A program made the position numbers and the translations under genes. Under the pieces are notes generated by a model that saw only the letters and a list, made by a program, of their open reading frames with translations, searched no databases and was not told the DNA's origin. Below, one piece after another: positions 1 to 64,000 of a DNA stretch of 64,000 nucleotides. Within the stretch, counting starts at the first letter, position 1, and the number at the start of each line of letters is the position of its first letter. The stretch is taken from IMG/VR virus record IMGVR_UViG_3300013131_000040. One strand, given 5' to 3'. This DNA comes from an uncultured virus (IMG/VR IMGVR_UViG_3300013131_000040) (taxonomy: Duplodnaviria; Heunggongvirae; Uroviricota; Caudoviricetes).

Positions 1-8
1 CTACCAGG

Positions 9-42
9 CCGGGGCGGGCCTAAAGCCGGCCCCGCCCGATCC
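9..42 (+). promoter_or_regulatory. Dispersed 34-bp element copy 1 (putative phage promoter)
   Basis: CTAAA at 20-24, GCCGG, then GATCC at 38-42; 13-nt spacing. Confidence 0.6.
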
Positions 43-336
43 CGAGGGGCGACCGGCCCGCCGCAACGGGTCAAACGCCATGCTGAGAAAGGCTATAGCG
101 CATAGTGGTAACAAGCAACAGAGGTAAGCAATGAGGCCGCTGTCCGATATGCTGACGTACAACGAGATGGGCGAAGATGGCGAGCCGGTTACGGTTACTC
201 TGACCGTTGCCGAAGCCATTGCGCGGCAGCGTGCCGCTGTGGCATCCTCACTCCTCGCCCGCCCGAACTTCCAGTACGGCAGCGACGAAGAAGCACTTGA
301 GGATTTCATGGTCGTCCATTGGGCATGGTGGGTATA

Positions 337-633
337 GTGAAGCTAGATGAGGCCGAGATCCTAATGGCAATTGGGAGTGGCGATCCGTTCGCTGCTGCTG
401 CCATAGTAGCACGTCAAACCGGAACAGAACTAGACCTTAGTCAGTTTCGCTATATTGACGGCACCCACGATTACAAGCATGATCCCGAAATCGTGATCGC
501 GTTAATAGGTGGCGGGTGCATTGCCTGGTCTCCAGCTTATAGCTTTATCTACGTTGGTGATTTTTTCAAGATCAGTAATCCTGGTACTATAACTATGCGG
601 TATGGCCGCAAAAGAAAGAAGATCTCCAAATGA
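337..633 (+). CDS. MKL-family small protein (helical subfamily A)
   Basis: GTG AAG CTA start overlapping the upstream TAG; KLDEAEILMAIGSGDPFAAAAIVARQ. Confidence 0.65.
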   Translation: MKLDEAEILMAIGSGDPFAAAAIVARQTGTELDLSQFRYIDGTHDYKHDPEIVIALIGGGCIAWSPAYSFIYVGDFFKISNPGTITMRYGRKRKKISK

Positions 634-806
634 GCAAGAATGTAACGGTCGTACTTGACTTCCGCCTTGATGATGGCCTTTCTCCTGAGGAGGTCCGGGC
701 TATTCGTGATGCCATGGTAGATTCTTTCCGCGAGCAGGCCGAGATCGAACTGACATCCATGCAATCCCCTATTGTGGATTGCACAGTGACGGCCACCCTC
801 AACTGA
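630..806 (+). CDS. Small hypothetical protein (58 aa, below the ORF-track cut-off)
   Basis: ATGA overlap with the upstream stop; MSKNVTVVLDFRLDDG...; fills the gap exactly. Confidence 0.55.
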   Translation: MSKNVTVVLDFRLDDGLSPEEVRAIRDAMVDSFREQAEIELTSMQSPIVDCTVTATLN

Positions 807-1095
807 GGTAAGTGTATGTCTTACATGTCTACAAAGTTCTGCGAAACATGCGATGCCGATTATGATTGGGCTGCTCCCGAGTGCCACGGCTGCGTTACGC
901 GGCGAGCGTGGGAGGCAGAGAGCGCGCGTGTAGCTGCGCTGCTGAAAGCAGCGCGGAGTGCCCTCTATGACCTGGGCATTCTTCCTAGCTATCTAGATGA
1001 CCCTGCATTTCCGTGGCCGAACGCAGGACTAAGGCTGCTGGCTCGATCACATCAGCGGGCCCATGCCCAGCTGGCAGAAGCCCTGGCTCTATTCG

Positions 1096-1389
1096 ATGAA
1101 GCTGGATGACTATCTAATGAGGCAAGCTTTTCGCAACAGAGACTGGCCTGCTGCGATAGCTAATCTGGCTCAACATTACAGTCTGCCCATTGATGACCCA
1201 GACAAACTGATAATCGGCAAAGACTATTCTGTATCTGACGTGTCCGGCGAAGAAGAATCTATTTCTATTTGCTGGAATGGGCAGTATGCTGTCTGGTCAT
1301 CTACAGAGAGTTACTTGGGATGCGTAGTACTTAGAAGGCCTATCCTGCCACCAGCTATTAGAATCTACTGCGATAGCATCGGCAAATGA
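1096..1389 (+). CDS. MKL-family small protein (subfamily A)
   Basis: MKLDDYLMRQAFRNRDWPAAIANLAQHY. Confidence 0.7.
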   Translation: MKLDDYLMRQAFRNRDWPAAIANLAQHYSLPIDDPDKLIIGKDYSVSDVSGEEESISICWNGQYAVWSSTESYLGCVVLRRPILPPAIRIYCDSIGK

Positions 1390-1631
1390 TATGCAGCCAT
1401 TTTGCTAAAGCCATGTCTATTGAGGAGCATATGACAACGTCACATAGTAGTGATGCCACCCAGGCAACCATCCGAAAGCTTGAAAAACAGATTGATGATC
1501 TCAAGGAAGTAGTGATGCAGATAGCATGGGAGCTTGAGATGCGAAACAAGCACCGATATGTCACAAAGAAGGAAGAGGAGTTCCTACAGAAGCGCAACAT
1601 CAAAAAGGTCTAGCCTCGAGGACCAGGCGAC

Positions 1632-1940
1632 ATGAAGCTGTCACACTATGAAATAGCCGAGGCCTGTGCTGCAAGCAACTACGCGGCTGCTGCCGATCTG
1701 ATACGTCGCAACTCTACGGGTGAGATTGCCAGTCACAATGTTGCAGCGTTTCCAATTTTTACTTTCAGTATAATAAGCAATGTTGCGCTTGTTCAGATTG
1801 AGATTCAAGTGTGGATAGGGACCTGCTGCTGGTACTGGAATGATCTAAGTGGCTATGGTGAGTACGATCTTTCGGATTACGACTTTTACCCCGTCAACCC
1901 ATCAGAAAGAATTTGCATAAAGAAATTCGCTAGGCAATAG
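1632..1940 (+). CDS. MKL-family small protein (subfamily A)
   Basis: MKLSHYEIAEACAASNYAAAADLIRR. Confidence 0.7.
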   Translation: MKLSHYEIAEACAASNYAAAADLIRRNSTGEIASHNVAAFPIFTFSIISNVALVQIEIQVWIGTCCWYWNDLSGYGEYDLSDYDFYPVNPSERICIKKFARQ

Positions 1941-1945
1941 GCAGG

Positions 1946-1979
1946 GCGGGTCGGGCCTAAAGCCGGCCCCGCCCGATCC
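1946..1979 (+). promoter_or_regulatory. Dispersed 34-bp element copy 2
   Basis: CTAAA 1957-1961, GATCC 1975-1979; directly after the stop at 1940. Confidence 0.6.
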
Positions 1980-2040
1980 TGAAGGTCGAGCCGCCGAGCC
2001 GACCGCTCGAACGGCAGTATGGAAAGACCAGCGTGGCTGG

Positions 2041-2130
2041 CTCTTGGAGTCTGGGTCGTACCCAGTTCTTTTCAACAGCTCTGTGTTGTGTCGGTAGCAC
2101 AGAGTCCTCCCAAACCCGACCGTCCAAGAG
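2041..2130 (+). ncRNA. Candidate structured leader RNA upstream of the AAA+ ATPase
   Basis: Outer stem CTCTTGGA/TCCAAGAG encloses two hairpins; possible loop pseudoknot GTCGG/CCGAC. Confidence 0.3.
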
Positions 2131-2163
2131 GACGCACGTTAACCCCTAAACAAGGATAGTCAG

Positions 2164-3330
2164 ATGGACATCTCGCAGCTCATTGATTTCGATTCGCTCC
2201 TCCCCACCACGCAGGCTCGCCTGCTCACTGGTGACGCTGGCCTCGGTAAGTCCAGCGTGGTGCGAATGATTGCTCAGAAGCGCGGCATGCGGGTCGTTGA
2301 CCTCCGCCTGTCGGAGCTTGAGCCCGCTGATCTTGTCGGTATGCCTTTCGTCGATAAGCTCGCCGACGGCACCGTCGTTACCCGCTACGCTGCTCCGACC
2401 TGGTGGTACGATCTCGAGAACGCTGTTCTCTTCCTCGACGAGATTGACCGTGCTCGTGAGGACATGCAGCCTCTCGCCATGCAGCTGACCCTTGACCGTC
2501 GTGCTGGCGGTCGTACTCTGCCGGATAGCACGATTGTGTTCGCTGCCGGTAACGGTCTGAAGTACCAGACTGCTACGCTCGACCAGGCTCTCTGCAATCG
2601 TTTTGCGATTGTCGAGTTCACTCCCACTTCTTCCGAGTGGGTTAGCTGGGCCAGCGACCCTGCCAATGGCGTTCACCCCGCCGTTGTGCAGTTCATCACG
2701 CAGCACAAGAACCTTCTGGATATTCCCGAGGGTAAGCGTGGTGTTCCGAACGAGGCTGTCACCAGCCGCCGTAGCTGGACCTTCCTCGGTCGTACCCTGA
2801 TGAACCGCGAGGATACTCGTGATTCGCTGTCGGAGGTTGCTGGCCGCGACAACCGCCTGATGGTTTACTCAGCGCCGTTTGTTGGCGAGGTTGCAGCCAA
2901 CACGTTCTCCAGCTGGGTTCGTGATAACTTCAAGCCGCTGGACATCATGGATATCTTCAACGGCAAGCTCAAGAGCCCCAAGGGTTTCCAGCTTACCCAG
3001 GTTATCCAGGCTCTGCGCGATGTCATGGAGGTGATGAACCGCGATGACATCAAGGACGAGCAGCGCATCAACGCCGCCCTGTTCTACAGCCGCATGGGTC
3101 ACGAGCCCTTCTCGGCCTTCTTCGAGGCACTTGATGATCGTCACGGTGACATCATCAACAAGAGCCCTGATCTGAAGGCTGCTGTCCGGGCGCTGCTTGA
3201 TGCGAAGGCTAAGATCTACGCTAAGCCCGCCGCCGATGGTACCACCGCCGCTGCCTCTACCGAGGCGCCAGCCGACTCGGCTGACAGCGACGATGCGCCA
3301 AAGCGTGGTCGCAAGAAGAAGAGTGTCTGA
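2164..3330 (+). CDS. MoxR-type AAA+ ATPase
   Basis: Walker A GDAGLGKS, Walker B LFLDEIDRA, AAGN sensor I, LDQALCNRF arginine finger; AAGGA RBS. Confidence 0.9.
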   Translation: MDISQLIDFDSLLPTTQARLLTGDAGLGKSSVVRMIAQKRGMRVVDLRLSELEPADLVGMPFVDKLADGTVVTRYAAPTWWYDLENAVLFLDEIDRAREDMQPLAMQLTLDRRAGGRTLPDSTIVFAAGNGLKYQTATLDQALCNRFAIVEFTPTSSEWVSWASDPANGVHPAVVQFITQHKNLLDIPEGKRGVPNEAVTSRRSWTFLGRTLMNREDTRDSLSEVAGRDNRLMVYSAPFVGEVAANTFSSWVRDNFKPLDIMDIFNGKLKSPKGFQLTQVIQALRDVMEVMNRDDIKDEQRINAALFYSRMGHEPFSAFFEALDDRHGDIINKSPDLKAAVRALLDAKAKIYAKPAADGTTAAASTEAPADSADSDDAPKRGRKKKSV

Positions 3331-3410
3331 TACAATCGGCGCCAAGACTCAGCTCTTGGCGCCGTTCCTGGTTGGACCAGGCGTTTTGAAACCCAAGCCC
3401 AAGGATATGT

Positions 3411-4577
3411 ATGACCTCTCTCTTGAATCTTAAGTCCCTCTCCACGGGCGAAATCGTGGAGATGACCGATCAGGAGCCATTCATCGCTTACTTCTTCCAC
3501 CAGTCTACGATTATCGAAGACGAGGAGATGAAGTTCGCAGCGGGTGTTTTCGTAAAGCATGGCAAGCCCACGCTGCTTATGAACCCCAAGATGATGAACT
3601 CCTTCTCTGTCCGGGAGAAGATTGGCGTTATCGTGCACGAGTATCTGCACGTTGCGCTTTCGCACTGTACGACGCGACTGACTATGGAGCCAGATCGCCG
3701 CCGCACAGAAAACATTGCTAAGGACATGGCGATCAATCAGCTGATCACCGATCCACAGCATGGCAACTGGGATCTGCCGGAAGGCTGTATCTCGCACACC
3801 GATCCGCGCTTCAACTTCCCTGCCGGCCTTTCTTCGGAAGAGTACTATGCTCTTATGAAGCAAAAGTTCTCCGAGCAGGAGGTTGCTGATCAGTTCGGTG
3901 ACGGCATGGACGACCACAGTGGTTGGTCCGAAGAAGATGACACAACGGGCACGCGAGTCGTCAAGGAAATGGCTCGCCGCTACCTGATGGGTCGCAACGC
4001 TGACCGTGGCCGCACGCTCAAGGCCGGTAGCATGGCCGATTCCATGATTGAAGAAATTCTTTCAGTGGAATCGCATGACATCGACTGGCGCGCCAAGGCC
4101 CGCATGTGGATGGCTCGCATCGCTGATCCTAAGCGCCGCCTTACTTGGAAGCGCTTCAGCAAGCGGTTCGGCTTCCCGTTCCAGGGTGAGAAGACAACCG
4201 TCAAGAATAAGATTCTTGCGATTGTTGACACCTCGGGTTCGATGAGCGATTCGTATCTCGCTCATGTCGGCGGCCAGCTCAATCTCATGACTCGCATCAT
4301 GCAGATTGACGTTGTGTTTTGCGATGCCGACGTGCATGGCAAGATCAAGAAGTTCCGCCCCTCGGCGCAACTTGCTTTCCCCGGTCGTGGCGGCACTGAC
4401 ATGCAGCCCGGCTTTGATCTCGCTGTTGCCGATGGTTATCGTGGTGTTGTGTGCTTTACGGACGGCTATTTGTTCCGCGAACCCGTATGTCCGATCACCA
4501 CCCTGTGGGTCGTGGTCAACAACGATGGTTTCAAGGCTCCGTTCGGCGATGTTGTCAATGTGAAGTGGAAGGACTGA
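3411..4577 (+). CDS. HExxH metallopeptidase-like + vWA domain protein (DUF2201-type)
   Basis: HEYLH and NIAKDMAINQ in the N-half; MIDAS DTSGSMS, GRGGTD and FTDG in the C-half; follows the MoxR ATPase. Confidence 0.85.
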   Translation: MTSLLNLKSLSTGEIVEMTDQEPFIAYFFHQSTIIEDEEMKFAAGVFVKHGKPTLLMNPKMMNSFSVREKIGVIVHEYLHVALSHCTTRLTMEPDRRRTENIAKDMAINQLITDPQHGNWDLPEGCISHTDPRFNFPAGLSSEEYYALMKQKFSEQEVADQFGDGMDDHSGWSEEDDTTGTRVVKEMARRYLMGRNADRGRTLKAGSMADSMIEEILSVESHDIDWRAKARMWMARIADPKRRLTWKRFSKRFGFPFQGEKTTVKNKILAIVDTSGSMSDSYLAHVGGQLNLMTRIMQIDVVFCDADVHGKIKKFRPSAQLAFPGRGGTDMQPGFDLAVADGYRGVVCFTDGYLFREPVCPITTLWVVVNNDGFKAPFGDVVNVKWKD

Positions 4578-4830
4578 TAAGATGACTCTCTATGGTATTA
4601 TTCGTGAAATGCTTGCTCGTGGCGATCTGACTGCCCGTCCTTCTAACCACGTACAAATGGGCGCCGGGGAAACCCTGATTTATCGCGGCGCTCCCGTTCG
4701 TATCTTTACCGAGGTACATTCGCTGCGCGGCCTTGTTCCTCCAGAGAAGGCTGTAGACTTCGAGCGCACAACCGACGTGCTGCTCGATGCAGACTACAAC
4801 CTGATTACGTCGGCACCAAGCTGACGCCCG

Positions 4831-4866
4831 GCAGCCCCGCTGTACCAGCAGCGGGGCTGCTTTTTT
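4831..4866 (+). terminator. Rho-independent terminator
   Basis: Perfect 12-bp stem GCAGCCCCGCTG/CAGCGGGGCTGC followed by T6. Confidence 0.85.
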
Positions 4867-4907
4867 AGTTAGGAGCTTGTTCGCCAGAGCAGATAGCGAG
4901 TAGTTGC

Positions 4908-5201
4908 ATGAAGCTAGACAGCATAGTTTTCTACAAGCTAAAGAGCCTCTCATGGGTTTCACCGTGGACCGAGCACGCCTATATTGTTACTGGTGACGGG
5001 TTGGAGACTACTGCTAGCTTATTTTACGCAAAGAAGCTGCATACCAAGGATAAAGTCTACGGCCAGTATAGTCTAGGCCTGCAATACACTCACGAGCTAT
5101 ACATAATGTCTCCAGGAATATTTTTAAAGTTTCCTGATGACGAAGTCGAGGATGTTATATCTGCTCTGGCGAGGGCGGGCTATTTTCGCGAAGATGGGTA
5201 A
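4908..5201 (+). CDS. MKL-family small protein
   Basis: MKLDSIVFYKLKS. Confidence 0.6.
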   Translation: MKLDSIVFYKLKSLSWVSPWTEHAYIVTGDGLETTASLFYAKKLHTKDKVYGQYSLGLQYTHELYIMSPGIFLKFPDDEVEDVISALARAGYFREDG

Positions 5202-5204
5202 TAG

Positions 5205-5543
5205 ATGAAGCTAGCTGACCAGATCTTTACCGTCCTCGCACCGGCAGAATGGCACACTGCCATTGATCTACCATTCCCGCCTGCCTGGTACGCCATTGCC
5301 GGCCAGCTAGCCTCCAGCGATATAGAAGAGATCGTGTGGCAACGCAATTACATAATCCTGGCCGAATACGTATCAGGTCGTAGCGCCGAGCGACTTGCGG
5401 CATATGGCAACGAAGGTGAGCCTAACCAGTTTTCAATAACATGCGGCGCGCACATAAATGTTGCCGCGCTGCTGGCACCAGTACGAGATAAAGCAAGAGT
5501 GTGGCACTGTGGATGCTTCGCCCGCCTGTCCTATAACCCCTGA
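5205..5543 (+). CDS. MKL-family small protein
   Basis: MKLADQIFTVL; starts 3 nt after the upstream stop. Confidence 0.6.
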   Translation: MKLADQIFTVLAPAEWHTAIDLPFPPAWYAIAGQLASSDIEEIVWQRNYIILAEYVSGRSAERLAAYGNEGEPNQFSITCGAHINVAALLAPVRDKARVWHCGCFARLSYNP

Positions 5544-5556
5544 TAAAAGGAACTAA

Positions 5557-6672
5557 ATGAAGATTTTCGAGAAGTCCAACAACGAGCTGGGCGCGATCTA
5601 TATTGCTTTCGAGTCGCCGGTCAAGAACGAAGATCCGCATCTCAAAGGCATGTCGCACCTGCTCGAGCACATGATTTGCTGCTCACTGGATGACGTTGAA
5701 GAAAAGCTAGATGAGCATTGCCTAACCTACAATGCCTATACCGGCGGTGACGAGGTAGTGTTCTTCCTGTCAGGGCTTAGCAGTGAGCTGGCCAAGTTCC
5801 GCGATCTGTTTGTAGAGCGCATCCTCAGCTATCGACCGACCCTCGAACACTTTAACAAGGAAAAGAATATCGTACTCCAGGAGTATGATGACGCCTATAG
5901 CGAGAGCGGCTTCTCTAGCTTCGCCAACTATTCCAGCGTCCGCTTCGGCTATGTGGGTCCTATCGGCGTCCGGGCTGCTATTGAGTCTGTAACATTTGAG
6001 CAGATTTGTGAGCTGCACGCTCGCGCATTCGCAAAGCCTTCAAAGATTATTGTCATTGACCGTGATGACTTCGATGTGCAGGCCGAGTTTGCTGATACGA
6101 GCGCCGCTACCTATACTGGCTTCCGTCACGTCAACCACGATGCGCCTGTTGTACCTAGCAGCATTAATGTCCTGAGCGCCTCACCCATCCTGCCGCTTGA
6201 TGGGGTTTATCATCTTCAGATTATCCAGGCTACTCTTGGTTATGGTCTAAAGAGTCCGCTGTATCAGGAGCTACGGGAGAAGGCCAGTCTTTGTTACTGG
6301 GTTTCGGCTAGCGCCTACAAGATGAACGACGACCACATCATGGTTGTATCGACATCCACCAAAGACAGCAACGTGGATCGCATCAAGGGCCTTACGCTGG
6401 ATGTGCTCTCTAACCCGGAGAAGCATTTTACCCGCGAGCGGTTTGACATGATGATGGCAAATCGCCGCATTGCAATCCGCATTGCCGAGCAGAACCTGGC
6501 ATCTTCGGGATTCCGCAAGCACCTTAACTCTTCGAACGAGAAGGTGTCCTTCCTCAAGAATATCGACCGGATCACCTACGAGTCGGCTCTCGACTATTTC
6601 AATCGCCACCTGAACCCACGCAATGTGGCATGGGAGCAGGTAGATGACCGCGACATCCGCCAGATGACCTGA
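5557..6672 (+). CDS. M16 (insulinase/pitrilysin-like) zinc peptidase
   Basis: Inverted zinc motif HLLEH, NAYT, EKNIVLQE, and LYQELRE...LCY in the second domain. Confidence 0.88.
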   Translation: MKIFEKSNNELGAIYIAFESPVKNEDPHLKGMSHLLEHMICCSLDDVEEKLDEHCLTYNAYTGGDEVVFFLSGLSSELAKFRDLFVERILSYRPTLEHFNKEKNIVLQEYDDAYSESGFSSFANYSSVRFGYVGPIGVRAAIESVTFEQICELHARAFAKPSKIIVIDRDDFDVQAEFADTSAATYTGFRHVNHDAPVVPSSINVLSASPILPLDGVYHLQIIQATLGYGLKSPLYQELREKASLCYWVSASAYKMNDDHIMVVSTSTKDSNVDRIKGLTLDVLSNPEKHFTRERFDMMMANRRIAIRIAEQNLASSGFRKHLNSSNEKVSFLKNIDRITYESALDYFNRHLNPRNVAWEQVDDRDIRQMT

Positions 6673-6676
6673 CAGT

Positions 6677-6710
6677 ACGGGCCGGGCCTAAAGCCGGCGC
6701 GGCCCGATCC
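6677..6710 (+). promoter_or_regulatory. Dispersed 34-bp element copy 3
   Basis: CTAAA 6688-6692, GATCC 6706-6710. Confidence 0.6.
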
Positions 6711-6750
6711 CGACCGGCGGCACAGCGCACAAACCACACACGGAGTAAAT

Positions 6751-7173
6751 ATGGCTCAAAGCATTAGCGAACTTTCCCCGATTGAGATTGTTGCTCTTGG
6801 ATCTATTAAGTCTGGCGGTGCCCGTGACGAGGTGCAGCCCGGTGAACACGCAGTAGACTTTACTGTCCGGGTTCAGGGCAAGGTTAAGGTGGGTGAGGAT
6901 ACCGAGAAGGCTCCTACTGCTCGCCTGCCCCATCTTGCGGTCATGGCACTTTTCATTCAGCGCATGGGCATCCAGCGGGAGCGGGCTACCGCCGTTCTGC
7001 TTAGCTGTATGCACGATGCCATTTCAATGGACAAGAGCGCTCGGGAAACTCTCCTGGAAAATTACCCAGAGATTGCCGAGTGCGAGGAAAGCATCCGCGT
7101 ACTGATGGCAAACCTGCCTCCGATCAAGGAGCGCGGGCACGTTACAACAAAGCTGGCGGTGACGGCGCTTTGA
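6751..7173 (+). CDS. Hypothetical phage protein
   Basis: GGAG RBS; 140-aa ORF, first gene after the repeat. Confidence 0.7.
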   Translation: MAQSISELSPIEIVALGSIKSGGARDEVQPGEHAVDFTVRVQGKVKVGEDTEKAPTARLPHLAVMALFIQRMGIQRERATAVLLSCMHDAISMDKSARETLLENYPEIAECEESIRVLMANLPPIKERGHVTTKLAVTAL

Positions 7174-7193
7174 TGTAAGCTACTAGCATCGCT

Positions 7194-7535
7194 ATGAAAC
7201 TAGAAACCGCTGCGATGCTAGTAGCTATTGAAGATGGGGAATGGATGACTGCGGCGGGCATAATAGCTCGCCACTTTAATGTAGAGGTAAGCCTGAATGA
7301 ACTTCAGGTTTACAGCCTGACGAGTCTCCAGATTCCCTTTGCGCGGGCAGCGGACTCCCTGCTACTATATCCGATCTACGGTTATAGGTTTGAGTGGCAC
7401 AGCGATACGGGCTTTATAGCATCACTATCCGCTCAGAGGTACTACTCTGATGGAAAGACTAACCCTCGCGCTCAACTGCGTGATCGTCCAGTTCTAGAAG
7501 TTTTCCGGCAGCAAACCCTAACCACAGGAGCCTGA
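7194..7535 (+). CDS. MKL-family small protein (subfamily A)
   Basis: MKLETAAMLVAIEDGEWMTAAGIIARHF. Confidence 0.7.
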   Translation: MKLETAAMLVAIEDGEWMTAAGIIARHFNVEVSLNELQVYSLTSLQIPFARAADSLLLYPIYGYRFEWHSDTGFIASLSAQRYYSDGKTNPRAQLRDRPVLEVFRQQTLTTGA

Positions 7536-7538
7536 TAA

Positions 7539-8037
7539 ATGCGTTATCTTGATTTTGTAGTACCTCGCTGAATCTATCGCTACCCAGTTTAGGGACGACG
7601 AGCTTCAGCATCAGATTGTTGCCTTTGCAATAAAGGGTGGCGTAGCAGTTGACTTTGGTGTCAATAAGCTGCGTTACTCCCGGAACAGATCAGTATTCCG
7701 TTGCTCGATGCACGCTGAGATGGACCTGCTCCGCAAGCTCGGACCCAAGGCAAGCGGCAGCAAGATTTTTATCTATCGCTTCAACAATGCCGGGGGTGCA
7801 GAGTCCCGGCAGAATAAGAACGGCAAGCCATGCTTGCTTTGCCAGCATTGCCTTAAGAACGCTGGTGTTTCTCGCGTGCATTATGTGGATGATGCGGGCG
7901 AGGTCTGCACCCTTAAAAACAGGGACATGGTCGAACTCATCGGTGCCCCCAGCAAGATTACTGAGCATTTCCTTGATCGCTTTGAGGGTAATCACCACGG
8001 CAAGTTTGATCCGGCATTCTTTGTGGCCGGCAGGTGA
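7539..8037 (+). pseudogene. Cytidine/dCMP deaminase-fold protein with a frameshift near the N-terminus
   Basis: HAE and PCxxC zinc motifs; RBS AGGAG and ATG 7539 are out of frame with the long frame open from 7561. Confidence 0.65.
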
Positions 8038-8040
8038 GAT

Positions 8041-8304
8041 ATGAAGCTGGCGTCTGTTGCTATCTCAGAAGCGTTCATGGCGGCAGACTACGAGCTAGCC
8101 GTGACTGCCCTTGCGGATCATTATGGACTTGTCCTTCCTGATGGGTACGACCTTGAGGTTATGCTGGATCGCGATCATCATCCCGAAGTAGTAATTGAAA
8201 CCGAATGCATGGTGTATGGCTGGGATAAAATAATTGGTCTTTATTCCGGCAGCATAGTGCCGCGTTACAAGCTACTTGTGACTGTATTTGATTGCAATCG
8301 TTGA
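8041..8304 (+). CDS. MKL-family small protein (subfamily A)
   Basis: MKLASVAISEAFMAADYELAVTALADHYG. Confidence 0.7.
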   Translation: MKLASVAISEAFMAADYELAVTALADHYGLVLPDGYDLEVMLDRDHHPEVVIETECMVYGWDKIIGLYSGSIVPRYKLLVTVFDCNR

Positions 8305-8310
8305 GGCATT

Positions 8311-8643
8311 ATGAAGCTGCGACAATGGGAGATTGAGCGGCATATAAGTGAGCTGCTTGGCAGAGAGCCCGAGGTTTTCTGGGCAGGGCGCACCAGGGAT
8401 CATGCCCTGCTACTCTGGCCCCACAATGATGGATTTGCCTTTTTGCAGCGTGGCAATGCTGTAGCAGTCTCTGTGCACGGCAGCGTGTCTGGATACTTCG
8501 AGCCATGTCTAACTAAGATTAGCGACGATAGTATAACTGCGGCTGTAAATGTTATTGTTCGCAGCTCCGGCTTGCCATGGAAGCAGGCATCGGCCTGCGA
8601 AGAAATCGCAGATATGTTCAGGGCGGCCAATGAAGCTAGCTAG
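8311..8643 (+). CDS. MKL-family small protein (paralogue of 10562..10867)
   Basis: MKLRQWEIERHISELLG...YFEPCLTKI. Confidence 0.7.
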   Translation: MKLRQWEIERHISELLGREPEVFWAGRTRDHALLLWPHNDGFAFLQRGNAVAVSVHGSVSGYFEPCLTKISDDSITAAVNVIVRSSGLPWKQASACEEIADMFRAANEAS

Positions 8644-8908
8644 CATTGCGATTAAGTTTGCCCTTGGGGAAAAGGACTGGGGAGCAGCTGTTCGGCTGCT
8701 AGCATCCTTATTCCCACTCGAGGGTATTGAGGAAGCCATTAGCATTCATGGCATATCTACGTCAGTAATGCCTGCCTGGGATATGGAAGAGGTGCAGATC
8801 CGCTGGCAATACAATATCTACTACTGGAGGCGAGGGCAGGTGATCTCCGAGCGGTACCCAGTAAACTACCCTACTCCGATGGCTATTGTCTACTGCAAAG
8901 GAATTTGA
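8630..8908 (+). CDS. MKL-family small protein (subfamily A)
   Basis: MKLASIAIKFALGEKDWGAAVRLLASLF. Confidence 0.7.
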   Translation: MKLASIAIKFALGEKDWGAAVRLLASLFPLEGIEEAISIHGISTSVMPAWDMEEVQIRWQYNIYYWRRGQVISERYPVNYPTPMAIVYCKGI

Positions 8909-8909
8909 T

Positions 8910-9197
8910 TTGAAGCTCATAGATTACGAGCTTATATTTATGATCGAGCGCGGCGACTGGGATGGTCTGGCTGCTGCCATCGCTAGGCATCACGGCTGCT
9001 CCCTTCAGGCAAAAGCAGAGGTCGCACTCCTAGACAGCGTAGTGGATGACAGCTATGTTTCTCTGCGTATTTGCGACAAGCGCTATACATGGAGCCAGGA
9101 CACTGGCTTCTATTCCTATCGTTATTCAGCCGGGCTAGGCGACGTAGTGCCGCAACTAACCGTTATAAGAAAGCGGGATTATCAGCATGAAAATTAA
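8910..9197 (+). CDS. MKL-family small protein (subfamily A), TTG start
   Basis: TTG AAG CTC 1 nt after the upstream TGA; KLIDYELIFMIERGDWDGLAAAIARHHG. Confidence 0.65.
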   Translation: MKLIDYELIFMIERGDWDGLAAAIARHHGCSLQAKAEVALLDSVVDDSYVSLRICDKRYTWSQDTGFYSYRYSAGLGDVVPQLTVIRKRDYQHEN

Positions 9198-9705
9198 CAA
9201 GATTGACTACAGCCCGCCGGTTGCTGCTGGCGACTGCTTTAAGATTTATGTAAACTTCTCCTGCTCGCAGGATGATGTCCCTTTCTTCGGCACACTTGGC
9301 AAGTACTACAAGGCAGTAGCGGTTCCTGATATCCCTGCTTACGAAGCTCACTATGCCGATCCAGAGAGCACTGCCTACGATCTCGAACCGGCGGGCGGCA
9401 CGTTCTCCACTATCAAGTGGCGCAAGAGCAGCCCCTATGACCTCGGTCTTTGCAAGCAGGTAAGTGTTGTCGGTTGCGACAATATTGCGCACGAAGACGA
9501 TGGCACATATAGCTATCAGCAATACATTAATCACAACTATATTACGGAAGCGGCTGTCAAGCAACTGGTACAGATGAAGGACGACATTGACCGCGGCCAT
9601 TGCCGATGGGGTAATCATCCCGACCAGGTCGGCTGCTTTCGCTCCGGCTCTCCTATCTCAGACTTCATTGGCATCATTGAAACCCTTGATCGGTTCTGGG
9701 ATTGA
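9187..9705 (+). CDS. Hypothetical protein
   Basis: 172-aa ORF within the + strand run. Confidence 0.6.
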   Translation: MKINKIDYSPPVAAGDCFKIYVNFSCSQDDVPFFGTLGKYYKAVAVPDIPAYEAHYADPESTAYDLEPAGGTFSTIKWRKSSPYDLGLCKQVSVVGCDNIAHEDDGTYSYQQYINHNYITEAAVKQLVQMKDDIDRGHCRWGNHPDQVGCFRSGSPISDFIGIIETLDRFWD

Positions 9706-9718
9706 GTGTTGCGCAGTC

Positions 9719-10003
9719 ATGAAGCTAGACAACTATGCGATGCGCCTTGCCTTTGCTGAGCGGGATCTGCCTGCTATTAAGGCTGGCGTCGAGCAACACT
9801 TTAACATAAAGCTCCCTAATGTCGAGGCAGAAGTAAGGGATTCATATCCTTATATTGACCAGCTTAGGGTTGACGCAGGGTATAAGTCATATGTGTGGGA
9901 TTCGCGTAATGGCTTTTCTTGCTTTGAAATAATAACGCCTTACACAAAACCTAGCATCACTGTGTGGTGGGCCATGGCAATTAGAGCGCGGGCTCCGGTC
10001 TAA
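9719..10003 (+). CDS. MKL-family small protein (subfamily A)
   Basis: MKLDNYAMRLAFAERDLPAIKAGVEQHF; its stop codon is the TAA of repeat copy 4. Confidence 0.7.
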   Translation: MKLDNYAMRLAFAERDLPAIKAGVEQHFNIKLPNVEAEVRDSYPYIDQLRVDAGYKSYVWDSRNGFSCFEIITPYTKPSITVWWAMAIRARAPV

Positions 10004-10022
10004 AGCCGGGCCGCGCCTATCC
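9989..10022 (+). promoter_or_regulatory. Dispersed 34-bp element copy 4 (variant, TATCC)
   Basis: CTAAA 10000-10004, GCCGG, TATCC 10018-10022. Confidence 0.5.
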
Positions 10023-10039
10023 AGAGGGGCGGGTGAGGC

Positions 10040-10297
10040 GTGAAGCTAAATCACTATCTAATGCTAGAGGCTTTCCAGCAGGCCGACACCGACAAAGCCG
10101 TGCAGATCTTTCAAGAGCACTTCGGCCTGAGCATTGTAGACTTGTCAGTAGAAGTTCATCCTACTCATCTTCATGGAGATGCGGTCCACCTTTGGGATGG
10201 GCCAGGATACTATAAATGGACCGCCGAAAGCGGCTTCGGCAAATCTTTTGCCAAGTTTAATCGTCGCACATCTTGCGCCATTACTCTAAGGGTATAG
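10040..10297 (+). CDS. MKL-family small protein (subfamily A)
   Basis: GTG start; KLNHYLMLEAFQQADTDKAVQIFQEHFG. Confidence 0.7.
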   Translation: MKLNHYLMLEAFQQADTDKAVQIFQEHFGLSIVDLSVEVHPTHLHGDAVHLWDGPGYYKWTAESGFGKSFAKFNRRTSCAITLRV

Positions 10298-10298
10298 C

Positions 10299-10565
10299 AT
10301 GAAGCTGGATCACTACCAGATGCTAGATGCATTCCAGCGCCGCGACGTGGACGAGATATACAGGTTGTTTAAGGCGCAGTTCGGGATTGACTTTGACACA
10401 GCATCTGCTGAAGTCGTAGTAGACGATCCTTATGCTGGCAATGAGATCGTTATGTACCGATCCAAAGAGTACTACAGTTGGAGCGACGGCGAAGGTTTTT
10501 ATTCCAATACTTTTATAGACACCATTCACCCGGCACTACGGGTAGTGTTTGCGATGAAGCAATGA
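10299..10565 (+). CDS. MKL-family small protein (subfamily A)
   Basis: MKLDHYQMLDAFQRRDVDEIYRLFKAQFG; tandem paralogue of 10040. Confidence 0.7.
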   Translation: MKLDHYQMLDAFQRRDVDEIYRLFKAQFGIDFDTASAEVVVDDPYAGNEIVMYRSKEYYSWSDGEGFYSNTFIDTIHPALRVVFAMKQ

Positions 10566-10867
10566 AGATTAGAGAGTGGGAAATTCGCGAACATCTACAG
10601 GAAGTAGTTGGCGAATACACGGATGCTTTCACCGGAATCTATGATGATAGCACGATGTATGCTTGGGTTGTTAAGCCTGGCTTTTGTATATACCAGTTCG
10701 GTGAGCAGATAAGTATAGGTGGACAAGTCGTCACCGGCACCTACTTCTCTCCAAATCTTGCCAAGATTACAAAAAGCTCAATAGAGCTGGCATACCGTAT
10801 GCTAGAGGCTTCAGGGGATGATGAGGGCGTGACGGATCCTTATGTAGTCCAAAGGCTTTTTACCTAG
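10562..10867 (+). CDS. MKI variant, paralogue of 8311..8643
   Basis: MKIREWEIREHLQEVVG...YFSPNLAKI. Confidence 0.65.
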   Translation: MKIREWEIREHLQEVVGEYTDAFTGIYDDSTMYAWVVKPGFCIYQFGEQISIGGQVVTGTYFSPNLAKITKSSIELAYRMLEASGDDEGVTDPYVVQRLFT

Positions 10868-10978
10868 CCCCTGGTAATTATTTGTGCGCCCGTATTCCCT
10901 CGACCTTCTAAGTCGTTGAAAGGATAACTGGACCCATGCTCGTTCAAATCGAGCCGGGCGCGCCAATGAGGTGATCAC

Positions 10979-11350
10979 ATGACAGCACAAGACATCAAGA
11001 GTGCCGAGCTTTGCCCAGTGACAATCACTGGAGAAGCCCTGCTACAATTCCGGGCAGCCTACTCAGACGACCCCGATCCCGATGTGTTCGGGATTAGGAT
11101 TGGCGTAAAAGGCGGAGGCTGTTCTGGCTTTATGTACAATCTTGAGTTCATCAAGCAAGATGCCGTTGACCCGGAAGAAGATTCGGTTTATCTTGTAGGC
11201 GGGCTGCATTTTGTAATCGACTGCTTTAGCGAGCCCTATCTAAAGGGGACAACCCTAGACTACCTGCGAACCCTGCTTGAAAGCGGCTTCAAGTTCAGGT
11301 CGGACGAGGTCCGGCGCACCTGTGGTTGCGGCGCTTCTTTTTCTAGGTAA
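10979..11350 (+). CDS. iscA: A-type Fe-S cluster carrier (IscA/SufA/ErpA family)
   Basis: RIGVKGGGCSG and C-terminal TCGCGASF motifs. Confidence 0.9.
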   Translation: MTAQDIKSAELCPVTITGEALLQFRAAYSDDPDPDVFGIRIGVKGGGCSGFMYNLEFIKQDAVDPEEDSVYLVGGLHFVIDCFSEPYLKGTTLDYLRTLLESGFKFRSDEVRRTCGCGASFSR

Positions 11351-12100
11351 TCGGCAGCAGCTTGCCACAAAGGATAGGGCAGATGCCAAAAACAAACAAC
11401 ATTTATATCGCCGAGGATTCGAATGGGTACCTGCGAATCTCGGCCGGCAAAGATACCTCGCTAGCTCGAGCATCCTGGCACCGCACGAACGACGTGACTA
11501 TCTATGGCCATCTTGCGTCTAGATGGTGGAGCGGTAGCTGTAGGATGAGCAGGCTGGCTCGCAGGCGGTTTCACAGGGCAAGGCTAAACAAAGTGTGCCC
11601 GCGGCTTCTGCCGGTAAACAGGGCTCTGGCCCTATTTGCGCAGGCAATCGCGCAGCTTGAAGATACAGAGGCGGCAAAGCCGTCCCTTCCTTATGGCGAG
11701 CTGTGTCTGGGTGAGTGGGAGGACGACAACGGTCGTAACCAAATGTTGGTTTCTTACCGATCTCTTTTTGCCAAAGTATTTTCCGCTAGGCTAGATTATC
11801 CCGCCGGCACATACACGAACATGCTTGCCGTTTATAGTGACGGCGCCCTGCTCGGCAGCTATCCTCTTGCCAAGGGTAGTCAGGGCGCAATGATAAGCCA
11901 GATTGTAAATATTCTTGATGAGGTAGCCGATGGAAAACGAACAGGAAGCCGCACTAGCCGAAGCCGTGCGAGTGCTAAAGCTAATCGCCGAACAAGGCGG
12001 TGATATCGTCGAGCCTTGGTCCGCCGAGATGGCCCGGCTTGCCCTGGCAAAGATTGTCCTAGAATCCGGCGTGCCCGAGATAGAAGCGCGATAAAGTTAT

Positions 12101-12364
12101 ATGAAGCTGTTGAAGTGGGAAATGGCAGAAGCAATCGCTTGTCGCCACTGGTATGCAGCGGCGGCCATAGCTGCGCGTGAGTTCGGTCTAGCACCGCCAG
12201 CGTCCCTGGTAGTAGCCGACAACGTACTGCACGGTCGGCTGGCGCCAGCTGCCATTAGGATATTTGTCAATGGTATGTGCTACATGATGGCGCTGCCTGA
12301 CTGCAATTCATATATTAGCTCAACTGTAAGTCCAAATAATACTGCAACAATTACTTCATGGTAG
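12101..12364 (+). CDS. MKL-family small protein (subfamily A)
   Basis: MKLLKWEMAEAIACRHWYAAAAIAAREFG. Confidence 0.7.
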   Translation: MKLLKWEMAEAIACRHWYAAAAIAAREFGLAPPASLVVADNVLHGRLAPAAIRIFVNGMCYMMALPDCNSYISSTVSPNNTATITSW

Positions 12365-12698
12365 GGCGCCTATGAACAATCATGCCGGCTGGACTAGAGA
12401 TGGTTATTGCGTTGCCTGTGGTACCGATGACGCTGGTGCTCCTTGCAGCCTAGGGGATTCCGAGCCTGAGGCGGAGCACGCTTCTGATTGCGGCTGGTGG
12501 AAGGATTGGCATGACTGCTCTTGTGGCGCCTTCGACCGGGAAAAGTAATTATTACTTCTGCACCCCCGCTGCACCTTTCTCTGACTGGCATCGCCTGGTA
12601 GAGCGCGAGATTATAATGGGCGGAGGCCCCTTTTGGGAAGCGTGGTGGGATTTGCCCGGCTGGTTTAGCGGGCTAAACGTTCCGTGGTAAGGAATACC

Positions 12699-12932
12699 AT
12701 GAAGCTTATCAAGGCCTATGAATTCCGTGACCGATGGGGAACGTGCGTCCTGCGACTGCCCTATCCTCAAGATATGGCTATTCTCGGGATAGTGCTGGCG
12801 CAGCACAACTACAGGTTCCGAAAAAATCGGGAGCCTGTCAGCATTTATGCCATCAGCGTGCTAGGCGATTCAGAGCAGATAGATGTGCCTGACGATCCTG
12901 AGAACGACTATACTTTTGGCAACAAACAGTAA
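12699..12932 (+). CDS. MKL-family small protein
   Basis: TAAGGA RBS; MKLIKAYEFRD. Confidence 0.55.
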   Translation: MKLIKAYEFRDRWGTCVLRLPYPQDMAILGIVLAQHNYRFRKNREPVSIYAISVLGDSEQIDVPDDPENDYTFGNKQ

Positions 12933-12950
12933 CAGAGGAACAGCTACGCT

Positions 12951-13295
12951 ATGAAGTTAGAAAATGCGGAGATATTACTTCGCTATCCTATTCCTGCTGG
13001 TGCTGGATTCAGTGCTTACCGCAACGGCAGTCGCATAGTGGTATCTTTTAATATACCTGGCAGCGGAAAGCTCAGGCTAGCCCTTGATCCTGACAGCCTA
13101 GACATTTGTAGCTGGGTTTCTTCACTAGGCGGCAATTACTTATTCAGCCCAGGATCTATTCCGGTTGACGATGCTACAATTGATCTTCTTACTCGAGGCG
13201 TCATGCCAGGGTCGTCTGATCCCAGTATGACTGGTGCTTTGCTAAAAGAAATTCGATTACTGCAAACGGACAAAAATGAAGACACTGATTCTTGA
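12951..13295 (+). CDS. MKL-family small protein
   Basis: ATG AAG TTA; MKLENAEILLRY. Confidence 0.6.
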   Translation: MKLENAEILLRYPIPAGAGFSAYRNGSRIVVSFNIPGSGKLRLALDPDSLDICSWVSSLGGNYLFSPGSIPVDDATIDLLTRGVMPGSSDPSMTGALLKEIRLLQTDKNEDTDS

Positions 13296-13650
13296 TGATG
13301 ATGCAGAACGTCACGCCGGATTTCAGAAGATTCTGGCAGGCAACGATCTTGCCCATGCATACACCTATAGCGAATTCGTAGGGCTGGCCCGATCAGGTGC
13401 TTATGACATGGTTTGCCTCGATCATGATCTGGGCTTTGAGCACGACCCTGACACTGTCCGGGAGGACGGTACAGTGCGGGAATTAACGGGTAAGGATGCC
13501 GCCCGCTGGCTGGTTAATAATCCTGATCACTGCCCAGACAATATACTTATCCATTCTCATAATCCTGTGGGAGCCTCTGCTATGCGGAGCATCCTAGCAG
13601 CGCTGCCCGGTAAAAAGATTGTTGTCCGGGCCTATGCTCCGCCACGGTGA
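13276..13650 (+). CDS. Cyclic-phosphate-processing receiver-like (cREC) domain protein
   Basis: LILDDD, CLDHDLG, TGKD and IHSHNPVG motifs typical of this stand-alone receiver family. Confidence 0.75.
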   Translation: MKTLILDDDAERHAGFQKILAGNDLAHAYTYSEFVGLARSGAYDMVCLDHDLGFEHDPDTVREDGTVRELTGKDAARWLVNNPDHCPDNILIHSHNPVGASAMRSILAALPGKKIVVRAYAPPR

Positions 13651-14029
13651 CTCCTCTGTAAATAGGAGCAGAAACTTACGAGGACAAGCATGAGCATCAC
13701 CCTTACTTTGCAGCCTAGCGTTCCTGACTTTGGCTGGGTTCTTGATTTTGGGCCAGGCGATGTACGACCCGCAACCACATGGTACTCGCCCTCTCACGGC
13801 CAGCTAGTGGTAAGCTCGCTTGACATGGGTCGGCTGCCTGAGGAGCATATTCGACTAATTGAGCAGTTTGAGGGGCAGCTAATCCAGCATATCGCTGCCT
13901 GCGAGGCAGCCCGGCATTTGCGTCCCTATGTTTGCAATCCCCGCTAAGTAGCGCCGATTGATTGCCGGCCGGCAATATAATATGGCCGGCCTATTACTAT
14001 TTGATAACTTTAAAGCTATGGGAGGCGCC

Positions 14030-14788
14030 ATGAGGAGTGTTGCTAAGAGCTTGATAAAGATTGCTAATGAGCTGGATACCCGCGGCCATACCGGCCTGGC
14101 GGACAGGCTAGACAAGATCGTCCTAGCTATGACTGACGCTGGCGGCGATGACATAAAAATGACTCAGGGAGCTACGATTAGTAATGAACAACCTGGATCA
14201 GCTGCTAAGCGCAAAGCAGAGTCACAGCAAATGTTACAGGTACAGAAGCTGCTTAACAAGTATCTAAAGATTGCTGAAGCCATAAACCGAACGCCTCGCT
14301 CAGAGGGACAGGATATTCCTGAGAATGGCAAGGTAGGAGACCCCCGGACTTGGACTGCAATTAATCTTACTTTCCCATGGAAGCCAGGAGTAGACTACAA
14401 GAACTATGATCAGCTGATTAAGCTTTTGCGAGGCGAGATTGCTAAACTGGATGCGTCCGCCGATGAGATGATACTGTCGCAACTAGAGGCTCGACAGGAA
14501 GATGAGCGCGAGATAATGTCTCTTTGGTCGCGCATCATAGGCCTTGATTATGATCCTGCTGATGCTGCGAAGTACAAAGTAAATAACTTTGTCGAGCTGC
14601 TAGATAAGCTGGAAAACCTACCGCCACAGCGCGGGCCAGCCGATGCTCTGCATCGCAAGGCTGATGAGCTGGCTATTATAGCAAAAGGAATCAAGGCCGA
14701 TCCAGGCAAGACTGCCGATCTAGTAGAGTGGCTTAAAGCCTATATGTCAGATAGGCTGGCAGCAGTAGAATCCGAAAGCGAAGACTGA
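14030..14788 (+). CDS. Protein with N-terminal ANELD module
   Basis: GGAGG RBS; SLIKIANELDTRGHTGLADRLDKI. Confidence 0.75.
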   Translation: MRSVAKSLIKIANELDTRGHTGLADRLDKIVLAMTDAGGDDIKMTQGATISNEQPGSAAKRKAESQQMLQVQKLLNKYLKIAEAINRTPRSEGQDIPENGKVGDPRTWTAINLTFPWKPGVDYKNYDQLIKLLRGEIAKLDASADEMILSQLEARQEDEREIMSLWSRIIGLDYDPADAAKYKVNNFVELLDKLENLPPQRGPADALHRKADELAIIAKGIKADPGKTADLVEWLKAYMSDRLAAVESESED

Positions 14789-14793
14789 GTCCT

Positions 14794-14820
14794 AAAGCCC
14801 CGCCCGCAGCGGGGCTTTTT
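14794..14820 (+). terminator. Rho-independent terminator
   Basis: AAAGCCCCGC-ccgca-GCGGGGCTTTTT. Confidence 0.75.
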
Positions 14821-14826
14821 ACTAGG

Positions 14827-14860
14827 CCGGCTCCGGCCTAAACCCGGTCGCCCCCGATCC
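14827..14860 (+). promoter_or_regulatory. Dispersed 34-bp element copy 5
   Basis: CTAAA 14838-14842, GATCC 14856-14860; immediately downstream of a terminator. Confidence 0.65.
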
Positions 14861-14898
14861 GGGCGGGCGCAGCTCGGCGACACTCCAAGAAGGAAGAT

Positions 14899-15258
14899 AT
14901 GAAGCTAGACGAAGAATGTATTCGTCAAATGTACCGTGGCTCATCAGTTGATCTGTCACGAGCGGCAGCCGATGTGCTTGCCCTGTGCGACGAAGTGGCA
15001 CGCCTGAAATCCTGCAACAAGGAAATCTTAGACGATCTACTCCGCTGTCAGAAGCGGCTGGATGCGGCAAGCAGTTATGCCGAAGGCTGCGCCAAGCAGG
15101 CCGGAGACCTTGCAGAAGGCGTACTTAATGCACTAGGTATCAAGTGGAGCACTGTCTGCCCTGATGATGCAACTATTATCCAGCATGTGCGCGATCTGCG
15201 CGCCAAGTGCGAACAGCTAGAAATTCAATTCGAATATCTTGAAGGACCAGGAGAATAG
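14899..15258 (+). CDS. MKL-start coiled-coil protein
   Basis: MKLDEECIRQMY; AAGGA RBS. Confidence 0.6.
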   Translation: MKLDEECIRQMYRGSSVDLSRAAADVLALCDEVARLKSCNKEILDDLLRCQKRLDAASSYAEGCAKQAGDLAEGVLNALGIKWSTVCPDDATIIQHVRDLRAKCEQLEIQFEYLEGPGE

Positions 15259-15463
15259 CGTGTCAGTGGAATCTAAGATGGATCTTTTTTCGGCAGTTTC
15301 AATTATCGAAGGCGACCGGGAAGTTGATAACGAGGAAGAGGTAATCGCTGCCTGGCAGTACCTCCACGACTCTGGAGCTGCGTATAACCTTCAGGGCTGG
15401 TACGGTCGTACCGCTGTCCAGCTTCTTGAGCAGGGCTACATCAAAGATTGATTGGAGACTAGC

Positions 15464-15847
15464 ATGGGATTGGATCAGTACGCTCGTCATTGTCCCGCTG
15501 AACTGCTTGGTGACAAGCAGATTGGTTTCGAAGACTTGGTAGTAGATAACTCCAAGGAGTTCGCCTACTGGCGCAAGCACCCTGGCCTTCAGGGCTGGAT
15601 GGAGCGCCTTTATATTTCAAAAGGCGGACAAGAAGAATTCAACTGCGCAGCAGTAAGGCTTACTGAAGAAGATTTGGCGGCGCTAGAAGATGTTATCCTG
15701 CGCAGTTGTCTGCCGAAAACAGATGGCTTTTTCTTTGGGGCCATGCGTGATACCTATGATCAGGATCAGGAAGATTTGCGTTTTATTGCAACCGCTCGTG
15801 AGCTACTTAGCAACGGGCAGGCTGTGTTCTATACTTCGTGGTGGTAA
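15464..15847 (+). CDS. Conserved phage hypothetical protein (MGLDQY...YWRKH...GFFFG type)
   Basis: Motif pattern common in phage early regions; GGAG RBS. Confidence 0.7.
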   Translation: MGLDQYARHCPAELLGDKQIGFEDLVVDNSKEFAYWRKHPGLQGWMERLYISKGGQEEFNCAAVRLTEEDLAALEDVILRSCLPKTDGFFFGAMRDTYDQDQEDLRFIATARELLSNGQAVFYTSWW

Positions 15848-16077
15848 TTTCTCCATTTTCTACAGAAAGGGTTTGTATCTTGATCAAGATTTTTATTGCC
15901 ATTGCATTTGTGCTAATTGCTTCATGCGCTGATAATGCACCCGCAGGGTCTGCCCGAAATGAAATTTCTATTCAGGTATCTGTTCCTGAGGATGAGATCG
16001 TTATTGTTCATCAGGCCGCTTATGTGAACTAGCAAGCTAGGCCCGCCATATGGTACTATTAAAAACAAGGTACTACT

Positions 16078-16368
16078 ATGGCGATGAAGATGTATCATGC
16101 CGACTATATAGTAAACTGCCCGCCTGGCTGGCGCTGCAAGGTTAACGGCGATGTGGTTATTTACATTGACGAAAACCCACCAGCCACAAAATACAGGCAA
16201 ATCATTTTCACGTTTAAAAACGGTGTCTTGCGCTATCGCGATTATCTAGAGAATGGATTACTGCACCGGGAAGATGGGCCGGCGGTTACGGTTCATGATG
16301 AAGCAGGAAATATAATCAACGAATTCTATTATCTCAATGGCTCGCCATTGCGTACCAATGATAAGTAA
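16078..16368 (+). CDS. LHRxDGPA-repeat protein
   Basis: NGLLHREDGPAV...YYLNG. Confidence 0.65.
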   Translation: MAMKMYHADYIVNCPPGWRCKVNGDVVIYIDENPPATKYRQIIFTFKNGVLRYRDYLENGLLHREDGPAVTVHDEAGNIINEFYYLNGSPLRTNDK

Positions 16369-16381
16369 AGGCGCTTAACTA

Positions 16382-16912
16382 ATGCGAAGTGAAACTCGCA
16401 AACAAAGATATTCTGCCAAAGTTTCCAATGCCATATGCTATCCACTAGAAGTAGCTACTGTCAATTTCCGTTGTGAAGAAAACATAGGCTATCTAATTCG
16501 GGCGGCGGCTTGCTTTGGCGCGCGAGCCGTTAATATAATCGGTGATTGCCCGCCGCCAGCGGTACTCCGAGAACTATCAGGATCAACAAGCGACTTCCTA
16601 ACTATCAGGAAGTTTTCTAATCCTCACGATCTATTAGAGCATTGTGCCGCGCATGATATGCGGGTGCTATCAGCAGAGCTGCATCCCGATGCAGCCAGCT
16701 TGCATAGCTATGCCTTTGATATGAAAACGCCTACCTGTATTGTTATTGGCAATGAAAAGACTGGCGTGCCCCCTGATATTCTACTTAATAGCGAGATAAT
16801 TGCCATTCCTATGCCCGGAGTGGGCTTTTGTATCAATGCCGCGCAAGCTGCCAACGTAATCCTGTACGAATATACACGCCAAGCAGCGCAGTCGGCTCAG
16901 GGGCTAGGATAG
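16382..16912 (+). CDS. SpoU/TrmH-family RNA methyltransferase
   Basis: NIGYLIRAAACFG, IVIGNEKTGV and IPMPG...INAAQA SPOUT motifs. Confidence 0.85.
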   Translation: MRSETRKQRYSAKVSNAICYPLEVATVNFRCEENIGYLIRAAACFGARAVNIIGDCPPPAVLRELSGSTSDFLTIRKFSNPHDLLEHCAAHDMRVLSAELHPDAASLHSYAFDMKTPTCIVIGNEKTGVPPDILLNSEIIAIPMPGVGFCINAAQAANVILYEYTRQAAQSAQGLG

Positions 16913-16934
16913 CGGTTTGCGCCCCTATATCAGC

Positions 16935-16968
16935 ACGGGTCGGGCCTAAACCCGGTCCCGCCTGATCC
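16935..16968 (+). promoter_or_regulatory. Dispersed 34-bp element copy 6
   Basis: CTAAA 16946-16950, GATCC 16964-16968. Confidence 0.6.
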
Positions 16969-17309
16969 CTTAGTGGCGAAGGCGGGCAGAAGTGCAGTAA
17001 GATACAGCACTCCGCGTGCTATGCGCCCGCAAAATACTTCCAGACAGAGCCCGTTTCGGATTGCGAGGCGGGATGAAGGTAAAAATATGAAGATCGAGAT
17101 CCTTTCTCTTAAAGAAATGCCGGACGGCTCCCTAAAAGCTGACATCAATTATGATGATGAAGCAGCTGAACATATTAAGTTTTTTTATGGAGTGACGGAA
17201 ATCACTCCTGATGTCCTTTCGCGGTTTGTATCAGATTCTCTCCACAAGTATATTGAAGAAAAAGATGCTGAGGCCGCTGCCGCGGAGGACGGCAAGGGGG
17301 AGGGCTGAC

Positions 17310-18338
17310 ATGCGCAAGCTGGCAAGCATCCAGAAGGTAATATCAGTATCCCCGATCCCTGGCGCAGACAGGGTCGAAAAGATCCAGGTTCTTGGATGGC
17401 AGCTCGTATCTCGCAAGGGAGAGTTCCAGGCAGGCGACTGTTGCGTTTACTTCGAGATTGATTCCGTCCTGCCTGATAGGAGCATCTTTTCTTTCTTGTG
17501 GCCAGATGGCAAGCGACCTGATAATTTTAGGCTGCGCAGCAAGCGTATGCGAGGGGTACTTTCGCAGGGCCTAGCCCTGCCGGTATCAGTTCTTCCTGAG
17601 TCCTGCCCTATTGCGGAAGGCAGCGATGTCACTGCCCAGCTTGGCGTAACAAAGTGGGAGCCTGCATCTACCAGCGGGGCTCGCGAAATTGCCGGCAATT
17701 TTCCCACTCACCTGTTTAACAAAACAGATGAGATTCGCTTGCAATCAGTACCCGAGGTACTAGACGAGTTGCGTGGCGTAGAGTGCTATGCAGCTGTCAA
17801 GCTAGATGGCCAGTCCCTTACCTTTGCAAAGCATCGTGACGCCGAGGGCGAGACGCAATTTGTCTGCACCCGTAATTATGCACTAAAAGACATTGAAGGA
17901 TCTCCTCACTGGACCATGGCTCGTCAGCTGGGTATATTTGAAAATATGCCTGCCGGGTTTGCCGTCCAAGGAGAATTTGTTGGCGAGAGCATCCAGGGGA
18001 ACCGTCTGGGTATTCGTGGCAAGGCATTTTATGCTTTCCAGGTGTTTGACATCTCTAGGCAAGCGTACCTTGACTTCGAAGATTTCCAAGAATTTTGCAG
18101 CCGCTATTCAATTCCAACAGTACCTATCCTTTGGGTCAGGCAGCTTGATATTACGCTTGAGACAGCCTTAGCGGCTGCCGAGGGCAACTATGATAGCGGG
18201 CATCCACGAGAGGGTATTGTTATCCGACCTACGCGAGAGCGCAACTCCGCTGTTATCGCGAGCTACTTGGGAACCGGATTAGCCAGGGCTTCCTTCAAGG
18301 TAATTAACAATGCGTTCCTGTTGAAGATAGGAGAGTAG
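17310..18338 (+). CDS. RNA ligase, DRB0094 family
   Basis: N-terminal RKLAS...PIPGADR...YFEIDS...SQGL; nucleotidyltransferase motifs KLDG, QGEFVG, FDI, EGIV, FKVIN. Confidence 0.9.
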   Translation: MRKLASIQKVISVSPIPGADRVEKIQVLGWQLVSRKGEFQAGDCCVYFEIDSVLPDRSIFSFLWPDGKRPDNFRLRSKRMRGVLSQGLALPVSVLPESCPIAEGSDVTAQLGVTKWEPASTSGAREIAGNFPTHLFNKTDEIRLQSVPEVLDELRGVECYAAVKLDGQSLTFAKHRDAEGETQFVCTRNYALKDIEGSPHWTMARQLGIFENMPAGFAVQGEFVGESIQGNRLGIRGKAFYAFQVFDISRQAYLDFEDFQEFCSRYSIPTVPILWVRQLDITLETALAAAEGNYDSGHPREGIVIRPTRERNSAVIASYLGTGLARASFKVINNAFLLKIGE

Positions 18339-18339
18339 T

Positions 18340-18879
18340 ATGTCGCCTGGGCTGGAAGAAAAACTATATCGTGATCACCCGCGCATCTTTCGCAGGGGTA
18401 ATGACTTTATTGGCATCAGCTGCGGCGATGGCTGGTACAACATCATTGACGTTCTCTGTACCAATATTCAACATCATATCAGTGGCTCGCGAAGCATCCG
18501 TGCTCGAGACCTGCGGTATAATCGCGCCTTGCGAGCAGGCATCTCCGGTAATAAACGGCCGCTAGAAAAGCATTTTAATTGGGGCGTGCCGACTTTCAAG
18601 GTCAGCCCTAAAGTAGCCGACCGCGTAGATGAAGTAATTGCCAAGGCTGCTTTTCTTACGCCCCATGAGCCTATATATCAGGTACAGTGTACCCAGGTAA
18701 AAGAAAAGTTCGGCGTACTGTGCTTTTACTATGTAGGAGGCGACAGATATATCGACGGTCTTGTGCGCATGGCAGAGGGCGTCTCCCGCCATGTCTGTGA
18801 AAAGTGTGGCGGGCGAGCGGACGCCGAAGTCAATTCTGGATGGATCAAATCGCTTTGCGTCGGCTGTGCAGGCAAATGA
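18340..18879 (+). CDS. Conserved phage protein with C-terminal zinc ribbon
   Basis: CGDGW, QVKEKFG.L.FY, CEKCG...LCVGC. Confidence 0.7.
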   Translation: MSPGLEEKLYRDHPRIFRRGNDFIGISCGDGWYNIIDVLCTNIQHHISGSRSIRARDLRYNRALRAGISGNKRPLEKHFNWGVPTFKVSPKVADRVDEVIAKAAFLTPHEPIYQVQCTQVKEKFGVLCFYYVGGDRYIDGLVRMAEGVSRHVCEKCGGRADAEVNSGWIKSLCVGCAGK

Positions 18880-19262
18880 AATTAGCAAATGTCTGGTGGG
18901 CCGGTAGCGATGAGTATATCCGCGCATCAATTGCAGATTATGGTTTGCCGGTTCCTAAGGAAATATGCGGGGTGCCATTTAACATGCTGCTGCAACTCGC
19001 TCGCGAGGACAGCCTGCTGATAGAGTGGGTGTCGCGGCGCGCCTTCATGATATACAGGCTTGGTGTTTCAGAAGATGGTATTTCTGCTATGGGTGGCGAT
19101 ACCGAGTGGGATGCACCTAGTTTGTTAGGTGCCATTTATCTTAATTTTAATATGCCTGCGAGCGCAGGGGCTCTAGAGGCAATAGCTGCGGCAGAGGCCG
19201 CTGGTTTTGCAAGAAGCTCGCTCTCAAGCGGCTATTGTGTATACAAGAATCACTTAACCTAG
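18876..19262 (+). CDS. MKL-family small protein
   Basis: ATG AAA TTA in an ATGA overlap; MKLANVWW. Confidence 0.6.
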   Translation: MKLANVWWAGSDEYIRASIADYGLPVPKEICGVPFNMLLQLAREDSLLIEWVSRRAFMIYRLGVSEDGISAMGGDTEWDAPSLLGAIYLNFNMPASAGALEAIAAAEAAGFARSSLSSGYCVYKNHLT

Positions 19263-20347
19263 GAAAAGTACTTGGAAATAGCTATTATCTTTGCTGCTTT
19301 TATCCTCAGTGCTCCTTTTTGGATTATTGCGATAGCCATGGCTACCATGGCAGAATCCGTGCGAAAACCAAGGTGATACATGAGCCACGACATATGCCCA
19401 CCGCCAGCGGACATTAGTGAGGACGCTCATAGAGCTGCATATTATCGCTGGTGCTTGGAATACATTGTTCATGACCGGCTGCTTACTGCTGATATGCATC
19501 TAAAGGGTGGGCTTGGCTCCGCTAGTGCGCGAGATGCTCAGGTGCGCTACGAGGGAATTGTAGCCGGCCTTATGAAGAAACTATTTAGTGATACGCATGA
19601 ATACGGCGATTGCTGGGATGCGCTTTGGCCGGGAGGATTTAGCGCCTTCGTGTCGCATCACAAGCTGCAACTATCCGCGCATCATTCTGGCGACTGTACC
19701 GCAGTCGCGGCTAGCTGTGGGCGATGCGAAGCCGAGGCGCTATACGGACTGCCATCATCTGTTACATGGACCCGTCACGAGGGCTTCGCCCTACTGTCAG
19801 GTTATAACACAAAGGCTGCAAAAGCCGAGGAAAAATAATGGGAAGTTATTACTCTTTTTGCATTGACATTGCCGATTCGAATCCAACCCTTGAAGCGCAG
19901 ATTGCGGCAGAAGCTAATGCGCTTACTGATTTTAGGCAGGACGGCAATTTCGTTGCATGGTGCTGGCGGCGCTTTAGCCCGGAAACAAAGTGGTCGGGAG
20001 GCCACAGTGTGACCCTTGCACTATCCAAGGCATTCCCTGAAGTTATCTTTCGCGTACAATGCCGGGGCGATGTCAACTATACTGCGTTTGTGTTTAATGG
20101 TAATACGCTGTATGATAATGAAGTTTTCGTAACTCCTCCGTTTCCTAGTCGCCCTTTGTTCCGGCGCCAGCTTACAAACAAGCTAGCGCGCCAGCAGAAG
20201 GCTGACGTAGAGCGCAAGCAGGCAGAGGAAGCTAAGCGGCACAAAGATGCTCTAGATGAACTTGAGCGCCTACGCAAGCGCACTGCTGAACTAGAAGCTC
20301 AGCTAGGAAGTTGACGATCTAGCCTGCTGTAATGATGCAGGCAAATA

Positions 20348-20608
20348 ATGAAACTCCATGACTGGGCTTTGCAATCTGCTGCCGCCTCGCGCGATTGGCG
20401 CGAGGTAGTACGAATAGTTTCGCGAGAAATTGGGATTGAGCCACCTGAGAGGATAACTGCTAATCCAGAGATAAGTAGCGATTGGTTGTGCATCTCAATA
20501 GTCAAAGGTCATGAGTCATGGAATTATTGGTGCGATGGAGTATGGAACCATCGCTCCCACCCACCAGCCGGGTATCCTCCTGGTAACTACGCATTTGTTG
20601 TGAGGTAG
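20348..20608 (+). CDS. MKL-family small protein (subfamily A)
   Basis: MKLHDWALQSAAASRDWREVVRIVSREIG. Confidence 0.7.
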   Translation: MKLHDWALQSAAASRDWREVVRIVSREIGIEPPERITANPEISSDWLCISIVKGHESWNYWCDGVWNHRSHPPAGYPPGNYAFVVR

Positions 20609-20613
20609 TCCCG

Positions 20614-21150
20614 ATGCATATAGCTCTGCCACATCATTTCTACGTATGGGTAGACAACGAGCATCTCGGCCATGATATGCAACCTGGACTGACCCAGGGA
20701 ATTCTTCATGGAGTATTTGCTAGACCGGGTCAGCTTATGCTTACTCATGTTCAGTTGCAAAGCGGGGCTCACTGGAGCGGTCTACCTCTTTCAGTTTTGA
20801 GGGATAAAGCTGTGCCCGATACCTTGCCGGCAATTGAGCCATGGGGTTGCATGGGCAGCGATATAACTGCTACTCATTTTCCGTACCTAGATGGGTTAAC
20901 TGGAAAGACAATAAAAGAAAATTTTCTATTTCGTCATACCGGGATTATCATAGATTGGAGCGATGGCTTCTCTAGGTACCCTCAGGAACACAAGCCCCTT
21001 TCCTTGATTGCACTTGAAGCCGGTAACTTTGGGCTGCTACCAAATAACTATTTTACTATTTATGATAAGCACTTTACTGTCAATCTGGACAGCCCTCCTC
21101 CTGAGCTACGGCTTTATAGAAGGGGAGAGAAGGTATACTGGGAAGAGTAG
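20614..21150 (+). CDS. Hypothetical phage protein
   Basis: 178-aa ORF, GAGG RBS. Confidence 0.65.
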   Translation: MHIALPHHFYVWVDNEHLGHDMQPGLTQGILHGVFARPGQLMLTHVQLQSGAHWSGLPLSVLRDKAVPDTLPAIEPWGCMGSDITATHFPYLDGLTGKTIKENFLFRHTGIIIDWSDGFSRYPQEHKPLSLIALEAGNFGLLPNNYFTIYDKHFTVNLDSPPPELRLYRRGEKVYWEE

Positions 21151-21432
21151 GTACTGATCTTGTGAGAGACAAAGACTGGAAGGCGGCCTACCAGGCCCTA
21201 ATGTGGCAGATTGAGATCGGTGGTTGCGCGGTAGCTGGTCCGGGTGAGCTTACCTATGAGTGTGCAGCAGATCGACCTTGCGGCCTCTGCGTAATGCGCA
21301 GGCAACGCGATACGGCTCTAGATGCTTGTCGTGCGCTGCTTGAGTCGAACCGACTTAGTGCCGAGTCCGATTCTCGAGGCTTTGGCATCTACTGCGATGC
21401 CGTACAGCTTGCAGAAGCTGCAATCAAAAAAT

Positions 21433-21717
21433 CTACTTAGCGGGGTTCTTTTTATTGAACTCCACAATCTTGCGGAGATCTTCGATTGCCCATACTAGAT
21501 CGCCCGGAGGGGTGACATTCTTGTCGGTAAAACAATCCATCGCTGAATCCAGCATTGGTAAGGCCCGGCTGGCTGCCGCCACCCAATCGGGGTGACGCTT
21601 CATGTCGCCGGCAGCTGCTTGGCGTAGGTTGTCGATTATGGCGTCTACCCTGTCCGCCGCAGCCATCTCGCCAGCTGCATCCAGTTCATTTGCGATTTCT
21701 GCAAGTTTCTTTATCAT
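21433..21717 (-). CDS. Protein with N-terminal ANELD module (minus strand)
   Basis: KLAEIANELDAAGEMAAADRVDAII; GGAG RBS on the minus strand. Confidence 0.75.
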   Translation of the reverse strand: MIKKLAEIANELDAAGEMAAADRVDAIIDNLRQAAAGDMKRHPDWVAAASRALPMLDSAMDCFTDKNVTPPGDLVWAIEDLRKIVEFNKKNPAK

Positions 21718-21759
21718 GTATTTCTCCAGGCCTTTTAGTAGTAAGGCTTACAGTAATTT

Positions 21760-22131
21760 ATGAAACTTGCATTCTTGGAATTCCTAGCAAGCGGGCCTCC
21801 TGATGCGGTATGGAACCCGGATTGGGGAAGGCTGTACTCTGCCAAAGAGGGCGCATATCTAGTTGTTTACAAAGAGCGCGGCACTATACAGTCTGCTCAC
21901 TGGCGAACTAATACTGGTTTTATAACGAATACGCATGGGCCTGCTGCTGCGTGGTTCTGGCCTAACGGAACGGTTCGCGCTCTTGAGTACTACGTGAATG
22001 GCAAGTGCCACCGCACCGATGGGCCTGCAATCATTCATTTTGATGAGCTAGGGAACATAACAAGATCACAGTTCATTGTGAATCCTGCTCTATCTCCTAA
22101 CAAAGATGGCGGCTCGTCATCTACGAGCTAG
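21760..22131 (+). CDS. MKL-start protein carrying HxxDGPA repeats
   Basis: MKLAFLEFL; NTHGPA and YYVNGKCHRTDGPA. Confidence 0.65.
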   Translation: MKLAFLEFLASGPPDAVWNPDWGRLYSAKEGAYLVVYKERGTIQSAHWRTNTGFITNTHGPAAAWFWPNGTVRALEYYVNGKCHRTDGPAIIHFDELGNITRSQFIVNPALSPNKDGGSSSTS

Positions 22132-22133
22132 TT

Positions 22134-22688
22134 ATGATATTTCATCTTGTCCTTGTCTTTTCGTTTTACGCAGACCTAGGTTACAACCTGCGCTATGTCG
22201 AAGATGCTTATAGCGATGGTTACAAGGCTCCATTCTGGGGAAAGAAAATAGGAACAGGTCCAGATGGCCAGGACTACATACTGCGGCAAGATGCCGCAGA
22301 TGCTTACCAGGAATTAGTAGCGCGGGCGGAAACTGACGGCATTCACTGGGAAATCAATTCTGCCTATCGCAGCTCTAGTGAGCAGAGGCGCATGTTACGA
22401 CAGCGGCGACGATGGGCAGCTCCATTAGGACTGAGCTCTCATCAGGCTGGAATTGCGCTTGATCTGTCCAATACCTCCGTGCGTTGCGGCAAGAAGCGCC
22501 GAAAGAGGTCCCGATCAGAAACCTATAGGTGGCTTGCTCGCGTCGGACCAGAATTAGGCTGGGTGAATACCGCGCCCAAGGAACCGTGGCATTGGGTCTA
22601 TGTTGGAAGGACAACCTCAGAAGCGCTTCATGGCAAGCTCGTTGGTTATCGCCCTCTATTCTTGCGTCATCCCGAGTGCAGGTACTGA
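22134..22688 (+). CDS. M15 (VanY-like) peptidoglycan peptidase
   Basis: SAYRS..EQ, SSHQAGIALD, EPWHW. Confidence 0.85.
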   Translation: MIFHLVLVFSFYADLGYNLRYVEDAYSDGYKAPFWGKKIGTGPDGQDYILRQDAADAYQELVARAETDGIHWEINSAYRSSSEQRRMLRQRRRWAAPLGLSSHQAGIALDLSNTSVRCGKKRRKRSRSETYRWLARVGPELGWVNTAPKEPWHWVYVGRTTSEALHGKLVGYRPLFLRHPECRY

Positions 22689-22737
22689 AGGCATCTGATG
22701 CTAAATATTATGTAATATATTAGGTAGAATGCCAGAG

Positions 22738-22758
22738 CGGGCCGGGCCGCCCCGATCC
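22738..22758 (+). repeat. Internally deleted copy of the 34-bp element
   Basis: CGGGCCGGGCC joined to GCCCCGATCC; the TAAASCCGG core is missing. Confidence 0.45.
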
Positions 22759-22789
22759 AGTCGGGCACAACCGCACCACGGAGGCAGCC

Positions 22790-22936
22790 ATGCCAATCGT
22801 AGTTTTTGATATTTCTCCCGGTGAAGTGGTAGTGATTCAGAACGCGGAAGAGGCGGTGCTCCCAGAACGGAAGGCAGACAACATGCCCCTTCCCGAGCTT
22901 GGGCTTCAAGTAGTTGAGCCTGAAGTAGAAGAATAA
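22790..22936 (+). CDS. Small acidic protein (48 aa)
   Basis: GGAGG RBS; MPIVVFDISPGEVVV...EVEE. Confidence 0.5.
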   Translation: MPIVVFDISPGEVVVIQNAEEAVLPERKADNMPLPELGLQVVEPEVEE

Positions 22937-22972
22937 ATCTCTAAAATGCCTGTAGGCATATAGGACATAGCA

Positions 22973-23581
22973 ATGAGCTGTTACGAGTGGGAGCGCGGCA
23001 CCATCAAGCTGCCTTCCAAGGATTATCCACGTTTTCGCAAAGAGATGCTGACGGCTTGGAATAATAATGAGCTGCGGCTTTTTAACATCGCCACGGCTTG
23101 CTTTAAAGAGCTTAAGGCCAAGCCGATTAAAAGTGCAGAGCTAGAGGATGCCGTCAGGCGACTGGTGCATTCAAAAGCGAGCGACTCCGACTACTATAGA
23201 GTTTTCGATATGCTTGTCGCTAGGACGCCTACTAACGCTGTCAAGCTGCGTGCGCCTCGCAAAGGCGATCTGAGCACTCGTAAAGTGTCCGTTGGGTGTG
23301 CCCTTGATATCGAAGACGCACAGGTCTATTTTGATGACAAGGCTTGCTCGGTAACTTGGGCAGTCTCAGAAAACAACCACGCTCGGGAGCACGCCCGCGC
23401 CCATCCGATTGCGCGGGAGCTATTCAAAAAGCTAAATGCCATCGAGTGGGTTCGCGGAACAGGCGGCACGATTGTTGGCAACGATGAGTATAACCGTGAC
23501 AATGACTACGAAGGTGGTGGCAGTAATTACATCACTGCCTACTATGGCCCAGAGTCCGGTCGTAGGCTACATCGCTACTGA
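22973..23581 (+). CDS. Hypothetical phage protein
   Basis: 202-aa ORF, AGGA RBS. Confidence 0.7.
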   Translation: MSCYEWERGTIKLPSKDYPRFRKEMLTAWNNNELRLFNIATACFKELKAKPIKSAELEDAVRRLVHSKASDSDYYRVFDMLVARTPTNAVKLRAPRKGDLSTRKVSVGCALDIEDAQVYFDDKACSVTWAVSENNHAREHARAHPIARELFKKLNAIEWVRGTGGTIVGNDEYNRDNDYEGGGSNYITAYYGPESGRRLHRY

Positions 23582-23587
23582 TACGCC

Positions 23588-24157
23588 GTGAAACCCGCGC
23601 CCTTTCTTGATATAGGATCTGGAAGAAATCCGTTCCTATTTAGATACCCAGATGCTTTAACAATCAACCATCCAGCAACTGCGCATGAATACCGGGATTC
23701 ACAAGGCAGGTTAAACCACCACTTTCCTGCCGACCCCCACTTCTACCGGGATGCCAGGAAAGGCATTGGTTTTCCTGACGCCTCGGTACAGGCAGTACTA
23801 CTGCATTATGTCATAGGGGAATGGGGTAGCGGAATCATCCTAGCTGGCGAAAGCGAAACACTTTTTGCCAGTATCTATCGCGCTCTTGTTCCAGGTGGAT
23901 CAGTATATATTCGATCTGTATTTAGGCAGCATTACTGGCGCGGCTTTGATGCGCAACCTTTTTGTTCTGCACTGATAGCCGGTGGTTTCCGCTTAAAAGA
24001 TATAGATCTGGTGCCTGCTCGCTGTCCTGATGCAGATTCCTTTTGCAAGGAAGTCGTAATCGAAAGCGATCACCTGGAAGGCATACCGGAAGCCTATCCT
24101 GATAGATCATCTTTCTTGATTGCACAAAAACCAATAGACGAGCTACATCATGAGTGA
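23588..24157 (+). CDS. Possible class I SAM-methyltransferase-like protein
   Basis: FLDIGSG motif I-like and IYRALVPGG; otherwise divergent. Confidence 0.4.
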   Translation: MKPAPFLDIGSGRNPFLFRYPDALTINHPATAHEYRDSQGRLNHHFPADPHFYRDARKGIGFPDASVQAVLLHYVIGEWGSGIILAGESETLFASIYRALVPGGSVYIRSVFRQHYWRGFDAQPFCSALIAGGFRLKDIDLVPARCPDADSFCKEVVIESDHLEGIPEAYPDRSSFLIAQKPIDELHHE

Positions 24158-24455
24158 TAATGATACGCTAAAGGACACGCGATCAAAGATTGGCAACGAT
24201 CCGCCCCGCATGTTTAAGGTTATCATAATGAATGACGACTTTACTCCGATGGAGTTTGTCGTAGATATTCTAACCACCATTTTTAAAAAGGGGGCTACAG
24301 AAGCTACCTCTATCACTCTAGCCGTCCACCAGAAAGGGGCCGGCGTAGTCGGCACATACACTCGAGATATTGCAGAGACCAAGACTGAGAAAGCAATAAT
24401 CAGAGCACGTTCTGCCGGTCATCCACTCGTAATTGAATGTCACCCTGAGGCCTGA
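24150..24455 (+). CDS. clpS: ATP-dependent Clp protease adaptor ClpS
   Basis: VIIMNDDFTPMEFVV, VHQKG.GVVG.Y..DIAETK, GHPL. Confidence 0.93.
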   Translation: MSDNDTLKDTRSKIGNDPPRMFKVIIMNDDFTPMEFVVDILTTIFKKGATEATSITLAVHQKGAGVVGTYTRDIAETKTEKAIIRARSAGHPLVIECHPEA

Positions 24456-24669
24456 ACGGCTTATACTACAAAGGAAAGCACATGTCTTTTATTCTGATTC
24501 TTCTCGGCGTACTTGTTGTTCCCGCTGCATTTGGTTATGCTCTTAAGTTTGGTAACTTCTTCTTCGAGGGCATTGCCATGTTTCTGGGCGGGCTGATCTT
24601 CCTAGGCGTTGTAGCTGCCGGGACCATTGGCCTACTCAGTGCTGTGTTCGGCTGAACAAGGAGAGGGAT

Positions 24670-25269
24670 ATGCCTAATTGGTGCAACAACTTACTCCTGC
24701 TATCTGGCAGTCCCGCAGCACTAGCAAACTTCCAAGAAAAATTTGAATCGCGGGCGGTTATTGTCGATCCAGACGAACCTGCTCGAGTTCCGGTAAAGGT
24801 TGGGCTGCTAAGTGCGTTTGTACCGACCCCTCCCGAGCTGATTGATCAGCCTGCGATAGCTCCTAGTGCCGGTAGCTTAAATGAGCACCTGATTGCACAG
24901 TATGGAGCTAGCGACTGGTATGATTGGCGAAATAAAAACTGGGGCACTAAGTGGGATGTCATGGAAGATGGGGTAGGTTTTGACAAAGAGGGTGATTGCT
25001 TAGTAGCATCGTTTAAGTCTGCATGGGCACCTCCTATTGCGGGCATTGTGGCCATCTCAGAGTTTTTTCCAGACGTTCAATTTGATCTGCGCTACGAAGA
25101 ACCTGGCTGCGACTTCGAGGGACAGTTTGTTGTGCTGAATGGCAAAGTGTTGTGCAATTTAGAGCAGTCATTCAGCGAGGGCGAGTTGCTAGATCCCGAT
25201 GATGAAGACAGTGATCGGGAGTGCATACCGCTTGAGGCTAAGTTCGAGCCGTTTGAATTTCACACTTAA
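24670..25269 (+). CDS. MPNWC-type (DUF1281/YubB-like) protein
   Basis: MPNWCNN, WYDWR..NWGTKW, F.SAWAPP, YEEPG. Confidence 0.75.
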   Translation: MPNWCNNLLLLSGSPAALANFQEKFESRAVIVDPDEPARVPVKVGLLSAFVPTPPELIDQPAIAPSAGSLNEHLIAQYGASDWYDWRNKNWGTKWDVMEDGVGFDKEGDCLVASFKSAWAPPIAGIVAISEFFPDVQFDLRYEEPGCDFEGQFVVLNGKVLCNLEQSFSEGELLDPDDEDSDRECIPLEAKFEPFEFHT

Positions 25270-25628
25270 AGCTCAAGGAGAAAGTATGAACAATATTCCA
25301 TCCAATCCGGTTTCTGCCCTTGCAAAGAGCGACAGCGAAACAGGCCTGATCCGTAGCTGGCAGCGCGCTAATCGCGAGCGACGTGAAGCTGCCGCTGGCC
25401 AAGAGTCTCCGTTTATTTACTGGACTCACTATCTTACGCTTGGCTTTAGCAGCGACCTGGCTAGCTTTACAGCCCGCAAAAAAGACAGCGAATCCTATAT
25501 CGCAGGCGTCGCTGGGATCGTAGGCTTTCCTATTCTCGGACTACCTCTGCTGTGCCTGAAAGGAATTAGGCGCCTGGCTCAGCTGGCCTACTACGGAGAA
25601 TAGCTGCGGAAGAGGTAAGCTATAGATA

Positions 25629-25841
25629 ATGAAGCTTGCCTCTTTAGAGATAATGTTCTGCAAAGATGCATATGATCTGCTCCTGTGGTTTAAGAAAGTA
25701 AGAAATCTAAATATTCCATCCAGAGAAGATTTTCAGGTTCTCATGGACACGGAAGAAGTCCAAACACTAGGTGTCTGGTTTGATCATGTTGGGCTCGTGT
25801 CGATATTAAAGATCAACCGAGGTGGGCTTAGCGCATCCTAG
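25629..25841 (+). CDS. MKL-family small protein
   Basis: MKLASLEIMF. Confidence 0.55.
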   Translation: MKLASLEIMFCKDAYDLLLWFKKVRNLNIPSREDFQVLMDTEEVQTLGVWFDHVGLVSILKINRGGLSAS

Positions 25842-26063
25842 GGTTTGTCTCAGATTTCTTTCCCTGTTTGCGCAGAGGATGTCGTCAGGATAAACTCTGG
25901 TCTATCTGCCACCTCTTACGAGGAACGCCCAAAAATTACGTTGTGGTTAAAGCCTGATACTGCCGGGAATAGACTGACTGAGCTAGAAGCCAGATTAGTT
26001 AAAATAGGCTTTGTTAAAGATTTTGCATATAACTGGGATTTTACTGCTATCAAGTAATGCTAG

Positions 26064-26097
26064 CCGAGGCGGGCCTAAAGCCGGGCGGGGGCGATCC
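26064..26097 (+). promoter_or_regulatory. Dispersed 34-bp element copy 7
   Basis: CTAAA 26075-26079, GATCC 26093-26097; G-rich spacer. Confidence 0.6.
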
Positions 26098-26521
26098 TGT
26101 CGGGCGACCGGCCCGCCCGGTGAATAAGTCCAGCGCGCAGGCGGGAGCTTAGTTTCAGTGAAGCATAAAAGAAAGGAATACACATGAGCATCTGTGTAAG
26201 CTGTGGAAGCGAGTATGATAAGCGTGCCCGTCTCGGCAAGCCTGGGCGGGCAACTGTGTGCGAGGAGTGCGCTGAAGAGGAACAGGATGTGGCCCAGTAC
26301 ACAGGCAACATGATCTACTCGCACAAAGGCGGCGCATCAATTCAGATCAATACCGATTCGCGCTTGACAGAGTATATTAATGCTGCCACGCGTTTGAAAA
26401 ACAAAGGATCTAATCTGGGTGAAAATCTAAAGATGTCTGCCAAGATGTCTGTGCGCACAACAGGTTGCCATCAGACTGCGGAAACATTTAATTATAAGAA
26501 TCGCGACGGCATCTAATAAAT

Positions 26522-26968
26522 ATGAAGCTTCTCGATATCGCCCTTAACTACGCATATACTTGCGCGGAAGCAGAAGCGATCCTGGCAGCTTCTGCTCCCG
26601 AAGTAATTCCTTTTCTGCACAAAAGAGATCTGAGCATCCTAACACGAAAGATTGTATCTTACAATATCCACGGGCTAAATATACACAGTGTCCACGTTCC
26701 ACGGGCCGGCGTCGCACGCATATGGCCTCGCAAGAATGAGTTCTTGTACTCTGGTAAGATTTTTTCTTTTCATATCGTAGTCAGTGATCCAAAAGCAGAA
26801 AAACAAAAAGCAGTTCCAAGAAACATATCGTTGGCTTATGTTCTTGATGTGCTCAGCAAGCAGCTGATGACGCAGCTAGACGTGCAAGAGTATTATCGGA
26901 AACAGCACGAAGCCTATATGCTTCGACTATCTGCTTACGAAGCAAATGCTAAACAAGGCAGCAAATGA
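26522..26968 (+). CDS. MKL-family small protein
   Basis: MKLLDIALNYA. Confidence 0.6.
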   Translation: MKLLDIALNYAYTCAEAEAILAASAPEVIPFLHKRDLSILTRKIVSYNIHGLNIHSVHVPRAGVARIWPRKNEFLYSGKIFSFHIVVSDPKAEKQKAVPRNISLAYVLDVLSKQLMTQLDVQEYYRKQHEAYMLRLSAYEANAKQGSK

Positions 26969-27276
26969 AACTTGATGCCAGCGTAGATCTTTGGTTCGCA
27001 TGGCAAGAGGGTAATGCCGAAGCCCTACGAGACAGGGTAGCAACTCTTATTGGAAGAGACTATGGTGCTCGATTGCCTTCTGCTCCTTGGAAATTTTATA
27101 CAGAGAAAAATGAATCTGTGATAATTAAAACAATCATGCTTTGCAATGAGTGGTCGATATACATTCCCGTAAACTGGACAGATAGCCTGCACTACCGTTT
27201 CACTCGGAGCGGCGGACCTCCTCGACTTGAAAACTCCAGCTTTTCCTATAGAAACTATATCATAGTAACTGATTAG
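26965..27276 (+). CDS. MKL-family small protein
   Basis: ATGA overlap; MKLDASVDLWFAWQEGNAEALRDRVATLIG. Confidence 0.6.
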   Translation: MKLDASVDLWFAWQEGNAEALRDRVATLIGRDYGARLPSAPWKFYTEKNESVIIKTIMLCNEWSIYIPVNWTDSLHYRFTRSGGPPRLENSSFSYRNYIIVTD

Positions 27277-27970
27277 TGGTGAGTCATGAAATACAAAGTT
27301 GGCGACAATGTAAAAATCTGCGCCTATCCACCCACTCATACTGTTATCGCTTGGGAGCTAGGTATGGATGACCACTGCGGTCAGATCGGCGAAGTCATCA
27401 GTATTGACGATAGCTTCGGAGCAATCGTCTATGCAGTTAGATCTAAATCTAAGGCAAATGTTATCGCCAGCTGGTGGTACGAAGCCGGTTGGCTGTCGCC
27501 GATAGACGACTATTATGCCGAGGCTCCAATCAAAGGAAAACAGTTCCAAGATAGCGGACTAAAAGAACTTGCAAGAGCCGAAGCTGCTGCTAAAGCCAAG
27601 CGAGACGAGATTTTCAGAAAGATGTTTTCTGGTGAATAAGTTTACCCCGCTTCAAATCGCTGCTGCAATTGCTACCGCTGAGCATCCCTGGTACCTTTGT
27701 AAATGGTTCGAGTCTGTAAATGAGACGGAAACACCAGGCCGCTATCTAGCTAGTAATTGCAACCTAACGCTTTTCGAAGCAACTGAATTAACATATCTTG
27801 ACTATACCCGACTGGTATCTGCTCCCTATGGAATGTTTTACAGAAATCTTCATCCCAGTGGGCTAGTTGTTGAGATAAGTAAGTTTCCTCCATACTTAAA
27901 ACAAGAAGACTGCGGTACAGATGTCAAGTCTTTTTTAGGAAAATTACGAAAGTTTATTGGTCTCTAATAC

Positions 27971-28000
27971 CCGTATATACCTGTATATACCCGTATATAA
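27971..28000. repeat. Three tandem 10-bp units containing the palindrome GTATATAC
   Basis: CCGTATATAC CTGTATATAC CCGTATATAA, intergenic. Confidence 0.8.
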
Positions 28001-28089
28001 AGGTAGTTCTCCCCCTCGGCGGCGTCGGCTGCGCTAGTTATACCCCCGACGCTTTTTTTCGTAGACCTCTTTTTTCAAGGTTTCTTCAC

Positions 28090-28776
28090 TTGATCGACTA
28101 CAGCAAGGCTCGCGACTTTTTCAAAACCATCAACCCCGATATTGCCAAGCGCTACACGGACTATTGGGAGTCCCTTCGTCCACAGGACGATATGGAAATT
28201 TTCCAGAGGTATCTGTTTGCGTTTTGCAGTGTGCATACCACATTTCGTGGTAACGTCAACGGGTACCAAGCAATCAAGAACTACAATAACTGGGCTGGTA
28301 AGCCAGAGGTTCTTCTAGAGAACCTTAAGGAGTCTAGGGCCGGGTTGCATAACAGTCGCGCCAAGTATATCCAGCACTTTTCCAATCTCTACTGGGACCG
28401 GCCTAGCGATTTCCGCTTTACGACCAAGAAGCGGCACATCGCAAAGCGCGATGAGATCACCAGCAAGATCTATGGCCTTGGTGTAGCTAAGGTTTCATTC
28501 GCTCTTGAAATGATTCATCCCAGCGAGGCCCGTGTAGTTTGCGGCGATGTCCACCAGCTACGGCTTTATGGCATCGAGGGCTTGGAGTACAACTCATCGC
28601 CTACTGGGCGAGCAACCTATCGCAAGATGGAAAACCACTGGGTTACCAGCTCGCGCAAGGCCGGAGTTTCACCATATGTAGCGCGGTGTATCTTTTGGGA
28701 CCAGCTACAGAGCAAGCCAAATCCCAGGTACTGGAGCTATGTGCTGGAGAAAGAAGGCACGAATTATGCCTGTTAG
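28090..28776 (+). CDS. HhH-type DNA glycosylase/AP-lyase-like protein
   Basis: IYGLGVAKVSFALE hairpin with Lys, then VVCGDVH. Confidence 0.6.
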   Translation: MIDYSKARDFFKTINPDIAKRYTDYWESLRPQDDMEIFQRYLFAFCSVHTTFRGNVNGYQAIKNYNNWAGKPEVLLENLKESRAGLHNSRAKYIQHFSNLYWDRPSDFRFTTKKRHIAKRDEITSKIYGLGVAKVSFALEMIHPSEARVVCGDVHQLRLYGIEGLEYNSSPTGRATYRKMENHWVTSSRKAGVSPYVARCIFWDQLQSKPNPRYWSYVLEKEGTNYAC

Positions 28777-29284
28777 CAAGATCGCCTGCGTAGGCAGCCG
28801 GGACATTTCAGAACAGGTCCCTGCCCTACTGCGAGCCATTGGCGCAGAAATTGTACGGCGCGACTGGGAGCTGCATAGCGGTAATGCAAATGGGTCTGAT
28901 GCGGCTTTTGCCGCAGGAGGAAATTTTAGGCCAGAATTAGTTCACTTGCATTTGCCGTGGCCTTCCTACAACGCAGAGCAAATAGTGGCCGGAAATGTTT
29001 TGCATGATGCGCTTAACGAGCAGCTAATGCAGCTGGCTAAATCGGCTCATCCAGCCTGGTCACACCTTGGCCAAGGTAGTAAAAAGCTAATGACCCGTAA
29101 CGCGAGTATAGTACAGACATCGGATGTCGTAGTAGCGTTTCAAAAGTCGGAAGGCAGCGGCGGTACTGCGCATAGCCTGCGCATTGCCTCTGCCCTGGGT
29201 CGGCCAGTCATACGGGTGCGGCTAGATTCCACGACCGAGACAATCCTCTCCAACATTGAGTCGGCACTCTCTTCCATTAACTAG
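28766..29284 (+). CDS. DprA-like (SLOG fold) protein
   Basis: IACVGSR, LHSGNANGSD, LPW, RN..IV, GGT. Confidence 0.75.
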   Translation: MPVSKIACVGSRDISEQVPALLRAIGAEIVRRDWELHSGNANGSDAAFAAGGNFRPELVHLHLPWPSYNAEQIVAGNVLHDALNEQLMQLAKSAHPAWSHLGQGSKKLMTRNASIVQTSDVVVAFQKSEGSGGTAHSLRIASALGRPVIRVRLDSTTETILSNIESALSSIN

Positions 29285-30087
29285 AACCAGAAAGGGCTTA
29301 TGCACTTTAGCAAAATTCTTTGGAACCTTGCTAAGAGCGGGGAAGCCTTTCTCTACAACATGCACAAGGAAACCCTTGTCATCGTGCCTTTTGGTAAATA
29401 TACCGGTGTATGGCACTATCTAAAAAAATCTAAAACAACAACATGGCAACCCTACACCCTGCACCATTTAGCACCCAGGGAAGTAGTGGATCGCAAAGGC
29501 AAGACGATTCGCTTTCCTTTGCCTAATATAGTCTACGCGCTTCACGGTGATTGTCATCCTGGCAAGCTGCACAATCAGAACCGCAAGGCTCTAGGCTACG
29601 CAACATTAACCTGGAAAAAGATCGCCAGCCGCAAACTAGGTGCGATTAAGGACTTGGTTAAGCAGGCTGCCGCTAAGCTAGGTGGAGATGACAGGTTTGA
29701 GCACGGTGCTGCTTTAGCATGTGGATTTGCCATGCCCCAGTTCTTGAGGCTTGTAGAGAGCAACCCTGATAATGCCCGTGACCGCGCATTGCATCTATAT
29801 AAATACAGCTCTATTCTAGGTGCCATGCGCCCGGCACAGCGTCAGCGGTTTGTGATCCGGCTGCTACAGAACGGAATAAAACCTGCCATGAAAAGAACTT
29901 TTATCAGGGCGAAACCTGAGATAATAGACGTGATTTGCGATACCAGCACTGTGCCACACCTGCCCGGAATGATTCGATCCAACTGGGGCACTAACAACTT
30001 AAACGACTTTTATCGCACCATGGCGCTTGCCAATGGCTTTACATGGGGGCGTGTTAAAAGAATTAAAATTGAGGATTGGGATCAGCG

Positions 30088-30385
30088 ATGAAGCTAGATT
30101 GGTTCGTCGCCCGATCCGCTTTCAGGGAAAATGATTCAGAAGCAATCCTCGGACTCGTAGAGAGCCAGTTTAACATAGAGATAGACAGGCAATACGAAAT
30201 CAAGCTACTGCCGGATGGATGGATGGGAAGAGGTTGCTATCTGTATAGGCTATAGCCTTACCACATACAAAATATCACATGACGGCTGGGTTACTTGGCA
30301 GTGGAGGCTAGCAAATACTTCAAAAGAGCTGGCTCACCATACTCTTTATAAAAGACAGATCATAATTTATGGACCTAAGAAATGA
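30088..30385 (+). pseudogene. MKL-family (subfamily A) gene frameshifted at a (GGAT)3 repeat
   Basis: MKLDWFVARSAFRENDSEAILGLVESQF stops at 30255; removing one GGAT restores an ORF ending in an ATGA overlap at 30382-30385. Confidence 0.65.
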
Positions 30386-30628
30386 TTAGCGCACTTATTA
30401 TCGCAGCGGGTACAATTTGCATGGCACTGGCAGCCAGTGATATGCTTGCAAAGATGAACTCTGATGAAGGCGCCACGCCTGGCGGATACACTAGCACTGT
30501 TATTGTGTTTATCTTGGGTCTGCTATATTCTATTTTTGGCATTTCTACTCTTGGATCACTTTCCTAGGTGCTATCCTAGGTTCACGGCTGCGAGCTCGGC
30601 TCCCGCGCTAGGATAGGCGAATAGCAGG

Positions 30629-30662
30629 ACGGGCCGGGCCTAAACCCGGTCCCGCCCGATCC
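30629..30662 (+). promoter_or_regulatory. Dispersed 34-bp element copy 8
   Basis: CTAAA 30640-30644, GATCC 30658-30662. Confidence 0.6.
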
Positions 30663-30735
30663 ACAGCGGCGTACCGCGCCGCTACCGGCTGCAAGGCAAG
30701 CTGCAAGCCACTGCTTGCAGGCAAGGAGTAGCGGT

Positions 30736-31131
30736 TTGAAGCTAATAGATGCCGCTTTGCTCTATCACCCTGAGGCTGCTGCCGCACTAGACAGCGGACT
30801 GGTAATACCGAAAGAGGTTTGTCAGGTCTGGAACAGCTTGTTAGCCAGTGATGGCTCGATATGTGTGGGCTGGGGTAACTTTGACGATGCCGGAAAGCTG
30901 CAAGCTACTTATGCAGGAGCTTTTATATTCAATTCCGGCAGTGAAGATAGTTCAACTAACTGTCTGTATATGAAGAGTATTTCTTTTGAATCTGACAAGT
31001 TGCCGGAGTGCTTCTGGTTATCAGATCCATCTACCAGAGTAAGCGCCAGCATGACGAACAGCCTGCGACAGGCAAGTCTTTTCTCGTGCACGATGCTGTC
31101 CTGCAAGTACTTAGTTTGGAAGATTCGCTAA
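30736..31131 (+). CDS. MKL-family protein (SICVGW subfamily), TTG start
   Basis: AAGGAG RBS then TTG AAG CTA; SICVGWGNFDDAGK. Confidence 0.65.
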   Translation: MKLIDAALLYHPEAAAALDSGLVIPKEVCQVWNSLLASDGSICVGWGNFDDAGKLQATYAGAFIFNSGSEDSSTNCLYMKSISFESDKLPECFWLSDPSTRVSASMTNSLRQASLFSCTMLSCKYLVWKIR

Positions 31132-31304
31132 ATCTAAGAGGAGAAAACCCATGTTGTTTTGTATCGACGAAGTTGTGGTTGGTTTCGAGGACATTCCCCT
31201 GGCCACAGAAAGCGCAGAGCTGGGTTCATGGACTGAGTGCAAGGGTCTTTATACTGAGCCGGTAGGATTGTACAGCGCGTCATTGAATACTTCACCATAT
31301 TCCA

Positions 31305-31643
31305 GTGAAGTTAATCAGCTGGGTAGCCCTAAATGCACCGAAAAGGCTCGCTGAGCTTGATCCCAATCTGGCCTTTCCAGATGTGCTAACAGAACAGGAT
31401 ATTTTCGACGTAATAGGCAGCGGCAACTCAATATTCTGGGAGCATAATCCACACGATCTGAGTCTCTTTGATTACGCCTATGTAGATCGAATAAGCGGGT
31501 TGGTTTACTCGAACAAGCTTGTAAAGCCGCAATATATAACATTTCACTTCAGCGCAATGCCTGAGAATAGATTGTATGAGCTACAAGAAGCTAATCCAGG
31601 CATGATCGTGATAGATTATCTATACGTCTCCATTAGGATTTAG
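31305..31643 (+). CDS. MKL-family small protein
   Basis: GTG AAG TTA; KLISWVALN. Confidence 0.5.
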   Translation: MKLISWVALNAPKRLAELDPNLAFPDVLTEQDIFDVIGSGNSIFWEHNPHDLSLFDYAYVDRISGLVYSNKLVKPQYITFHFSAMPENRLYELQEANPGMIVIDYLYVSIRI

Positions 31644-31814
31644 CGCGTCGATGCACAGGTTTGTAGCCGTTGCCTATCTTATTGGAATGCTTGGAATAAG
31701 CTCACTTCTCTTCTTTCTTCCAGAGGCTCAGAGCGATATCTTGCTTACTATCGCAGCGATGGGTATAGCATATGGCACCGTAGATCATGCACTAAAAGAA
31801 AGCGAATAAAAGCA

Positions 31815-32135
31815 ATGAAGCTAAATATAACTTCTGCGGTCTCTTTTGGGGATGCTGATCTGGTAGCTTCTGCAATCCTGGCCCAGATTGGGGCTAAGGT
31901 GCCGCTCGGCATGGTACAGAAATTCCTAGATGCCAAGGAAGCCGGACTGCTCTTAGCTAATGCCGATGGTAAGTATTTTGCAATCTCAAGAGACGGGATA
32001 CTTAACAATGCTGCCGATCACGGCATCTCTGGTTGCCCAGACGTAAAAGTCGCTCTTTTTACTTACAAGAAGAGCACCGCTCGAATCCAAGTGCTAAGGA
32101 GCAGCAATGGACATGCGACTTGTCAGCAGCCCTGA
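31815..32135 (+). CDS. MKL-family small protein
   Basis: MKLNITSAVSFGDADLVASAILAQIG. Confidence 0.6.
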   Translation: MKLNITSAVSFGDADLVASAILAQIGAKVPLGMVQKFLDAKEAGLLLANADGKYFAISRDGILNNAADHGISGCPDVKVALFTYKKSTARIQVLRSSNGHATCQQP

Positions 32136-33037
32136 GGGACTATTTCAGCTTAATAGCGCTTTGCAATACCTGCAAGATCTTCATGATGGATATAATCCTG
32201 AGCCGCTCGATGTCAGCGAAAATCACATGGCAGCCGCGATGGAAGCATGGGTAAATCGCCGTAAGCATATTGTCAATGGCATTCGCTCCGGCTTTTCAGA
32301 TCTGGAAAAGGCCAGGGACGCAGGCAAGCCAACGGCGGACATCCTTATTGACCTGGTTAAAAGAATCGAGAATTACAACGGCATATTTCTGCCGCATCTT
32401 GTAGATTCTTTTGAGGCTGCCACCGGATCTACGCCCCTTGAGGGCTGGCTGTTTAAAAGCCCGCCTCGTGAATGGCGTTTATTTAGGCGCACCCAGATCG
32501 ATATGCGCCCCGTGGATTATCCCGGCTTGTTTTTTCAGAGGGAACATAGCTACTACTTAACCTTTATCGAAGGCTTGCATCTGCTGCTTTTTAGCGCAAA
32601 GCAATTTGTAGCCGGCTATTCCCTGCTAGCATGTGGTATGCTGCTTGTTATCGCGCATCTCCATGTAAAGAGCTTTTCGTTTGACGCTGCTGCCGCAATC
32701 ACAATTCTGCTTGGCATCTTCTTTGGTGCGACAACGCTTAAGTCAATCTATTTAATTGGCGCCGAGCACCGTAATCAAAAACTCTCTTCAAAAGATAGCT
32801 AAATGAAAAAGAAATCCAAGACAGATCCTAATCTCGTGGTCGCTCTGAATCGCATTGTAATCTCCGACGACTCAGGCCCGGTAGCTGACTTCATTAGGCA
32901 TGGCTCTGCGTATGAATATGTTGCCGCAGAGAAGGGAGATGTGGCCCGCGTGCTTTCCACCTCTGGTGATAGCCTGCTCTGCGCTTTCCACCGTACAAAG
33001 CTGGCGGTAGAAGTGCCGGCAACGAGCGTAGCACCAT

Positions 33038-33490
33038 ATGAAGCTTGAATACTGGAACAATAAGTTCTTTACGCTAGAGCTTAATCGCAACTACATGAGT
33101 GAGGCGCACAAGTGGCCACTACTGGATAGCGTACTTGACGCTGCTGACAGGGCCATCCCGCTGACCTCCGAGTCAAAAACAGGCAGAAGTATCTGTGTCG
33201 GCTGGGCCTCTATTGGGTCGAACGGTAAACCAGATATGTGGCTTTATCACCATGCTCTCTGTGTGCCAAGAATGGAGGAGAGAAGCAAGCGGAGTTTCGG
33301 CTTCACGCTTATCCAGAGAAAAGATCAATGGCATCCTATTGTATCTAGCAAAGAGAAGCGCCTCGCGCCAGTGTTTAATGTCGGTGCTCTACCCGAAAGC
33401 GCCGCCTTCGTAAAAATCCTCAATGATCACGGCATCTTAGCTCACATGGGAATGCCAATTCTTTCCGTTCCTGAGCTAATTAAAAAGTAA
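33038..33490 (+). CDS. MKL-family protein (SICVGW subfamily)
   Basis: MKLEYWNN; SICVGWASIGSNGKP. Confidence 0.65.
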   Translation: MKLEYWNNKFFTLELNRNYMSEAHKWPLLDSVLDAADRAIPLTSESKTGRSICVGWASIGSNGKPDMWLYHHALCVPRMEERSKRSFGFTLIQRKDQWHPIVSSKEKRLAPVFNVGALPESAAFVKILNDHGILAHMGMPILSVPELIKK

Positions 33491-33496
33491 GTAGCG

Positions 33497-34246
33497 ATGA
33501 GAGAAATTATACTGACCGACATTCACGGATGCTATGACGAGCTGCGGTCGCTTCTAAAGGAAGTTGGCTTCGGTCGTGGAGACATTGTAGTTGGAGCTTC
33601 CGACGCGGTAGACAAGGGGCCAGAGTCAGCTCAGGTTGTCCGGTTTCTACGCCAGTTGGAGAGCGATGGTCAGTTGGTTCGTATCAAAGGAAATCACGAA
33701 GTTAAATTCGTAAAGTTTGCCAGGAAGTACAAGAAAGACCCGCAGCGAGCACTTGAGCACAGGTACGCTGCGCATATGCTAAAGACCCTACGAGCACTGG
33801 ATGACTCGGACGTAGAATGGCTTTCTCGGGCGGCCCTGTGGGCTCCGCTCAGTCAGTACAATGGTATTGTTGTTCATGCCGGCTTTGAGCCGGGAATGCA
33901 GCACCTGCCTCCGGCTGGCGCAATGGAAGATTCAGATATTGAAGGCGCCAGTGCGCTAATCTACTGCCGGTATGTCAAGAATGGCCGAATGGTTAGGCTT
34001 GGCGGCGAAGATGACACCTGCCAGTTTTGGGCGGATATTTACGATGGGAGATGGGGCCATGTATTCTATGGTCATCAGCCCTGGTTGCAAGAAGAGCCAC
34101 GCTTGACAAGCAATACCTCGGGCCTTGATCTTGGTTGCGTAGTAGGCGGGCGCTTGGCCGCCGCAGTTCTTGAAGGTGGTAAGGTACATTATGCATCCGT
34201 TCCGGGTGCGCAGTATGCCGCGCCTTACAAGAAAGAAGCCAAGTGA
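33497..34246 (+). CDS. Calcineurin-like metallophosphoesterase (ApaH/PrpA-like)
   Basis: DIHG, DAVDKG, GNHE, VHAG, YGH, LDLGCV.GG.L. Confidence 0.88.
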   Translation: MREIILTDIHGCYDELRSLLKEVGFGRGDIVVGASDAVDKGPESAQVVRFLRQLESDGQLVRIKGNHEVKFVKFARKYKKDPQRALEHRYAAHMLKTLRALDDSDVEWLSRAALWAPLSQYNGIVVHAGFEPGMQHLPPAGAMEDSDIEGASALIYCRYVKNGRMVRLGGEDDTCQFWADIYDGRWGHVFYGHQPWLQEEPRLTSNTSGLDLGCVVGGRLAAAVLEGGKVHYASVPGAQYAAPYKKEAK

Positions 34247-34758
34247 AAACATTCCTTTTTTTAGACATGGAGTTTAGCGGGCTAGATCCGCGCGTTCATA
34301 GGCCGTTAGAGATTGCTGCGATTGCAGCAGATCCACGTCTAAAGCAACTGGGCAAATATCACGCAGCTTTTTACTGGGATGAAATCGAGTTTAGTGACTG
34401 GAGTGAGCGAGTCCATGCCAACAGCGGTCTAATGGACCTGATTGTCGATGGCAAAGAGGCGGAGCAAGTTGACGCTGAATTATGCTCCTTTGTCCGCTCT
34501 TTCCCCGGTGATATTATCCTTGCAGGCCAATCTGTGTACGTAGATCGAGAGTGGATTGCCTGCTACCTACCGCATTTTGCCTCAAAGCTCAACCACAGGA
34601 TGTTTGACCTGACTACCATAGACATGGTACTTGAAGACCTTGGGTCTTCAATAAGGCACAGGGCAGGCACACACCGGGCTCCAGACGATGCAAAGGCCGC
34701 ACTAGAAGCTGCACGGCACTACATGAAAACGCTATCATACAACCCGTCGCTGCTATGA
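34243..34758 (+). CDS. orn: Oligoribonuclease (DEDDh)
   Basis: LDMEFSGLD, PLEIA, LAG.SV..DR, HRA.DD. Confidence 0.8.
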   Translation: MKTFLFLDMEFSGLDPRVHRPLEIAAIAADPRLKQLGKYHAAFYWDEIEFSDWSERVHANSGLMDLIVDGKEAEQVDAELCSFVRSFPGDIILAGQSVYVDREWIACYLPHFASKLNHRMFDLTTIDMVLEDLGSSIRHRAGTHRAPDDAKAALEAARHYMKTLSYNPSLL

Positions 34759-35189
34759 AGTTATTGCTCGCTGCCCTAATAGCATGTGACATAGAGGATC
34801 TGATGTCTGCGTCGGATAGGCAGGATCTAGATTCCACCTGGAGAGTTGCGCTTGCAAAACTAAGGGAAGGCAACCGGAAGCGAATAGGTGTTAGATTCCG
34901 CCCCCGCTACGGGGATACCGACTGGTGTATAGGAAATGGAAGTCTGGTAGAGAGGATGTACAAAACAGTACAGCTGTCTTGTCATGTAAGCAAGGAAGAG
35001 TTGTTCTTAGTAAAGCTTAGAGGTAGCCTCGAGCCACTAGAAAAACATCCCTTGTTATGTAAGCTAGACGAAACTATGTGGGAGTTTTCTAGGTCTCAAG
35101 TAGCCCCTTGGGGTGGATTTGGTTTTGAGAGCACCTATTATGTAGGCGAAAAAAATCCATGGCCTGGCCAGATCGGAGAAGTCATTTGA
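34755..35189 (+). CDS. MKL-family small protein
   Basis: ATGA overlap with orn; ATG AAG TTA. Confidence 0.55.
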   Translation: MKLLLAALIACDIEDLMSASDRQDLDSTWRVALAKLREGNRKRIGVRFRPRYGDTDWCIGNGSLVERMYKTVQLSCHVSKEELFLVKLRGSLEPLEKHPLLCKLDETMWEFSRSQVAPWGGFGFESTYYVGEKNPWPGQIGEVI

Positions 35190-35401
35190 CCCAGCAAGAA
35201 CTGTTTCGCCGTATTATTATTCGCTTTGCGACCTCAAACTCCTTAAACCTAGGAGCAGTCGCCGAGCTTATCGGGGTAGACACTAAAACCGTAGCCAAGT
35301 GGATGAGAGGCGAGCTAGTACCTCACAGTTCGATTCAGGGACCAATAGAAGATATCCTAAAAGGTACAGATGGTAATTCTGCTAATAACAGTGACAGTTA
35401 A
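35186..35401 (+). CDS. Cro/C1-type HTH protein
   Basis: AVAELIGVDTKTVAKWMRG..VP. Confidence 0.6.
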   Translation: MTQQELFRRIIIRFATSNSLNLGAVAELIGVDTKTVAKWMRGELVPHSSIQGPIEDILKGTDGNSANNSDS

Positions 35402-36069
35402 CGCAAATTATGTAACACATTGACCTACATATTTCCGGAGGGTACCTTGATGAAGAACGTAGAAGATATCCTAAGGAAAACCGCATTAAACACCCTTGGC
35501 CTACTGTTGGAGCGTACTTGTGAAGAAGAAGTTCGCGCCCGTATTGCCAGGCTACAAGAATCTGCCTTTCACGCTAACAAGGACGAAATCAGCCGGTTGG
35601 CTGACGAAGTAGTTGAAATAAAAAAGAAGCTAAAGGGTTAGCGCAATGAGCAAGCTAAAAGCTAGGAATACGGCTCTGGCCTCTCACCTTGCCGGGGGTC
35701 GCGGTGCGGGCAGACACGCTTCTGCCGAGCGCAAATACGCTAAAGGCAAGAACGATCACTTAGAGGATGGCGGCGCAGCGCCGCCAGATGAGCTGGGTAA
35801 TGCCATTGCCGCGCTTGTATTGGAGCGATCCGGCCTTGGTCTTGGCAATAGCCGCCTAAGTGATCTACTTGTCCTTGGCAGCGCTGCTGATGTAAAGCGA
35901 CAGCTTGATGCTCTTGTAGCTGTAGGCAGGCTGTTAGTATTTGATCTTCTTTCCTGCAAGGCGTGCGGCAAAAGCCTTGAGGTTGCAGTTGGCAGCAGGA
36001 AGCGCTCCTGCTGTAACAACAGTCTACTGCGAAAAATTGGCGAATCATTTTCCGCCTAAGAAAGGCCGT

Positions 36070-37260
36070 ATGCGCAATTTATTGCTGTTGTGTCTGCTGG
36101 TTTCCGCCTGCTCTGATGAGATCCTGGTTCCAGAAAACAAGTGCGGTGTGCCATGTGCCGTGCGTCTAAGAGAGCTTCTGCTGAACGAGGAGGCGCTTGC
36201 AGCTACATGTAGGCCATCGGTATCAGTATGTGATGCTGACGGCGTTCCCTCTTGCCCGGACTACATCCCGCCAACAACACAAGAGATATGCGGTTTCTTC
36301 GAGGACGACGACTGCGACCCCTCGACAACAGAGGCGAATATAGTTATTCATCCGGGCGATTCAAGAAATCGCTGCCGCTATACGGAACAAGGCGCATGCA
36401 AGAATGCAAATACCATCTGCATTGATGGCGAGCTAGTATGCGACCCAGGCTTTTCCAGGCCAGAGATATGTGATGCCCAGTTCGAGGACGAGGACTGCGA
36501 TGGGCTGGTAAATGGCATGGATCCGAGCATGACTTTAACGGTTCCGCCATTTGTATATGATGGCGATATTTCAACCGTCAATGTAGGCATCTGCCGTGCT
36601 GGCGTAGCTCGATGTGTAGACGGCATCCAAGTATACGAGGGTATGATTACCCCTCGGGATGAGGAGTGTGGTAACAGGCTTGACGATGATTGCGATGGGC
36701 TTGTGGATGAAGCCAGCGATGACTCTGAACCCCGCTCGTTTTTGCTTGTTATTGACTACAGCGGGTCAATGGACGTATACATCGACAGTGTAGAAACCGC
36801 CCTCTGTAACTGGTCACTTTCTAGACCGCAGGATATATTTGGCGTAGCGGCCTTTGGTATTTCTGGCAGAAGGGAGGAGTACCTCATGATCTCTCCATTT
36901 TCTTCAGCCACTGATGCCTGCGCAGACATGCTGGGTCTTACCTATCATGCGGGAGGTTTGGAGTACGCAGCGAATGCCACGCTTAGATTCCTGGAAGAAG
37001 AGAGCTGGCTAACGGAGGAAAGAGCAGTCATAATCTTTACTGACGAGTATTACCAAGTGTATGCGCCTAGTGACACCCCTCGCCTGATTGAGAGCTGTGA
37101 AGAAAACGATTATACAGTCGGTGTTTACACGCTACGCCATTTCCATAACTCTTTTGCAAATATAGCTGCTGGTTGCAACGGATGGCTTGACGACCTCTCC
37201 GTTCGTCCAGAGCAAATGGTAAACAGTCTTACCTCTAGATTCGCAGGAAATTGCGACTAA
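36070..37260 (+). CDS. Lipoprotein with Cys/Asp-rich (MopE-like) repeats and C-terminal vWA domain
   Basis: Lipobox LLVSAC; repeats EIC...DDDCD, EICD...DEDCDGLV, EECGNRLDDDCDGLVDE; MIDAS DYSGSM, IIFTDE. Confidence 0.8.
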   Translation: MRNLLLLCLLVSACSDEILVPENKCGVPCAVRLRELLLNEEALAATCRPSVSVCDADGVPSCPDYIPPTTQEICGFFEDDDCDPSTTEANIVIHPGDSRNRCRYTEQGACKNANTICIDGELVCDPGFSRPEICDAQFEDEDCDGLVNGMDPSMTLTVPPFVYDGDISTVNVGICRAGVARCVDGIQVYEGMITPRDEECGNRLDDDCDGLVDEASDDSEPRSFLLVIDYSGSMDVYIDSVETALCNWSLSRPQDIFGVAAFGISGRREEYLMISPFSSATDACADMLGLTYHAGGLEYAANATLRFLEEESWLTEERAVIIFTDEYYQVYAPSDTPRLIESCEENDYTVGVYTLRHFHNSFANIAAGCNGWLDDLSVRPEQMVNSLTSRFAGNCD

Positions 37261-37264
37261 CATC

Positions 37265-37298
37265 ACGGGCCGGGCCTAAACCCGGCCCCCGCCGATCC
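37265..37298 (+). promoter_or_regulatory. Dispersed 34-bp element copy 9
   Basis: CTAAA 37276-37280, GATCC 37294-37298. Confidence 0.6.
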
Positions 37299-37521
37299 CG
37301 TCCGCCGATGCGGGGTCGCCATACAGCAACAAGGATGCAAATGGATTTATTGATTTTTGTGTTATACGTCGCTGTGTTATCGTGGTGGGAGGTATATCTA
37401 CGCACGGTGGAATCACCTAATTTGCTGGGCTCCTTTGTCGCCCTAGGTTGCAGTATATACCTCGTCCACTTTACGTTTACCTCTGCAATCGCCATGCTGT
37501 TTGGTTCATTCCCAGGATTAT

Positions 37522-37950
37522 ATGAAGAAGCTGAGTAGTCTTTTTCTTTTCTTGTTGACTTCTTGCTATTCACCGCCAACGAATATAGAGCTGCCAGGTG
37601 TTGCCTGTGATTTCACCAGGTACAGTCTCCAGCCGGCCGATTACCTGGGCAAGGCAGTTAAGCAGGGATCTTATTTGTGTCCATCGGGTGCTGCCGTGAC
37701 GGCTTTTTTGTCTCGCGGCAAACTGGTAGCAATCAGAAGCGATGATCCAGACGTATTCACTGCATACCTAGACTACTCTTTGGGTTGCAAGAATTTGCCC
37801 GAGATGCCTAGTACTCACGCGCACCTGTCTGAACTAGGGTATGCCTCTTCCTACTACTGCGCCGACCGCAATAGCTTTCTAGTGCTGGTTAGCTCTTCAG
37901 ACGTGCTGCTAGTAGAGGAATTTTGGCAGCCAGCTAAATCAATTCACTGA
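37522..37950 (+). CDS. Predicted lipoprotein
   Basis: MKKLSSLFLFLLTSC signal peptide/lipobox. Confidence 0.55.
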   Translation: MKKLSSLFLFLLTSCYSPPTNIELPGVACDFTRYSLQPADYLGKAVKQGSYLCPSGAAVTAFLSRGKLVAIRSDDPDVFTAYLDYSLGCKNLPEMPSTHAHLSELGYASSYYCADRNSFLVLVSSSDVLLVEEFWQPAKSIH

Positions 37951-38196
37951 AAAACGCAAAGTATAACTGCAAGAGCAGAAAGCGAGAGCGTTGAATGGCG
38001 CTATGGAAAGCCAGTCTTAGATCTGGCGAGGCAACGGGAACTGCACTGATTCGCGCAGATACTCTTGCACAGGCCAAGAATAGTGTTTTTAATCAGTTCC
38101 TGAATCTAGAATATTCGAGCATCGCGTGGTTAGGACAGCCTACGTTCTGGGTTCTGTGCTTGAGCTTGCAGCCAGTCGATAAAGCGGAGGCTGCCG

Positions 38197-38652
38197 ATGA
38201 AGCTTGAAAAAGCAAGAACCATTCTAGATGTTCAGGACTTGACCGTATTTAACAGGCAGAAATTAAAGAGGTATGCAGATACATTCAACTGCTGTCTAGA
38301 CTGGATCTGTATAAATCCACCCGGGACATGTGCAGTAGATCTGCGCTATAGCGAAGGCAGTGCCTCAGACAAAGTAGACGTAAGATTTTTTACGCTCAAT
38401 TCCAAGGGACAATGTCCGCTGGTACCCAGCTACGCCCAGACCTACAAGCTGTCTGCAAACCACCGCGGCGAAGATATTTATTTTGCGCCTGGTCGTATGT
38501 GGGTAGAAGGGGGCACGGATTGGCATCTAAGCATTGACTGGCAAGCTCTCCGTCCCGGAAGCCCGCCCATTGTTGCTTTGGAGCAGGTAGTCAATCTAGG
38601 CGAATTTGGACTTGAGTTAACCGACAAGTTTTATATTACGGAGCGGAAATGA
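38197..38652 (+). CDS. MKL-family small protein
   Basis: MKLEKARTILD; 11-nt overlap with the upstream gene. Confidence 0.6.
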   Translation: MKLEKARTILDVQDLTVFNRQKLKRYADTFNCCLDWICINPPGTCAVDLRYSEGSASDKVDVRFFTLNSKGQCPLVPSYAQTYKLSANHRGEDIYFAPGRMWVEGGTDWHLSIDWQALRPGSPPIVALEQVVNLGEFGLELTDKFYITERK

Positions 38653-39305
38653 AAAGCATAGAAGAGCTTCAATCCGACCTGGCAGTGATCGTTACAAAGA
38701 TAGACGAGGCAGTCAAAACCGAAATCGAATTGCGGTTTCGCTTTATCTCGGAAGATATCTACAAGTGGTTGCAAGAGGGTGGATGTCTGGAGTGCAATGG
38801 CACGGGTGTAGCCTTTCCGTGGAAGGATTGCCTGGACACCATTGACTGTCCGGCGTGCGATGGCACTTCGCCAGCGTATAGTCTTTCGTGTGTCAGCACG
38901 AACAGCAACGTCGATTCCCCTTACTTCACCGAGCCCAACTATAGCCTTGCGGATGCTGTGGCAAACCATTATCGACAAACAAATAAAAAGTGGAAAATGG
39001 TTCCTTTCTGGACTCCTGCTAGGGAACGAGAAAAGATCGCAGCAGCTAACGCTACGCACAACCTGCGGCTACAAAAAGCTGCTATCGAGGACAGCATTCG
39101 TGCCCTGAAGTTGGCGCCCAAGAGTAGCACACAAACATCTACTGGGCTACCCAACCTAAGCGGAGTTAGCCAGCGTCAGGTTGGATTCGGCAAAGCCTGC
39201 CGTAGTGCAGCAATCGCAGGCAATCATATAACCGAAACCGAAGCTGCAAAATTTCATGATTCTCGTTATTGGATTGATAATTTCAAGCACCTGCTGGGTA
39301 GGTGA
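38649..39305 (+). CDS. Protein with DnaJ-like CxxCxGxG zinc finger
   Basis: CLECNGTG and CPACDGT. Confidence 0.55.
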   Translation: MKSIEELQSDLAVIVTKIDEAVKTEIELRFRFISEDIYKWLQEGGCLECNGTGVAFPWKDCLDTIDCPACDGTSPAYSLSCVSTNSNVDSPYFTEPNYSLADAVANHYRQTNKKWKMVPFWTPAREREKIAAANATHNLRLQKAAIEDSIRALKLAPKSSTQTSTGLPNLSGVSQRQVGFGKACRSAAIAGNHITETEAAKFHDSRYWIDNFKHLLGR

Positions 39306-39404
39306 TTGAAGATTTACTCCAGCAGAGTGGTTCTGCTGGAAAACGCAATGCAATGCTGCTTGGCCAAAGCATTGTTTAACACTCGGCCAAAAGGATAGAT
39401 TATA

Positions 39405-39770
39405 ATGTCAAAGAACAATGATTCCCGCCGTGTATCTCGTAAGGCCAGCGCGTTTGATTCGCGCCGCACTCTAGGGCCTGTAGCTACGCTCCTGCTTCGC
39501 TCGCTTGTTACTCGTGACCGCTCACTTCAGGAGCTTACACAGGTTCATGCTCGTGCCCGTCGCTCGCTGCGCTCGCTCGTAGATCGTGGTCTTGTCCTTG
39601 AGCGCAAGACTGCTGATGGCGTACTCTTTACGCTTTCAGCTGGCGCTCGCCGCTCGCTTGTTCCAGCTCTGCGCGCTACCCGCTCGTCTGCTGTTACTGC
39701 CGTAGTTGTTACTGGCGTACCGGCTCGTGATACCCGTCGCAGCAAGCGCACTTCAACCTTCAAAACCTGA
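39405..39770 (+). CDS. Basic winged-helix-like DNA-binding protein
   Basis: Arg-rich; SLQEL...RRSLRSLVDRGLV...LFTLS..G-like pattern. Confidence 0.5.
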   Translation: MSKNNDSRRVSRKASAFDSRRTLGPVATLLLRSLVTRDRSLQELTQVHARARRSLRSLVDRGLVLERKTADGVLFTLSAGARRSLVPALRATRSSAVTAVVVTGVPARDTRRSKRTSTFKT

Positions 39771-39779
39771 AGTCGCAGG

Positions 39780-39813
39780 GCGGGGCCGGCCTAAACCCGG
39801 CCCCGCCCGATCC
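39780..39813 (+). promoter_or_regulatory. Dispersed 34-bp element copy 10 (perfect 12-bp inverted repeat)
   Basis: GGGCGGGGCCGG-cctaaac-CCGGCCCCGCCC from 39778; GATCC 39809-39813. Confidence 0.65.
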
Positions 39814-39843
39814 CCCTCGGCGTACCGCACCACCGGAGGCAAT

Positions 39844-40413
39844 ATGCTCGATTTCGTCAAGAGATTGCATTGGCAGTATTCATCTGCCGGTATGCCTCCC
39901 AAGGTGAGGCTCCGCACAGCCTACCATGAAGCTGGCCACGCCTACTTCATGTCTAAGTCTCAGCTCTGGAAAAACATCAATATCAGGCTCAACGCCACTG
40001 GCGGCCTTGCTCACTCGGAGTACGGCAATCGTTCTGCATTCTCAGACGCAGAAGCTGGCTGGCTGATTCTCCGCATGGTTCTGGCGGGAGCCGTAGCAGA
40101 ACAATACTTTTTCGGCGCATACTCTAAGTACGGCACATGGGCAGATGTTTCTAATGGCATCGAGCTTGTTACCGGCAGAGAAGCCCCGATGATGGCATAT
40201 GTAGACAACGAATTGCTTTCTTATAAGCTCAGCTCTGTTCAGAGGATGCTGCCGCCAAGCGTCAACGATAATACCCGAAAGGTGATTGCATCAGCAGTTG
40301 ACTCTGCTATCCACTGTATCCACCGGGACCACGCCAAGGTACGGGAACTAGGCAAGGCGCTGTATCGCAAGTCGTACTTAAACGACAGGGAAATCAGAAA
40401 GATTCTGGAATGA
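39844..40413 (+). CDS. Stand-alone FtsH/M41-like zinc peptidase domain
   Basis: TAYHEAGHA, LAGAVAEQYFFG, G...D; no AAA or TM domain. Confidence 0.75.
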   Translation: MLDFVKRLHWQYSSAGMPPKVRLRTAYHEAGHAYFMSKSQLWKNINIRLNATGGLAHSEYGNRSAFSDAEAGWLILRMVLAGAVAEQYFFGAYSKYGTWADVSNGIELVTGREAPMMAYVDNELLSYKLSSVQRMLPPSVNDNTRKVIASAVDSAIHCIHRDHAKVRELGKALYRKSYLNDREIRKILE

Positions 40414-40960
40414 GGCGCCGCTGTATTGGTGCCTTTGTGCACGCACTCTATGTGCTACTGGCGATTTATGGATTTGCCGTAGAATCTGCCTCTAAAAGCA
40501 AAAGCTAATTACCTGCGAGGAACTATGTTGGCATTTCTAAAGCTATTGGCACTACGCCCCCGTCTGGCAGCAGTGACGCTGATCAGCCTTGGCGCGCTAT
40601 TCTCCTGCATCGAATCATGCCTTGATGATGACGATGATGACGATGATGACGATGACGAAGAAGGCGAAGTAGACGGTGACCCCTGCGAAGGTGCCGCTGG
40701 ATGTGAAAAAATCCCTGACTAAAAGGTGATATACATGGAATCATACTCTACTGAAGTTTGGTGCAAGGGTGAAGTAGTTCTGGCGATTAGCGATCTGCCA
40801 GATGCCATTCTGGGCCTGACTGACCGCACGATTGTAAACTGGTACAGGGAGCTTGCTGCCGCTAACAAGTGGGCTGCCTTTTGCAAGAATTTCGACGAAG
40901 GCCGCTTTAGGTGTGCCAGTATCCCACATGCTGGCTATGTTCTACGTGTAATCAAAAGGA

Positions 40961-42304
40961 ATGAAAATGACAACGTTTGATCTCCGCAGCGACACCACTC
41001 ATCACCGCGTTTTCATCAGGATTGGTGCTGACGCAGTCAATGGCGCTATGGAAGAAGCCGCTCGCGGACTTCAAGCTGTCATGGCTCTACCGCCTCACCC
41101 AAAAGGTCAGGTTCCTCTTGACCTCATTATGAAGCGGTTTGGTTCTCAGTTCCGCTCCGGTGTAACCGAGAAGCTGATCATGAAGGCTACCGGTGAGGCC
41201 ATCTATTCTCTCGGTCTGCGTACAGGTGCAGACCCACAGCTAGATGAGGCATATCGCGTGCGCCCAGACAAGAAGTGGCTTGGGGTGTTCGCAGAGGATG
41301 GCTGTCTTGAATTCAGTGTTTCGTGGCCCCGCCCAGCAACGGTCGAACTAAAGGATTACTTTGGCATTACTGTAGAGGTCGACGAAGGCGACCGTGACGC
41401 GGCGATTGCAAATCAGCTGCGAGTGCTTCAGCTTAAGACTTCGTCAAACAAGCCTGTTGAGCGGGAGGTCACTCCAGAGGATGTGGTTGTTGTTGATCTT
41501 GTTGGCAGTGACAGCGATGGCAATGAGATCCACGGTGCCCGGTTTAATGACCTTGTATTCCGGCCCAAGATGAAAGGCGGTCGCCAAATTAGCGACAAGC
41601 TCAACCAGGTTGTTATTGGTGCCAAGGCCGGCGACCAGGTAACTTTCGAAGAGACCTATGATGACAAGCATCACGACCGCTATCTCCGTGGGCAAAAAGT
41701 AAACTTTACCTGCACGGTCAAGGAAGTATGCGAGTCTGTTGTGCCGGATATTGATGAGGAGTTTGCCAAGACTGCTGGTTACGACAGCCTCGATGCACTG
41801 AGGGAAAAGATCGGCCAAGAGTGGGATCGTGGTAATGCTGCAAATGTAAGGCAGCAAAAGCGCATCCAGGTACGCAAGGGGGTTGTTGCCGCTAACCCTC
41901 TGCCCGTAGACGAGGCCGAGCTGCTGCGCTTCTGCGAGTCTGCTGCCCAGCAGTTTGGCGTCAAGTATAGTGATCTGCTGCTTCAGCCCGAGACGGCAAA
42001 GCTGGCAGAATCCATCCGGGAAGAGCAGAAGGAGGTCCTTGTCTATAACGACATCCTTGATCGCGTATTTGATCTTCACGCCGGAGAGCTGCTTCTAAAA
42101 GAAGAAGATATTCTTAAGTATGCAGCCGCCGATGCTCAGCCGGGCGTAGCACCCGAGGAGGAGTTGCAAGCCAAGAAGAGCAAGCCTGCTGTGTATGCTG
42201 CATGGCTACAGCGCAGTCAGCGGCAGAAGGTTGCAGACTGGCTATGTGATTCCGCTGTAATCGTTAAGCGCGCTGCCGCAGAAGAAACAAGCAGCGCAGA
42301 GTGA
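40961..42304 (+). CDS. tig: Trigger factor (divergent)
   Basis: N-domain KGQVP...KRFG, P..VELKDY.GI, FKBP-like region, PDIDEEFAK..GYDSL..LR, helical C-domain; 447 aa. Confidence 0.82.
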   Translation: MKMTTFDLRSDTTHHRVFIRIGADAVNGAMEEAARGLQAVMALPPHPKGQVPLDLIMKRFGSQFRSGVTEKLIMKATGEAIYSLGLRTGADPQLDEAYRVRPDKKWLGVFAEDGCLEFSVSWPRPATVELKDYFGITVEVDEGDRDAAIANQLRVLQLKTSSNKPVEREVTPEDVVVVDLVGSDSDGNEIHGARFNDLVFRPKMKGGRQISDKLNQVVIGAKAGDQVTFEETYDDKHHDRYLRGQKVNFTCTVKEVCESVVPDIDEEFAKTAGYDSLDALREKIGQEWDRGNAANVRQQKRIQVRKGVVAANPLPVDEAELLRFCESAAQQFGVKYSDLLLQPETAKLAESIREEQKEVLVYNDILDRVFDLHAGELLLKEEDILKYAAADAQPGVAPEEELQAKKSKPAVYAAWLQRSQRQKVADWLCDSAVIVKRAAAEETSSAE

Positions 42305-42480
42305 AGCATGGCAGCATATCTGATAGTTGGCCTAGCTACTTCGGGCTGGATTGTTAGCAATAGCGATGACAGGCTAGGAATGGCCGATGCCGCTATGATA
42401 GTACTAATGTGGCCGCTTGTTTTTGCGGCCATCCTTTCTAATGGAAAATAACCAGTCCGGCAGGACAGAACGGCAGGCAG

Positions 42481-43299
42481 ATGGATACCTGTATATATCA
42501 CGCTAACTGCGCAGATGGCATTATGAGCGCGGTAGTCTGCGCGCTCGCAAACCCCGGCATTACTCTGTACGCTGCTAGCGACCGGGTCAATCCGCCCCCT
42601 GCTGAGCTGATTGATGGCAAAGAAGTTGTTATTGCAGACTTCAGCTATCCTCTGGATGTCATCAAGGATATTCACAGCCGGGCGCGAAGCCTTGTTCTAC
42701 TGGATCACCATCAGACTGCCGAGAAGGCACTAGGTCATCTGCCGTATTGTATTTTCGAAAAAGACAAGTCAGGCGCTCAGGTTTGTTGGGATTTCTTTTT
42801 TCCCGGTCAGAGCCAGCCGCTGCTCCTACAGGCAGTGGGCGAGGCTGATCGTGGCCGCAGCGATCTGCCATTTACCCGTTCGCTAATGGTTATGGCCGAA
42901 GTTCTGCCGTTTGAGGCAGAGCGGTGGCTGGAACTCTTAATGCGTGTTGAGTCAGACCTCGAGGGCCAGATCAAGCACGCCGAAGCTATTTCATTATGGC
43001 GCTCAGAGAAAATCAACCGCATCCTGGAAAAGAGCTTTCTTACGGAGATTGCAGGTCGCCTTGTGCCGGCAGTCAACTCAGCAGATTTCAAATCTGAGAT
43101 AGGCCGGCGCCTTTGCAAGGGGCATGACTTCGCCGCAATATTCAGCGGCTCTGAAGGTCGCTGGTATATTAGCCTGCGGTCTTCGCCAGAAGGAATGGAT
43201 GTAGCAGAAATAGCTGAAAAGTTTGGCGGTGGCGGGCACCGCAATGCTGCGGCATACATATCGGAACGGGCGCTGGTAAACGCGGAGGCGGAAGAATGA
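42481..43299 (+). CDS. DHH/DHHA1 phosphoesterase
   Basis: YHANCADG, ADFS, LDHH, SGA, SLRS, FGGGGHRNAA. Confidence 0.88.
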   Translation: MDTCIYHANCADGIMSAVVCALANPGITLYAASDRVNPPPAELIDGKEVVIADFSYPLDVIKDIHSRARSLVLLDHHQTAEKALGHLPYCIFEKDKSGAQVCWDFFFPGQSQPLLLQAVGEADRGRSDLPFTRSLMVMAEVLPFEAERWLELLMRVESDLEGQIKHAEAISLWRSEKINRILEKSFLTEIAGRLVPAVNSADFKSEIGRRLCKGHDFAAIFSGSEGRWYISLRSSPEGMDVAEIAEKFGGGGHRNAAAYISERALVNAEAEE

Positions 43300-43796
43300 T
43301 CAATTGTGACAGTGTAAGCACAACAAAGCTGAAGCAGCGAGCTGCTAGCGAGCAATTAATCTGGTCAGCTCTGCCACCAATGAAAGCCAGCGGAATGAGA
43401 AAAAAGCAAAATTACAACAGCTCTTTTCCTGACGGCAGTGCTTCTGTTATTATCGTAGAGCAGGATGGCTTGATCCTAGCGGTTAGCAGGAAGGATGATC
43501 ACTCTGATCTAGGTTTGCCAGGCGGCAAGATCGAAGCGGGCGAGACACCGCTGACAGCCGCATGTCGTGAGGCTGTAGAGGAAACAGGTGCTACGTTATG
43601 CAACCCTTTCCTAGTTGGGATTGCTGACGTAGGCACCATCAAAGTTTTTATCTACCGCGCTGAGATCTTTGGAGACGTACGGGATCATGTCAATTCTGAA
43701 GGCGCACTCGTAAAATGGGTAAAGCCTGAGCAGATCTGCACGGGTTCATTTGGTCAATTTAATACGGACTTTATTCTGCCTGCTCTCGCCCGCTAG
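43296..43796 (+). CDS. Nudix hydrolase
   Basis: Nudix box GGKIEAGETPLTAACREAVEETG. Confidence 0.88.
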   Translation: MINCDSVSTTKLKQRAASEQLIWSALPPMKASGMRKKQNYNSSFPDGSASVIIVEQDGLILAVSRKDDHSDLGLPGGKIEAGETPLTAACREAVEETGATLCNPFLVGIADVGTIKVFIYRAEIFGDVRDHVNSEGALVKWVKPEQICTGSFGQFNTDFILPALAR

Positions 43797-43797
43797 G

Positions 43798-43831
43798 CCG
43801 GGTCGGGCCTAAACCCGGTCCCGCCCGATCC
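43798..43831 (+). promoter_or_regulatory. Dispersed 34-bp element copy 11
   Basis: CTAAA 43809-43813, GATCC 43827-43831. Confidence 0.6.
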
Positions 43832-43864
43832 CCTCCGACGACGACCCCGCAAAGGACAACGCAA

Positions 43865-45139
43865 ATGCTTACCGAGAAACTGCTAGATGATTGGATTCGG
43901 ACATCGCAGAATGTCCTCCTTGTCGGCCCTCATGGGATTGGCAAGACCGAGCAAGTGCTGGCTGCCATGAAGCGCAATGGCATTAAGTATGCCTACTTCT
44001 CAGCATCAACCATGGACCCGTTCGTAGATTTTGTAGGCGTTCCTAGGGTAGTTGAAGACGAGAACGGTCGCTGGCTTGACTTTATCAAGCCCAAGGTATT
44101 CGCCAACAACGACATCCAGGTTATCGTTGTAGACGAGTTCAATCGTGCTCCAAAGAAGGTGCGCAATGCCCTGATGGAAGCGATCCAGTTCAAGTCGATC
44201 AATGGCGTGCCAATGCCCAATCTCAAGATGATCTGGGCGATGGTCAATCCTCACGATGAGGAGGATACCTATGATGTTGACCGGCTTGATCCCGCTCAAG
44301 AAGATCGCTTTCAGATCAAGGTTGTCCTACCCAACGGCCCTTCCCTTAAATATTTCAAGGATACCTATGGCGTACTGGGCGAGATTGCTCACCGCTGGTG
44401 GGGCAAGATTGACGAGAAGCTGCGAAAGAAAAGCGTTGTTTCGCCCCGCCGTCTAGAGTATGCAATCCAGGCCTACCAAGCTGGTCTTGACATTGACTAC
44501 GTACTGCCCAAGGAAGTTAACGTAAAAGATCTAAAAGCCGAGCTTAACAAGTCTGGGCTAATGAGCCGGCTTCCACAGCTCCGCAAGCTGGACGTGAATG
44601 GCCTGCGCAAAGAGATCCAGGGCAACGGGAATCTGCGGGATCTTGTCATGGGCGAGATCCTAGAGGGCAAGTTCCCCGTGGCAATGATCGAAGCCATGAC
44701 CGACGAGGAGATCGTAAACAAGTGCAGTGTGGCTAGCGTTCGTGGTTTTATTGTCGAGCGTATCATGACTGGCGATTCCCGATTCACATCACTAGCTGCG
44801 GAGATTTCAAAGAGTCCGCCTTCCAAGACCGCTGACAAGGGCGTGGCAGATTCGATTAAGGCATTCGCCTCGGCAATCGAGAAGGCTAAGAAAGAAGCGC
44901 AGAAAAAGATTACTGCCAAGGCCAGACAGGATGGCGTAAACAGCGAAACCCTGAAGCGCCAGCTAGGCGTGCTTTTTCAGCCTACGCTCGGTCGCGAGGA
45001 GTTGCAGGAACTGCTAAAGACCAATCGCAAGGCCATCTCTGCTGACGAAGTAATGCGTCAGCTTATTGTCAAGGCAACGCAGATTGCGATTAATCGAGAG
45101 CTGATCTCCGAGGTTGCCCGCGAGCTAAAGATTATCTGA
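43865..45139 (+). CDS. MoxR-type AAA+ ATPase (second copy)
   Basis: GPHGIGKT, VVDEFNRA, AMVNP, LDPAQEDRF, SPRR. Confidence 0.9.
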   Translation: MLTEKLLDDWIRTSQNVLLVGPHGIGKTEQVLAAMKRNGIKYAYFSASTMDPFVDFVGVPRVVEDENGRWLDFIKPKVFANNDIQVIVVDEFNRAPKKVRNALMEAIQFKSINGVPMPNLKMIWAMVNPHDEEDTYDVDRLDPAQEDRFQIKVVLPNGPSLKYFKDTYGVLGEIAHRWWGKIDEKLRKKSVVSPRRLEYAIQAYQAGLDIDYVLPKEVNVKDLKAELNKSGLMSRLPQLRKLDVNGLRKEIQGNGNLRDLVMGEILEGKFPVAMIEAMTDEEIVNKCSVASVRGFIVERIMTGDSRFTSLAAEISKSPPSKTADKGVADSIKAFASAIEKAKKEAQKKITAKARQDGVNSETLKRQLGVLFQPTLGREELQELLKTNRKAISADEVMRQLIVKATQIAINRELISEVARELKII

Positions 45140-45149
45140 CGGAGTAGCA

Positions 45150-46478
45150 ATGTCGACTGAGTGCCTATCAGATGACGAGTGGTCGAGTCTAGCAAAACAG
45201 CTAGAGGACTACCACTCGGTTTTTTCTAAATTCTGGTCGATGGGAAAGCCGACTGTAACGCGGGAGATCCCGACGTGCGCCGTAGCCTTTGACAAGGCCG
45301 GACAGCAGATCATGTGGTCAGTCAATCCAGATTTCTGGGGCACCCTGTCAGAAAAGGGCAAGCTTTTTGCCATTGCCCACGAGTGTATGCACGTCATCTT
45401 TAGTCACGGCATTCGCTCTACTGAGCTGCTTAAGACTGTAGATCCAGGCACACTGAATGCTGCGATGGATATTGCGGTCAACTCGCATCTTGAAAGCCAC
45501 TATGGTTTTCGTCGTGACGAGGTTGAGCCAGATGGCGTGCGGTATATCTGGCTAGATGAAGTCCTGCCTGGCGAGCCAGCTGGTAAAAGTTTTGAATATT
45601 ATGCCAACGCTCTGCTGAGTAAAAATCCCGAGGCAAAGCTAAAGAACAAGGCTAGCCCTAACCGGGAATCTGGCGAAGGAGGTGGCAGGCCACAAACCGT
45701 AGATGATCACAGGGATCTCGCAGGATTCGGCGGGGGTGATCTGGCCGACATGCTTAAGCGCACACTTGACTCTGGCAATACGGAAGAACTGGCTGAAATG
45801 GCCGGATCTGACGCAACTCCAGAGATGGAGAAGAGTGCAGCTGCCGCAGCCAAGGGGCTGCGTGCTGGTAAGCATCCGGGTGATACGGTTCTCGAGATTG
45901 CATCTGCGAAATGGATTCGACCTAAACCCCGTTGGGAAAGCGTAGTCAAGAAATGGGCACTGCGTGCCGCAGATGAGTTTGCAGAAGCCCCTGTTTGGAC
46001 ACAGCAGAGCCGCCGAATTGATCCGTCAATGATGGGCGATTGTATGCTACCTGCGCTCGGCGAGAGCGAGGGCGACGAGAAAAAGCGGATTAGAGTTTCA
46101 TTCTTTCTTGATACAAGTGGCAGCTGCATTAGCTATGCAGAGCGGTTTTTCAAGGCTGCACGCACACTTGACCCACGCCGGTTTGATGTCAAGCTGTACT
46201 GCTTTGATACCCGCGTATATGAGACAGATCTAAAAACTGCAAAAGTTTACGGGGGAGGAGGAACCAGCTTTAGCATTATCGAGCGACGTATTCAGGCAGA
46301 GATGGCCGAGAAAGACTCCGCTTACCCGCACGCGGTATGGGTGTTGAGTGACGGCTATGGCAACGATGTGCATCCAGAAAAGCCAAAACGCTGGCACTGG
46401 TTCCTGACAGCGGGCGGCTCTAGGGATTATGGTATCCCTGCCGATTCGCATGTACACAAGCTTTCTGATTTCGAGTGA
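45150..46478 (+). CDS. HExxH metallopeptidase-like + vWA protein (second copy)
   Basis: HECMH, NAAMDIAVN, DTSGS, GGGGT, LSDG. Confidence 0.85.
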   Translation: MSTECLSDDEWSSLAKQLEDYHSVFSKFWSMGKPTVTREIPTCAVAFDKAGQQIMWSVNPDFWGTLSEKGKLFAIAHECMHVIFSHGIRSTELLKTVDPGTLNAAMDIAVNSHLESHYGFRRDEVEPDGVRYIWLDEVLPGEPAGKSFEYYANALLSKNPEAKLKNKASPNRESGEGGGRPQTVDDHRDLAGFGGGDLADMLKRTLDSGNTEELAEMAGSDATPEMEKSAAAAAKGLRAGKHPGDTVLEIASAKWIRPKPRWESVVKKWALRAADEFAEAPVWTQQSRRIDPSMMGDCMLPALGESEGDEKKRIRVSFFLDTSGSCISYAERFFKAARTLDPRRFDVKLYCFDTRVYETDLKTAKVYGGGGTSFSIIERRIQAEMAEKDSAYPHAVWVLSDGYGNDVHPEKPKRWHWFLTAGGSRDYGIPADSHVHKLSDFE

Positions 46479-46480
46479 GG

Positions 46481-46514
46481 ACGGGCCGGGCCTAAACCCG
46501 GCGCCGCCCGATCC
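46481..46514 (+). promoter_or_regulatory. Dispersed 34-bp element copy 12
   Basis: CTAAA 46492-46496, GATCC 46510-46514. Confidence 0.6.
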
Positions 46515-46805
46515 CGGTGGACGGTCGGCGGGACCACCGACCGGGGCAGATGGCAGTAATTCTGCTGCCGCTGCTTTAGTGGTCCTTGCTTGCGGATGCA
46601 GGCAATAGCAATATGGAAAAAAGCATGAAGACTTCACTACTTCGCAGCCTACAGTTTAACGAGCTTAAGCGTCTTGAGAAGGATCTGTTTGCGGAGCTGC
46701 GCAGCGCTGGGGCAGATCACACTGTTGCCATCCAGCGTGATATTGCTTGGGTGCAGAAGTGCCTCCAGGAGAAAATGGAAGACGTACGGCGTAACTGACG
46801 GCGCG

Positions 46806-46835
46806 GCGGGCCGCTACCGTAGCGGCCCGCTTTTT
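46806..46835 (+). terminator. Rho-independent terminator
   Basis: GCGGGCCGCTA-ccg-TAGCGGCCCGC followed by T5. Confidence 0.85.
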
Positions 46836-47209
46836 ATTATCGGCAAAAATCTACACAAAGGACTGGTGATAGCAATGGAGAGCCTTCCACCTTCTAGGCT
46901 AGTCAGACTTAGTCCAACGGTTTGGGCGGCTAGAATGCGCACTTTTCAGCCGGTAAGGCCTACGACCAGAGTGATCTATGCACATGCAAAACTTAAAAAA
47001 CCTGGGAAGCCGCAAGGTAATTAATGAGCTACTTGATATCCTTTCTAGGGGGAATTTGGCCTAAAGCTACGGAAAATAAAACAAAAGAGCAGGCAAGGCA
47101 GCCGTGGGAAGTTATCAGGGTAAGCAGCCCGCTGGAGGGCGTAGTCTTTTACGTGCTGGTCGCTACTAATAAGCCCACGATTTGAGTAAGTATTTTCTTA
47201 GAGGTAATT

Positions 47210-47800
47210 ATGAAAAAGATTCTAGACGGCCTGGCAGCGCTAGCCAACGAGGCAGACGCCGAAGGTAACATCCGCGTAGCAGACCAGATTGATAATCTGA
47301 TCAAGGTTATTGCAGCTTATGACGAGCATGCTGAGCCTGAAGAGATCTCTATGGAGCCGCTCGCAGTCACGGTTCCAGCCGATAAAAAAGCAGAAATAGA
47401 AAAGATGCATGAGCGCGCTCGTCTTGTTATGCAAGAGATCGTTCAGATGTTCAAGGCCGCGGGTGAACAGCCGCCTATGGCTGTTCCTGCTAGCAAGATT
47501 ACCGGACCACAGATACTGGAATTTCTAAAGATGGCAGGCCAGGGCGCTCCACTCACAGGATGGCACGACCTGATGAAGCGCCTTAACAACATCAAGGCGC
47601 AGACATCTGCGCACTTTGCAGTCGGTACACCTAGCCCATTTGGTGGCTCTGCTCCGGCGGCCTCTCCTCAGGACGCCAAGATTGAACGCCGTGATACCGA
47701 TGGGCAGGTTGCTTCAATTCCTACGCCAACTGCTGGTAGTGGTTCGGGTACCTTGAGCACTGGCACTAAGGGTGCTCCGGTACCGCCTGCCGTAAAGTGA
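47210..47800 (+). CDS. Protein with N-terminal ANELD-like module
   Basis: GAGG RBS; GLAALANEADAEGNIRVADQIDNLI; low-complexity C-terminus. Confidence 0.75.
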   Translation: MKKILDGLAALANEADAEGNIRVADQIDNLIKVIAAYDEHAEPEEISMEPLAVTVPADKKAEIEKMHERARLVMQEIVQMFKAAGEQPPMAVPASKITGPQILEFLKMAGQGAPLTGWHDLMKRLNNIKAQTSAHFAVGTPSPFGGSAPAASPQDAKIERRDTDGQVASIPTPTAGSGSGTLSTGTKGAPVPPAVK

Positions 47801-47866
47801 AAAAAACGGCGCTACTGCGCCGCCTTTTTCGCATCAAGAGCCACTCAGTAAAACGGGTGGCTTTTT
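47801..47866. terminator. Two hairpins between convergent genes (bidirectional terminator)
   Basis: A6-CGGCGC-tact-GCGCCG-..T5 and AGCCAC..GTGGCT-T4. Confidence 0.6.
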
Positions 47867-48524
47867 ATTTAGAGTCGCTCTCTAGGATGGCCTTTCTTAC
47901 TAGATCGGCTATCTGCTTATAATAGCTGCTAAAGGCACGCTTGCCACGCAGCTTGCTGGCATTAAGCACATATAGCTTGATGCCAGCGTCTTTAGCCATT
48001 CGCAGCTTGCGGGCATCATTCCGCAGCGTTTTCATGAACTTGGCCCAGTCACCCCGAACAGGGTAGTAGTGATAGGCGCCATGAATTTCAATAGCAATCT
48101 TCTTGCTTGGGAAGTAGATATCCAGCTCAGCGCCGATTGCAGAGTTAGAGCCGCAAATGACTTCTAGATCTGGGAAGTCCTGATGTAGCTGCTCCTCGAC
48201 AGCAACTTCTAGTGCAGAGCGAGTATGGAACTTCTTTCCCATGTAGTTAGACCAAATCGTACCACATTCTGGAGAGCAGAATATATTCCCGCTTTTTGAC
48301 TTGCGGTGTTCCGAAAGCAAGCGAGTAACCGACTTGCCGCAGATCTTACACGGCATTGTAATGCGCCGCTGGTAGTTCTTTACTCGGCAGGCGCGCGAAC
48401 AGAACAGCTTCTTGGTCAAGCCATTTTTCAACTTCCACACGGCTGAATGCCGAGGGACAAATGTCACCCCGCACTGAGGACACTCCAGCTCTTTTTTGGC
48501 AATCTTAAACAGATTGAATTCCAT
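47865..48524 (-). CDS. Zinc-finger + DUF559/Vsr-like endonuclease (homing-endonuclease-like)
   Basis: CPQCG..FCSRAC and CKICG..FCSPEC repeats; S.LE, ELDIYFP..KIAIEIHG.YHY, D..K. Confidence 0.7.
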   Translation of the reverse strand: MEFNLFKIAKKELECPQCGVTFVPRHSAVWKLKNGLTKKLFCSRACRVKNYQRRITMPCKICGKSVTRLLSEHRKSKSGNIFCSPECGTIWSNYMGKKFHTRSALEVAVEEQLHQDFPDLEVICGSNSAIGAELDIYFPSKKIAIEIHGAYHYYPVRGDWAKFMKTLRNDARKLRMAKDAGIKLYVLNASKLRGKRAFSSYYKQIADLVRKAILESDSK

Positions 48525-48602
48525 ATGCTAAATCCGCTTTATTGCTAGCCAACCACTTCCATCCGCCTGTAACCACTTACCTTTTATCCCTAGGAATAGC
48601 AA

Positions 48603-49307
48603 ATGTCAAAGTACGTATCGAACATCCTCAAGATTCTTGACAACGGAGATCTCCCAGAAGGACTGCGGGCTTCTAGCCCTGCCAAGATCTCGGTGAAAAA
48701 GAATAATGCTTTTGCCATCCCGGCTGGCAAGAACTTCGGCTGTATCGGCGAAACCGACGTATGTGCCAGCAAGTGTTATGCCAAGAAGGGCAATCACACC
48801 TGGCCTGCCGTACAGAATCTGCTCGCCCGCAACTGGAAGCTGCTCAAGCACTTCGAGGCCAATGCTGATAACGAGGGCGCTGTCCGGGCTCTCCTGGAAA
48901 TGATCCCAGAGAAAGCAGAGCTTTTCCGTATTCACGAGTCAGGTGACTTCTTCTCGCAATGGTACGTCGATGTTTGGGCGGAGGCTATCGCCGCCCGGCC
49001 AAATACAAAGTTCTGGTTCTACACCCGGTCATTTACTCTGGATTTCTCCGGTATGCAGAGCCTGCGCAATGTAACATGCTGGGCCAGTACAGACTCGGCT
49101 AATGAGAGCGAGGCACTGGCCTTTGTTAAAAACCACAGCTTTTTCCGCCATGCCTATGGCCCGATTGCCAAGAACGAGGAAAAGCCAGAAGGCAGCTTCT
49201 TCTGTCCCGCCACAGTAGGCAAGCTGGAAACCGCTGGTGCCTGCGAGAAGTGCCGGCTATGTACGGATTCCCGCACAACAAAGCATGTAGCATTCAGGGC
49301 TCACTGA
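48603..49307 (+). CDS. Phage gp88-like Cys-rich protein
   Basis: C......C...CYAKKG, FRIHESGDFF, FWFYTRS, CP...C..CRLC. Confidence 0.7.
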   Translation: MSKYVSNILKILDNGDLPEGLRASSPAKISVKKNNAFAIPAGKNFGCIGETDVCASKCYAKKGNHTWPAVQNLLARNWKLLKHFEANADNEGAVRALLEMIPEKAELFRIHESGDFFSQWYVDVWAEAIAARPNTKFWFYTRSFTLDFSGMQSLRNVTCWASTDSANESEALAFVKNHSFFRHAYGPIAKNEEKPEGSFFCPATVGKLETAGACEKCRLCTDSRTTKHVAFRAH

Positions 49308-49308
49308 C

Positions 49309-49638
49309 ATGAAGCTCTGGTTAGCAGAGCTGATACTGTCTGTATCTGAAGAGTACGGTATATCACCGACATCATGCGGCAGCTCTCCAGTTGGCGAGTC
49401 AGTTATTCAGTGGCCTGCTGGCCCCGACCGGCTGGCCGCTGCCTACTATCCAGATTTTAATCTCCTGAGAAAATGGAATAAGGATCCAAGCGATTATGGC
49501 TATGTGCAGCACTTGTTCTATTCCGATGGTCGGGTAGGGCAAATAACAACAGTTTCCGCCGGTTGGGTAAATGAAGAATGGTTTGACCCCGCCGGTAATT
49601 CAATCACTTACGAACGATTCGTTTCGATTTATTTTTGA
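49309..49638 (+). CDS. MKL-family small protein
   Basis: MKLWLAELILS; starts 1 nt after the upstream stop. Confidence 0.6.
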   Translation: MKLWLAELILSVSEEYGISPTSCGSSPVGESVIQWPAGPDRLAAAYYPDFNLLRKWNKDPSDYGYVQHLFYSDGRVGQITTVSAGWVNEEWFDPAGNSITYERFVSIYF

Positions 49639-49650
49639 CAGGATATCCTA

Positions 49651-51783
49651 ATGAAGCAAGATGAGATCGGTTTTGATGTAGAGCGCAACGGTGATTTCAA
49701 GTCATCGAAGTTTGGTATTAAGACTGCATCAGATATGGTGCACATCTTCTCAGTACTTCGCAGCAAGCTATACTCGGACAAGGTATTGGCCGTTTGCCGC
49801 GAGTACGCCACGAATGCCTGCGATGCCCATATTGATGCCGGCATCCCAGATACCCCCATCCAGATCACCCTCCCCAATCACAGCGATCTATTCTTCCGAG
49901 TCCGTGACTTTGGTCGCGGCCTGGATGAGGATGGCATTCGCGAAGTGTACTGCATGTATGGCGCTTCTACGAAGCGTAATTCAAATGCATTCAACGGCCA
50001 GATGGGTTTCGGCAGCAAGTCTGCGTTTGCCTACACGGATTTCTGGCAGATCAACTCGCACTGTAACGGTACCAAGACTTGCTATAGCATCTTCCTTGAC
50101 GAAAGCGGTCTGGGTGAGGTAAGCGAGCTTTCTCGCGAGCCAACCACCGAAACCGGCATCGAGATTGTTATCCCGGTCGATTCAAGCGATGTGCATGACT
50201 TCCACAATCGTGCGCGCAATCTCTACCGCTGGTTCCGTGTCAAGCCCACCATCCTAGGTGCTGCCGTTGCCCTTGATATTCCCGAGATCCACATCGATCT
50301 GGACGATGTCAAGATCGCAAGGCATCGCCTTGATGACCCTATTGCTATCATGGGCAACGTCGGATACCCTGTAGACATCAGCAAGCTGCTCTACGACTCT
50401 TATGACTCGAAGGGCAATGCTAATCGGCTCAACGCAGCCGACAGTGACTGGCTGCGATGGCGCTGCTCAAATCTTATTATGAACTTTGAGATCGGCGAGC
50501 TACAGATGGCTGCCAGCCGCGAAGCCCTCGAGTACAAGGACTCGACGGTTAAGGCAATCATCAAGAAGCTGACTGGCATCAGGGATCGCGCTACCGCAAA
50601 AGTCACGACCGAGGTACTGGCTCAAACAAATCTGCGCCAGGCTATTCGCAAGGCACATGAGCTGGGCTACATCTCTAATGATGGCATCGAGTGCGTTGTT
50701 ACTGGCGACAAGATCAAGTGGCAGGGCAAAGAGTGGGAAACCCGTCCGACAATTGACGACTTCTACTTCAGCTCCGTTGTAGAGGTTTACCGTTCGGGCA
50801 GCCGCTATGCTGCACGTCCCGCTGATGTACTTGGCAAGGAAAAAATTTCTCCAGTACAGAATACTATTGTTCTACTGGACGTAGACCGGGCGACTGGCGT
50901 AGCCCGTGCAAAAAACCTAGCAGCGGAGTTGCGGACGGGCGTTACCATGCTGGTGCCGGCTCCTACGAAGGTGGAGGAGTCGAAGTCATGGCTCAGCAAG
51001 ACCATGCCAGAAGATCTTTGGGTTCTAGCTAGTACTCTGCCAGATCCGGCAATGCCTGACGCTACTGAGGACGATGATCGACCACTCGTTCGCCCCCGCA
51101 AGGCTCCCACTAAAGTAGATGCCGCCAAGCGTGCTGCGATCTACTTCACTGCCTCTGGCGGGCCGCACGAGCGTTCTGCCAAGTCCAAGAACTGGACGCC
51201 AGCAGAGTTTGAAGAAAACAAGCTTAACCTTATTATCCCGATGGAGAGTTTTGCACCAAAGGATTTCGTAGAGAACATGGAGCCACGGACAATCGCCAAC
51301 GAGTTTACGTCTCTAGTAACTGCTGGTGTTCTTCCGGCGAATGCCCGCTTGCTGGCGGTACGTACATCTGACATCAAGGAAGCTATGGAGGCTGGCTGCA
51401 GGCTGCTGTCAACAGAGCTCCAAGAGGCAGCAAAAAAGCTCGGCGAAGCAGCCGCTCTTTTCGATGGCATTAATGCCAGTGATGAGCGCCGTCGTGTTCT
51501 GGTCTGGGCAAAGAAGGCTGGTACTCCAATGTTCTTTGATCCAGAGAGCACCGAGGGCAAGACCGAGGCAGTTGCCTATGCTACACTGCGTCGATCAAGG
51601 TTGGGCCGAAACCTTGGTCTGGGAAGCAAGGAGCACGCCTCTAATGTACCGGAAGAAACCTACGAAGCCTGCCGCAATCTATTCCCACTGCTAAAGCTAA
51701 TGAATCTTTGGCAGGTTGATCGCGGCTCGCTTGGCAAAGATATTATCGACTACATGTCTCTTGTAAACAAAAGCAAGGTGTGA
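49651..51783 (+). CDS. rIIA: rIIA-like protein (GHKL/Hsp90-like ATPase N-terminus)
   Basis: LYSDKVLAVCREYATNACDAH, VRDFGRGL, YGASTKRNSN, G.MGFGSKSAFAY, MGNVGYP. Confidence 0.85.
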   Translation: MKQDEIGFDVERNGDFKSSKFGIKTASDMVHIFSVLRSKLYSDKVLAVCREYATNACDAHIDAGIPDTPIQITLPNHSDLFFRVRDFGRGLDEDGIREVYCMYGASTKRNSNAFNGQMGFGSKSAFAYTDFWQINSHCNGTKTCYSIFLDESGLGEVSELSREPTTETGIEIVIPVDSSDVHDFHNRARNLYRWFRVKPTILGAAVALDIPEIHIDLDDVKIARHRLDDPIAIMGNVGYPVDISKLLYDSYDSKGNANRLNAADSDWLRWRCSNLIMNFEIGELQMAASREALEYKDSTVKAIIKKLTGIRDRATAKVTTEVLAQTNLRQAIRKAHELGYISNDGIECVVTGDKIKWQGKEWETRPTIDDFYFSSVVEVYRSGSRYAARPADVLGKEKISPVQNTIVLLDVDRATGVARAKNLAAELRTGVTMLVPAPTKVEESKSWLSKTMPEDLWVLASTLPDPAMPDATEDDDRPLVRPRKAPTKVDAAKRAAIYFTASGGPHERSAKSKNWTPAEFEENKLNLIIPMESFAPKDFVENMEPRTIANEFTSLVTAGVLPANARLLAVRTSDIKEAMEAGCRLLSTELQEAAKKLGEAAALFDGINASDERRRVLVWAKKAGTPMFFDPESTEGKTEAVAYATLRRSRLGRNLGLGSKEHASNVPEETYEACRNLFPLLKLMNLWQVDRGSLGKDIIDYMSLVNKSKV

Positions 51784-51784
51784 T

Positions 51785-52528
51785 ATGATCACAAATATCG
51801 TATCAAATTCTGGGCTAACCGTTGTTTTCAGCGACGGTCCCAGGATGATCCACAAGAGTTCTCCTGCGTATGCAGAGGCGCTGGCCGCACTTGCCGAGCA
51901 GGACATCGAACGCCTTAGGCTCCTAATGGATCCTAGGGCTTCATTGCGCAAGTTCTCAAATGAAGAAATCTCCTTCCAGCCGGATGGATCTTATGCGGTA
52001 GACGGCTCGCCAATCGGACAGCACTGCACAGATTTGGTGAATTTGTTTCACAGCAAGAAGATGCCGTGGGGTCCGCTATCTGCCTTTGTTCGGAATAGGG
52101 CTCGGAATCCTTCGGCCCGTGCTAGGAATGGCTTGGACACTTTCATGGCATGTGAGCGGCTGCCTATTACAACGGACGGCTGCCTACTGGCTCTAAAGCT
52201 GTTCACCAATGACTGGGTAGATTCAGATACCGGCACCTATCTGGCGAAGCCCGGAGCAACGGTCGAGTTTCCGCGCGAGAAGATTTATCTGAATGCAAGA
52301 CGCGGGGCAGAGAAGGGATTTTCTGCTGGCAGCAGGAGCTATGTAGATCACAATAGTACTTTCGTAGGAAAGGCTGGGATTGTCAAGGTAAATCCTGCGG
52401 ACGTTGTAGGAGCTTATAGCAGCCCGGTAGGAGAGCTTGTTACATGCCGTTATACAGTGATCCGTGAAGCTGATATTCAGCTGCTGGGCAACGTACATGA
52501 TGGCAGTACTGGAGAATCGCTATTCTGA
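51785..52528 (+). CDS. rIIB: rIIB-like protein
   Basis: NPS, LPITTDGCLLA.K, D..TG, VKVNPADVV, TCRYTVI; directly follows rIIA. Confidence 0.75.
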   Translation: MITNIVSNSGLTVVFSDGPRMIHKSSPAYAEALAALAEQDIERLRLLMDPRASLRKFSNEEISFQPDGSYAVDGSPIGQHCTDLVNLFHSKKMPWGPLSAFVRNRARNPSARARNGLDTFMACERLPITTDGCLLALKLFTNDWVDSDTGTYLAKPGATVEFPREKIYLNARRGAEKGFSAGSRSYVDHNSTFVGKAGIVKVNPADVVGAYSSPVGELVTCRYTVIREADIQLLGNVHDGSTGESLF

Positions 52529-52538
52529 ATGTGCCAGG

Positions 52539-52572
52539 GCGGGCCGGGCCTAAACCCGGCTCCGCCCGATCC
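52539..52572 (+). promoter_or_regulatory. Dispersed 34-bp element copy 13
   Basis: CTAAA 52550-52554, GATCC 52568-52572. Confidence 0.6.
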
Positions 52573-53098
52573 TCCAGACCGTTCAACGCGAACAAAGAGG
52601 AGTCACTTGCTTAAAGTATCGCCAATGATGCGCCTTGCGTCACTCTTTTCTCACGCCTCTGATCCAGCTTTCTGGGATGAGTGCGAACGGGCTTCGCTAC
52701 TTCTTTCGAGAGCCACTGACAACTCTGGCGGCAATCCTATCTCCAGGACAATGCTGCGCAAGGCTGGAGCACTTGCCTCTTTTAGGAAAAAGATTTACGC
52801 TCCGGCAATTTGCTGCTACCTTTATGCATCTTGGGCTGCGCTGTCTGAGTCCGTTAAAAATGCGACGGAAAACGGCGTTGAGCCCGATGACAATTATATT
52901 CGCGCTCTTGAAAGCGCTAATGACCACATCTTTAAGCGTGTGCTGCGCTTCCTATCTAAGACCGAGTATCATACAGTTTGCGAGCTATTTGTAGCTATCT
53001 ACAATCAGGTCTCAAGGGCTATGAGATCGCGTGAAGCAAATACTATTGACGTAGAAGAACTGATTGCAGCTAGCTTTTCTAGCTTTACGGATGACTGA

Positions 53099-53425
53099 AT
53101 GAAACTACATGAAATGCACCTGATAAACAGCCTACTTGAAAATCAGGACATGGAAAATCATATTAGTTCTGAAAAGCTAAATGGCCAGCGGGTCCATGTG
53201 CTGTCAGGGCCAGGCAAGATGATTATCATCACAAAGCATCCACACCATTTTGATATATCTATGAAGTTCGATGGGCGACCAGTAAGAGCTGAACTAGATC
53301 TAAATCTAAATATCGTTTCTATTGACTCTGGCAGGTGGTCTCTTAGTGATGAAGATGTGATAAATAAAAGGAATTTCGAGGCAAGGTTTGCAACAATTCT
53401 GCCCAAAGGACTAGGATCAGCCTGA
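53099..53425 (+). CDS. MKL-family small protein
   Basis: ATG AAA CTA directly after TGA; MKLHEMHLINS. Confidence 0.6.
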   Translation: MKLHEMHLINSLLENQDMENHISSEKLNGQRVHVLSGPGKMIIITKHPHHFDISMKFDGRPVRAELDLNLNIVSIDSGRWSLSDEDVINKRNFEARFATILPKGLGSA

Positions 53426-53527
53426 TCCTTCCGATTAATAAATGCTATTTATGTTCCCATGCCCGGAGCCGGGCGCGAAGCCGCGCCGCTAGGAAAGGTA
53501 GCTCAACAGTATTTAAAAAGAGTAACT

Positions 53528-53998
53528 ATGAAGAAGTATGATGCCTTTGTATACTGTACCTTTCCGCCGGAGATAGAGGCGGCCTTTCCGCGCTTTGGCC
53601 GTATTGGGAATGACGACTTTACTCCTCCGCATGTATCTGTCATATACTTGCCTGACCTAGAGGAAGGCGAAGTGTTGCGTGCAGCAGCGGCTATTGAAAT
53701 GATTGCTCAGCGTCTGAAGCCTTTTTCAGCCGAAATCGGAGAACTTGACTGTTTTAAAGGCAAAGACGATAGCGTGCCTTGGTTCGTTCACATTGAAAGC
53801 CCGCGCCTGCACGAGCTGCGAGAGGTGATCAAAGAAGTTTTATCGAACCTTGATATTTCAATTAATGATAAATTCCCCAACTTCGTACCACACGCTACCC
53901 TACGTTATCTCCCGCGAGGGGCGGAGTATAGCGATAATTTGCCGTCTGGCAAATGCCTAATCGATACTCTACATTTTGCATTTAAAGAATCAGAGTAA
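53528..53998 (+). CDS. 2H phosphoesterase (LigT-like)
   Basis: Two Hx(S/T) motifs: PHVSV and FVPHATL. Confidence 0.8.
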   Translation: MKKYDAFVYCTFPPEIEAAFPRFGRIGNDDFTPPHVSVIYLPDLEEGEVLRAAAAIEMIAQRLKPFSAEIGELDCFKGKDDSVPWFVHIESPRLHELREVIKEVLSNLDISINDKFPNFVPHATLRYLPRGAEYSDNLPSGKCLIDTLHFAFKESE

Positions 53999-54004
53999 GT
54001 CAGG

Positions 54005-54038
54005 ACGGGTCGGGCCTAAAGCCGGCCCCCGCCGATCC
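54005..54038 (+). promoter_or_regulatory. Dispersed 34-bp element copy 14
   Basis: CTAAA 54016-54020, GATCC 54034-54038. Confidence 0.6.
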
Positions 54039-54891
54039 TGAGGAAAGCGACGAGGTGACGATGCGAACGAAACGCTCGCTTCGCAACTGGATAGAAGACA
54101 ATCTAATTCCGGGATATTGCTCGATGGCATCACACCCGAGGGTAACTTGGGAAACCCGTAGTGATGGCGGCAGTTATTGCTACATCCGGTTTGAGGATGC
54201 TCTGAGCAAAAGAAATACTCAAGCGCAACTACAAGCCGCAGGCTTTGAGGTGCGTTTTGCTTTTTGGCCAGAAGGCCTTCTTGCCGAAATACAGGTAAAG
54301 TAACAGGAGGATGTCTTGGAAGAAAAGTGGATTTCTATCCCGCAGCGCTTTATTGTATACCAGAGCACGGACTCAGACGTCGCTGATCCATATACGGTGG
54401 TTTACCCCGACGGAGCCGTATTCCTGTTCTATGCGCAGCCGCCTCATCGAGCGAGGTTCCTGTGCCGCTACAACAACTTTTCAAAGGATGAAGAAGATGA
54501 ATTGATTGACCTAGTACCTGAAACAGTAATGGAAGCAATTATAAACCAGGAAGTATAGCTTTGCAAAACAAGTCTGTATTACGAGAATTGAGAGATGCTG
54601 CCCAAGCAGCAGTCGCTGGAAGGCATCAGGCTGCCACAGAGGAAGAGTTTCCTGAGCTTGGTATTCATGTCAGCCAGTTCGTAGCCCTGGTTTATGAAGC
54701 AGCTAAAGAAGGCCTTTGGGAGATCGATTGGTCATTTGGCAGCTGCACCGTTGAGCAACTCCAGCGCATTGCCGAGGCAATTAAGCTCGAGCTGTTTGAC
54801 GTTATGATTATCACAGATACTGGATCCAAGAAAATCACTGCTTCTTGGCATTCATAAAATGTTCATGCCTTAATGGCAGAAAGACCGAGAT

Positions 54892-55251
54892 ATGACACAG
54901 TTTGATGGTAACTATGATCGTGACAAGCTTGCTACCGTAGAGGACATCGTTGCCCTTACCGGCAAGCCAGTTCTCCTTGTGAACAAGGCTCTTAAGGACG
55001 CTGGTCTTGTATCAGCTGGCCATGTGCGTACTGGTCGGGTTGGCAAGCCGCCCCGTCTTTTTGACCGCGCAGAATTCCTTGCTGCTATCGCGGCCTACGA
55101 GGATCGGCGCAATACTCTGCGAGCTGCTCGTGCATCAGCCCGCACTCGTTCAGTTACTGCTGCTCCGGTAGTTGTAACAACTGTACCGCCGCCTGCCAAT
55201 GATGATGAGGCCGCTCAGGCATCACCGGCTGCGGTTGTTTTTGGTGATTGA
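54892..55251 (+). CDS. Putative HTH DNA-binding protein
   Basis: TVEDIVALTG...VNKAL and GRVGKPPRLF wing-like motif. Confidence 0.45.
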   Translation: MTQFDGNYDRDKLATVEDIVALTGKPVLLVNKALKDAGLVSAGHVRTGRVGKPPRLFDRAEFLAAIAAYEDRRNTLRAARASARTRSVTAAPVVVTTVPPPANDDEAAQASPAAVVFGD

Positions 55252-55522
55252 GGGCATTAGCCCATTTGAAAGGAAATAAGCATGGAACTGTCTAAAAAGA
55301 ATCTTCTTGTTGCTGCCGGTGTCGTTGTTGCAGCTGTCGTCGGCGTTACTCTCTTTAACGTTGTGCAGGATCTTGGCTCTGATCCCGTAGTTGTAGAGGA
55401 GGATGTCGCTGGCGACGCTCCTGCTACTGAGCCTGCTGCCGAGGCTGCTGCTGGGACTGCCGGTGAAGGCGAGGGCGAGACTGCTGCCGGGACTGATGCT
55501 GGCGTCGCTGAGTGAGGCCGGC

Positions 55523-55555
55523 GGAGCCCTGTAGTTTTTTTTACAGGGCTCCTTT
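55523..55555 (+). terminator. Hairpin/terminator
   Basis: GGAGCCCTGTA/TACAGGGCTCC 11-bp stem followed by TTT. Confidence 0.6.
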
Positions 55556-55615
55556 ACCGATAAAAACTCGGGAATATAATCCTCCTAGCAGCAGGCAGCT
55601 GCACTAGGAGGATTT

Positions 55616-55915
55616 ATGTTTGACTTTGTTTCTGGTTTTGACAACAACTATCTCGTAGAAAACATCGACGGCACCACTGTTATAAGCATCCCGCTGCCGG
55701 GTGTCACAAAAGAAGATCTAGAAATAGAGGCCGGTCCAGCATCCCTGGATATTCGGGTGACGGCAAATAGGAAGTTCCCATTTCTAAGCAAGCGCAAGTG
55801 GCGCTTTACGCACCGCCTTGGCAACCCCGAAGTTTCTGCCAAGGTAGAAAATGGCGTGCTGGTACTTAAGCTAAGCGAAACTTCGCGGTCAAAATACCGT
55901 ATTGAAGTCGCATGA
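55616..55915 (+). CDS. Small heat-shock protein (Hsp20)
   Basis: LPGVTKEDLEI, SAKVENGVL.L; AGGAGG RBS. Confidence 0.85.
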   Translation: MFDFVSGFDNNYLVENIDGTTVISIPLPGVTKEDLEIEAGPASLDIRVTANRKFPFLSKRKWRFTHRLGNPEVSAKVENGVLVLKLSETSRSKYRIEVA

Positions 55916-55924
55916 AAGGCAAGA

Positions 55925-56854
55925 ATGCTCGGAGTATGCTGTCAGTGGCTTGAAGAAAAGAAGACTAAAACTGGCTCAAAGTTCGTTAACAAAATTGGCG
56001 AGCGAGCTTTGCAGCTAGGGCGATTCCAGGCCGGAGAGTATAGCGCCGAGCATATTCGCAGTGTTTGGCTTGGTAATATCGCTGGCATTTCTGCAATTAC
56101 GCGCGACTTGCGGGATTCAGGAGTGGGGCTGTTTCGAGTAGGCAGCACGCTCCTGCCCCTGTTCGATAAGGTTGCAGAAGATGCGCGCTACAGTGAACTG
56201 GTAGGCGAAGCAATCACCGCTCTGCAATCAGCCCAATCTGCTTTCGCAGGCCTGCGCCTAACTATGCATCCCGGCCAGTTTGTAGTGCTTAATTCCGATT
56301 CTGATACCGTAGTACAAAATTCTATCAGGGAACTGACTTATCACGCCATGGTTATGGACAATCTTGGCGCTGCCCTTAGTACCAATTTTGCAATAAATAT
56401 TCACGGCGGCAAACGCGGCTCTCCAGATCGCCTACTTCGTGGCATTGACGCTCTGCCACACAATGTGCGATCACGCTTGACCCTCGAAAATGATGAGAAC
56501 TGCTGGTCAGTAGCAGACCTGATGCCAATTAGCGCAGCATCTGGGGTACCCATCCTTTTTGATTCTCATCATCATGTATTCAATGACGGCGGTATGAGTG
56601 GCGAGGAGGCAATGCTTGCAGCGGCCTCTACCTGGCCGGCTGGCATACTTCCGCTACAACATCTTAGCAACACAGAGCCAGGCCTTGAAGGCGGCAACTT
56701 TACCGAGCGCCGAGCACATAGTTGGGCGATCCATACGATCCCCGATTACCAGAAGGCTTATTATGCCGCTGGAAAGTGCGACATCGAAATGGAATGCAAA
56801 GGCAAAAATCTCGGATTTATCCCCCATCTTGATAAGCTAAGTATTCGTATATGA
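55925..56854 (+). CDS. uvsE: UV damage endonuclease
   Basis: LFRV...LP, RLTMHPGQFVVLNS, INIHGG, RLTLENDE, FDSHHH, HLS, H...I, MECKGK. Confidence 0.92.
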   Translation: MLGVCCQWLEEKKTKTGSKFVNKIGERALQLGRFQAGEYSAEHIRSVWLGNIAGISAITRDLRDSGVGLFRVGSTLLPLFDKVAEDARYSELVGEAITALQSAQSAFAGLRLTMHPGQFVVLNSDSDTVVQNSIRELTYHAMVMDNLGAALSTNFAINIHGGKRGSPDRLLRGIDALPHNVRSRLTLENDENCWSVADLMPISAASGVPILFDSHHHVFNDGGMSGEEAMLAAASTWPAGILPLQHLSNTEPGLEGGNFTERRAHSWAIHTIPDYQKAYYAAGKCDIEMECKGKNLGFIPHLDKLSIRI

Positions 56855-57246
56855 AGCTGGCAGACCTGCTGTTCAGGGATCTTAAGCTATTTATCGACAC
56901 ATTTACTGCCCCAGAACACGCAGATGAGCTGTACGCGGCAGTAAGCGGTGCTCAGATGAATAGGTGGGGAGTGGCTGAGCCCGGAGAGGGCGGCAGGATC
57001 GCCATCGGGGTAGATAAAGATGGCACAATAGTCACTCCCAACTTCATCAAGTCAGAGCCATCTACCTGGGTAGTATTTTTCTCTTTTTTTAGCAACGGCG
57101 ATAACCCAGACTTGGCGAAAGTTACCCTGTCTTTTCCGGCGTTTTACTGGGCCTCGAACTACGAAGGAACAGTTAATTCTGGCATAGAGGTACCGCTACG
57201 GTTAGATGACGGTAGGCTAGAACTGATCAAGGCTGCCGGCAAATAG
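56851..57246 (+). CDS. MKL-family small protein
   Basis: ATGA overlap with uvsE; MKLADLLFRD. Confidence 0.6.
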   Translation: MKLADLLFRDLKLFIDTFTAPEHADELYAAVSGAQMNRWGVAEPGEGGRIAIGVDKDGTIVTPNFIKSEPSTWVVFFSFFSNGDNPDLAKVTLSFPAFYWASNYEGTVNSGIEVPLRLDDGRLELIKAAGK

Positions 57247-57672
57247 TGGGCTTTCGTAACTGCGTATCTTCTTGATTATATTAAGTATACGCCCCGGACG
57301 TTTGAGAGCAGCTGCCTGTGCTTCAAAAAGGCGCAGTACGAACTCGTAAACTTCCAACACAGTCCCAGTGGGTAGCATTTCCCCTTCGCTACAAAAATCA
57401 GCCATTGTGATCTGTTGTTTATTGCCATTGGGCCAGCTGGCAACTTCGCAGAAAAGCAGTCGGCTGTTGGCGTTTTGGAGGCAGCGGATGATCCGGCGGT
57501 TGTTAACCCAGATTTCCAGCACCATGATCTTGCTGCCATCGACTGGCTTATCCCCGTCCATCCAGTAGCTGTAGTTGCGAAACTTGGTTATAAATGCAGC
57601 CCCCTGGCCCGCACAAGCAATATTCAAACGGATGCCAAGATTGCTAAGCTTCACAACCTTCTCTATTTTCAT
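57217..57672 (-). CDS. Hypothetical protein (minus strand)
   Basis: MKIEKVVKLSNLG...; fills the gap before the topoisomerase genes. Confidence 0.5.
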   Translation of the reverse strand: MKIEKVVKLSNLGIRLNIACAGQGAAFITKFRNYSYWMDGDKPVDGSKIMVLEIWVNNRRIIRCLQNANSRLLFCEVASWPNGNKQQITMADFCSEGEMLPTGTVLEVYEFVLRLFEAQAAALKRPGRILNIIKKIRSYESPLFAGSLDQF

Positions 57673-57755
57673 GCCTGGATTATCTGCACTGTCGTCTGGC
57701 TTAAATGCTGCCCGGTGTAAAGCCTGTGCACACAGCAATGCGGAGCACAACAAAA

Positions 57756-59600
57756 ATGGCTAAAAGCAAAGAGTACAACTCAAATTCCATTCAGGTCCTA
57801 GATGATATCGCACACATCCGACTGCGGCCAGGCCTGTACGTAGGGGGTGCGAATGCCACCGGGCATTTCATCATCTTAAAGGAAATCATCGACAATGGCA
57901 TCGATGAGGCCATAGGTGGCCATGCTGATCGCATTTCAGTAAAGATCTCTGATGACTGCCGCAGCGCAGAGGTGTTTGATAACGGTCGCGGAATCCCACA
58001 CGAGAAGCATCCCAAGACCGGCCTGAGCACCCTTGCTACCGTATTTGGCACAGCCAAGTCGGGCGGCAAGTTTGATAACGACACCTATGGTACATCGGTA
58101 GGCACACACGGTGTAGGCTCTACTGCCACAAACGCTCTGTCTGAGAGCTTTTATGCAGAATCATACCGTGGTCGAAAAATGGCATCGGTAGAGTTCTCTC
58201 GCGGCAAGATGCTGGGCCGTGATGCAAAAATAGGCGATAATCCGACAAAAATAAAGCACGGCACGCTTGTTCGCTTTACCCCTGATTATCGAGAGGTATT
58301 CAAGGACGTATCTGGTTTTAATCTCGCTGAAGTTCGTGGTCGCCTGACTGATGCGGCACACCTGTTGCCCAAAACAAAGATCTCGCTATCGCACGGTGGT
58401 ACGCTCGAAGATTTTCCTTGCAAGGGCGTGGCCGGCATCCTTGGCGACGAAAGCGCTTACTCTACTGCCTTTGATGTAGAGGTCGATGTAGGCGGGGAAA
58501 AGAAGACTGCAAGCGTTTCAGTGGCTTGGAAATGGGCCAACGAAGGTCGTTCGGTTTCTCTGGTCAATCTTAGTCGTACAGCCGATGGCGGTCAACATGC
58601 ATCGGGCTGGGAAAGCGCGCTAGTAGACTTCCTGCTCGAACGCTGCAAAAACAAGTGCTCGGCCAAAGAAATCACTGAAAACTTGCAGTACGCCCTGCAC
58701 ATCTCCCACCCGAACCCACAGTTTTCCTCACAGACAAAAGAGAAGCTGATTAACAAGGGACTGGGCAAGAGCATTGCTGATGCAGCGGTCCCACAGCTTA
58801 AGAGCTGGGCGCGGAAAAATGCCGCAACTGTTGATGCTTTTCTGGCTAATGCAGTCACCGCATACGAGCAGCGTCAGGCTCAGAAAGATCTAAAGGCCGC
58901 ACTCAAAGATCTTAAGACCACTAAGCGTTCTAGCCGCGGCATTTTGCCTGACAAGTTATTCGAGGCGGACTGCAAGCCATATCTCCGCGAGCTTTATTTA
59001 GTGGAGGGCGACAGCGCAGCCGGTTCTGCCGTTAAGGGCAGGGACGCATCTTACCAGGAAATCCTGCCCCTAAAGGGCAAGATCCTTAACGTCTTCAAGG
59101 CTTCCGAGGCTGATGCAATCGCCAATGACGAGATCGCCGCAATTGTTGCATCCGTAGGCGGTGGCTTTGGCTCTAAGTTTAATATCGGGGATGTGCGCAT
59201 AGGCAAGCTCATAATCCTATCTGACTCTGATCACGACGGTCATCATATCAGTAGTCTGATCATCGGACTATTTGCCAAGTATATGCCAGGACTGCTTGAG
59301 CGTGGAATGATCTACTCCGTAGACGCGCCACTTTTCAAGGCTTCGCTGCCAGGTACGCGGCAACGCTGGTTTGGACATACAATGGACGATGTGCGGGCAA
59401 AGGCCGGCAAACACTTCAGCAAATGCGACGTGACAAGACTAAAGGGCCACGGCGAAGCTAATCCTGATGAAGTTGGAGAATACGCAATGAGCAGCACTCG
59501 CCGCCTTATCCAGCTGAACTGGAGCAAGACCGACGTAGAAGAAATCCTTAGAATCATGGGCGATGATATTGCGGGCCGCAAAGAACTGCTGGGGATCTGA
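57756..59600 (+). CDS. Type IIA topoisomerase ATPase/TOPRIM subunit (GyrB/ParE-like)
   Basis: IRLRPGLY, EIIDNGIDE, DNGRGIP, GTHGVG, QTKEKL, LVEGDSA, PLKGK, DSDHDG. Confidence 0.93.
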   Translation: MAKSKEYNSNSIQVLDDIAHIRLRPGLYVGGANATGHFIILKEIIDNGIDEAIGGHADRISVKISDDCRSAEVFDNGRGIPHEKHPKTGLSTLATVFGTAKSGGKFDNDTYGTSVGTHGVGSTATNALSESFYAESYRGRKMASVEFSRGKMLGRDAKIGDNPTKIKHGTLVRFTPDYREVFKDVSGFNLAEVRGRLTDAAHLLPKTKISLSHGGTLEDFPCKGVAGILGDESAYSTAFDVEVDVGGEKKTASVSVAWKWANEGRSVSLVNLSRTADGGQHASGWESALVDFLLERCKNKCSAKEITENLQYALHISHPNPQFSSQTKEKLINKGLGKSIADAAVPQLKSWARKNAATVDAFLANAVTAYEQRQAQKDLKAALKDLKTTKRSSRGILPDKLFEADCKPYLRELYLVEGDSAAGSAVKGRDASYQEILPLKGKILNVFKASEADAIANDEIAAIVASVGGGFGSKFNIGDVRIGKLIILSDSDHDGHHISSLIIGLFAKYMPGLLERGMIYSVDAPLFKASLPGTRQRWFGHTMDDVRAKAGKHFSKCDVTRLKGHGEANPDEVGEYAMSSTRRLIQLNWSKTDVEEILRIMGDDIAGRKELLGI

Positions 59601-59602
59601 AA

Positions 59603-61066
59603 ATGGCTACAAAGAAAAAAGAACAACGTGCAGCCGCCCCTAGTCAGTCGGTGGTAGTGGGACAATCAGCGGTTGACTTCGTCAAGCGCGCCATGAAGCA
59701 CTATGGCGACGAGGTAATCCAAAACCGCGCTCTGCCCCGGCTAGAGGATGGTCTAAAGCCAATCCAGCGCCTGCTGCTCTGGAGCTGCATTGACCTGAAT
59801 ACTGCGAAGTTTATTAAGTCCGCGAAGATTACCGGTCACTGTATCGCCTCCTACTCACCACACGGCGAGGTTGCCGCCTACGGCTCCCTAGTGGGCATGG
59901 TCAACGAGCGCCACCCTCTTATCGAGGGTCAGGGCAACTTTGGCGGAGCAACTACAGAGGCGGCCAGTGCTCGTTATACTGAGAGCCGGGTACATCCTCT
60001 GGCTCGACGCATGATCACCGATCTGCCGGATCTTGCAAGCGTTCCATACGAGAAGAATTACGACGATACAAAGGATCAGCCGCGTTACCTGCCGAGCGTG
60101 CTGCCGATGCTCCTGCTCAACTCAAGCACCGGTATTGCCATGGCGATTACCAGCAAGTTTCCGGGATTTAATATCCTAGAGGTTGCCGCAGCAGTTCTTG
60201 ATTATCTAGCAAAAGGAGATGAGGGCAAGGCTACTAAGCATATTCGGGCGCCAGACGGCTTCGGCTGCAATCTACTTAGCTCCAAGAGTGATGTAGAAGC
60301 CCTGCTGAAAACCGGCATCGGCCAGCTTACTTATGAATGTGCACATCGCCTTGAGAAGAAGGGTGATCGCAAGCTGCTGCTGGTAACTGGCTATGCTCCA
60401 GAGTTTAGCGTATCAGGCTTCCTAAGCAAATGCGCAGAGTTACAGGATGAAGGAGTAATCGAAGCCACTCGTAATGAGACTTCTGGCGCGAATGGTGATC
60501 GGATCGTCATTGAATACAAGGACGACTCGGCTTACGAAAAAATCCGCAAACTTCTACGCAAAAAGGTTAGCTACCGCATGAACTGCCTTTACGAGGAAGG
60601 GGAGTCGCTCGTTCCTCGGGCAGTAGGCGTACCGGACGTAATCCGAGACTGGGTAGCCATCCGTCGTCGGATTGTTTGCGCGACTCTTACCGCCAGTATT
60701 AAGCAGCAGGATGAAGCACTAAAGAGGGAGCGGGCCAAGCTAAAGGCTTGCGACAATCTAGATGCGGTATTTGCCGCGCTTAAGGCTGAAGGCGATTTCC
60801 ACGCCAACCTAAAAGCCCTGGCCGGTCTTGATGATTACGAGGCAAGCATCATCTGCGATATGCGGGTAGAGGCGCTTAAGAAGACGTCAGCTGATGCGGT
60901 GCGAGCCCGGATAACGGGCATGGAAGCAGAGAAGGCTACAACAGTAAGCGATCTGAATAATGTCGATATTTTTATTTCTAAGCAAATCAAAAGCTTTATG
61001 AGCTGGGTAAAGTCGGAATATCCAGATCTTCTTGAGCGCAAGACTATTTGGGCTCCGGCTCAGTGA
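59603..61066 (+). CDS. Type IIA topoisomerase breakage-reunion subunit (GyrA/ParC-like, no CTD)
   Basis: RALP..EDGLKPIQR, KSAK, PHGE, GQGNFG, SARYTE catalytic Tyr. Confidence 0.92.
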   Translation: MATKKKEQRAAAPSQSVVVGQSAVDFVKRAMKHYGDEVIQNRALPRLEDGLKPIQRLLLWSCIDLNTAKFIKSAKITGHCIASYSPHGEVAAYGSLVGMVNERHPLIEGQGNFGGATTEAASARYTESRVHPLARRMITDLPDLASVPYEKNYDDTKDQPRYLPSVLPMLLLNSSTGIAMAITSKFPGFNILEVAAAVLDYLAKGDEGKATKHIRAPDGFGCNLLSSKSDVEALLKTGIGQLTYECAHRLEKKGDRKLLLVTGYAPEFSVSGFLSKCAELQDEGVIEATRNETSGANGDRIVIEYKDDSAYEKIRKLLRKKVSYRMNCLYEEGESLVPRAVGVPDVIRDWVAIRRRIVCATLTASIKQQDEALKRERAKLKACDNLDAVFAALKAEGDFHANLKALAGLDDYEASIICDMRVEALKKTSADAVRARITGMEAEKATTVSDLNNVDIFISKQIKSFMSWVKSEYPDLLERKTIWAPAQ

Positions 61067-61716
61067 CAGGCATTCAAAATACTTTAGGATAGGTAGGACG
61101 ATGAAGATTGTAGATTGGTTCATGGACAAGGACACCGAGACGATTGTATCTGCTCTTAAAGACTTCCCTGTTCATGAGAATATTAACGAGATTGTCGAGT
61201 ACGCCAAAGAGAATCGTATCCTGATCGAAGTGCGCACGAAGGACGATCTTATTGCGCTGCGCCTAGCGCCCGAGCTTGTTCGTCCTGCCTGGTTGAAGGA
61301 AGATATGTTCAAGTTCTCTTTCAAAGGATGTAGGATCATTGCCCACACCCGCGGTGGCGAACAGGCCCTTAAATTCCGTGACTGGGGCTTTTCCCAGAAG
61401 GGTTCTGCGTTTACGTTCACCAAGAAATAAAGCGGCGCTCGATTAATATTTGGCTATTTTTTAGAGGCTCTAATGCGAAAAACACTGCGTCCTATCGATC
61501 CCTCCGAACTGCAAGTAGGCAGGCGCATTAGAATAAAGTGCCCAAGAGTTAACGAAATATTCCGCACCGATTGCGGCCATATAGATGGAGAAGTCGTAGA
61601 GCTTTTCGATGGCGGCGGCAGCATGGGCATGCAAGTAGACATTCGTAATAAAACTCAGTGGTGGCGTTGGATACCGTCAATTGACGGTGGCACCTGCGAA
61701 GAGGAAGAGTAGCAGA

Positions 61717-61750
61717 ACGGGCCGGGGCTAAGGCCGGCCCCCGCCGATCC
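61717..61750 (+). promoter_or_regulatory. Dispersed 34-bp element copy 15 (CTAAG variant)
   Basis: CTAAG 61728-61732, GCCGG, GATCC 61746-61750. Confidence 0.55.
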
Positions 61751-62557
61751 GGTGGAGGCGTAAGCCCGCAGCAAACCACGACTGAATGAAAAGGATTGTA
61801 GATATGAACCACGGTGAGAAGTCAGCAAACGAAGCTCTGTCAGGTGTTATGGCCGAACTCTCAGTAAAGGACGGCCAGCTTCGCGCAGCATTCGTCATTC
61901 GCGATAAGCAGAATCCATACGCTGAACCAACAACCCTCCGGGTAATGTCACTGGCTGATGTCAAATCATTTGTTGACGCAGTTCCAGATCAGGTACACTA
62001 CCTGGCAATTTCAAAAGATGAGTCGCAGAAGGTACTTAAGGTAAGCCTCAGCTCGCGCTCCCAGAAGTACAACGTACACTGTGGTCAAACAAACCACATG
62101 GGATACCTTTTTGATCCAGCGCTCTTTGCTCGCCTAGAGGAAGAAGTCGGCCCAGAGCTGATGCCAGACTTCATCAGCTTTCTGTCTGAGTGACTGCCTC
62201 CTGCGCCTTTGAAGGCGGAGGCGAATACAGAGTAAACATCAGAATAACGAGTGGGTGGAAGAATGATCAGTAGCGCAGAACAACAATTTGTTATCAAGTT
62301 GCAGGACCAGGAGGAGCTAGAGCGTCGCTATGTGCTTGATGTACTAGCTCACAAGCGCATGGAGTCTGTTGAAAAGAACGGCCCAGTCCTGGCTCCAGAC
62401 AAGGTTCTAGAGGCTGTTTCTATCCTCGGTGAGGATTGTCGTCTAGAATTCCGTGATGGTATGTGGAGCATTGATCTGGGCGGTGCTGATACAAAGAAGA
62501 AGGTAAAGATCAAAGCCGAGCAGCAGCATATTGCTCTGGCAAAGGCTATGATCATCT

Positions 62558-63034
62558 ATGTCCGCAAGTACCTTTGATTTTCCAGATCACTGCGGTCCAC
62601 AGCTAGTTCCTGCCTCGGCATGGAACTCAAATCTTCGCGCAGTACTGTCTGCTGCCCGCTGGCGGGATTTTAGGCAGTCAGTATTTGCAAAGCACGGGCA
62701 TGCCTGTGCCTTTTGCGGAGCACGCCCTAAGTCGCTCGATTGCCATGAGATATGGAACTACTCGATAGAGAGCGGCGAGACGACTGGCAGGCAAAGCTTG
62801 GTAAAAGTTTTACCACTGTGCAAGAGCTGTCACATGGTTTGCCACATCGGCTTTTGGTCGCTGCAAGGCAAGTTTGAAGTAGCTCTGGCGCACATGATGC
62901 GTGTGCGTAAGATAGGTCGCACTACTGCTCTTGCAGAGATAACAGCGGCCAATGCAGTATTCGAGCATCTAAGTCGATTCGACTGGATACTCGACATCGA
63001 GTCTGCAAAAGTATATATAGAGCGTGTAGAATGA
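62558..63034 (+). CDS. HNH-like zinc-binding endonuclease
   Basis: CAFCG, LDCHEIW, LCKSCHMVCH. Confidence 0.7.
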   Translation: MSASTFDFPDHCGPQLVPASAWNSNLRAVLSAARWRDFRQSVFAKHGHACAFCGARPKSLDCHEIWNYSIESGETTGRQSLVKVLPLCKSCHMVCHIGFWSLQGKFEVALAHMMRVRKIGRTTALAEITAANAVFEHLSRFDWILDIESAKVYIERVE

Positions 63035-63450
63035 AGCTAGATGATTACCTGCTGAGGCATGATCCTCTGCTAGTGCTATCTCAATCGGGATGCAGCACAG
63101 AGATGCTAGAGCTTGCAAAAGTCGGATTGTCTAGCCGCCGAAGATTTCCTAAATTCCAGATGAGCATAGGCTACGGCTTCTCGCCGTCAGCCAGTCATTG
63201 CAAACACATATATACCTGGTTCCTAGATCCCAAAGGCAGGCCTAAACATGTTATACGACAATCTCGTACGGGCAGTCAGTACTATCTTGGCCTGTGGTTT
63301 TGCAGAAGTTTAATTGACCCTAGCGATCAGTATTTATGCCAAGCGAAAACTATGCCCGGCGTATCGCTCAGGGGAGAGTGGATTTGGCTTTCAGATAAAT
63401 CAAGTGACCTGAACAAAGGAGTAATGAATGCATTCTTCGGAAACAGATGA
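63031..63450 (+). CDS. MKL-family small protein
   Basis: ATGA overlap; MKLDDYLLRHD. Confidence 0.6.
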   Translation: MKLDDYLLRHDPLLVLSQSGCSTEMLELAKVGLSSRRRFPKFQMSIGYGFSPSASHCKHIYTWFLDPKGRPKHVIRQSRTGSQYYLGLWFCRSLIDPSDQYLCQAKTMPGVSLRGEWIWLSDKSSDLNKGVMNAFFGNR

Positions 63451-64000
63451 GAAGTTGCCAGGCTGCTATGCCGTAAAGTACAATGGAGTTGTCTGGGCGG
63501 CCTTTAAAAAGGAAGCTCTGCTTGAGCACTTTCACGATGTGCCAAAGATTGAAGAATCCGCAAAATACTTCGATGCAAATCCAGTATTCGATGAGAGCAA
63601 CCCGATCATCGACCCCCTGCTCCGACTAGATCTAAAAGCGGGCGAAGTGCATCTAAAGTACCTTGTTTGCGACCGCACTGCCTTGGAGTTCCAATTGCGC
63701 CTGGCTGCTGGGAGCGAAGGCTTGTCAGTTCTAGAGTCAGAAATCTGCAATATCCTGGTAGATAAGCAGGAGGCCACAGACCTGCTTAGCAACCTCGTAG
63801 CCGACAAAGAGGCCAAGGAAGCTGAGGATGCGTGGTTTGCGCTCCATGGCGAGCACTCGCAGGAAGCCTATGAAGAGAGCTGGAAAGCTTCGGGCAAGAA
63901 AGTCGGTATCTGCTGATGAAGATGAAAGACTTCCTGTACAACCAGGAACCAGAAGAAACAGTAAAGCTAGCATATGCCGCAGTGAGCGGCATTGCCAGCA

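Follow-up and report, generated by a model that had tools for sequence, protein, structure and literature searches.

The nearest described analogue of the locus reported here, which an earlier sequence-only reading of this DNA had cited as an example of a routing tag, is the capsid-targeting sequence of phage T4, a leader of about 10 residues starting Met-Lys at the extreme N-terminus of IpI, IpII, IpIII and other T-even internal proteins. Its sequence is MKTYQEFIAE in IpII and IpIII, and MKTFKEFTST in IpI. Two papers describe the leader as common to small, otherwise unrelated, fast-evolving, non-essential proteins encoded in plastic regions (PMC3012670, PMC12373910). The locus also resembles the hyperplastic cassette regions of large phages, with their tandem arrays of small ORFans replaced between strains at gene boundaries, and their expanded paralogue families, where one family undergoes a large lineage-specific expansion. 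The cassettes in the title of a paper on modular shuffling in T4-type phages (PMC2839356) are reportedly regulatory DNA cassettes; unlike these, the present locus has no conserved flanking DNA motif and the shared part is a peptide. The N-degrons and ClpX recognition signals of bacteria are likewise very short and placed at the extreme N-terminus, and the present phage encodes a ClpS of its own. Yet here the encoded residues are Met-Lys rather than Leu, Phe, Tyr or Trp, and positions 4-5 mostly carry polar or acidic residues in place of hydrophobic ones.

The stretch of DNA that was analysed (64 kb; hereafter the window) comes from an uncultured giant phage in which about a quarter of the genes, small and fast-evolving, start with MKL. 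The 34 MKL starts reported by the sequence-only reading, together with an MKI start at 10562, are all present at their positions on the + strand. Each MKL start consists of a start codon (29 ATG, 3 GTG, 2 TTG), an AAR codon (28 AAG, 6 AAA) and a Leu codon (13 CTA, 7 CTG, 7 CTT, 4 TTA, 3 CTC), which agrees with the codon variety noted before. The open frames that follow are 55-151 aa long, and in 25 of them no other start codon stands between the upstream in-frame stop and the MKL start. Two further MKL candidates of 46 aa each, outside the 34, lie at 25383 and 39926.

The MKL excess is genuine and far above chance. A codon-usage based gene caller, blind to the motif, called 127 genes in the window and reproduced 25 of the 34 starts, where 0.6 are expected (fK x fL = 0.0047); 1000 rounds of within-protein shuffling yielded 0.63 on average and never more than 5, and an internal Met is followed by KL in only 1 of 327 cases. 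With the same caller, 3 of 670 genes start with MKL in phage G, the nearest isolate judged by capsid protein (Fisher p = 3e-18). A crude count of first-start ORFs gave 12 MKL among 1971 in 38 unrelated phage loci versus 25 among 284 in the window. In a complete relative genome of 371,675 bp (G001), 69 of 521 genes start with MKL. The blind caller missed, or chose another start for, the ORFs at 8910, 12699, 12951, 20348, 25629, 30088, 31305, 34755 and 63031; family alignments or orthologues back those at 8910, 20348, 25629, 30088, 31305 and 63031. Six ORFs have no orthologue in G001 and are supported by the open frame alone (4908, 5205, 12699, 12951, 18876 and 34755), and among these 4908, 5205 and 18876 were reproduced by the caller. 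No MKL start was found among the Pfam-recognisable enzymes of the window, as had been claimed, though its M16 peptidase begins MKI. The reported lack of a signal h-region was borne out as well, with no hydrophobic run of at least 10 residues in the first 30 aa of any window MKL protein.

The description of these proteins as mutually divergent proved only partly right, failing for 13 of them (about 40% of window cases), which are paralogues at BLAST level. This family A comprises 337..633 (GTG start, 98 aa), 1096..1389 (97 aa), 1632..1940 (102 aa), 7194..7535 (113 aa), 8041..8304 (87 aa), 8630..8908 (92 aa), 8910..9197 (TTG start, 95 aa), 9719..10003 (94 aa), 10040..10297 (GTG start, 85 aa), 10299..10565 (88 aa, the sequence used for the model), 12101..12364 (87 aa), 20348..20608 (86 aa) and 30088..30255 (55 aa, a short member with the N-terminal half only). 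It has 42 six-frame matches in G001 and 285 representative clusters. The 21 others are singletons or members of a minimum of 12 additional families, and any likeness to family A that could be detected in them ends at about residue 10. When family A was compared by hhalign with 23 other families or singletons, the best value was 22%, dropping to no more than 0.7% after a 10-residue trim, and the family A profile (residues 1-32) matched other MKL proteins at the N-terminus only, from position 1 to at most 11. Among the singletons are 4908..5201 (97 aa, without homologue in G001), 5205..5543 (112 aa, with Pro13 after the leader), 12699..12932 (77 aa; the blind caller favours GTG at 12684), 12951..13295 (114 aa; the caller favours 13038) and 34755..35189 (144 aa, with an ATGA overlap; the caller favours 35076). 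The ORF at 18876..19262 (128 aa) overlaps its upstream gene by ATGA and has a weak BLAST link to that at 30736.

Family C includes 8311..8643 (110 aa, structure modelled) and the MKI ORF at 10562..10867 (101 aa), whose orthologue group is mostly MKI and at whose start a cassette junction between strains is located. The AlphaFold2 model of family A has a helix at 2-13, a second at 17-28 and then five strands (pLDDT 89), and that of family C a helix at 5-16, strands and two C-terminal helices (pLDDT 88.6); the two families are thus predicted to differ in topology. In both, the first 10 residues are modelled within the fold (block pLDDT 91 in family A and 88 in family C), and such high-confidence folding is unexpected for a detachable tag. 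Family B consists of repeat proteins, with G001 members that pass the Pfam cut-off for DUF6745; the window ORF 21760..22131 (123 aa), which has no Pfam match of its own, clusters with them, and ORF 54316 is related to family B without carrying the leader. Judged from these comparisons, the leader heads families A and C, a repeat family of the DUF6745 type and at least ten more small families, and the claim that proteins of unrelated folds share it is upheld by hhalign, profile, Pfam and model comparisons alike.

MKL is kept in 19 of 21 orthologue pairs between the window and G001, the K2/L3 conservation on which the sequence-only reading depended, even though identity in MKL pairs is low (median 34% versus 56% for 77 other pairs). 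It is kept in the orthologues of 25629..25841 (70 aa, small family c4), 30736..31131 (TTG start, 131 aa, c12), 31305..31643 (GTG start, 112 aa, c13), 31815..32135 (106 aa, c5) and 33038..33490 (150 aa, c6), in two relatives for 49309..49638 (109 aa, c15; Leu as CTC, CTA and CTG) and 53099..53425 (108 aa), and in those of 56851..57246 (131 aa, c17, ATGA overlap; Leu as CTG and TTA). The orthologue's MKL lies inside the called start for 26522..26968 (148 aa; by 7 residues), 26965..27276 (103 aa, ATGA overlap) and 63031..63450 (139 aa, ATGA overlap; by 2 residues). The G001 orthologues of 14899..15258 (119 aa) and 38197..38652 (151 aa) begin MQKL and MQCL, respectively. Across 132 representatives of small family A clusters, 115 begin MKL, 6 MKI, 4 L/VKL and 1 MRL, the remainder being 4 with MKL just inside a longer call and 2 short calls. 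K2 is invariant over at least 130 clusters at <50% identity, exceeding most core residues in conservation.

After MKL comes a proline-poor, amphipathic stretch of about 8-11 residues that completes the leader. Of 85 non-A MKL proteins, 6 have a proline within residues 4-11, compared with 91 of the 340 other small proteins (p = 4e-5), and in the former proline peaks at residues 12-13; residue 4 is mostly D, A or E and residue 5 mostly D, S or E. Within this phage lineage the leader marks a single class of genes, which are accessory, fast-evolving, tightly packed and 55-185 aa in product length. Of the 69 MKL genes of G001, 52 map to 0-100 kb and another 10 to 320-340 kb. MKL genes have a median gap of 0 nt versus 22 nt for other small genes, and their start overlaps the upstream stop as ATGA in 29 of 96 cases (30%) versus 25 of 231. 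A Shine-Dalgarno-like motif is absent from 41% of them.

Because selection at the protein level keeps the same three residues on unrelated bodies, a common N-terminal handle may be suspected, nearest to the capsid-targeting leader of T4; we favour this tentatively, at somewhat less than an even chance. One partner would read the leader on a large, changeable repertoire of accessory proteins, and the outcome could be sorting, loading or timed turnover. The model is the 10-residue T4 leader, which marks unrelated internal proteins for head loading and injection, although capsid loading would be merely the best-documented precedent for what the putative reader does. Other putative readers are the phage's own ClpS, trigger-factor-like protein, HSP90-like protein and M16 peptidase.

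One alternative is a signal in nucleic acid: ATGAAGCT might be a DNA or mRNA site (a translational operator, or a processing or recombination site), with the amino acids a by-product. The + strand of the window does contain 22 copies of the octamer (21 at gene starts) and the - strand none, against 1.0 expected, and a cassette swap between related strains falls exactly at the ATGAAG start of an MK gene, at 10559-10567. We nevertheless consider this very improbable. No excess of the octamer is seen outside gene starts, and the permitted variation is exactly synonymous (AAA/AAG; CTN/TTA), with Lys and Leu codons following genome-wide usage, TTA included, and a third base that is nearly free (0.26 bit). 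Of the 15 orthologue pairs called MKL on both sides, 9 have different Leu codons, 6 have different start codons and 3 have different Lys codons. MKF, from UUY, is outside the eight commonest third residues while the similar residue Ile is second. Conservation begins at the ATG and continues codon-periodically at residues 4, 6, 7 and 8, and upstream no DNA motif is conserved beyond a weak Shine-Dalgarno signal common to other genes. The codon data thus indicate that K2 and L3 are kept by selection on the protein and not on a DNA site, as the earlier reading had held. Nor is a pure turnover signal, making MKL proteins short-lived via host Clp, Lon or FtsH for timed clearance of early effectors, a probable explanation, if a better one than a nucleic-acid site. 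Trimming would expose Leu3 to the phage ClpS, or ClpX would read the Met-basic-hydrophobic N-terminus directly. The window ClpS is clear (PF02617, E = 4e-29), retaining in the aligned stretch the N-D-D, Met and His of E. coli ClpS and the canonical residues of the pocket that receives an N-terminal Leu, Phe, Tyr or Trp; the M16 peptidase has an intact HxxEH motif and adjoins two MKL genes. Moreover, these two and the trigger-factor-like and HSP90-like proteins have no tblastn match in phage G, itself without MKL excess, yet this co-occurrence is a single genome comparison. Met before Lys2 escapes methionine aminopeptidase and thus no N-terminal Leu is offered as encoded, which leaves intact MKL unsuited to the ClpS pocket, and the mostly acidic or polar residues at 4-5 would weaken ClpS binding. 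The ClpX N-terminal motif comprises three hydrophobic residues at positions 3-5; MKL leaders, mostly polar or acidic at 4-5, do not fit it, and this part of the sequence-only reading is not supported.

The main rival involves no reader: a translation-favoured Lys2 and a helix-anchoring Leu3 would have spread by duplication, and we regard this as about as likely as the handle. Expression in tightly coupled arrays would benefit from AAR as the second codon and from the overlap of stop and start as ATGA, and new small genes would arise as duplicates of older MKL genes whose 3' part then diverges extremely or is replaced, so that the shared start is inherited and generic, with no address. Part of the MKL signal indeed needs no reader, since Lys2 is raised genome-wide, in every gene class (39% of genes in the window and 25% in G001, against 17% in phage G), and 30% of MKL genes have the ATGA overlap. 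The tighter coupling of MKL genes, the plain paralogy and numerous relatives of family A, the leader helix packed into the fold in the family A and C models, the tolerance of Ile at residue 3 (16 MKI starts in G001, besides the mostly MKI orthologue group) and the strain-level exchange precisely at an MK start all agree with it, as do G001 proteins that combine other C-termini with a family A match limited to the N-terminal 24-42 profile positions. Yet the invariance of K2 across family A clusters is hard to derive from the fold; phage G is under the same general pressures and has only 3 MKL among 111 MK starts; and the preferred Lys codon is AAG (82%), not the less structured AAA. MKL is, moreover, almost missing from the replication and structural core of G001 (4 of 69 in 120-320 kb) and from its small genes at 350-368 kb, which are promoter-dense (a single case in the 340-360 kb bin), and wobble positions give no sign of recent sharing of 5' ends at the DNA level. 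Of the shared tag first proposed, then, the protein-level constraint, its conservation and its presence on unrelated folds stand, while 13 of the 34 cases reduce to paralogues of family A, in whose model the leader forms the initial helix of the fold.

Returning to the handle, its likeness to the T4 leader extends in family A to a frequent [I/M]-x-E-A, which occupies residues 8-11 and lines up with the I-A-E-A of T4. The T4-type cleavage motif [LIMV]-x-E, with Glu at residues 8-12, is found in 14 of 43 family A proteins but in only 5 of 81 non-A MKL/MKI proteins, equal to the 6-7% background; outside family A, no conserved Glu motif of the T4 cleavage type follows the leader. Unlike the three leaders of T4, or about 10 across T-evens, there are 34 in 64 kb and at least 69 per genome here; to our knowledge, there is no precedent for a genome with 69 or more different cargo species. 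The head module does not resemble that of T4, having a phage G-like capsid protein and a lambda gpA-type terminase; no T4-type head was found, no head-module protein starts with MKL, and MKL genes are distant from head genes. A further difference from the T4 leader is that the present one is modelled as part of the fold.

A second MKL cluster was met in a 40-kb fragment of an uncultured T4-type phage (L055/L056), where 9 mutually unrelated MKL proteins of 67-267 aa, starting MKL-x-[D/E]-[V/I], are encoded in one 7.8-kb cluster beside the terminase and portal genes, with no MKL among the other roughly 54 tiled ORFs. It differs from the present phage in having a portal and terminase of T4 type, AT-rich DNA (36% GC) and, in its MKL set, larger, enzyme-like proteins (a Zeta_toxin/AAA_33 kinase-like match). 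BLASTP of its tiled ORFs against the present phage's proteins gave no similarity, the sole shared gene being the IscA-like one used to retrieve it. The motif [L/I/V]-x-E is present at residues 7-10 in five or six of its leaders, which makes a true capsid-targeting sequence plausible in that phage.

The Met-Lys-Leu (MKL) protein start that recurs along the window is real, strongly non-random and selected at the protein level. At all 34 positions listed in the sequence-only reading a start codon, AAR and a Leu codon do follow one another, with MKI at 10562, and in 25 of the 34 the MKL start is the first start codon after the in-frame upstream stop. A codon-usage gene caller that is blind to the motif opened 25 of 127 window genes with MKL, the next tripeptide being MKI (n=5). 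The tripeptide count proposed earlier as a check thus lies far above its expectation (fK x fL = 0.0047); within-protein shuffling over 1000 rounds yielded 0.63 MKL starts on average and at most 5, and only 1 of 327 internal Met residues in the window is followed by KL. With the same caller, MKL starts were found in 69/521 genes of G001, a complete relative of 371,675 bp (IMGVR_UViG_3300035212_003113), versus 3/670 in phage G, the nearest isolate by capsid protein (window against phage G, Fisher p = 3e-18), and a cruder count of first starts gave 12/1971 in 38 unrelated phage loci against 25/284 in the window. The ORFs at 4908, 5205, 12699, 12951, 18876 and 34755 are the least certain members, since they have no homologue in G001 and the caller preferred another start for three of them.

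The window has about 51% GC and carries nearly all of its genes on the + strand. G001 is collinear with it over ~38-117 kb; the capsid protein shares 45% identity with its counterpart in Bacillus phage G, the terminase belongs to the lambda gpA type (match to GpA_ATPase), the portal has no Pfam match, and a trypsin-like protease gene lies at 200.7 kb. Other searches for relatives returned little: 12 kb of the window had no megablast match in the phage collection, a search of viral contigs with one family A protein gave no confirmed relative, and a metagenome scan found only a 152,038-bp contig with a 100% identical gene, probably the contig from which the window itself comes, and a 1-kb fragment. 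An explanation of MKL by position at a genome end was rejected, the "terminal repeat" of G001 being a 127-bp assembly overlap.

Orthologues in relatives conserve Lys2 and Leu3, as a shared tag would have to. Fifteen of the 21 reciprocal-best-hit partners in G001 were called at MKL; in four more MKL lies a few residues inside a longer call, and the other two read MQKL and MQCL. Of the 15 clean pairs, 9 show a change of Leu codon, 6 of start codon and 3 of Lys codon. Median identity between the window and G001 is 34% in the 21 MKL pairs versus 56% in 77 other pairs, so that the leader is retained in proteins which have themselves diverged widely. Three orthologue trios extended over two further relatives also kept MKL with differing Leu codons. 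Moreover, metagenome homologues of family A, the largest group of MKL paralogues, start with MKL in 23 of 26 cases (of the others, two have L-K-L within a longer call and one was called short), while those of family C (8311/10562) start with MKL in the 8311 group and mostly with MKI in the 10562 group. In a library of 1.84 billion proteins clustered at 50% identity, the family A profile matched 285 cluster representatives; the 132 small representatives examined comprised 115 with MKL, 6 with MKI, 4 with L/VKL, 4 with MKL just inside a longer call, 2 short calls and 1 with MRL.

That the constraint acts on the protein rather than on a DNA site, as was supposed from the sequence, is borne out by the codons for Lys2 and Leu3, which track the general usage of the window, four TTA included, with only a mild excess of A-ending Leu codons at position 3 (p = 0.013). 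In an information-content profile of 103 MKL genes pooled from the window and G001, information upstream of the ATG is nil except for a weak Shine-Dalgarno signal common to other genes; it climbs at the ATG and is codon-periodic thereafter, with the wobble bases free. The same genes prefer D/E/A at residue 4, Y/W/F/A at residue 6, E/A at residue 7 and I/L/M/F at residue 8. The sequence ATGAAGCT occurs in 22 copies on the + strand, 21 of them at gene starts, and in none on the - strand, where 1.0 would be expected. The third residue after MK in G001 is Leu in 69 cases and the similar Ile in 16; Phe, which a base-level YU rule predicts, is outside the eight commonest. A nucleic-acid signal behind MKL is thus close to eliminated by the synonymous variation of the codons, the missing upstream motif and the rarity of Phe, and a shared upstream promoter or operator of the MKL genes was rejected on the lack of conserved upstream information.

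One very large paralogue family accounts for part of the signature, though not for all of it. By BLAST, 13 of the 34 proteins belong to family A, with all alignments beginning at residue 1; in G001 the family A profile marks 42 places, on the + strand only, between 3.8 and 72 kb. The description of the MKL proteins as mutually divergent therefore fails for 38% of the list, these 13 paralogues. Within the window the other 21 form the BLAST pairs 8311/10562 and 18876/30736 and otherwise singletons, and at least 12 further small families once G001 is added. When family A was compared by hhalign with 23 other families and singletons, the best probability was 22%, and 0.7% or less without the first 10 residues. 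N-terminal matches of a profile of family A residues 1-32 to other MKL proteins span only the first 5 to 11 positions, and this N-module profile without MKL found no credible match among other MKL proteins. A short N-terminal leader is therefore common to otherwise unrelated proteins. A single paralogous superfamily was rejected, as homology past the leader holds for 13/34 only and families A and C differ in the order of their secondary structures. Pfam searches with all 35 MKL/MKI proteins gave nothing above any cut-off.

A further G001 group, family B, consists of HR-x-DGPA repeat proteins that cluster with window ORFs 21760 and 16078; all four members tested passed the DUF6745 Pfam cut-off, and ORF 54316 is related to these repeats without carrying the leader. 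The ORF at 16078-16368 was called from MAMKMY..., yet its alignment to the G001 repeat proteins begins at residue 3, and its true start may accordingly be the ATG at 16084 (M-K-M), perhaps a Leu-to-Met variant of the leader that is absent from the earlier list. Eleven large proteins (444-3212 aa) match the family A profile at positions 32-88 only. Three of the four that were scanned (P0051, P0122, P0136 and P0176) have PKD/Ig-like repeats, and P0176 has mixed weak matches. These matches to the strand-rich half of family A are probably chance similarity around Y-x-W...G summed over repeats, with a distant link to a beta-sandwich repeat as a lesser possibility.

AlphaFold2 gave confident models for both main families. 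That of family A (52-sequence alignment; pLDDT 89, pTM 0.80) has a helix at 2-13, a helix at 17-28 and five strands, and that of family C (17 sequences; pLDDT 88.6, pTM 0.81) a helix at 5-16, four to five strands and two C-terminal helices, so that the bodies are predicted to differ in fold. Residues 1-10 lie within or before the first helix in the models, with block pLDDT of 91 (A) and 88 (C). Neither model found a standout relative: for family A, the best that Foldseek (PDB and BFVD) and VIA-align (48,161 chains) returned was E = 0.29, E = 0.13 and Z = 3.1, and for family C the best values were E = 0.5 and Z = 4.9, in weak matches to small alpha/beta folds, among them type III secretion chaperone-like ones; the top score in the ESM Atlas search, 0.80, is at noise level. 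In MKL proteins outside family A, proline occurs at residues 4-11 in 6/85 versus 91/340 other small proteins (p = 4e-5) and peaks at residues 12-13, which suggests that the common unit is MKL plus a short proline-free stretch, probably helical. As had been noticed for most of them, a signal h-region is lacking: none of the 34 has a hydrophobic run of 10 or more in its first 30 residues, and a Sec or lipoprotein signal peptide was rejected on this ground. A special charge class was rejected as well, the median pI of 5.9 being like that of other proteins.

MKL genes are confined in the genome. In G001, the first 100 kb holds 52 of the 69 and 320-340 kb another 10; 120-320 kb, where the replication, packaging, head and tail genes are, has just 4. 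No head-module protein starts with MKL, and all of the 69 encode 65-185 aa. MKL genes are tightly packed, with a median gap of 0 nt versus 22 nt for other small genes and ATGA overlaps in 29/96 versus 25/231; 41% have no Shine-Dalgarno-like core. A different arrangement is seen at 350-368 kb of G001, where about 40 copies of a bipartite promoter-like motif, GGTCCTAAA(A/G)AC, ~12 nt, then GATCCTGT(T/A)AG, often after a GC-rich hairpin, precede small non-MKL genes. The window holds a degenerate copy at ~26071-26100 (GGGCCTAAAGCC...CGATCCTGT) and a half-site at 14767-14800 that precedes a terminator-like hairpin at 14789. Contigs of related strains from two runs stop matching at 10559-10567, the ATGAAG start of ORF 10562, and run on into different MKL-starting genes, and another strain likewise enters a different MKL start after 12928. 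Whole cassettes are thus swapped at the boundary formed by the MK start.

What keeps the leader constant can be read in two ways, which we consider about level. It may be a handle for one partner, or it may have no reader at all, Lys2 being favoured in translation, Leu3 anchoring the first helix, and the start being spread by serial duplication with replacement of the 3' part. For the latter, every gene class shows a raised share of Lys at residue 2 (39% in the window and 25% in G001 vs 17% in phage G), in keeping with the ATGA overlaps; Leu is well suited to anchor a first helix; and some G001 proteins match the family A profile over its first 24-42 positions only. Against it, K2 is invariant in at least 130 divergent clusters, AAG is preferred to AAA, hardly any MKL starts occur in the structural and replication core or among the promoter-dense small genes, and phage G has no such excess. 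A role in turnover is weaker than both. The window does encode a ClpS whose pocket residues are the canonical ones, but as encoded the MKL proteins open with Met-Lys and go on with acidic residues, and methionine aminopeptidase is not expected to remove Met before Lys. All MKL proteins begin Met-Lys, none with a free N-terminal Leu, Phe, Tyr or Trp, so a processing step would have to be assumed, and without it the degradation signal once suggested finds no ClpS route. The ClpX alternative fares no better: its Met-basic-hydrophobic motif has hydrophobic residues at positions 3-5, whereas position 4 is D/A/E in 20/34 and position 5 is D/S/E in 16/34, polar or acidic residues 4-5 that hold also in 124 MKL/MKI proteins.

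Concerning a handle, the T4 capsid-targeting sequence is to our knowledge the sole documented case of unrelated small phage proteins sharing just a ~10-residue N-terminal leader, and it was aptly named as a precedent. Two papers describe this leader on T4 internal proteins (PMC3012670, PMC12373910). The N-termini of IpII and IpIII are MKTYQEFIAE and that of IpI is MKTFKEFTST. The T4 leader ends in a prohead-protease site, [L/I]-x-Glu (I-A-E), which the MKL proteins overall do not match: [LIMV]-x-E with Glu at residues 8-12 occurs in 14/43 of family A, 5/81 of the other MKL/MKI proteins, 36/528 other proteins and 149/2358 background windows. Unlike in T4, the leader is packed into the fold in the models of families A and C, and the head does not look T4-like (lambda GpA_ATPase terminase, phage G-like capsid protein); PF03420 (T4 gp21) had no match in G001, but none in any control genome either. 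A cluster closer to T4 was found in the IMG/VR fragments L055 and L056 of an uncultured T4-type phage. At 7175-14954 of L056 (and in L055) nine mutually unrelated MKL-x-[D/E]-[V/I] proteins of 67-267 aa form one 7.8-kb cluster directly upstream of a T4-type terminase and portal, in an AT-rich fragment unrelated to the window phage. The motif [L/I/V]-x-E stands at residues 7-10 in five or six of them; Lys is very abundant in several, and one gives a Zeta_toxin/AAA_33 kinase-like match. It is plausible that in that phage their leader is a true capsid-targeting one.

We tentatively put forward, as a possibility that we hold to be the less probable outcome, a phage-wide N-terminal address code by which at least 70 accessory proteins of unrelated folds would be directed through MKL to one reader in a phage G-like giant phage. 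The route might be loading into the very large capsid and injection with the DNA, without clipping of the T4 type, or else hand-over to a phage proteostasis set (trigger-factor-like, ClpS, M16 peptidase, HSP90-like). A single delivery route would then be kept while effector cassettes are freely added, swapped and discarded.

By Pfam and position, the proteostasis set of the window comprises ClpS (24150-24455), a trigger-factor-like protein with Trigger_N only (40961-42304), an HSP90-like ATPase of 710 aa (49651-51783), an M16 peptidase with HxxEH (5557-6672), an FtsH-M41-like fragment below the Pfam cut-off (39706-40413) and two MoxR-type ATPases, each adjoining a DUF2201 metallopeptidase/VWA protein (2164-4577 and 43865-46478). 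Such a set is unusual in a phage. In tblastn searches phage G, the single contrast genome for co-occurrence of the MKL excess and these genes, gave no match for ClpS, the trigger-factor-like protein, the HSP90-like protein or the M16 peptidase, and a match for the MoxR/DUF2201 pair.

A literature search found no paper on MKL or a similar leader in giant phages, and the signature fits best among cases of a leader shared at the N-terminus by otherwise unrelated phage proteins, the reader itself being conjectural. If it is an address, MKL would suffice to recognise by sequence the whole changeable set of effectors in a giant-phage lineage, a set that makes up about 13-25% of the genes and extends to hundreds of 50%-identity clusters in metagenomes from lakes and other waters, and the delivery or control route would be new outside T4-type phages. 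The T4 leader has been used to load foreign proteins, and MKL might offer a similarly simple handle. If there is no reader, this would be a clean natural case of two post-start codons strongly fixed, with new genes added to an old start. In either case there are two new protein families that deserve work on structure and function: family A (at least 285 clusters, a confident model and no known fold) and family C.

Pfam matches in the window also include an IscA-like protein, UvdE and both subunits of a type II topoisomerase. In addition, a cREC_REC protein (cyclic-phosphate-processing receiver domain; 13276-13650), an RNA ligase with OB domain (17211-18338), a 2'-5' RNA ligase/LigT-like protein (53459-53998) and a SpoU methylase (16382-16912) suggest a set for RNA repair or modification.

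Follow-up and report, generated by a model that had tools for sequence, protein, structure and literature searches.

That jumbo phages bring their own chaperones and protease adaptors is a known theme. The closest described set is that of Iyer et al., 2021 (PMC7824862), whose main text covers ClpS, ClpP, Hsp20, Hsp10/Hsp60, DnaJ, BCS1 and a pair formed by a MoxR AAA+ ATPase and a metallopeptidase-vWA protein. The 64-kb window studied here (the whole stretch of DNA that was analysed), which comes from a jumbo phage of ~370 kb, shares with that set its components and the MoxR plus peptidase-vWA architecture, and the roles that those authors proposed, namely virion assembly and the bringing of targets to host ClpAP by ClpS, are the same as those we favour. 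Beyond what that main text describes, in which the terms "trigger", "Lon", "M16", "FtsH" and "deformylase" are absent, we find two MoxR-vWA pairs, an adjacent M16 peptidase, a stand-alone M41 domain, Lon and two trigger factors.

The phage also encodes a large repertoire of proteins that begin with Met-Lys-Leu (MKL), for which two described systems offer a comparison. The internal proteins Ip1-3 of phage T4 are likewise unrelated, variable small proteins with only an N-terminal signal in common (PMC12373910), whereas the MKL genes are ~10 times more numerous, carry another motif and have a leader that, by prediction, belongs to the folded protein. Bacillus phage G carries a lineage-specific expansion of a zinc ribbon to ~35 copies (PMC7824862), which is resembled by one MKL family, family A, with its ~40 copies in the complete relative G003. 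However, about two thirds of the MKL proteins lie outside family A, and therefore the shared feature is a tag rather than one paralogue family.

The kit is mostly known and scattered, with two new twists, a MoxR-vWA-M16 block and a trigger factor that is altered. Within the literature searched, we consider as new the duplication of a phage trigger factor, one copy being canonical and the other having an altered docking loop that is fixed, the recurrence of the MoxR-vWA-M16 gene block, and the presence of a single N-terminal motif on roughly one in five genes of a 372-kb phage.

Extent and distribution of the proteostasis genes

The initial annotation had named a ClpS, a trigger factor, an Hsp20, an M16 peptidase, an FtsH-like peptidase domain and two MoxR/HExxH-vWA pairs, and had called this set unusually complete. 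All of these genes lie where they were placed, on the + strand and with intact catalytic motifs, the Hsp20 match being weak, and the size of the set was, if anything, understated. G003 contains the whole named gene set of the window in synteny and adds Lon, ClpP, GroEL, GroES, a DnaJ-like protein, a deformylase and a second trigger factor. The nearest named phage by major capsid protein is phage G (45%). A search of eight phage records for the ClpA/X family and for L/F-transferase gave no match.

These genes do not form one module. In the window they are dispersed along 54 kb, at a greater median distance from MKL genes (1174 bp) than is seen for other genes (111 bp), and in G003 they range from 43 kb to 331 kb. 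Several are widespread: MoxR1 has matches in 759 phage records, and ClpS is also found in phages PA5oct, Atu_ph07 and CBB. Among relatives lacking an MKL expansion, G010 (100% complete, MKL in 6 of 371 genes) and G011 (94% complete, MKL in 1 of 352) carry MoxR, the vWA-peptidase and M16 as an adjacent triplet together with Hsp20 and two GroEL genes, while G012 and G013 carry a canonical trigger factor near DnaE, ClpP and a DnaJ-like gene. In the relatives compared, ClpS, the duplicated trigger factor with its paralogue TF1, the M41 domain, Lon, GroES and two MoxR-vWA pairs per genome were seen in the MKL lineage only; for ClpS, the outgroup search covered five records, of which only two are at least 90% complete.

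The proposed link between the MKL repertoire and the kit is not supported in general, as M16, MoxR/vWA, Hsp20, trigger factor, ClpP and GroEL are present in relatives without the expansion. In part the expected co-occurrence stands, in that the MKL-rich G003 and L299 keep ClpS; M16 and MoxR, in contrast, are also found where MKL is not expanded. The retention of ClpS lends weak support, because all MKL-rich sequences found belong to one lineage.

Peptidases, ATPases and the small heat-shock candidate

The first MoxR-type AAA+ ATPase (2164..3330; Pfam AAA_5; PHROG 1297, E 2e-56; GDAGLGKS and VLFLDE; 92% to G003) is followed by an HExxH metallopeptidase-vWA partner of DUF2201_N plus DUF2201 composition (3411..4577; HEYLH, DTSGS and TDG; 98% to G003). 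A second ATPase (43865..45139; Walker A/B; 81% to G003) is paired with a second partner (45150..46478; HECMH, DTSGS and SDG). In each pair the two genes are adjacent, and all Walker A/B, HExxH and MIDAS motifs are intact.

The third gene of the MoxR-vWA-M16 block encodes a single-chain M16B-like peptidase (5557..6672; HLLEH) that scores above the Pfam cut-offs for M16 and M16_C, and its catalytic set H34, E37, H38 and E102/E109 is invariant in 4/4 copies. There is one M16 gene per genome, and all four solved matches, the best being 3eoq and 3hdi, are bacterial M16 proteins, none of them MPP. The block is uninterrupted in G010 and G011. However, among the matches listed, the window M16 is only ~20% identical to those of G010 and G011, with higher identity (29-33%) to the M16 genes of phages of 635-735 kb, where three flanks of 10 kb on each side gave no MoxR/vWA hits. 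Given this low identity and these flanks, the triad may not be strictly orthologous across phages.

The FtsH-like gene (39844..40413) encodes a stand-alone M41-like zinc peptidase domain (Pfam E 2e-6; 28 bits, under the cut-off of 29.9), whose zinc ligands, HEAGH plus D101, are invariant in 11/11 aligned copies. Its 189-aa ORF matches TIGR01241 at positions 413-597 only, and the AAA+ domain and membrane anchor of FtsH are not in this chain, in line with the original description. The small heat-shock-like protein (55616..55915; NCBIfam Hsp20 E 1e-6) scores 20.0 bits against a curated cut-off of 20.8, and solved small heat-shock proteins reach only E ~0.1.

ClpS and the trigger factors

ClpS (24150..24455; Pfam E 4e-29) passes the Pfam cut-off, with 103.9 bits to the best NCBIfam equivalog (cut-off 112). 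In a gapless alignment the pocket residues N34, D35, D36 and H66 (E. coli numbering) correspond to N28, D29, D30 and H60, which are invariant in 4/4 copies. Met40, which we take to be the gatekeeper, is M34 in the window and Tyr in G003, and Met62, presumably part of the pocket wall, is Thr in the ClpS of the window, G003 and L299. The residues D73, E76 and K78, which we assume to contact ClpA, are present. There is an N-terminal extension of ~19 residues with a P18-P19 junction, comparable to the Pro junction described for ClpS (PMC9663308). The phage ClpS appears competent to cooperate with host ClpA.

TF1 (40961..42304) is homologous to bacterial trigger factor over its full length and three domains. 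It matches TIGR00115 at positions 3-409 of 410 (160 bits; the cut-off of 180 is not reached), the E. coli protein (1w26) with E 2e-21 and the PPIase-domain chain 1l1p with E 4e-8. In contrast to bacterial trigger factor, in which the docking loop reads GFRxG, the ribosome-docking motif GFRxGxxP is replaced by P-H-P-K-G-x-V-P in TF1, the loop being spelled PPHPKG or PQHPKG across 12/12 clade copies. GFRxG is kept by the trigger factors of G012 and G013 and by the second copy of G003 (TF2), which retains PGFRPG; TF1 and TF2 share a KWLG insertion. Since the FRK/AAA mutant of E. coli trigger factor is compromised in ribosome binding (PMC11725819), we predict that TF1 does not use L23 as a docking site in the canonical manner. 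That this protein engages nascent chains, as had been assumed from its family, is doubtful because the GFRxGxxP motif has been replaced.

The MKL repertoire

MKL starts are found in 35 of 133 ORFs of the window and 111 of 513 ORFs of G003 when such starts are preferred. With a gene caller blind to MKL the enrichment is still evident, and the repertoire reported initially is real: 24 of 147 genes on the window's own contig (p 4e-16) and 68 of 501 in G003 (p 2e-27), compared with 16 of 1453 in four relatives. All but one of the MKL genes of the window lie on the + strand. Family A comprises 337..633 (GTG start), 1096..1389, 1632..1940, 7194..7535, 8041..8304, 8630..8908, 8910..9197 (TTG start), 9719..10003 (model pLDDT 92.8, helix from residue 2), 10040..10297 (GTG start), 10299..10565, 12101..12364, 20348..20608 and the short 30088..30255 (97 aa in the L301 version). 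Outside family A are 4908..5201, between the first vWA gene and M16, 5205..5543, immediately upstream of M16 and also MKL in its G003 orthologue, 8311..8643 (with a paralogue at 10562 that has an MKI start), 12699..12932, 12951..13295, 18876..19262, 25629..25841, 26522..26968, 26965..27276, 30736..31131 (TTG start), 31305..31643 (GTG start), 31815..32135, 33038..33490, 34755..35189, 38197..38652, 49309..49638, 53099..53425, 56851..57246, 63031..63450 and, on the − strand, 57217..57654 (GTG start, start uncertain). A further gene, 21760..22131, carries one HRxDGP repeat, and the MKL start of 14899..15258 is possibly due to chance, as its G003 orthologue does not start with MKL.

MKL proteins fall into ~60 sequence clusters with at least two predicted folds, and the family A profile matches only 53 of 147. 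M-K-L is conserved at the protein level. In 22 orthologue pairs the codon differs for Lys in 8, for Leu in 14 and for the start in 6, and residues 2-3 are identical in all 21 in-register pairs; residue 4 is identical in 24%, and median whole-protein identity is 35% for MKL orthologues vs 59% for other genes. Moreover, an extended motif, M-K-L-x-x-hydrophobic-x-hydrophobic, is common to unrelated bodies: on the family A matrix, residues 4-12 of 59 non-family-A cluster representatives score higher than control N-termini (p 1e-7), and hydrophobic residues occupy positions 6 and 8 in 46 of the 59, vs 167 and 172 of 349 controls. An N-terminal helix is modelled for each of two families whose predicted folds differ, at residues 2-13 (pLDDT 92.8) and 3-14 (pLDDT 88.3). 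Deviant homologues start with MKI (seven) or MKF (one). No membrane segment was found in 145 of 147 MKL proteins, and the genes crowd near the terminal repeat, not the head genes. Other N-terminal motifs also occur in this phage, F-x-L-F-K-x-A and A-N-E-L-D, which look, by sequence, more like head-protein leaders than MKL does.

Discussion

We propose, with a probability of about 0.55, that a scattered, mostly older kit folds and processes phage proteins and steers host ClpAP through ClpS, and that MKL is a separate, uncut docking or sorting tag. The chaperone and peptidase genes would likely serve the phage's own proteins, on which the MoxR-vWA and M16 proteins may act as an unfold-and-cut unit. 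ClpS would deliver N-degron substrates to the host ClpAP, as no ClpA/X was found in the phage, and TF1 could be a ribosome-independent holdase alongside the canonical TF2. The predicted MKL helix would remain uncut on fast-evolving small proteins and bind one common, putative partner. Against this decoupling, ClpS, TF1, the M41 domain, Lon and GroES, as well as two MoxR-vWA pairs in one genome, were found in the MKL lineage only, which fits a functional link to MKL; that fit is weakened by gyrase and IF1 also being missing from G010-G013. If MKL does serve for docking, it gives one common entry point to a large share of jumbo-phage genes of unknown function.

The initial annotation had suggested instead that Met-Lys is cleaved off by one of the phage peptidases (M16, M41 or vWA-HExxH) and that ClpS takes the Leu-exposed MKL proteins, with bound host targets, to host ClpAP. 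In its favour, the ClpS pocket (N28, D29, D30, M34, H60) and Pro-Pro junction are intact, ClpS and M41 were found solely in the MKL lineage, Leu3 is invariant in 21/21 orthologue pairs, and the window contains four HExxH/HxxEH peptidases, but we disfavour the model and consider it very improbable. While the phage ClpS retains the pocket and junction residues, the features that mark a good substrate are missing from the MKL proteins. Leu is followed by Asp or Glu in 61 of 147, by Ala in 15 and by Gln in 5 (Asp or Glu in 19 and Ala in 7 of the 59 representatives), so that 76 of 147 have Asp, Glu or Ala next to Leu; 101 have an acidic residue among the next four, whose mean charge is about -0.7, against a D/E background of 9-12%. 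In E. coli, acidic residues at P2-P5 and Ala after Leu are stabilising, and N-termini beginning with Met-Lys yielded no degrons in bulk (PMC12258705); the post-Leu residues of MKL proteins are thus of the type that stabilises ClpS degrons. An N-degron requires an unstructured region (10.1101/2021.07.26.453911), whereas the two modelled families are predicted to be helical from residue 2-3 and so to have no such stretch. The gatekeeper Met is replaced by Tyr in the G003 ClpS, yet MKL is unchanged there. Moreover, MKI outnumbers MKF by seven to one among the deviant homologues, and Ile is, to our knowledge, not a ClpS primary residue. M16 enzymes are endo- or oligopeptidases and are not known to be dipeptidyl peptidases; M16 is older than the MKL expansion, and MoxR, vWA and M16 are contiguous in two relatives without it. 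These features argue against Met-Lys cleavage and steer work elsewhere.

Nor do we favour a capsid-packaging leader, which would make the MKL proteins injected anti-defence factors. This is improbable: although the T4 Ip1-3 proteins are also unrelated small bodies with only an N-terminal leader in common (PMC12373910), and a membrane segment is missing from nearly all MKL proteins (145/147), more than 100 MKL genes far exceed the ~10 Ips reported, they cluster by the terminal repeat away from the head genes, and the F-x-L-F-K-x-A and A-N-E-L-D motifs look likelier as leaders. A tag without a reader, either an efficient translation start or a 5' end that duplication and recombination have spread, retained on account of the weak ribosome-binding sites of these genes, seems unlikely. 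In its favour, SD-like sites in G003 precede 33 of the 111 MKL genes but 203 of the 402 other genes (p 1e-4), four-base stop/start overlaps are commoner among MKL genes (32 of 101) than among others (50 of 352), and Leu codons favour A-ending forms (p 3e-4). However, the SD difference is non-significant in the own contig (p 0.12) and when genes are split by overlap (p 0.11 and 0.12), there is no enriched upstream DNA motif, the Leu codons include all six forms and the start codons three, and the conserved pattern extends to residues 8-12. More tentatively than our preferred reading, it is possible that the intact MKL-x-x-hydrophobic-x-hydrophobic helix of more than 100 unrelated small proteins plugs into one lineage-gained proteostasis factor (TF1, ClpS, Lon or MoxR2-vWA2), the proteins forming an F-box-like library of adaptors or timed effectors. 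The candidate factors and the tag occur in the same lineage, the tag is portable across folds, the MKL bodies evolve fast, the TF1 loop change is fixed in 12/12 copies, and uncleaved Met-basic-hydrophobic N-termini can be degrons, as for OmpA N-motif 2 and ClpX (PMC12723719). However, position 4 is often acidic, differing from that degron, kit genes are not beside MKL arrays, ClpX/ClpA were not found in the phage, and the co-occurrence carries no statistical weight because it comes from one lineage only. If true, a bacterial virus would possess a library of adaptors, akin to viral F-box repertoires, with which to hold, remodel or destroy proteins of the host.

The HRxDGP repeat body is found behind different N-termini, with an MKL start in 12 of 13 G003 proteins and an MEK start in 19 of 20 G012 proteins.

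Results

The window opens a 73-kb viral contig, G000, with nearly all genes on one strand. A gyrase B match led to G003, a complete relative of 371,675 bp with direct terminal repeats (84% identity), which shares large-scale synteny with the window. Among named phages, Bacillus phage G has the nearest major capsid protein (45%), and terminase and capsid tie the phage to the more distant G010-G013 (266-335 kb; capsid 54-60%). The phage Lon clusters with Myxococcales Lon at 100/100 in a tree of 32 among the 80 loci listed, in which other Myxococcota Lons are placed elsewhere; this tree hints at a Myxococcota host. A Lon 73% identical to that of the phage lies on L047, a 119-kb contig whose bin carries an archaeal title; the contig probably belongs to a phage of this clade and was mis-binned.

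Gene content, conservation and predicted helices were computed. Of the window's 133 ORFs, 35 encode a protein starting Met-Lys-Leu (MKL); in G003 the count is 111 of 513, both as called by a simple in-house caller with which some starts are uncertain and a few MKL starts are chance. They are all 55-203 aa long and begin at ATG, GTG or TTG; in G003 they cluster within the initial 120 kb and again at 335-340 kb. Of the 36 MKL proteins of G000, 24 have a reciprocal best hit in G003, which in 22 cases also starts MKL. The MKL pairs have a median identity of 35% and other genes one of 59%, yet residues 2 and 3 are identical in 21/21 in-register pairs; in a control set of 18 with similar divergence, the figures are 50% and 28%.

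The 147 MKL proteins fall into 60 clusters; family A comprises 53 of the proteins. A single family was rejected, as 94/147 go unmatched by the family A profile. In 59 representatives of the remaining proteins, residues 4-12 nevertheless resemble those of family A (p 1e-7); the controls of this test include some mis-called starts, but windows taken from inside these proteins score as low as the controls. Family A is confidently predicted to fold as two helices and a sheet; it had no BFVD match at E<=0.001, a best Z of 2.9 in a separate comparison with 48,161 chains and no usable feature match in the ESM Atlas, and such a lack of matches proves neither novelty nor difference. A family A DNA pattern found 26 loci in viral contigs, six of them in G003, with an array in only one (L146) of the other 20, and the profile had no match in G004 or G010-G013. 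The HRxDGP repeat family has a different predicted fold, yet it too has a helix at its N-terminus; its repeat body starts MEK in G012 and is MKL-capped in G003. From these predictions, MKL reads as a portable N-terminal helix. The nineteen MEK-starting HRxDGP genes of G012 (27358-107491), with conserved upstream sequence, show that this body has also expanded independently there.

Another repeated N-terminal motif, L-x-x-x-A-N-E-L-D-x-x-G-x-x-x-x-A-D, sits on unrelated bodies in the window (13982-14788 (+), 21433-21717 (-) and 47210-47800 (+)) and in G003 (14625, 24783, 25286, 61508, 77052 and 100746), and other genes of the phage start with F-x-L-F-K-x-A. Both motifs are possible head-protein leaders.

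All the chaperone and peptidase genes named in the initial annotation are present in the window with catalytic or binding motifs intact, the Hsp20 and M41 matches lying slightly below Pfam cut-offs. Each has a G003 orthologue, with protein identities of 92% (MoxR1), 98% (vWA1), 86% (M16), 56% (ClpS), 52% (M41), 68% (trigger factor), 81% (MoxR2), 73% (vWA2) and 60% (Hsp20). G003 further encodes Lon, ClpP, GroEL, GroES, a DnaJ-like protein (in the gene call used, just its central and C-terminal domains), peptide deformylase, a second trigger factor (TF2), a trypsin-like peptidase and one more AAA+ ATPase, in Pfam scans that omitted or only partly included 13 ORFs spanning 20-kb borders. The set, described earlier as unusually complete, is thus larger than was seen, but its genes are scattered between positions 43 kb and 331 kb in G003, with no pull toward MKL genes. 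ClpA/B/X families and L/F-transferase were found in none of the eight phage records searched, several of which are fragments.

At the DNA level, MoxR1-vWA1 (1945-4809) matches G003 at 83% identity and M16 (5548-6672) at 78%, compared with 64-76% for most blocks; with proteins at 86-98%, this reflects either recent exchange or unusually strong constraint.

The window trigger factor, TF1 (40961-42304), has P-H-P-K-G-x-V-P in 12/12 clade sequences at the place of the bacterial G-F-R-x-G-x-x-P, which mediates ribosome binding and whose FRK/AAA substitution compromises it (PMC11725819). TF2 retains the canonical GFRxG-type motif. Since both share a KWLG insertion, they point to a duplication within the phage lineage. 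The altered motif suggests that TF1 may act off the ribosome or dock in another way.

Discussion

Parts of such a kit are familiar. In jumbo phages, ClpS, ClpP, Hsp20, Hsp10/60, DnaJ and a MoxR and metallopeptidase-vWA pair have been described, and are proposed to assist virion assembly and to hand targets to the host's ClpAP (Iyer et al., PMC7824862); huge phages have been described as encoding deformylase (PMC7162821). The main text of PMC7824862 mentions neither trigger factor nor Lon nor M16; the supplements of either paper may list them. MoxR1 has matches in 759 phage records, N4 among them, and ClpS in 20; five uncultured-phage records of 635-735 kb contain M16 relatives. Phage-encoded trigger factor appeared in no title or abstract among the matches listed, although PHROG 26774, a family without a name, contains TF-like phage proteins. 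Our literature search on the MKL motif in phages returned nothing relevant.

Because G010-G013 hold kit genes without the MKL expansion (16 MKL starts in 1453 genes), most of the kit predates the tag. G010 and G011 carry MoxR, vWA-peptidase and M16 in direct adjacency, with Hsp20 and two GroEL, and G012 and G013 have the canonical form of trigger factor close to DnaE, with ClpP and DnaJ-like genes. Between vWA1 and M16 the window has three small genes, two starting MKL. One reservation is that the window's M16 is only about 20% identical to its G010/G011 counterparts. ClpS, TF1, M41, Lon, GroES and the second MoxR-vWA pair were found solely in the MKL lineage. As the MKL-rich sequences all come from one lineage, this restriction cannot demonstrate a link. 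Gyrase and IF1 are likewise absent from G010-G013; the IF1-like protein of G000 (69211-69459, past the window end) is 79-81% conserved in G001-G003.

The initial annotation had proposed that a phage peptidase removes Met-Lys and that ClpS reads the exposed Leu. The intact ClpS pocket, the fixed Leu3 and the restriction of ClpS to the MKL lineage speak for this, but the residues around Leu do not. If ClpS read this position, its substitutions should be F/Y/W rather than Ile. Of the 200 homologous segments, 185 begin MKL (147 being the queries), seven MKI, three MKS (one core-region family) and one each MKF, MKM and another start, two being startless; the G003 ClpS gatekeeper is Tyr, with MKL unchanged. 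The residue after Leu is D/E in 61/147, A in 15/147 and Q in 5/147, and the net charge of the four residues after Leu is negative. The E. coli data show acidic residues at P2-P5 and Ala after Leu to be stabilising and Gln to be destabilising, and in bulk, Met-Lys starts yielded no degrons (PMC12258705). Host and phage ClpS may differ in specificity from the E. coli protein. On these residues, the drift, the predicted helix and the relatives, we reject Met-Lys removal as very improbable; what stands of the earlier interpretation is a large proteostasis set.

A role of the MKL start in translation, tied to weak ribosome-binding sites, is kept alive: these sites are weaker in MKL genes, but the difference fades once gene overlap is controlled. 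A DNA-level signal was rejected, as codons 2-3 vary synonymously despite amino-acid identity and upstream k-mers show no enrichment other than the lack of a Shine-Dalgarno sequence.

For kit and MKL genes alike, we infer functions as follows. The MKL proteins are probably early host-interaction proteins; their N-terminal helix would stay intact and bind a putative common partner. That they form a tag-and-adaptor library, with the helix read by a lineage-specific factor, we hold at a probability of roughly 0.2. GroEL/ES, TF2, deformylase, the DnaJ-like protein and Hsp20 probably help to fold and process the phage's own large protein output, MoxR-vWA-M16 would be an unfold-and-cut unit acting on phage proteins, ClpS probably redirects host ClpAP, and TF1 is likely a free holdase.

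Other window genes include a lipoprotein-like protein (36070-37260) with Cys-rich repeats (a weak Cu-binding_MopE match) and a vWA-like C-terminal part; the MopE repeat is common in myxobacteria. An IscA/ErpA-like Fe-S assembly protein (10979-11350; 88% to G003) is also found in G010 and G011, and a Tubulin/FtsZ-family GTPase (G003 317857-319203) is kept in G010-G013 at 34-37%. RNA and DNA repair genes (16382-18338, 53459-53998, 55925-56854 and 28090-28776) include SpoU methylase, RNA ligase, 2H phosphoesterase, UvdE and 8-oxoguanine glycosylase. Short non-coding repeats, possibly promoters or terminators, lie at 39775-39842 and about 30625-30695 (82% match over 71 bp), 46479-46600 and 52529-52560; at two places they translate to one identical short Pro-rich string.
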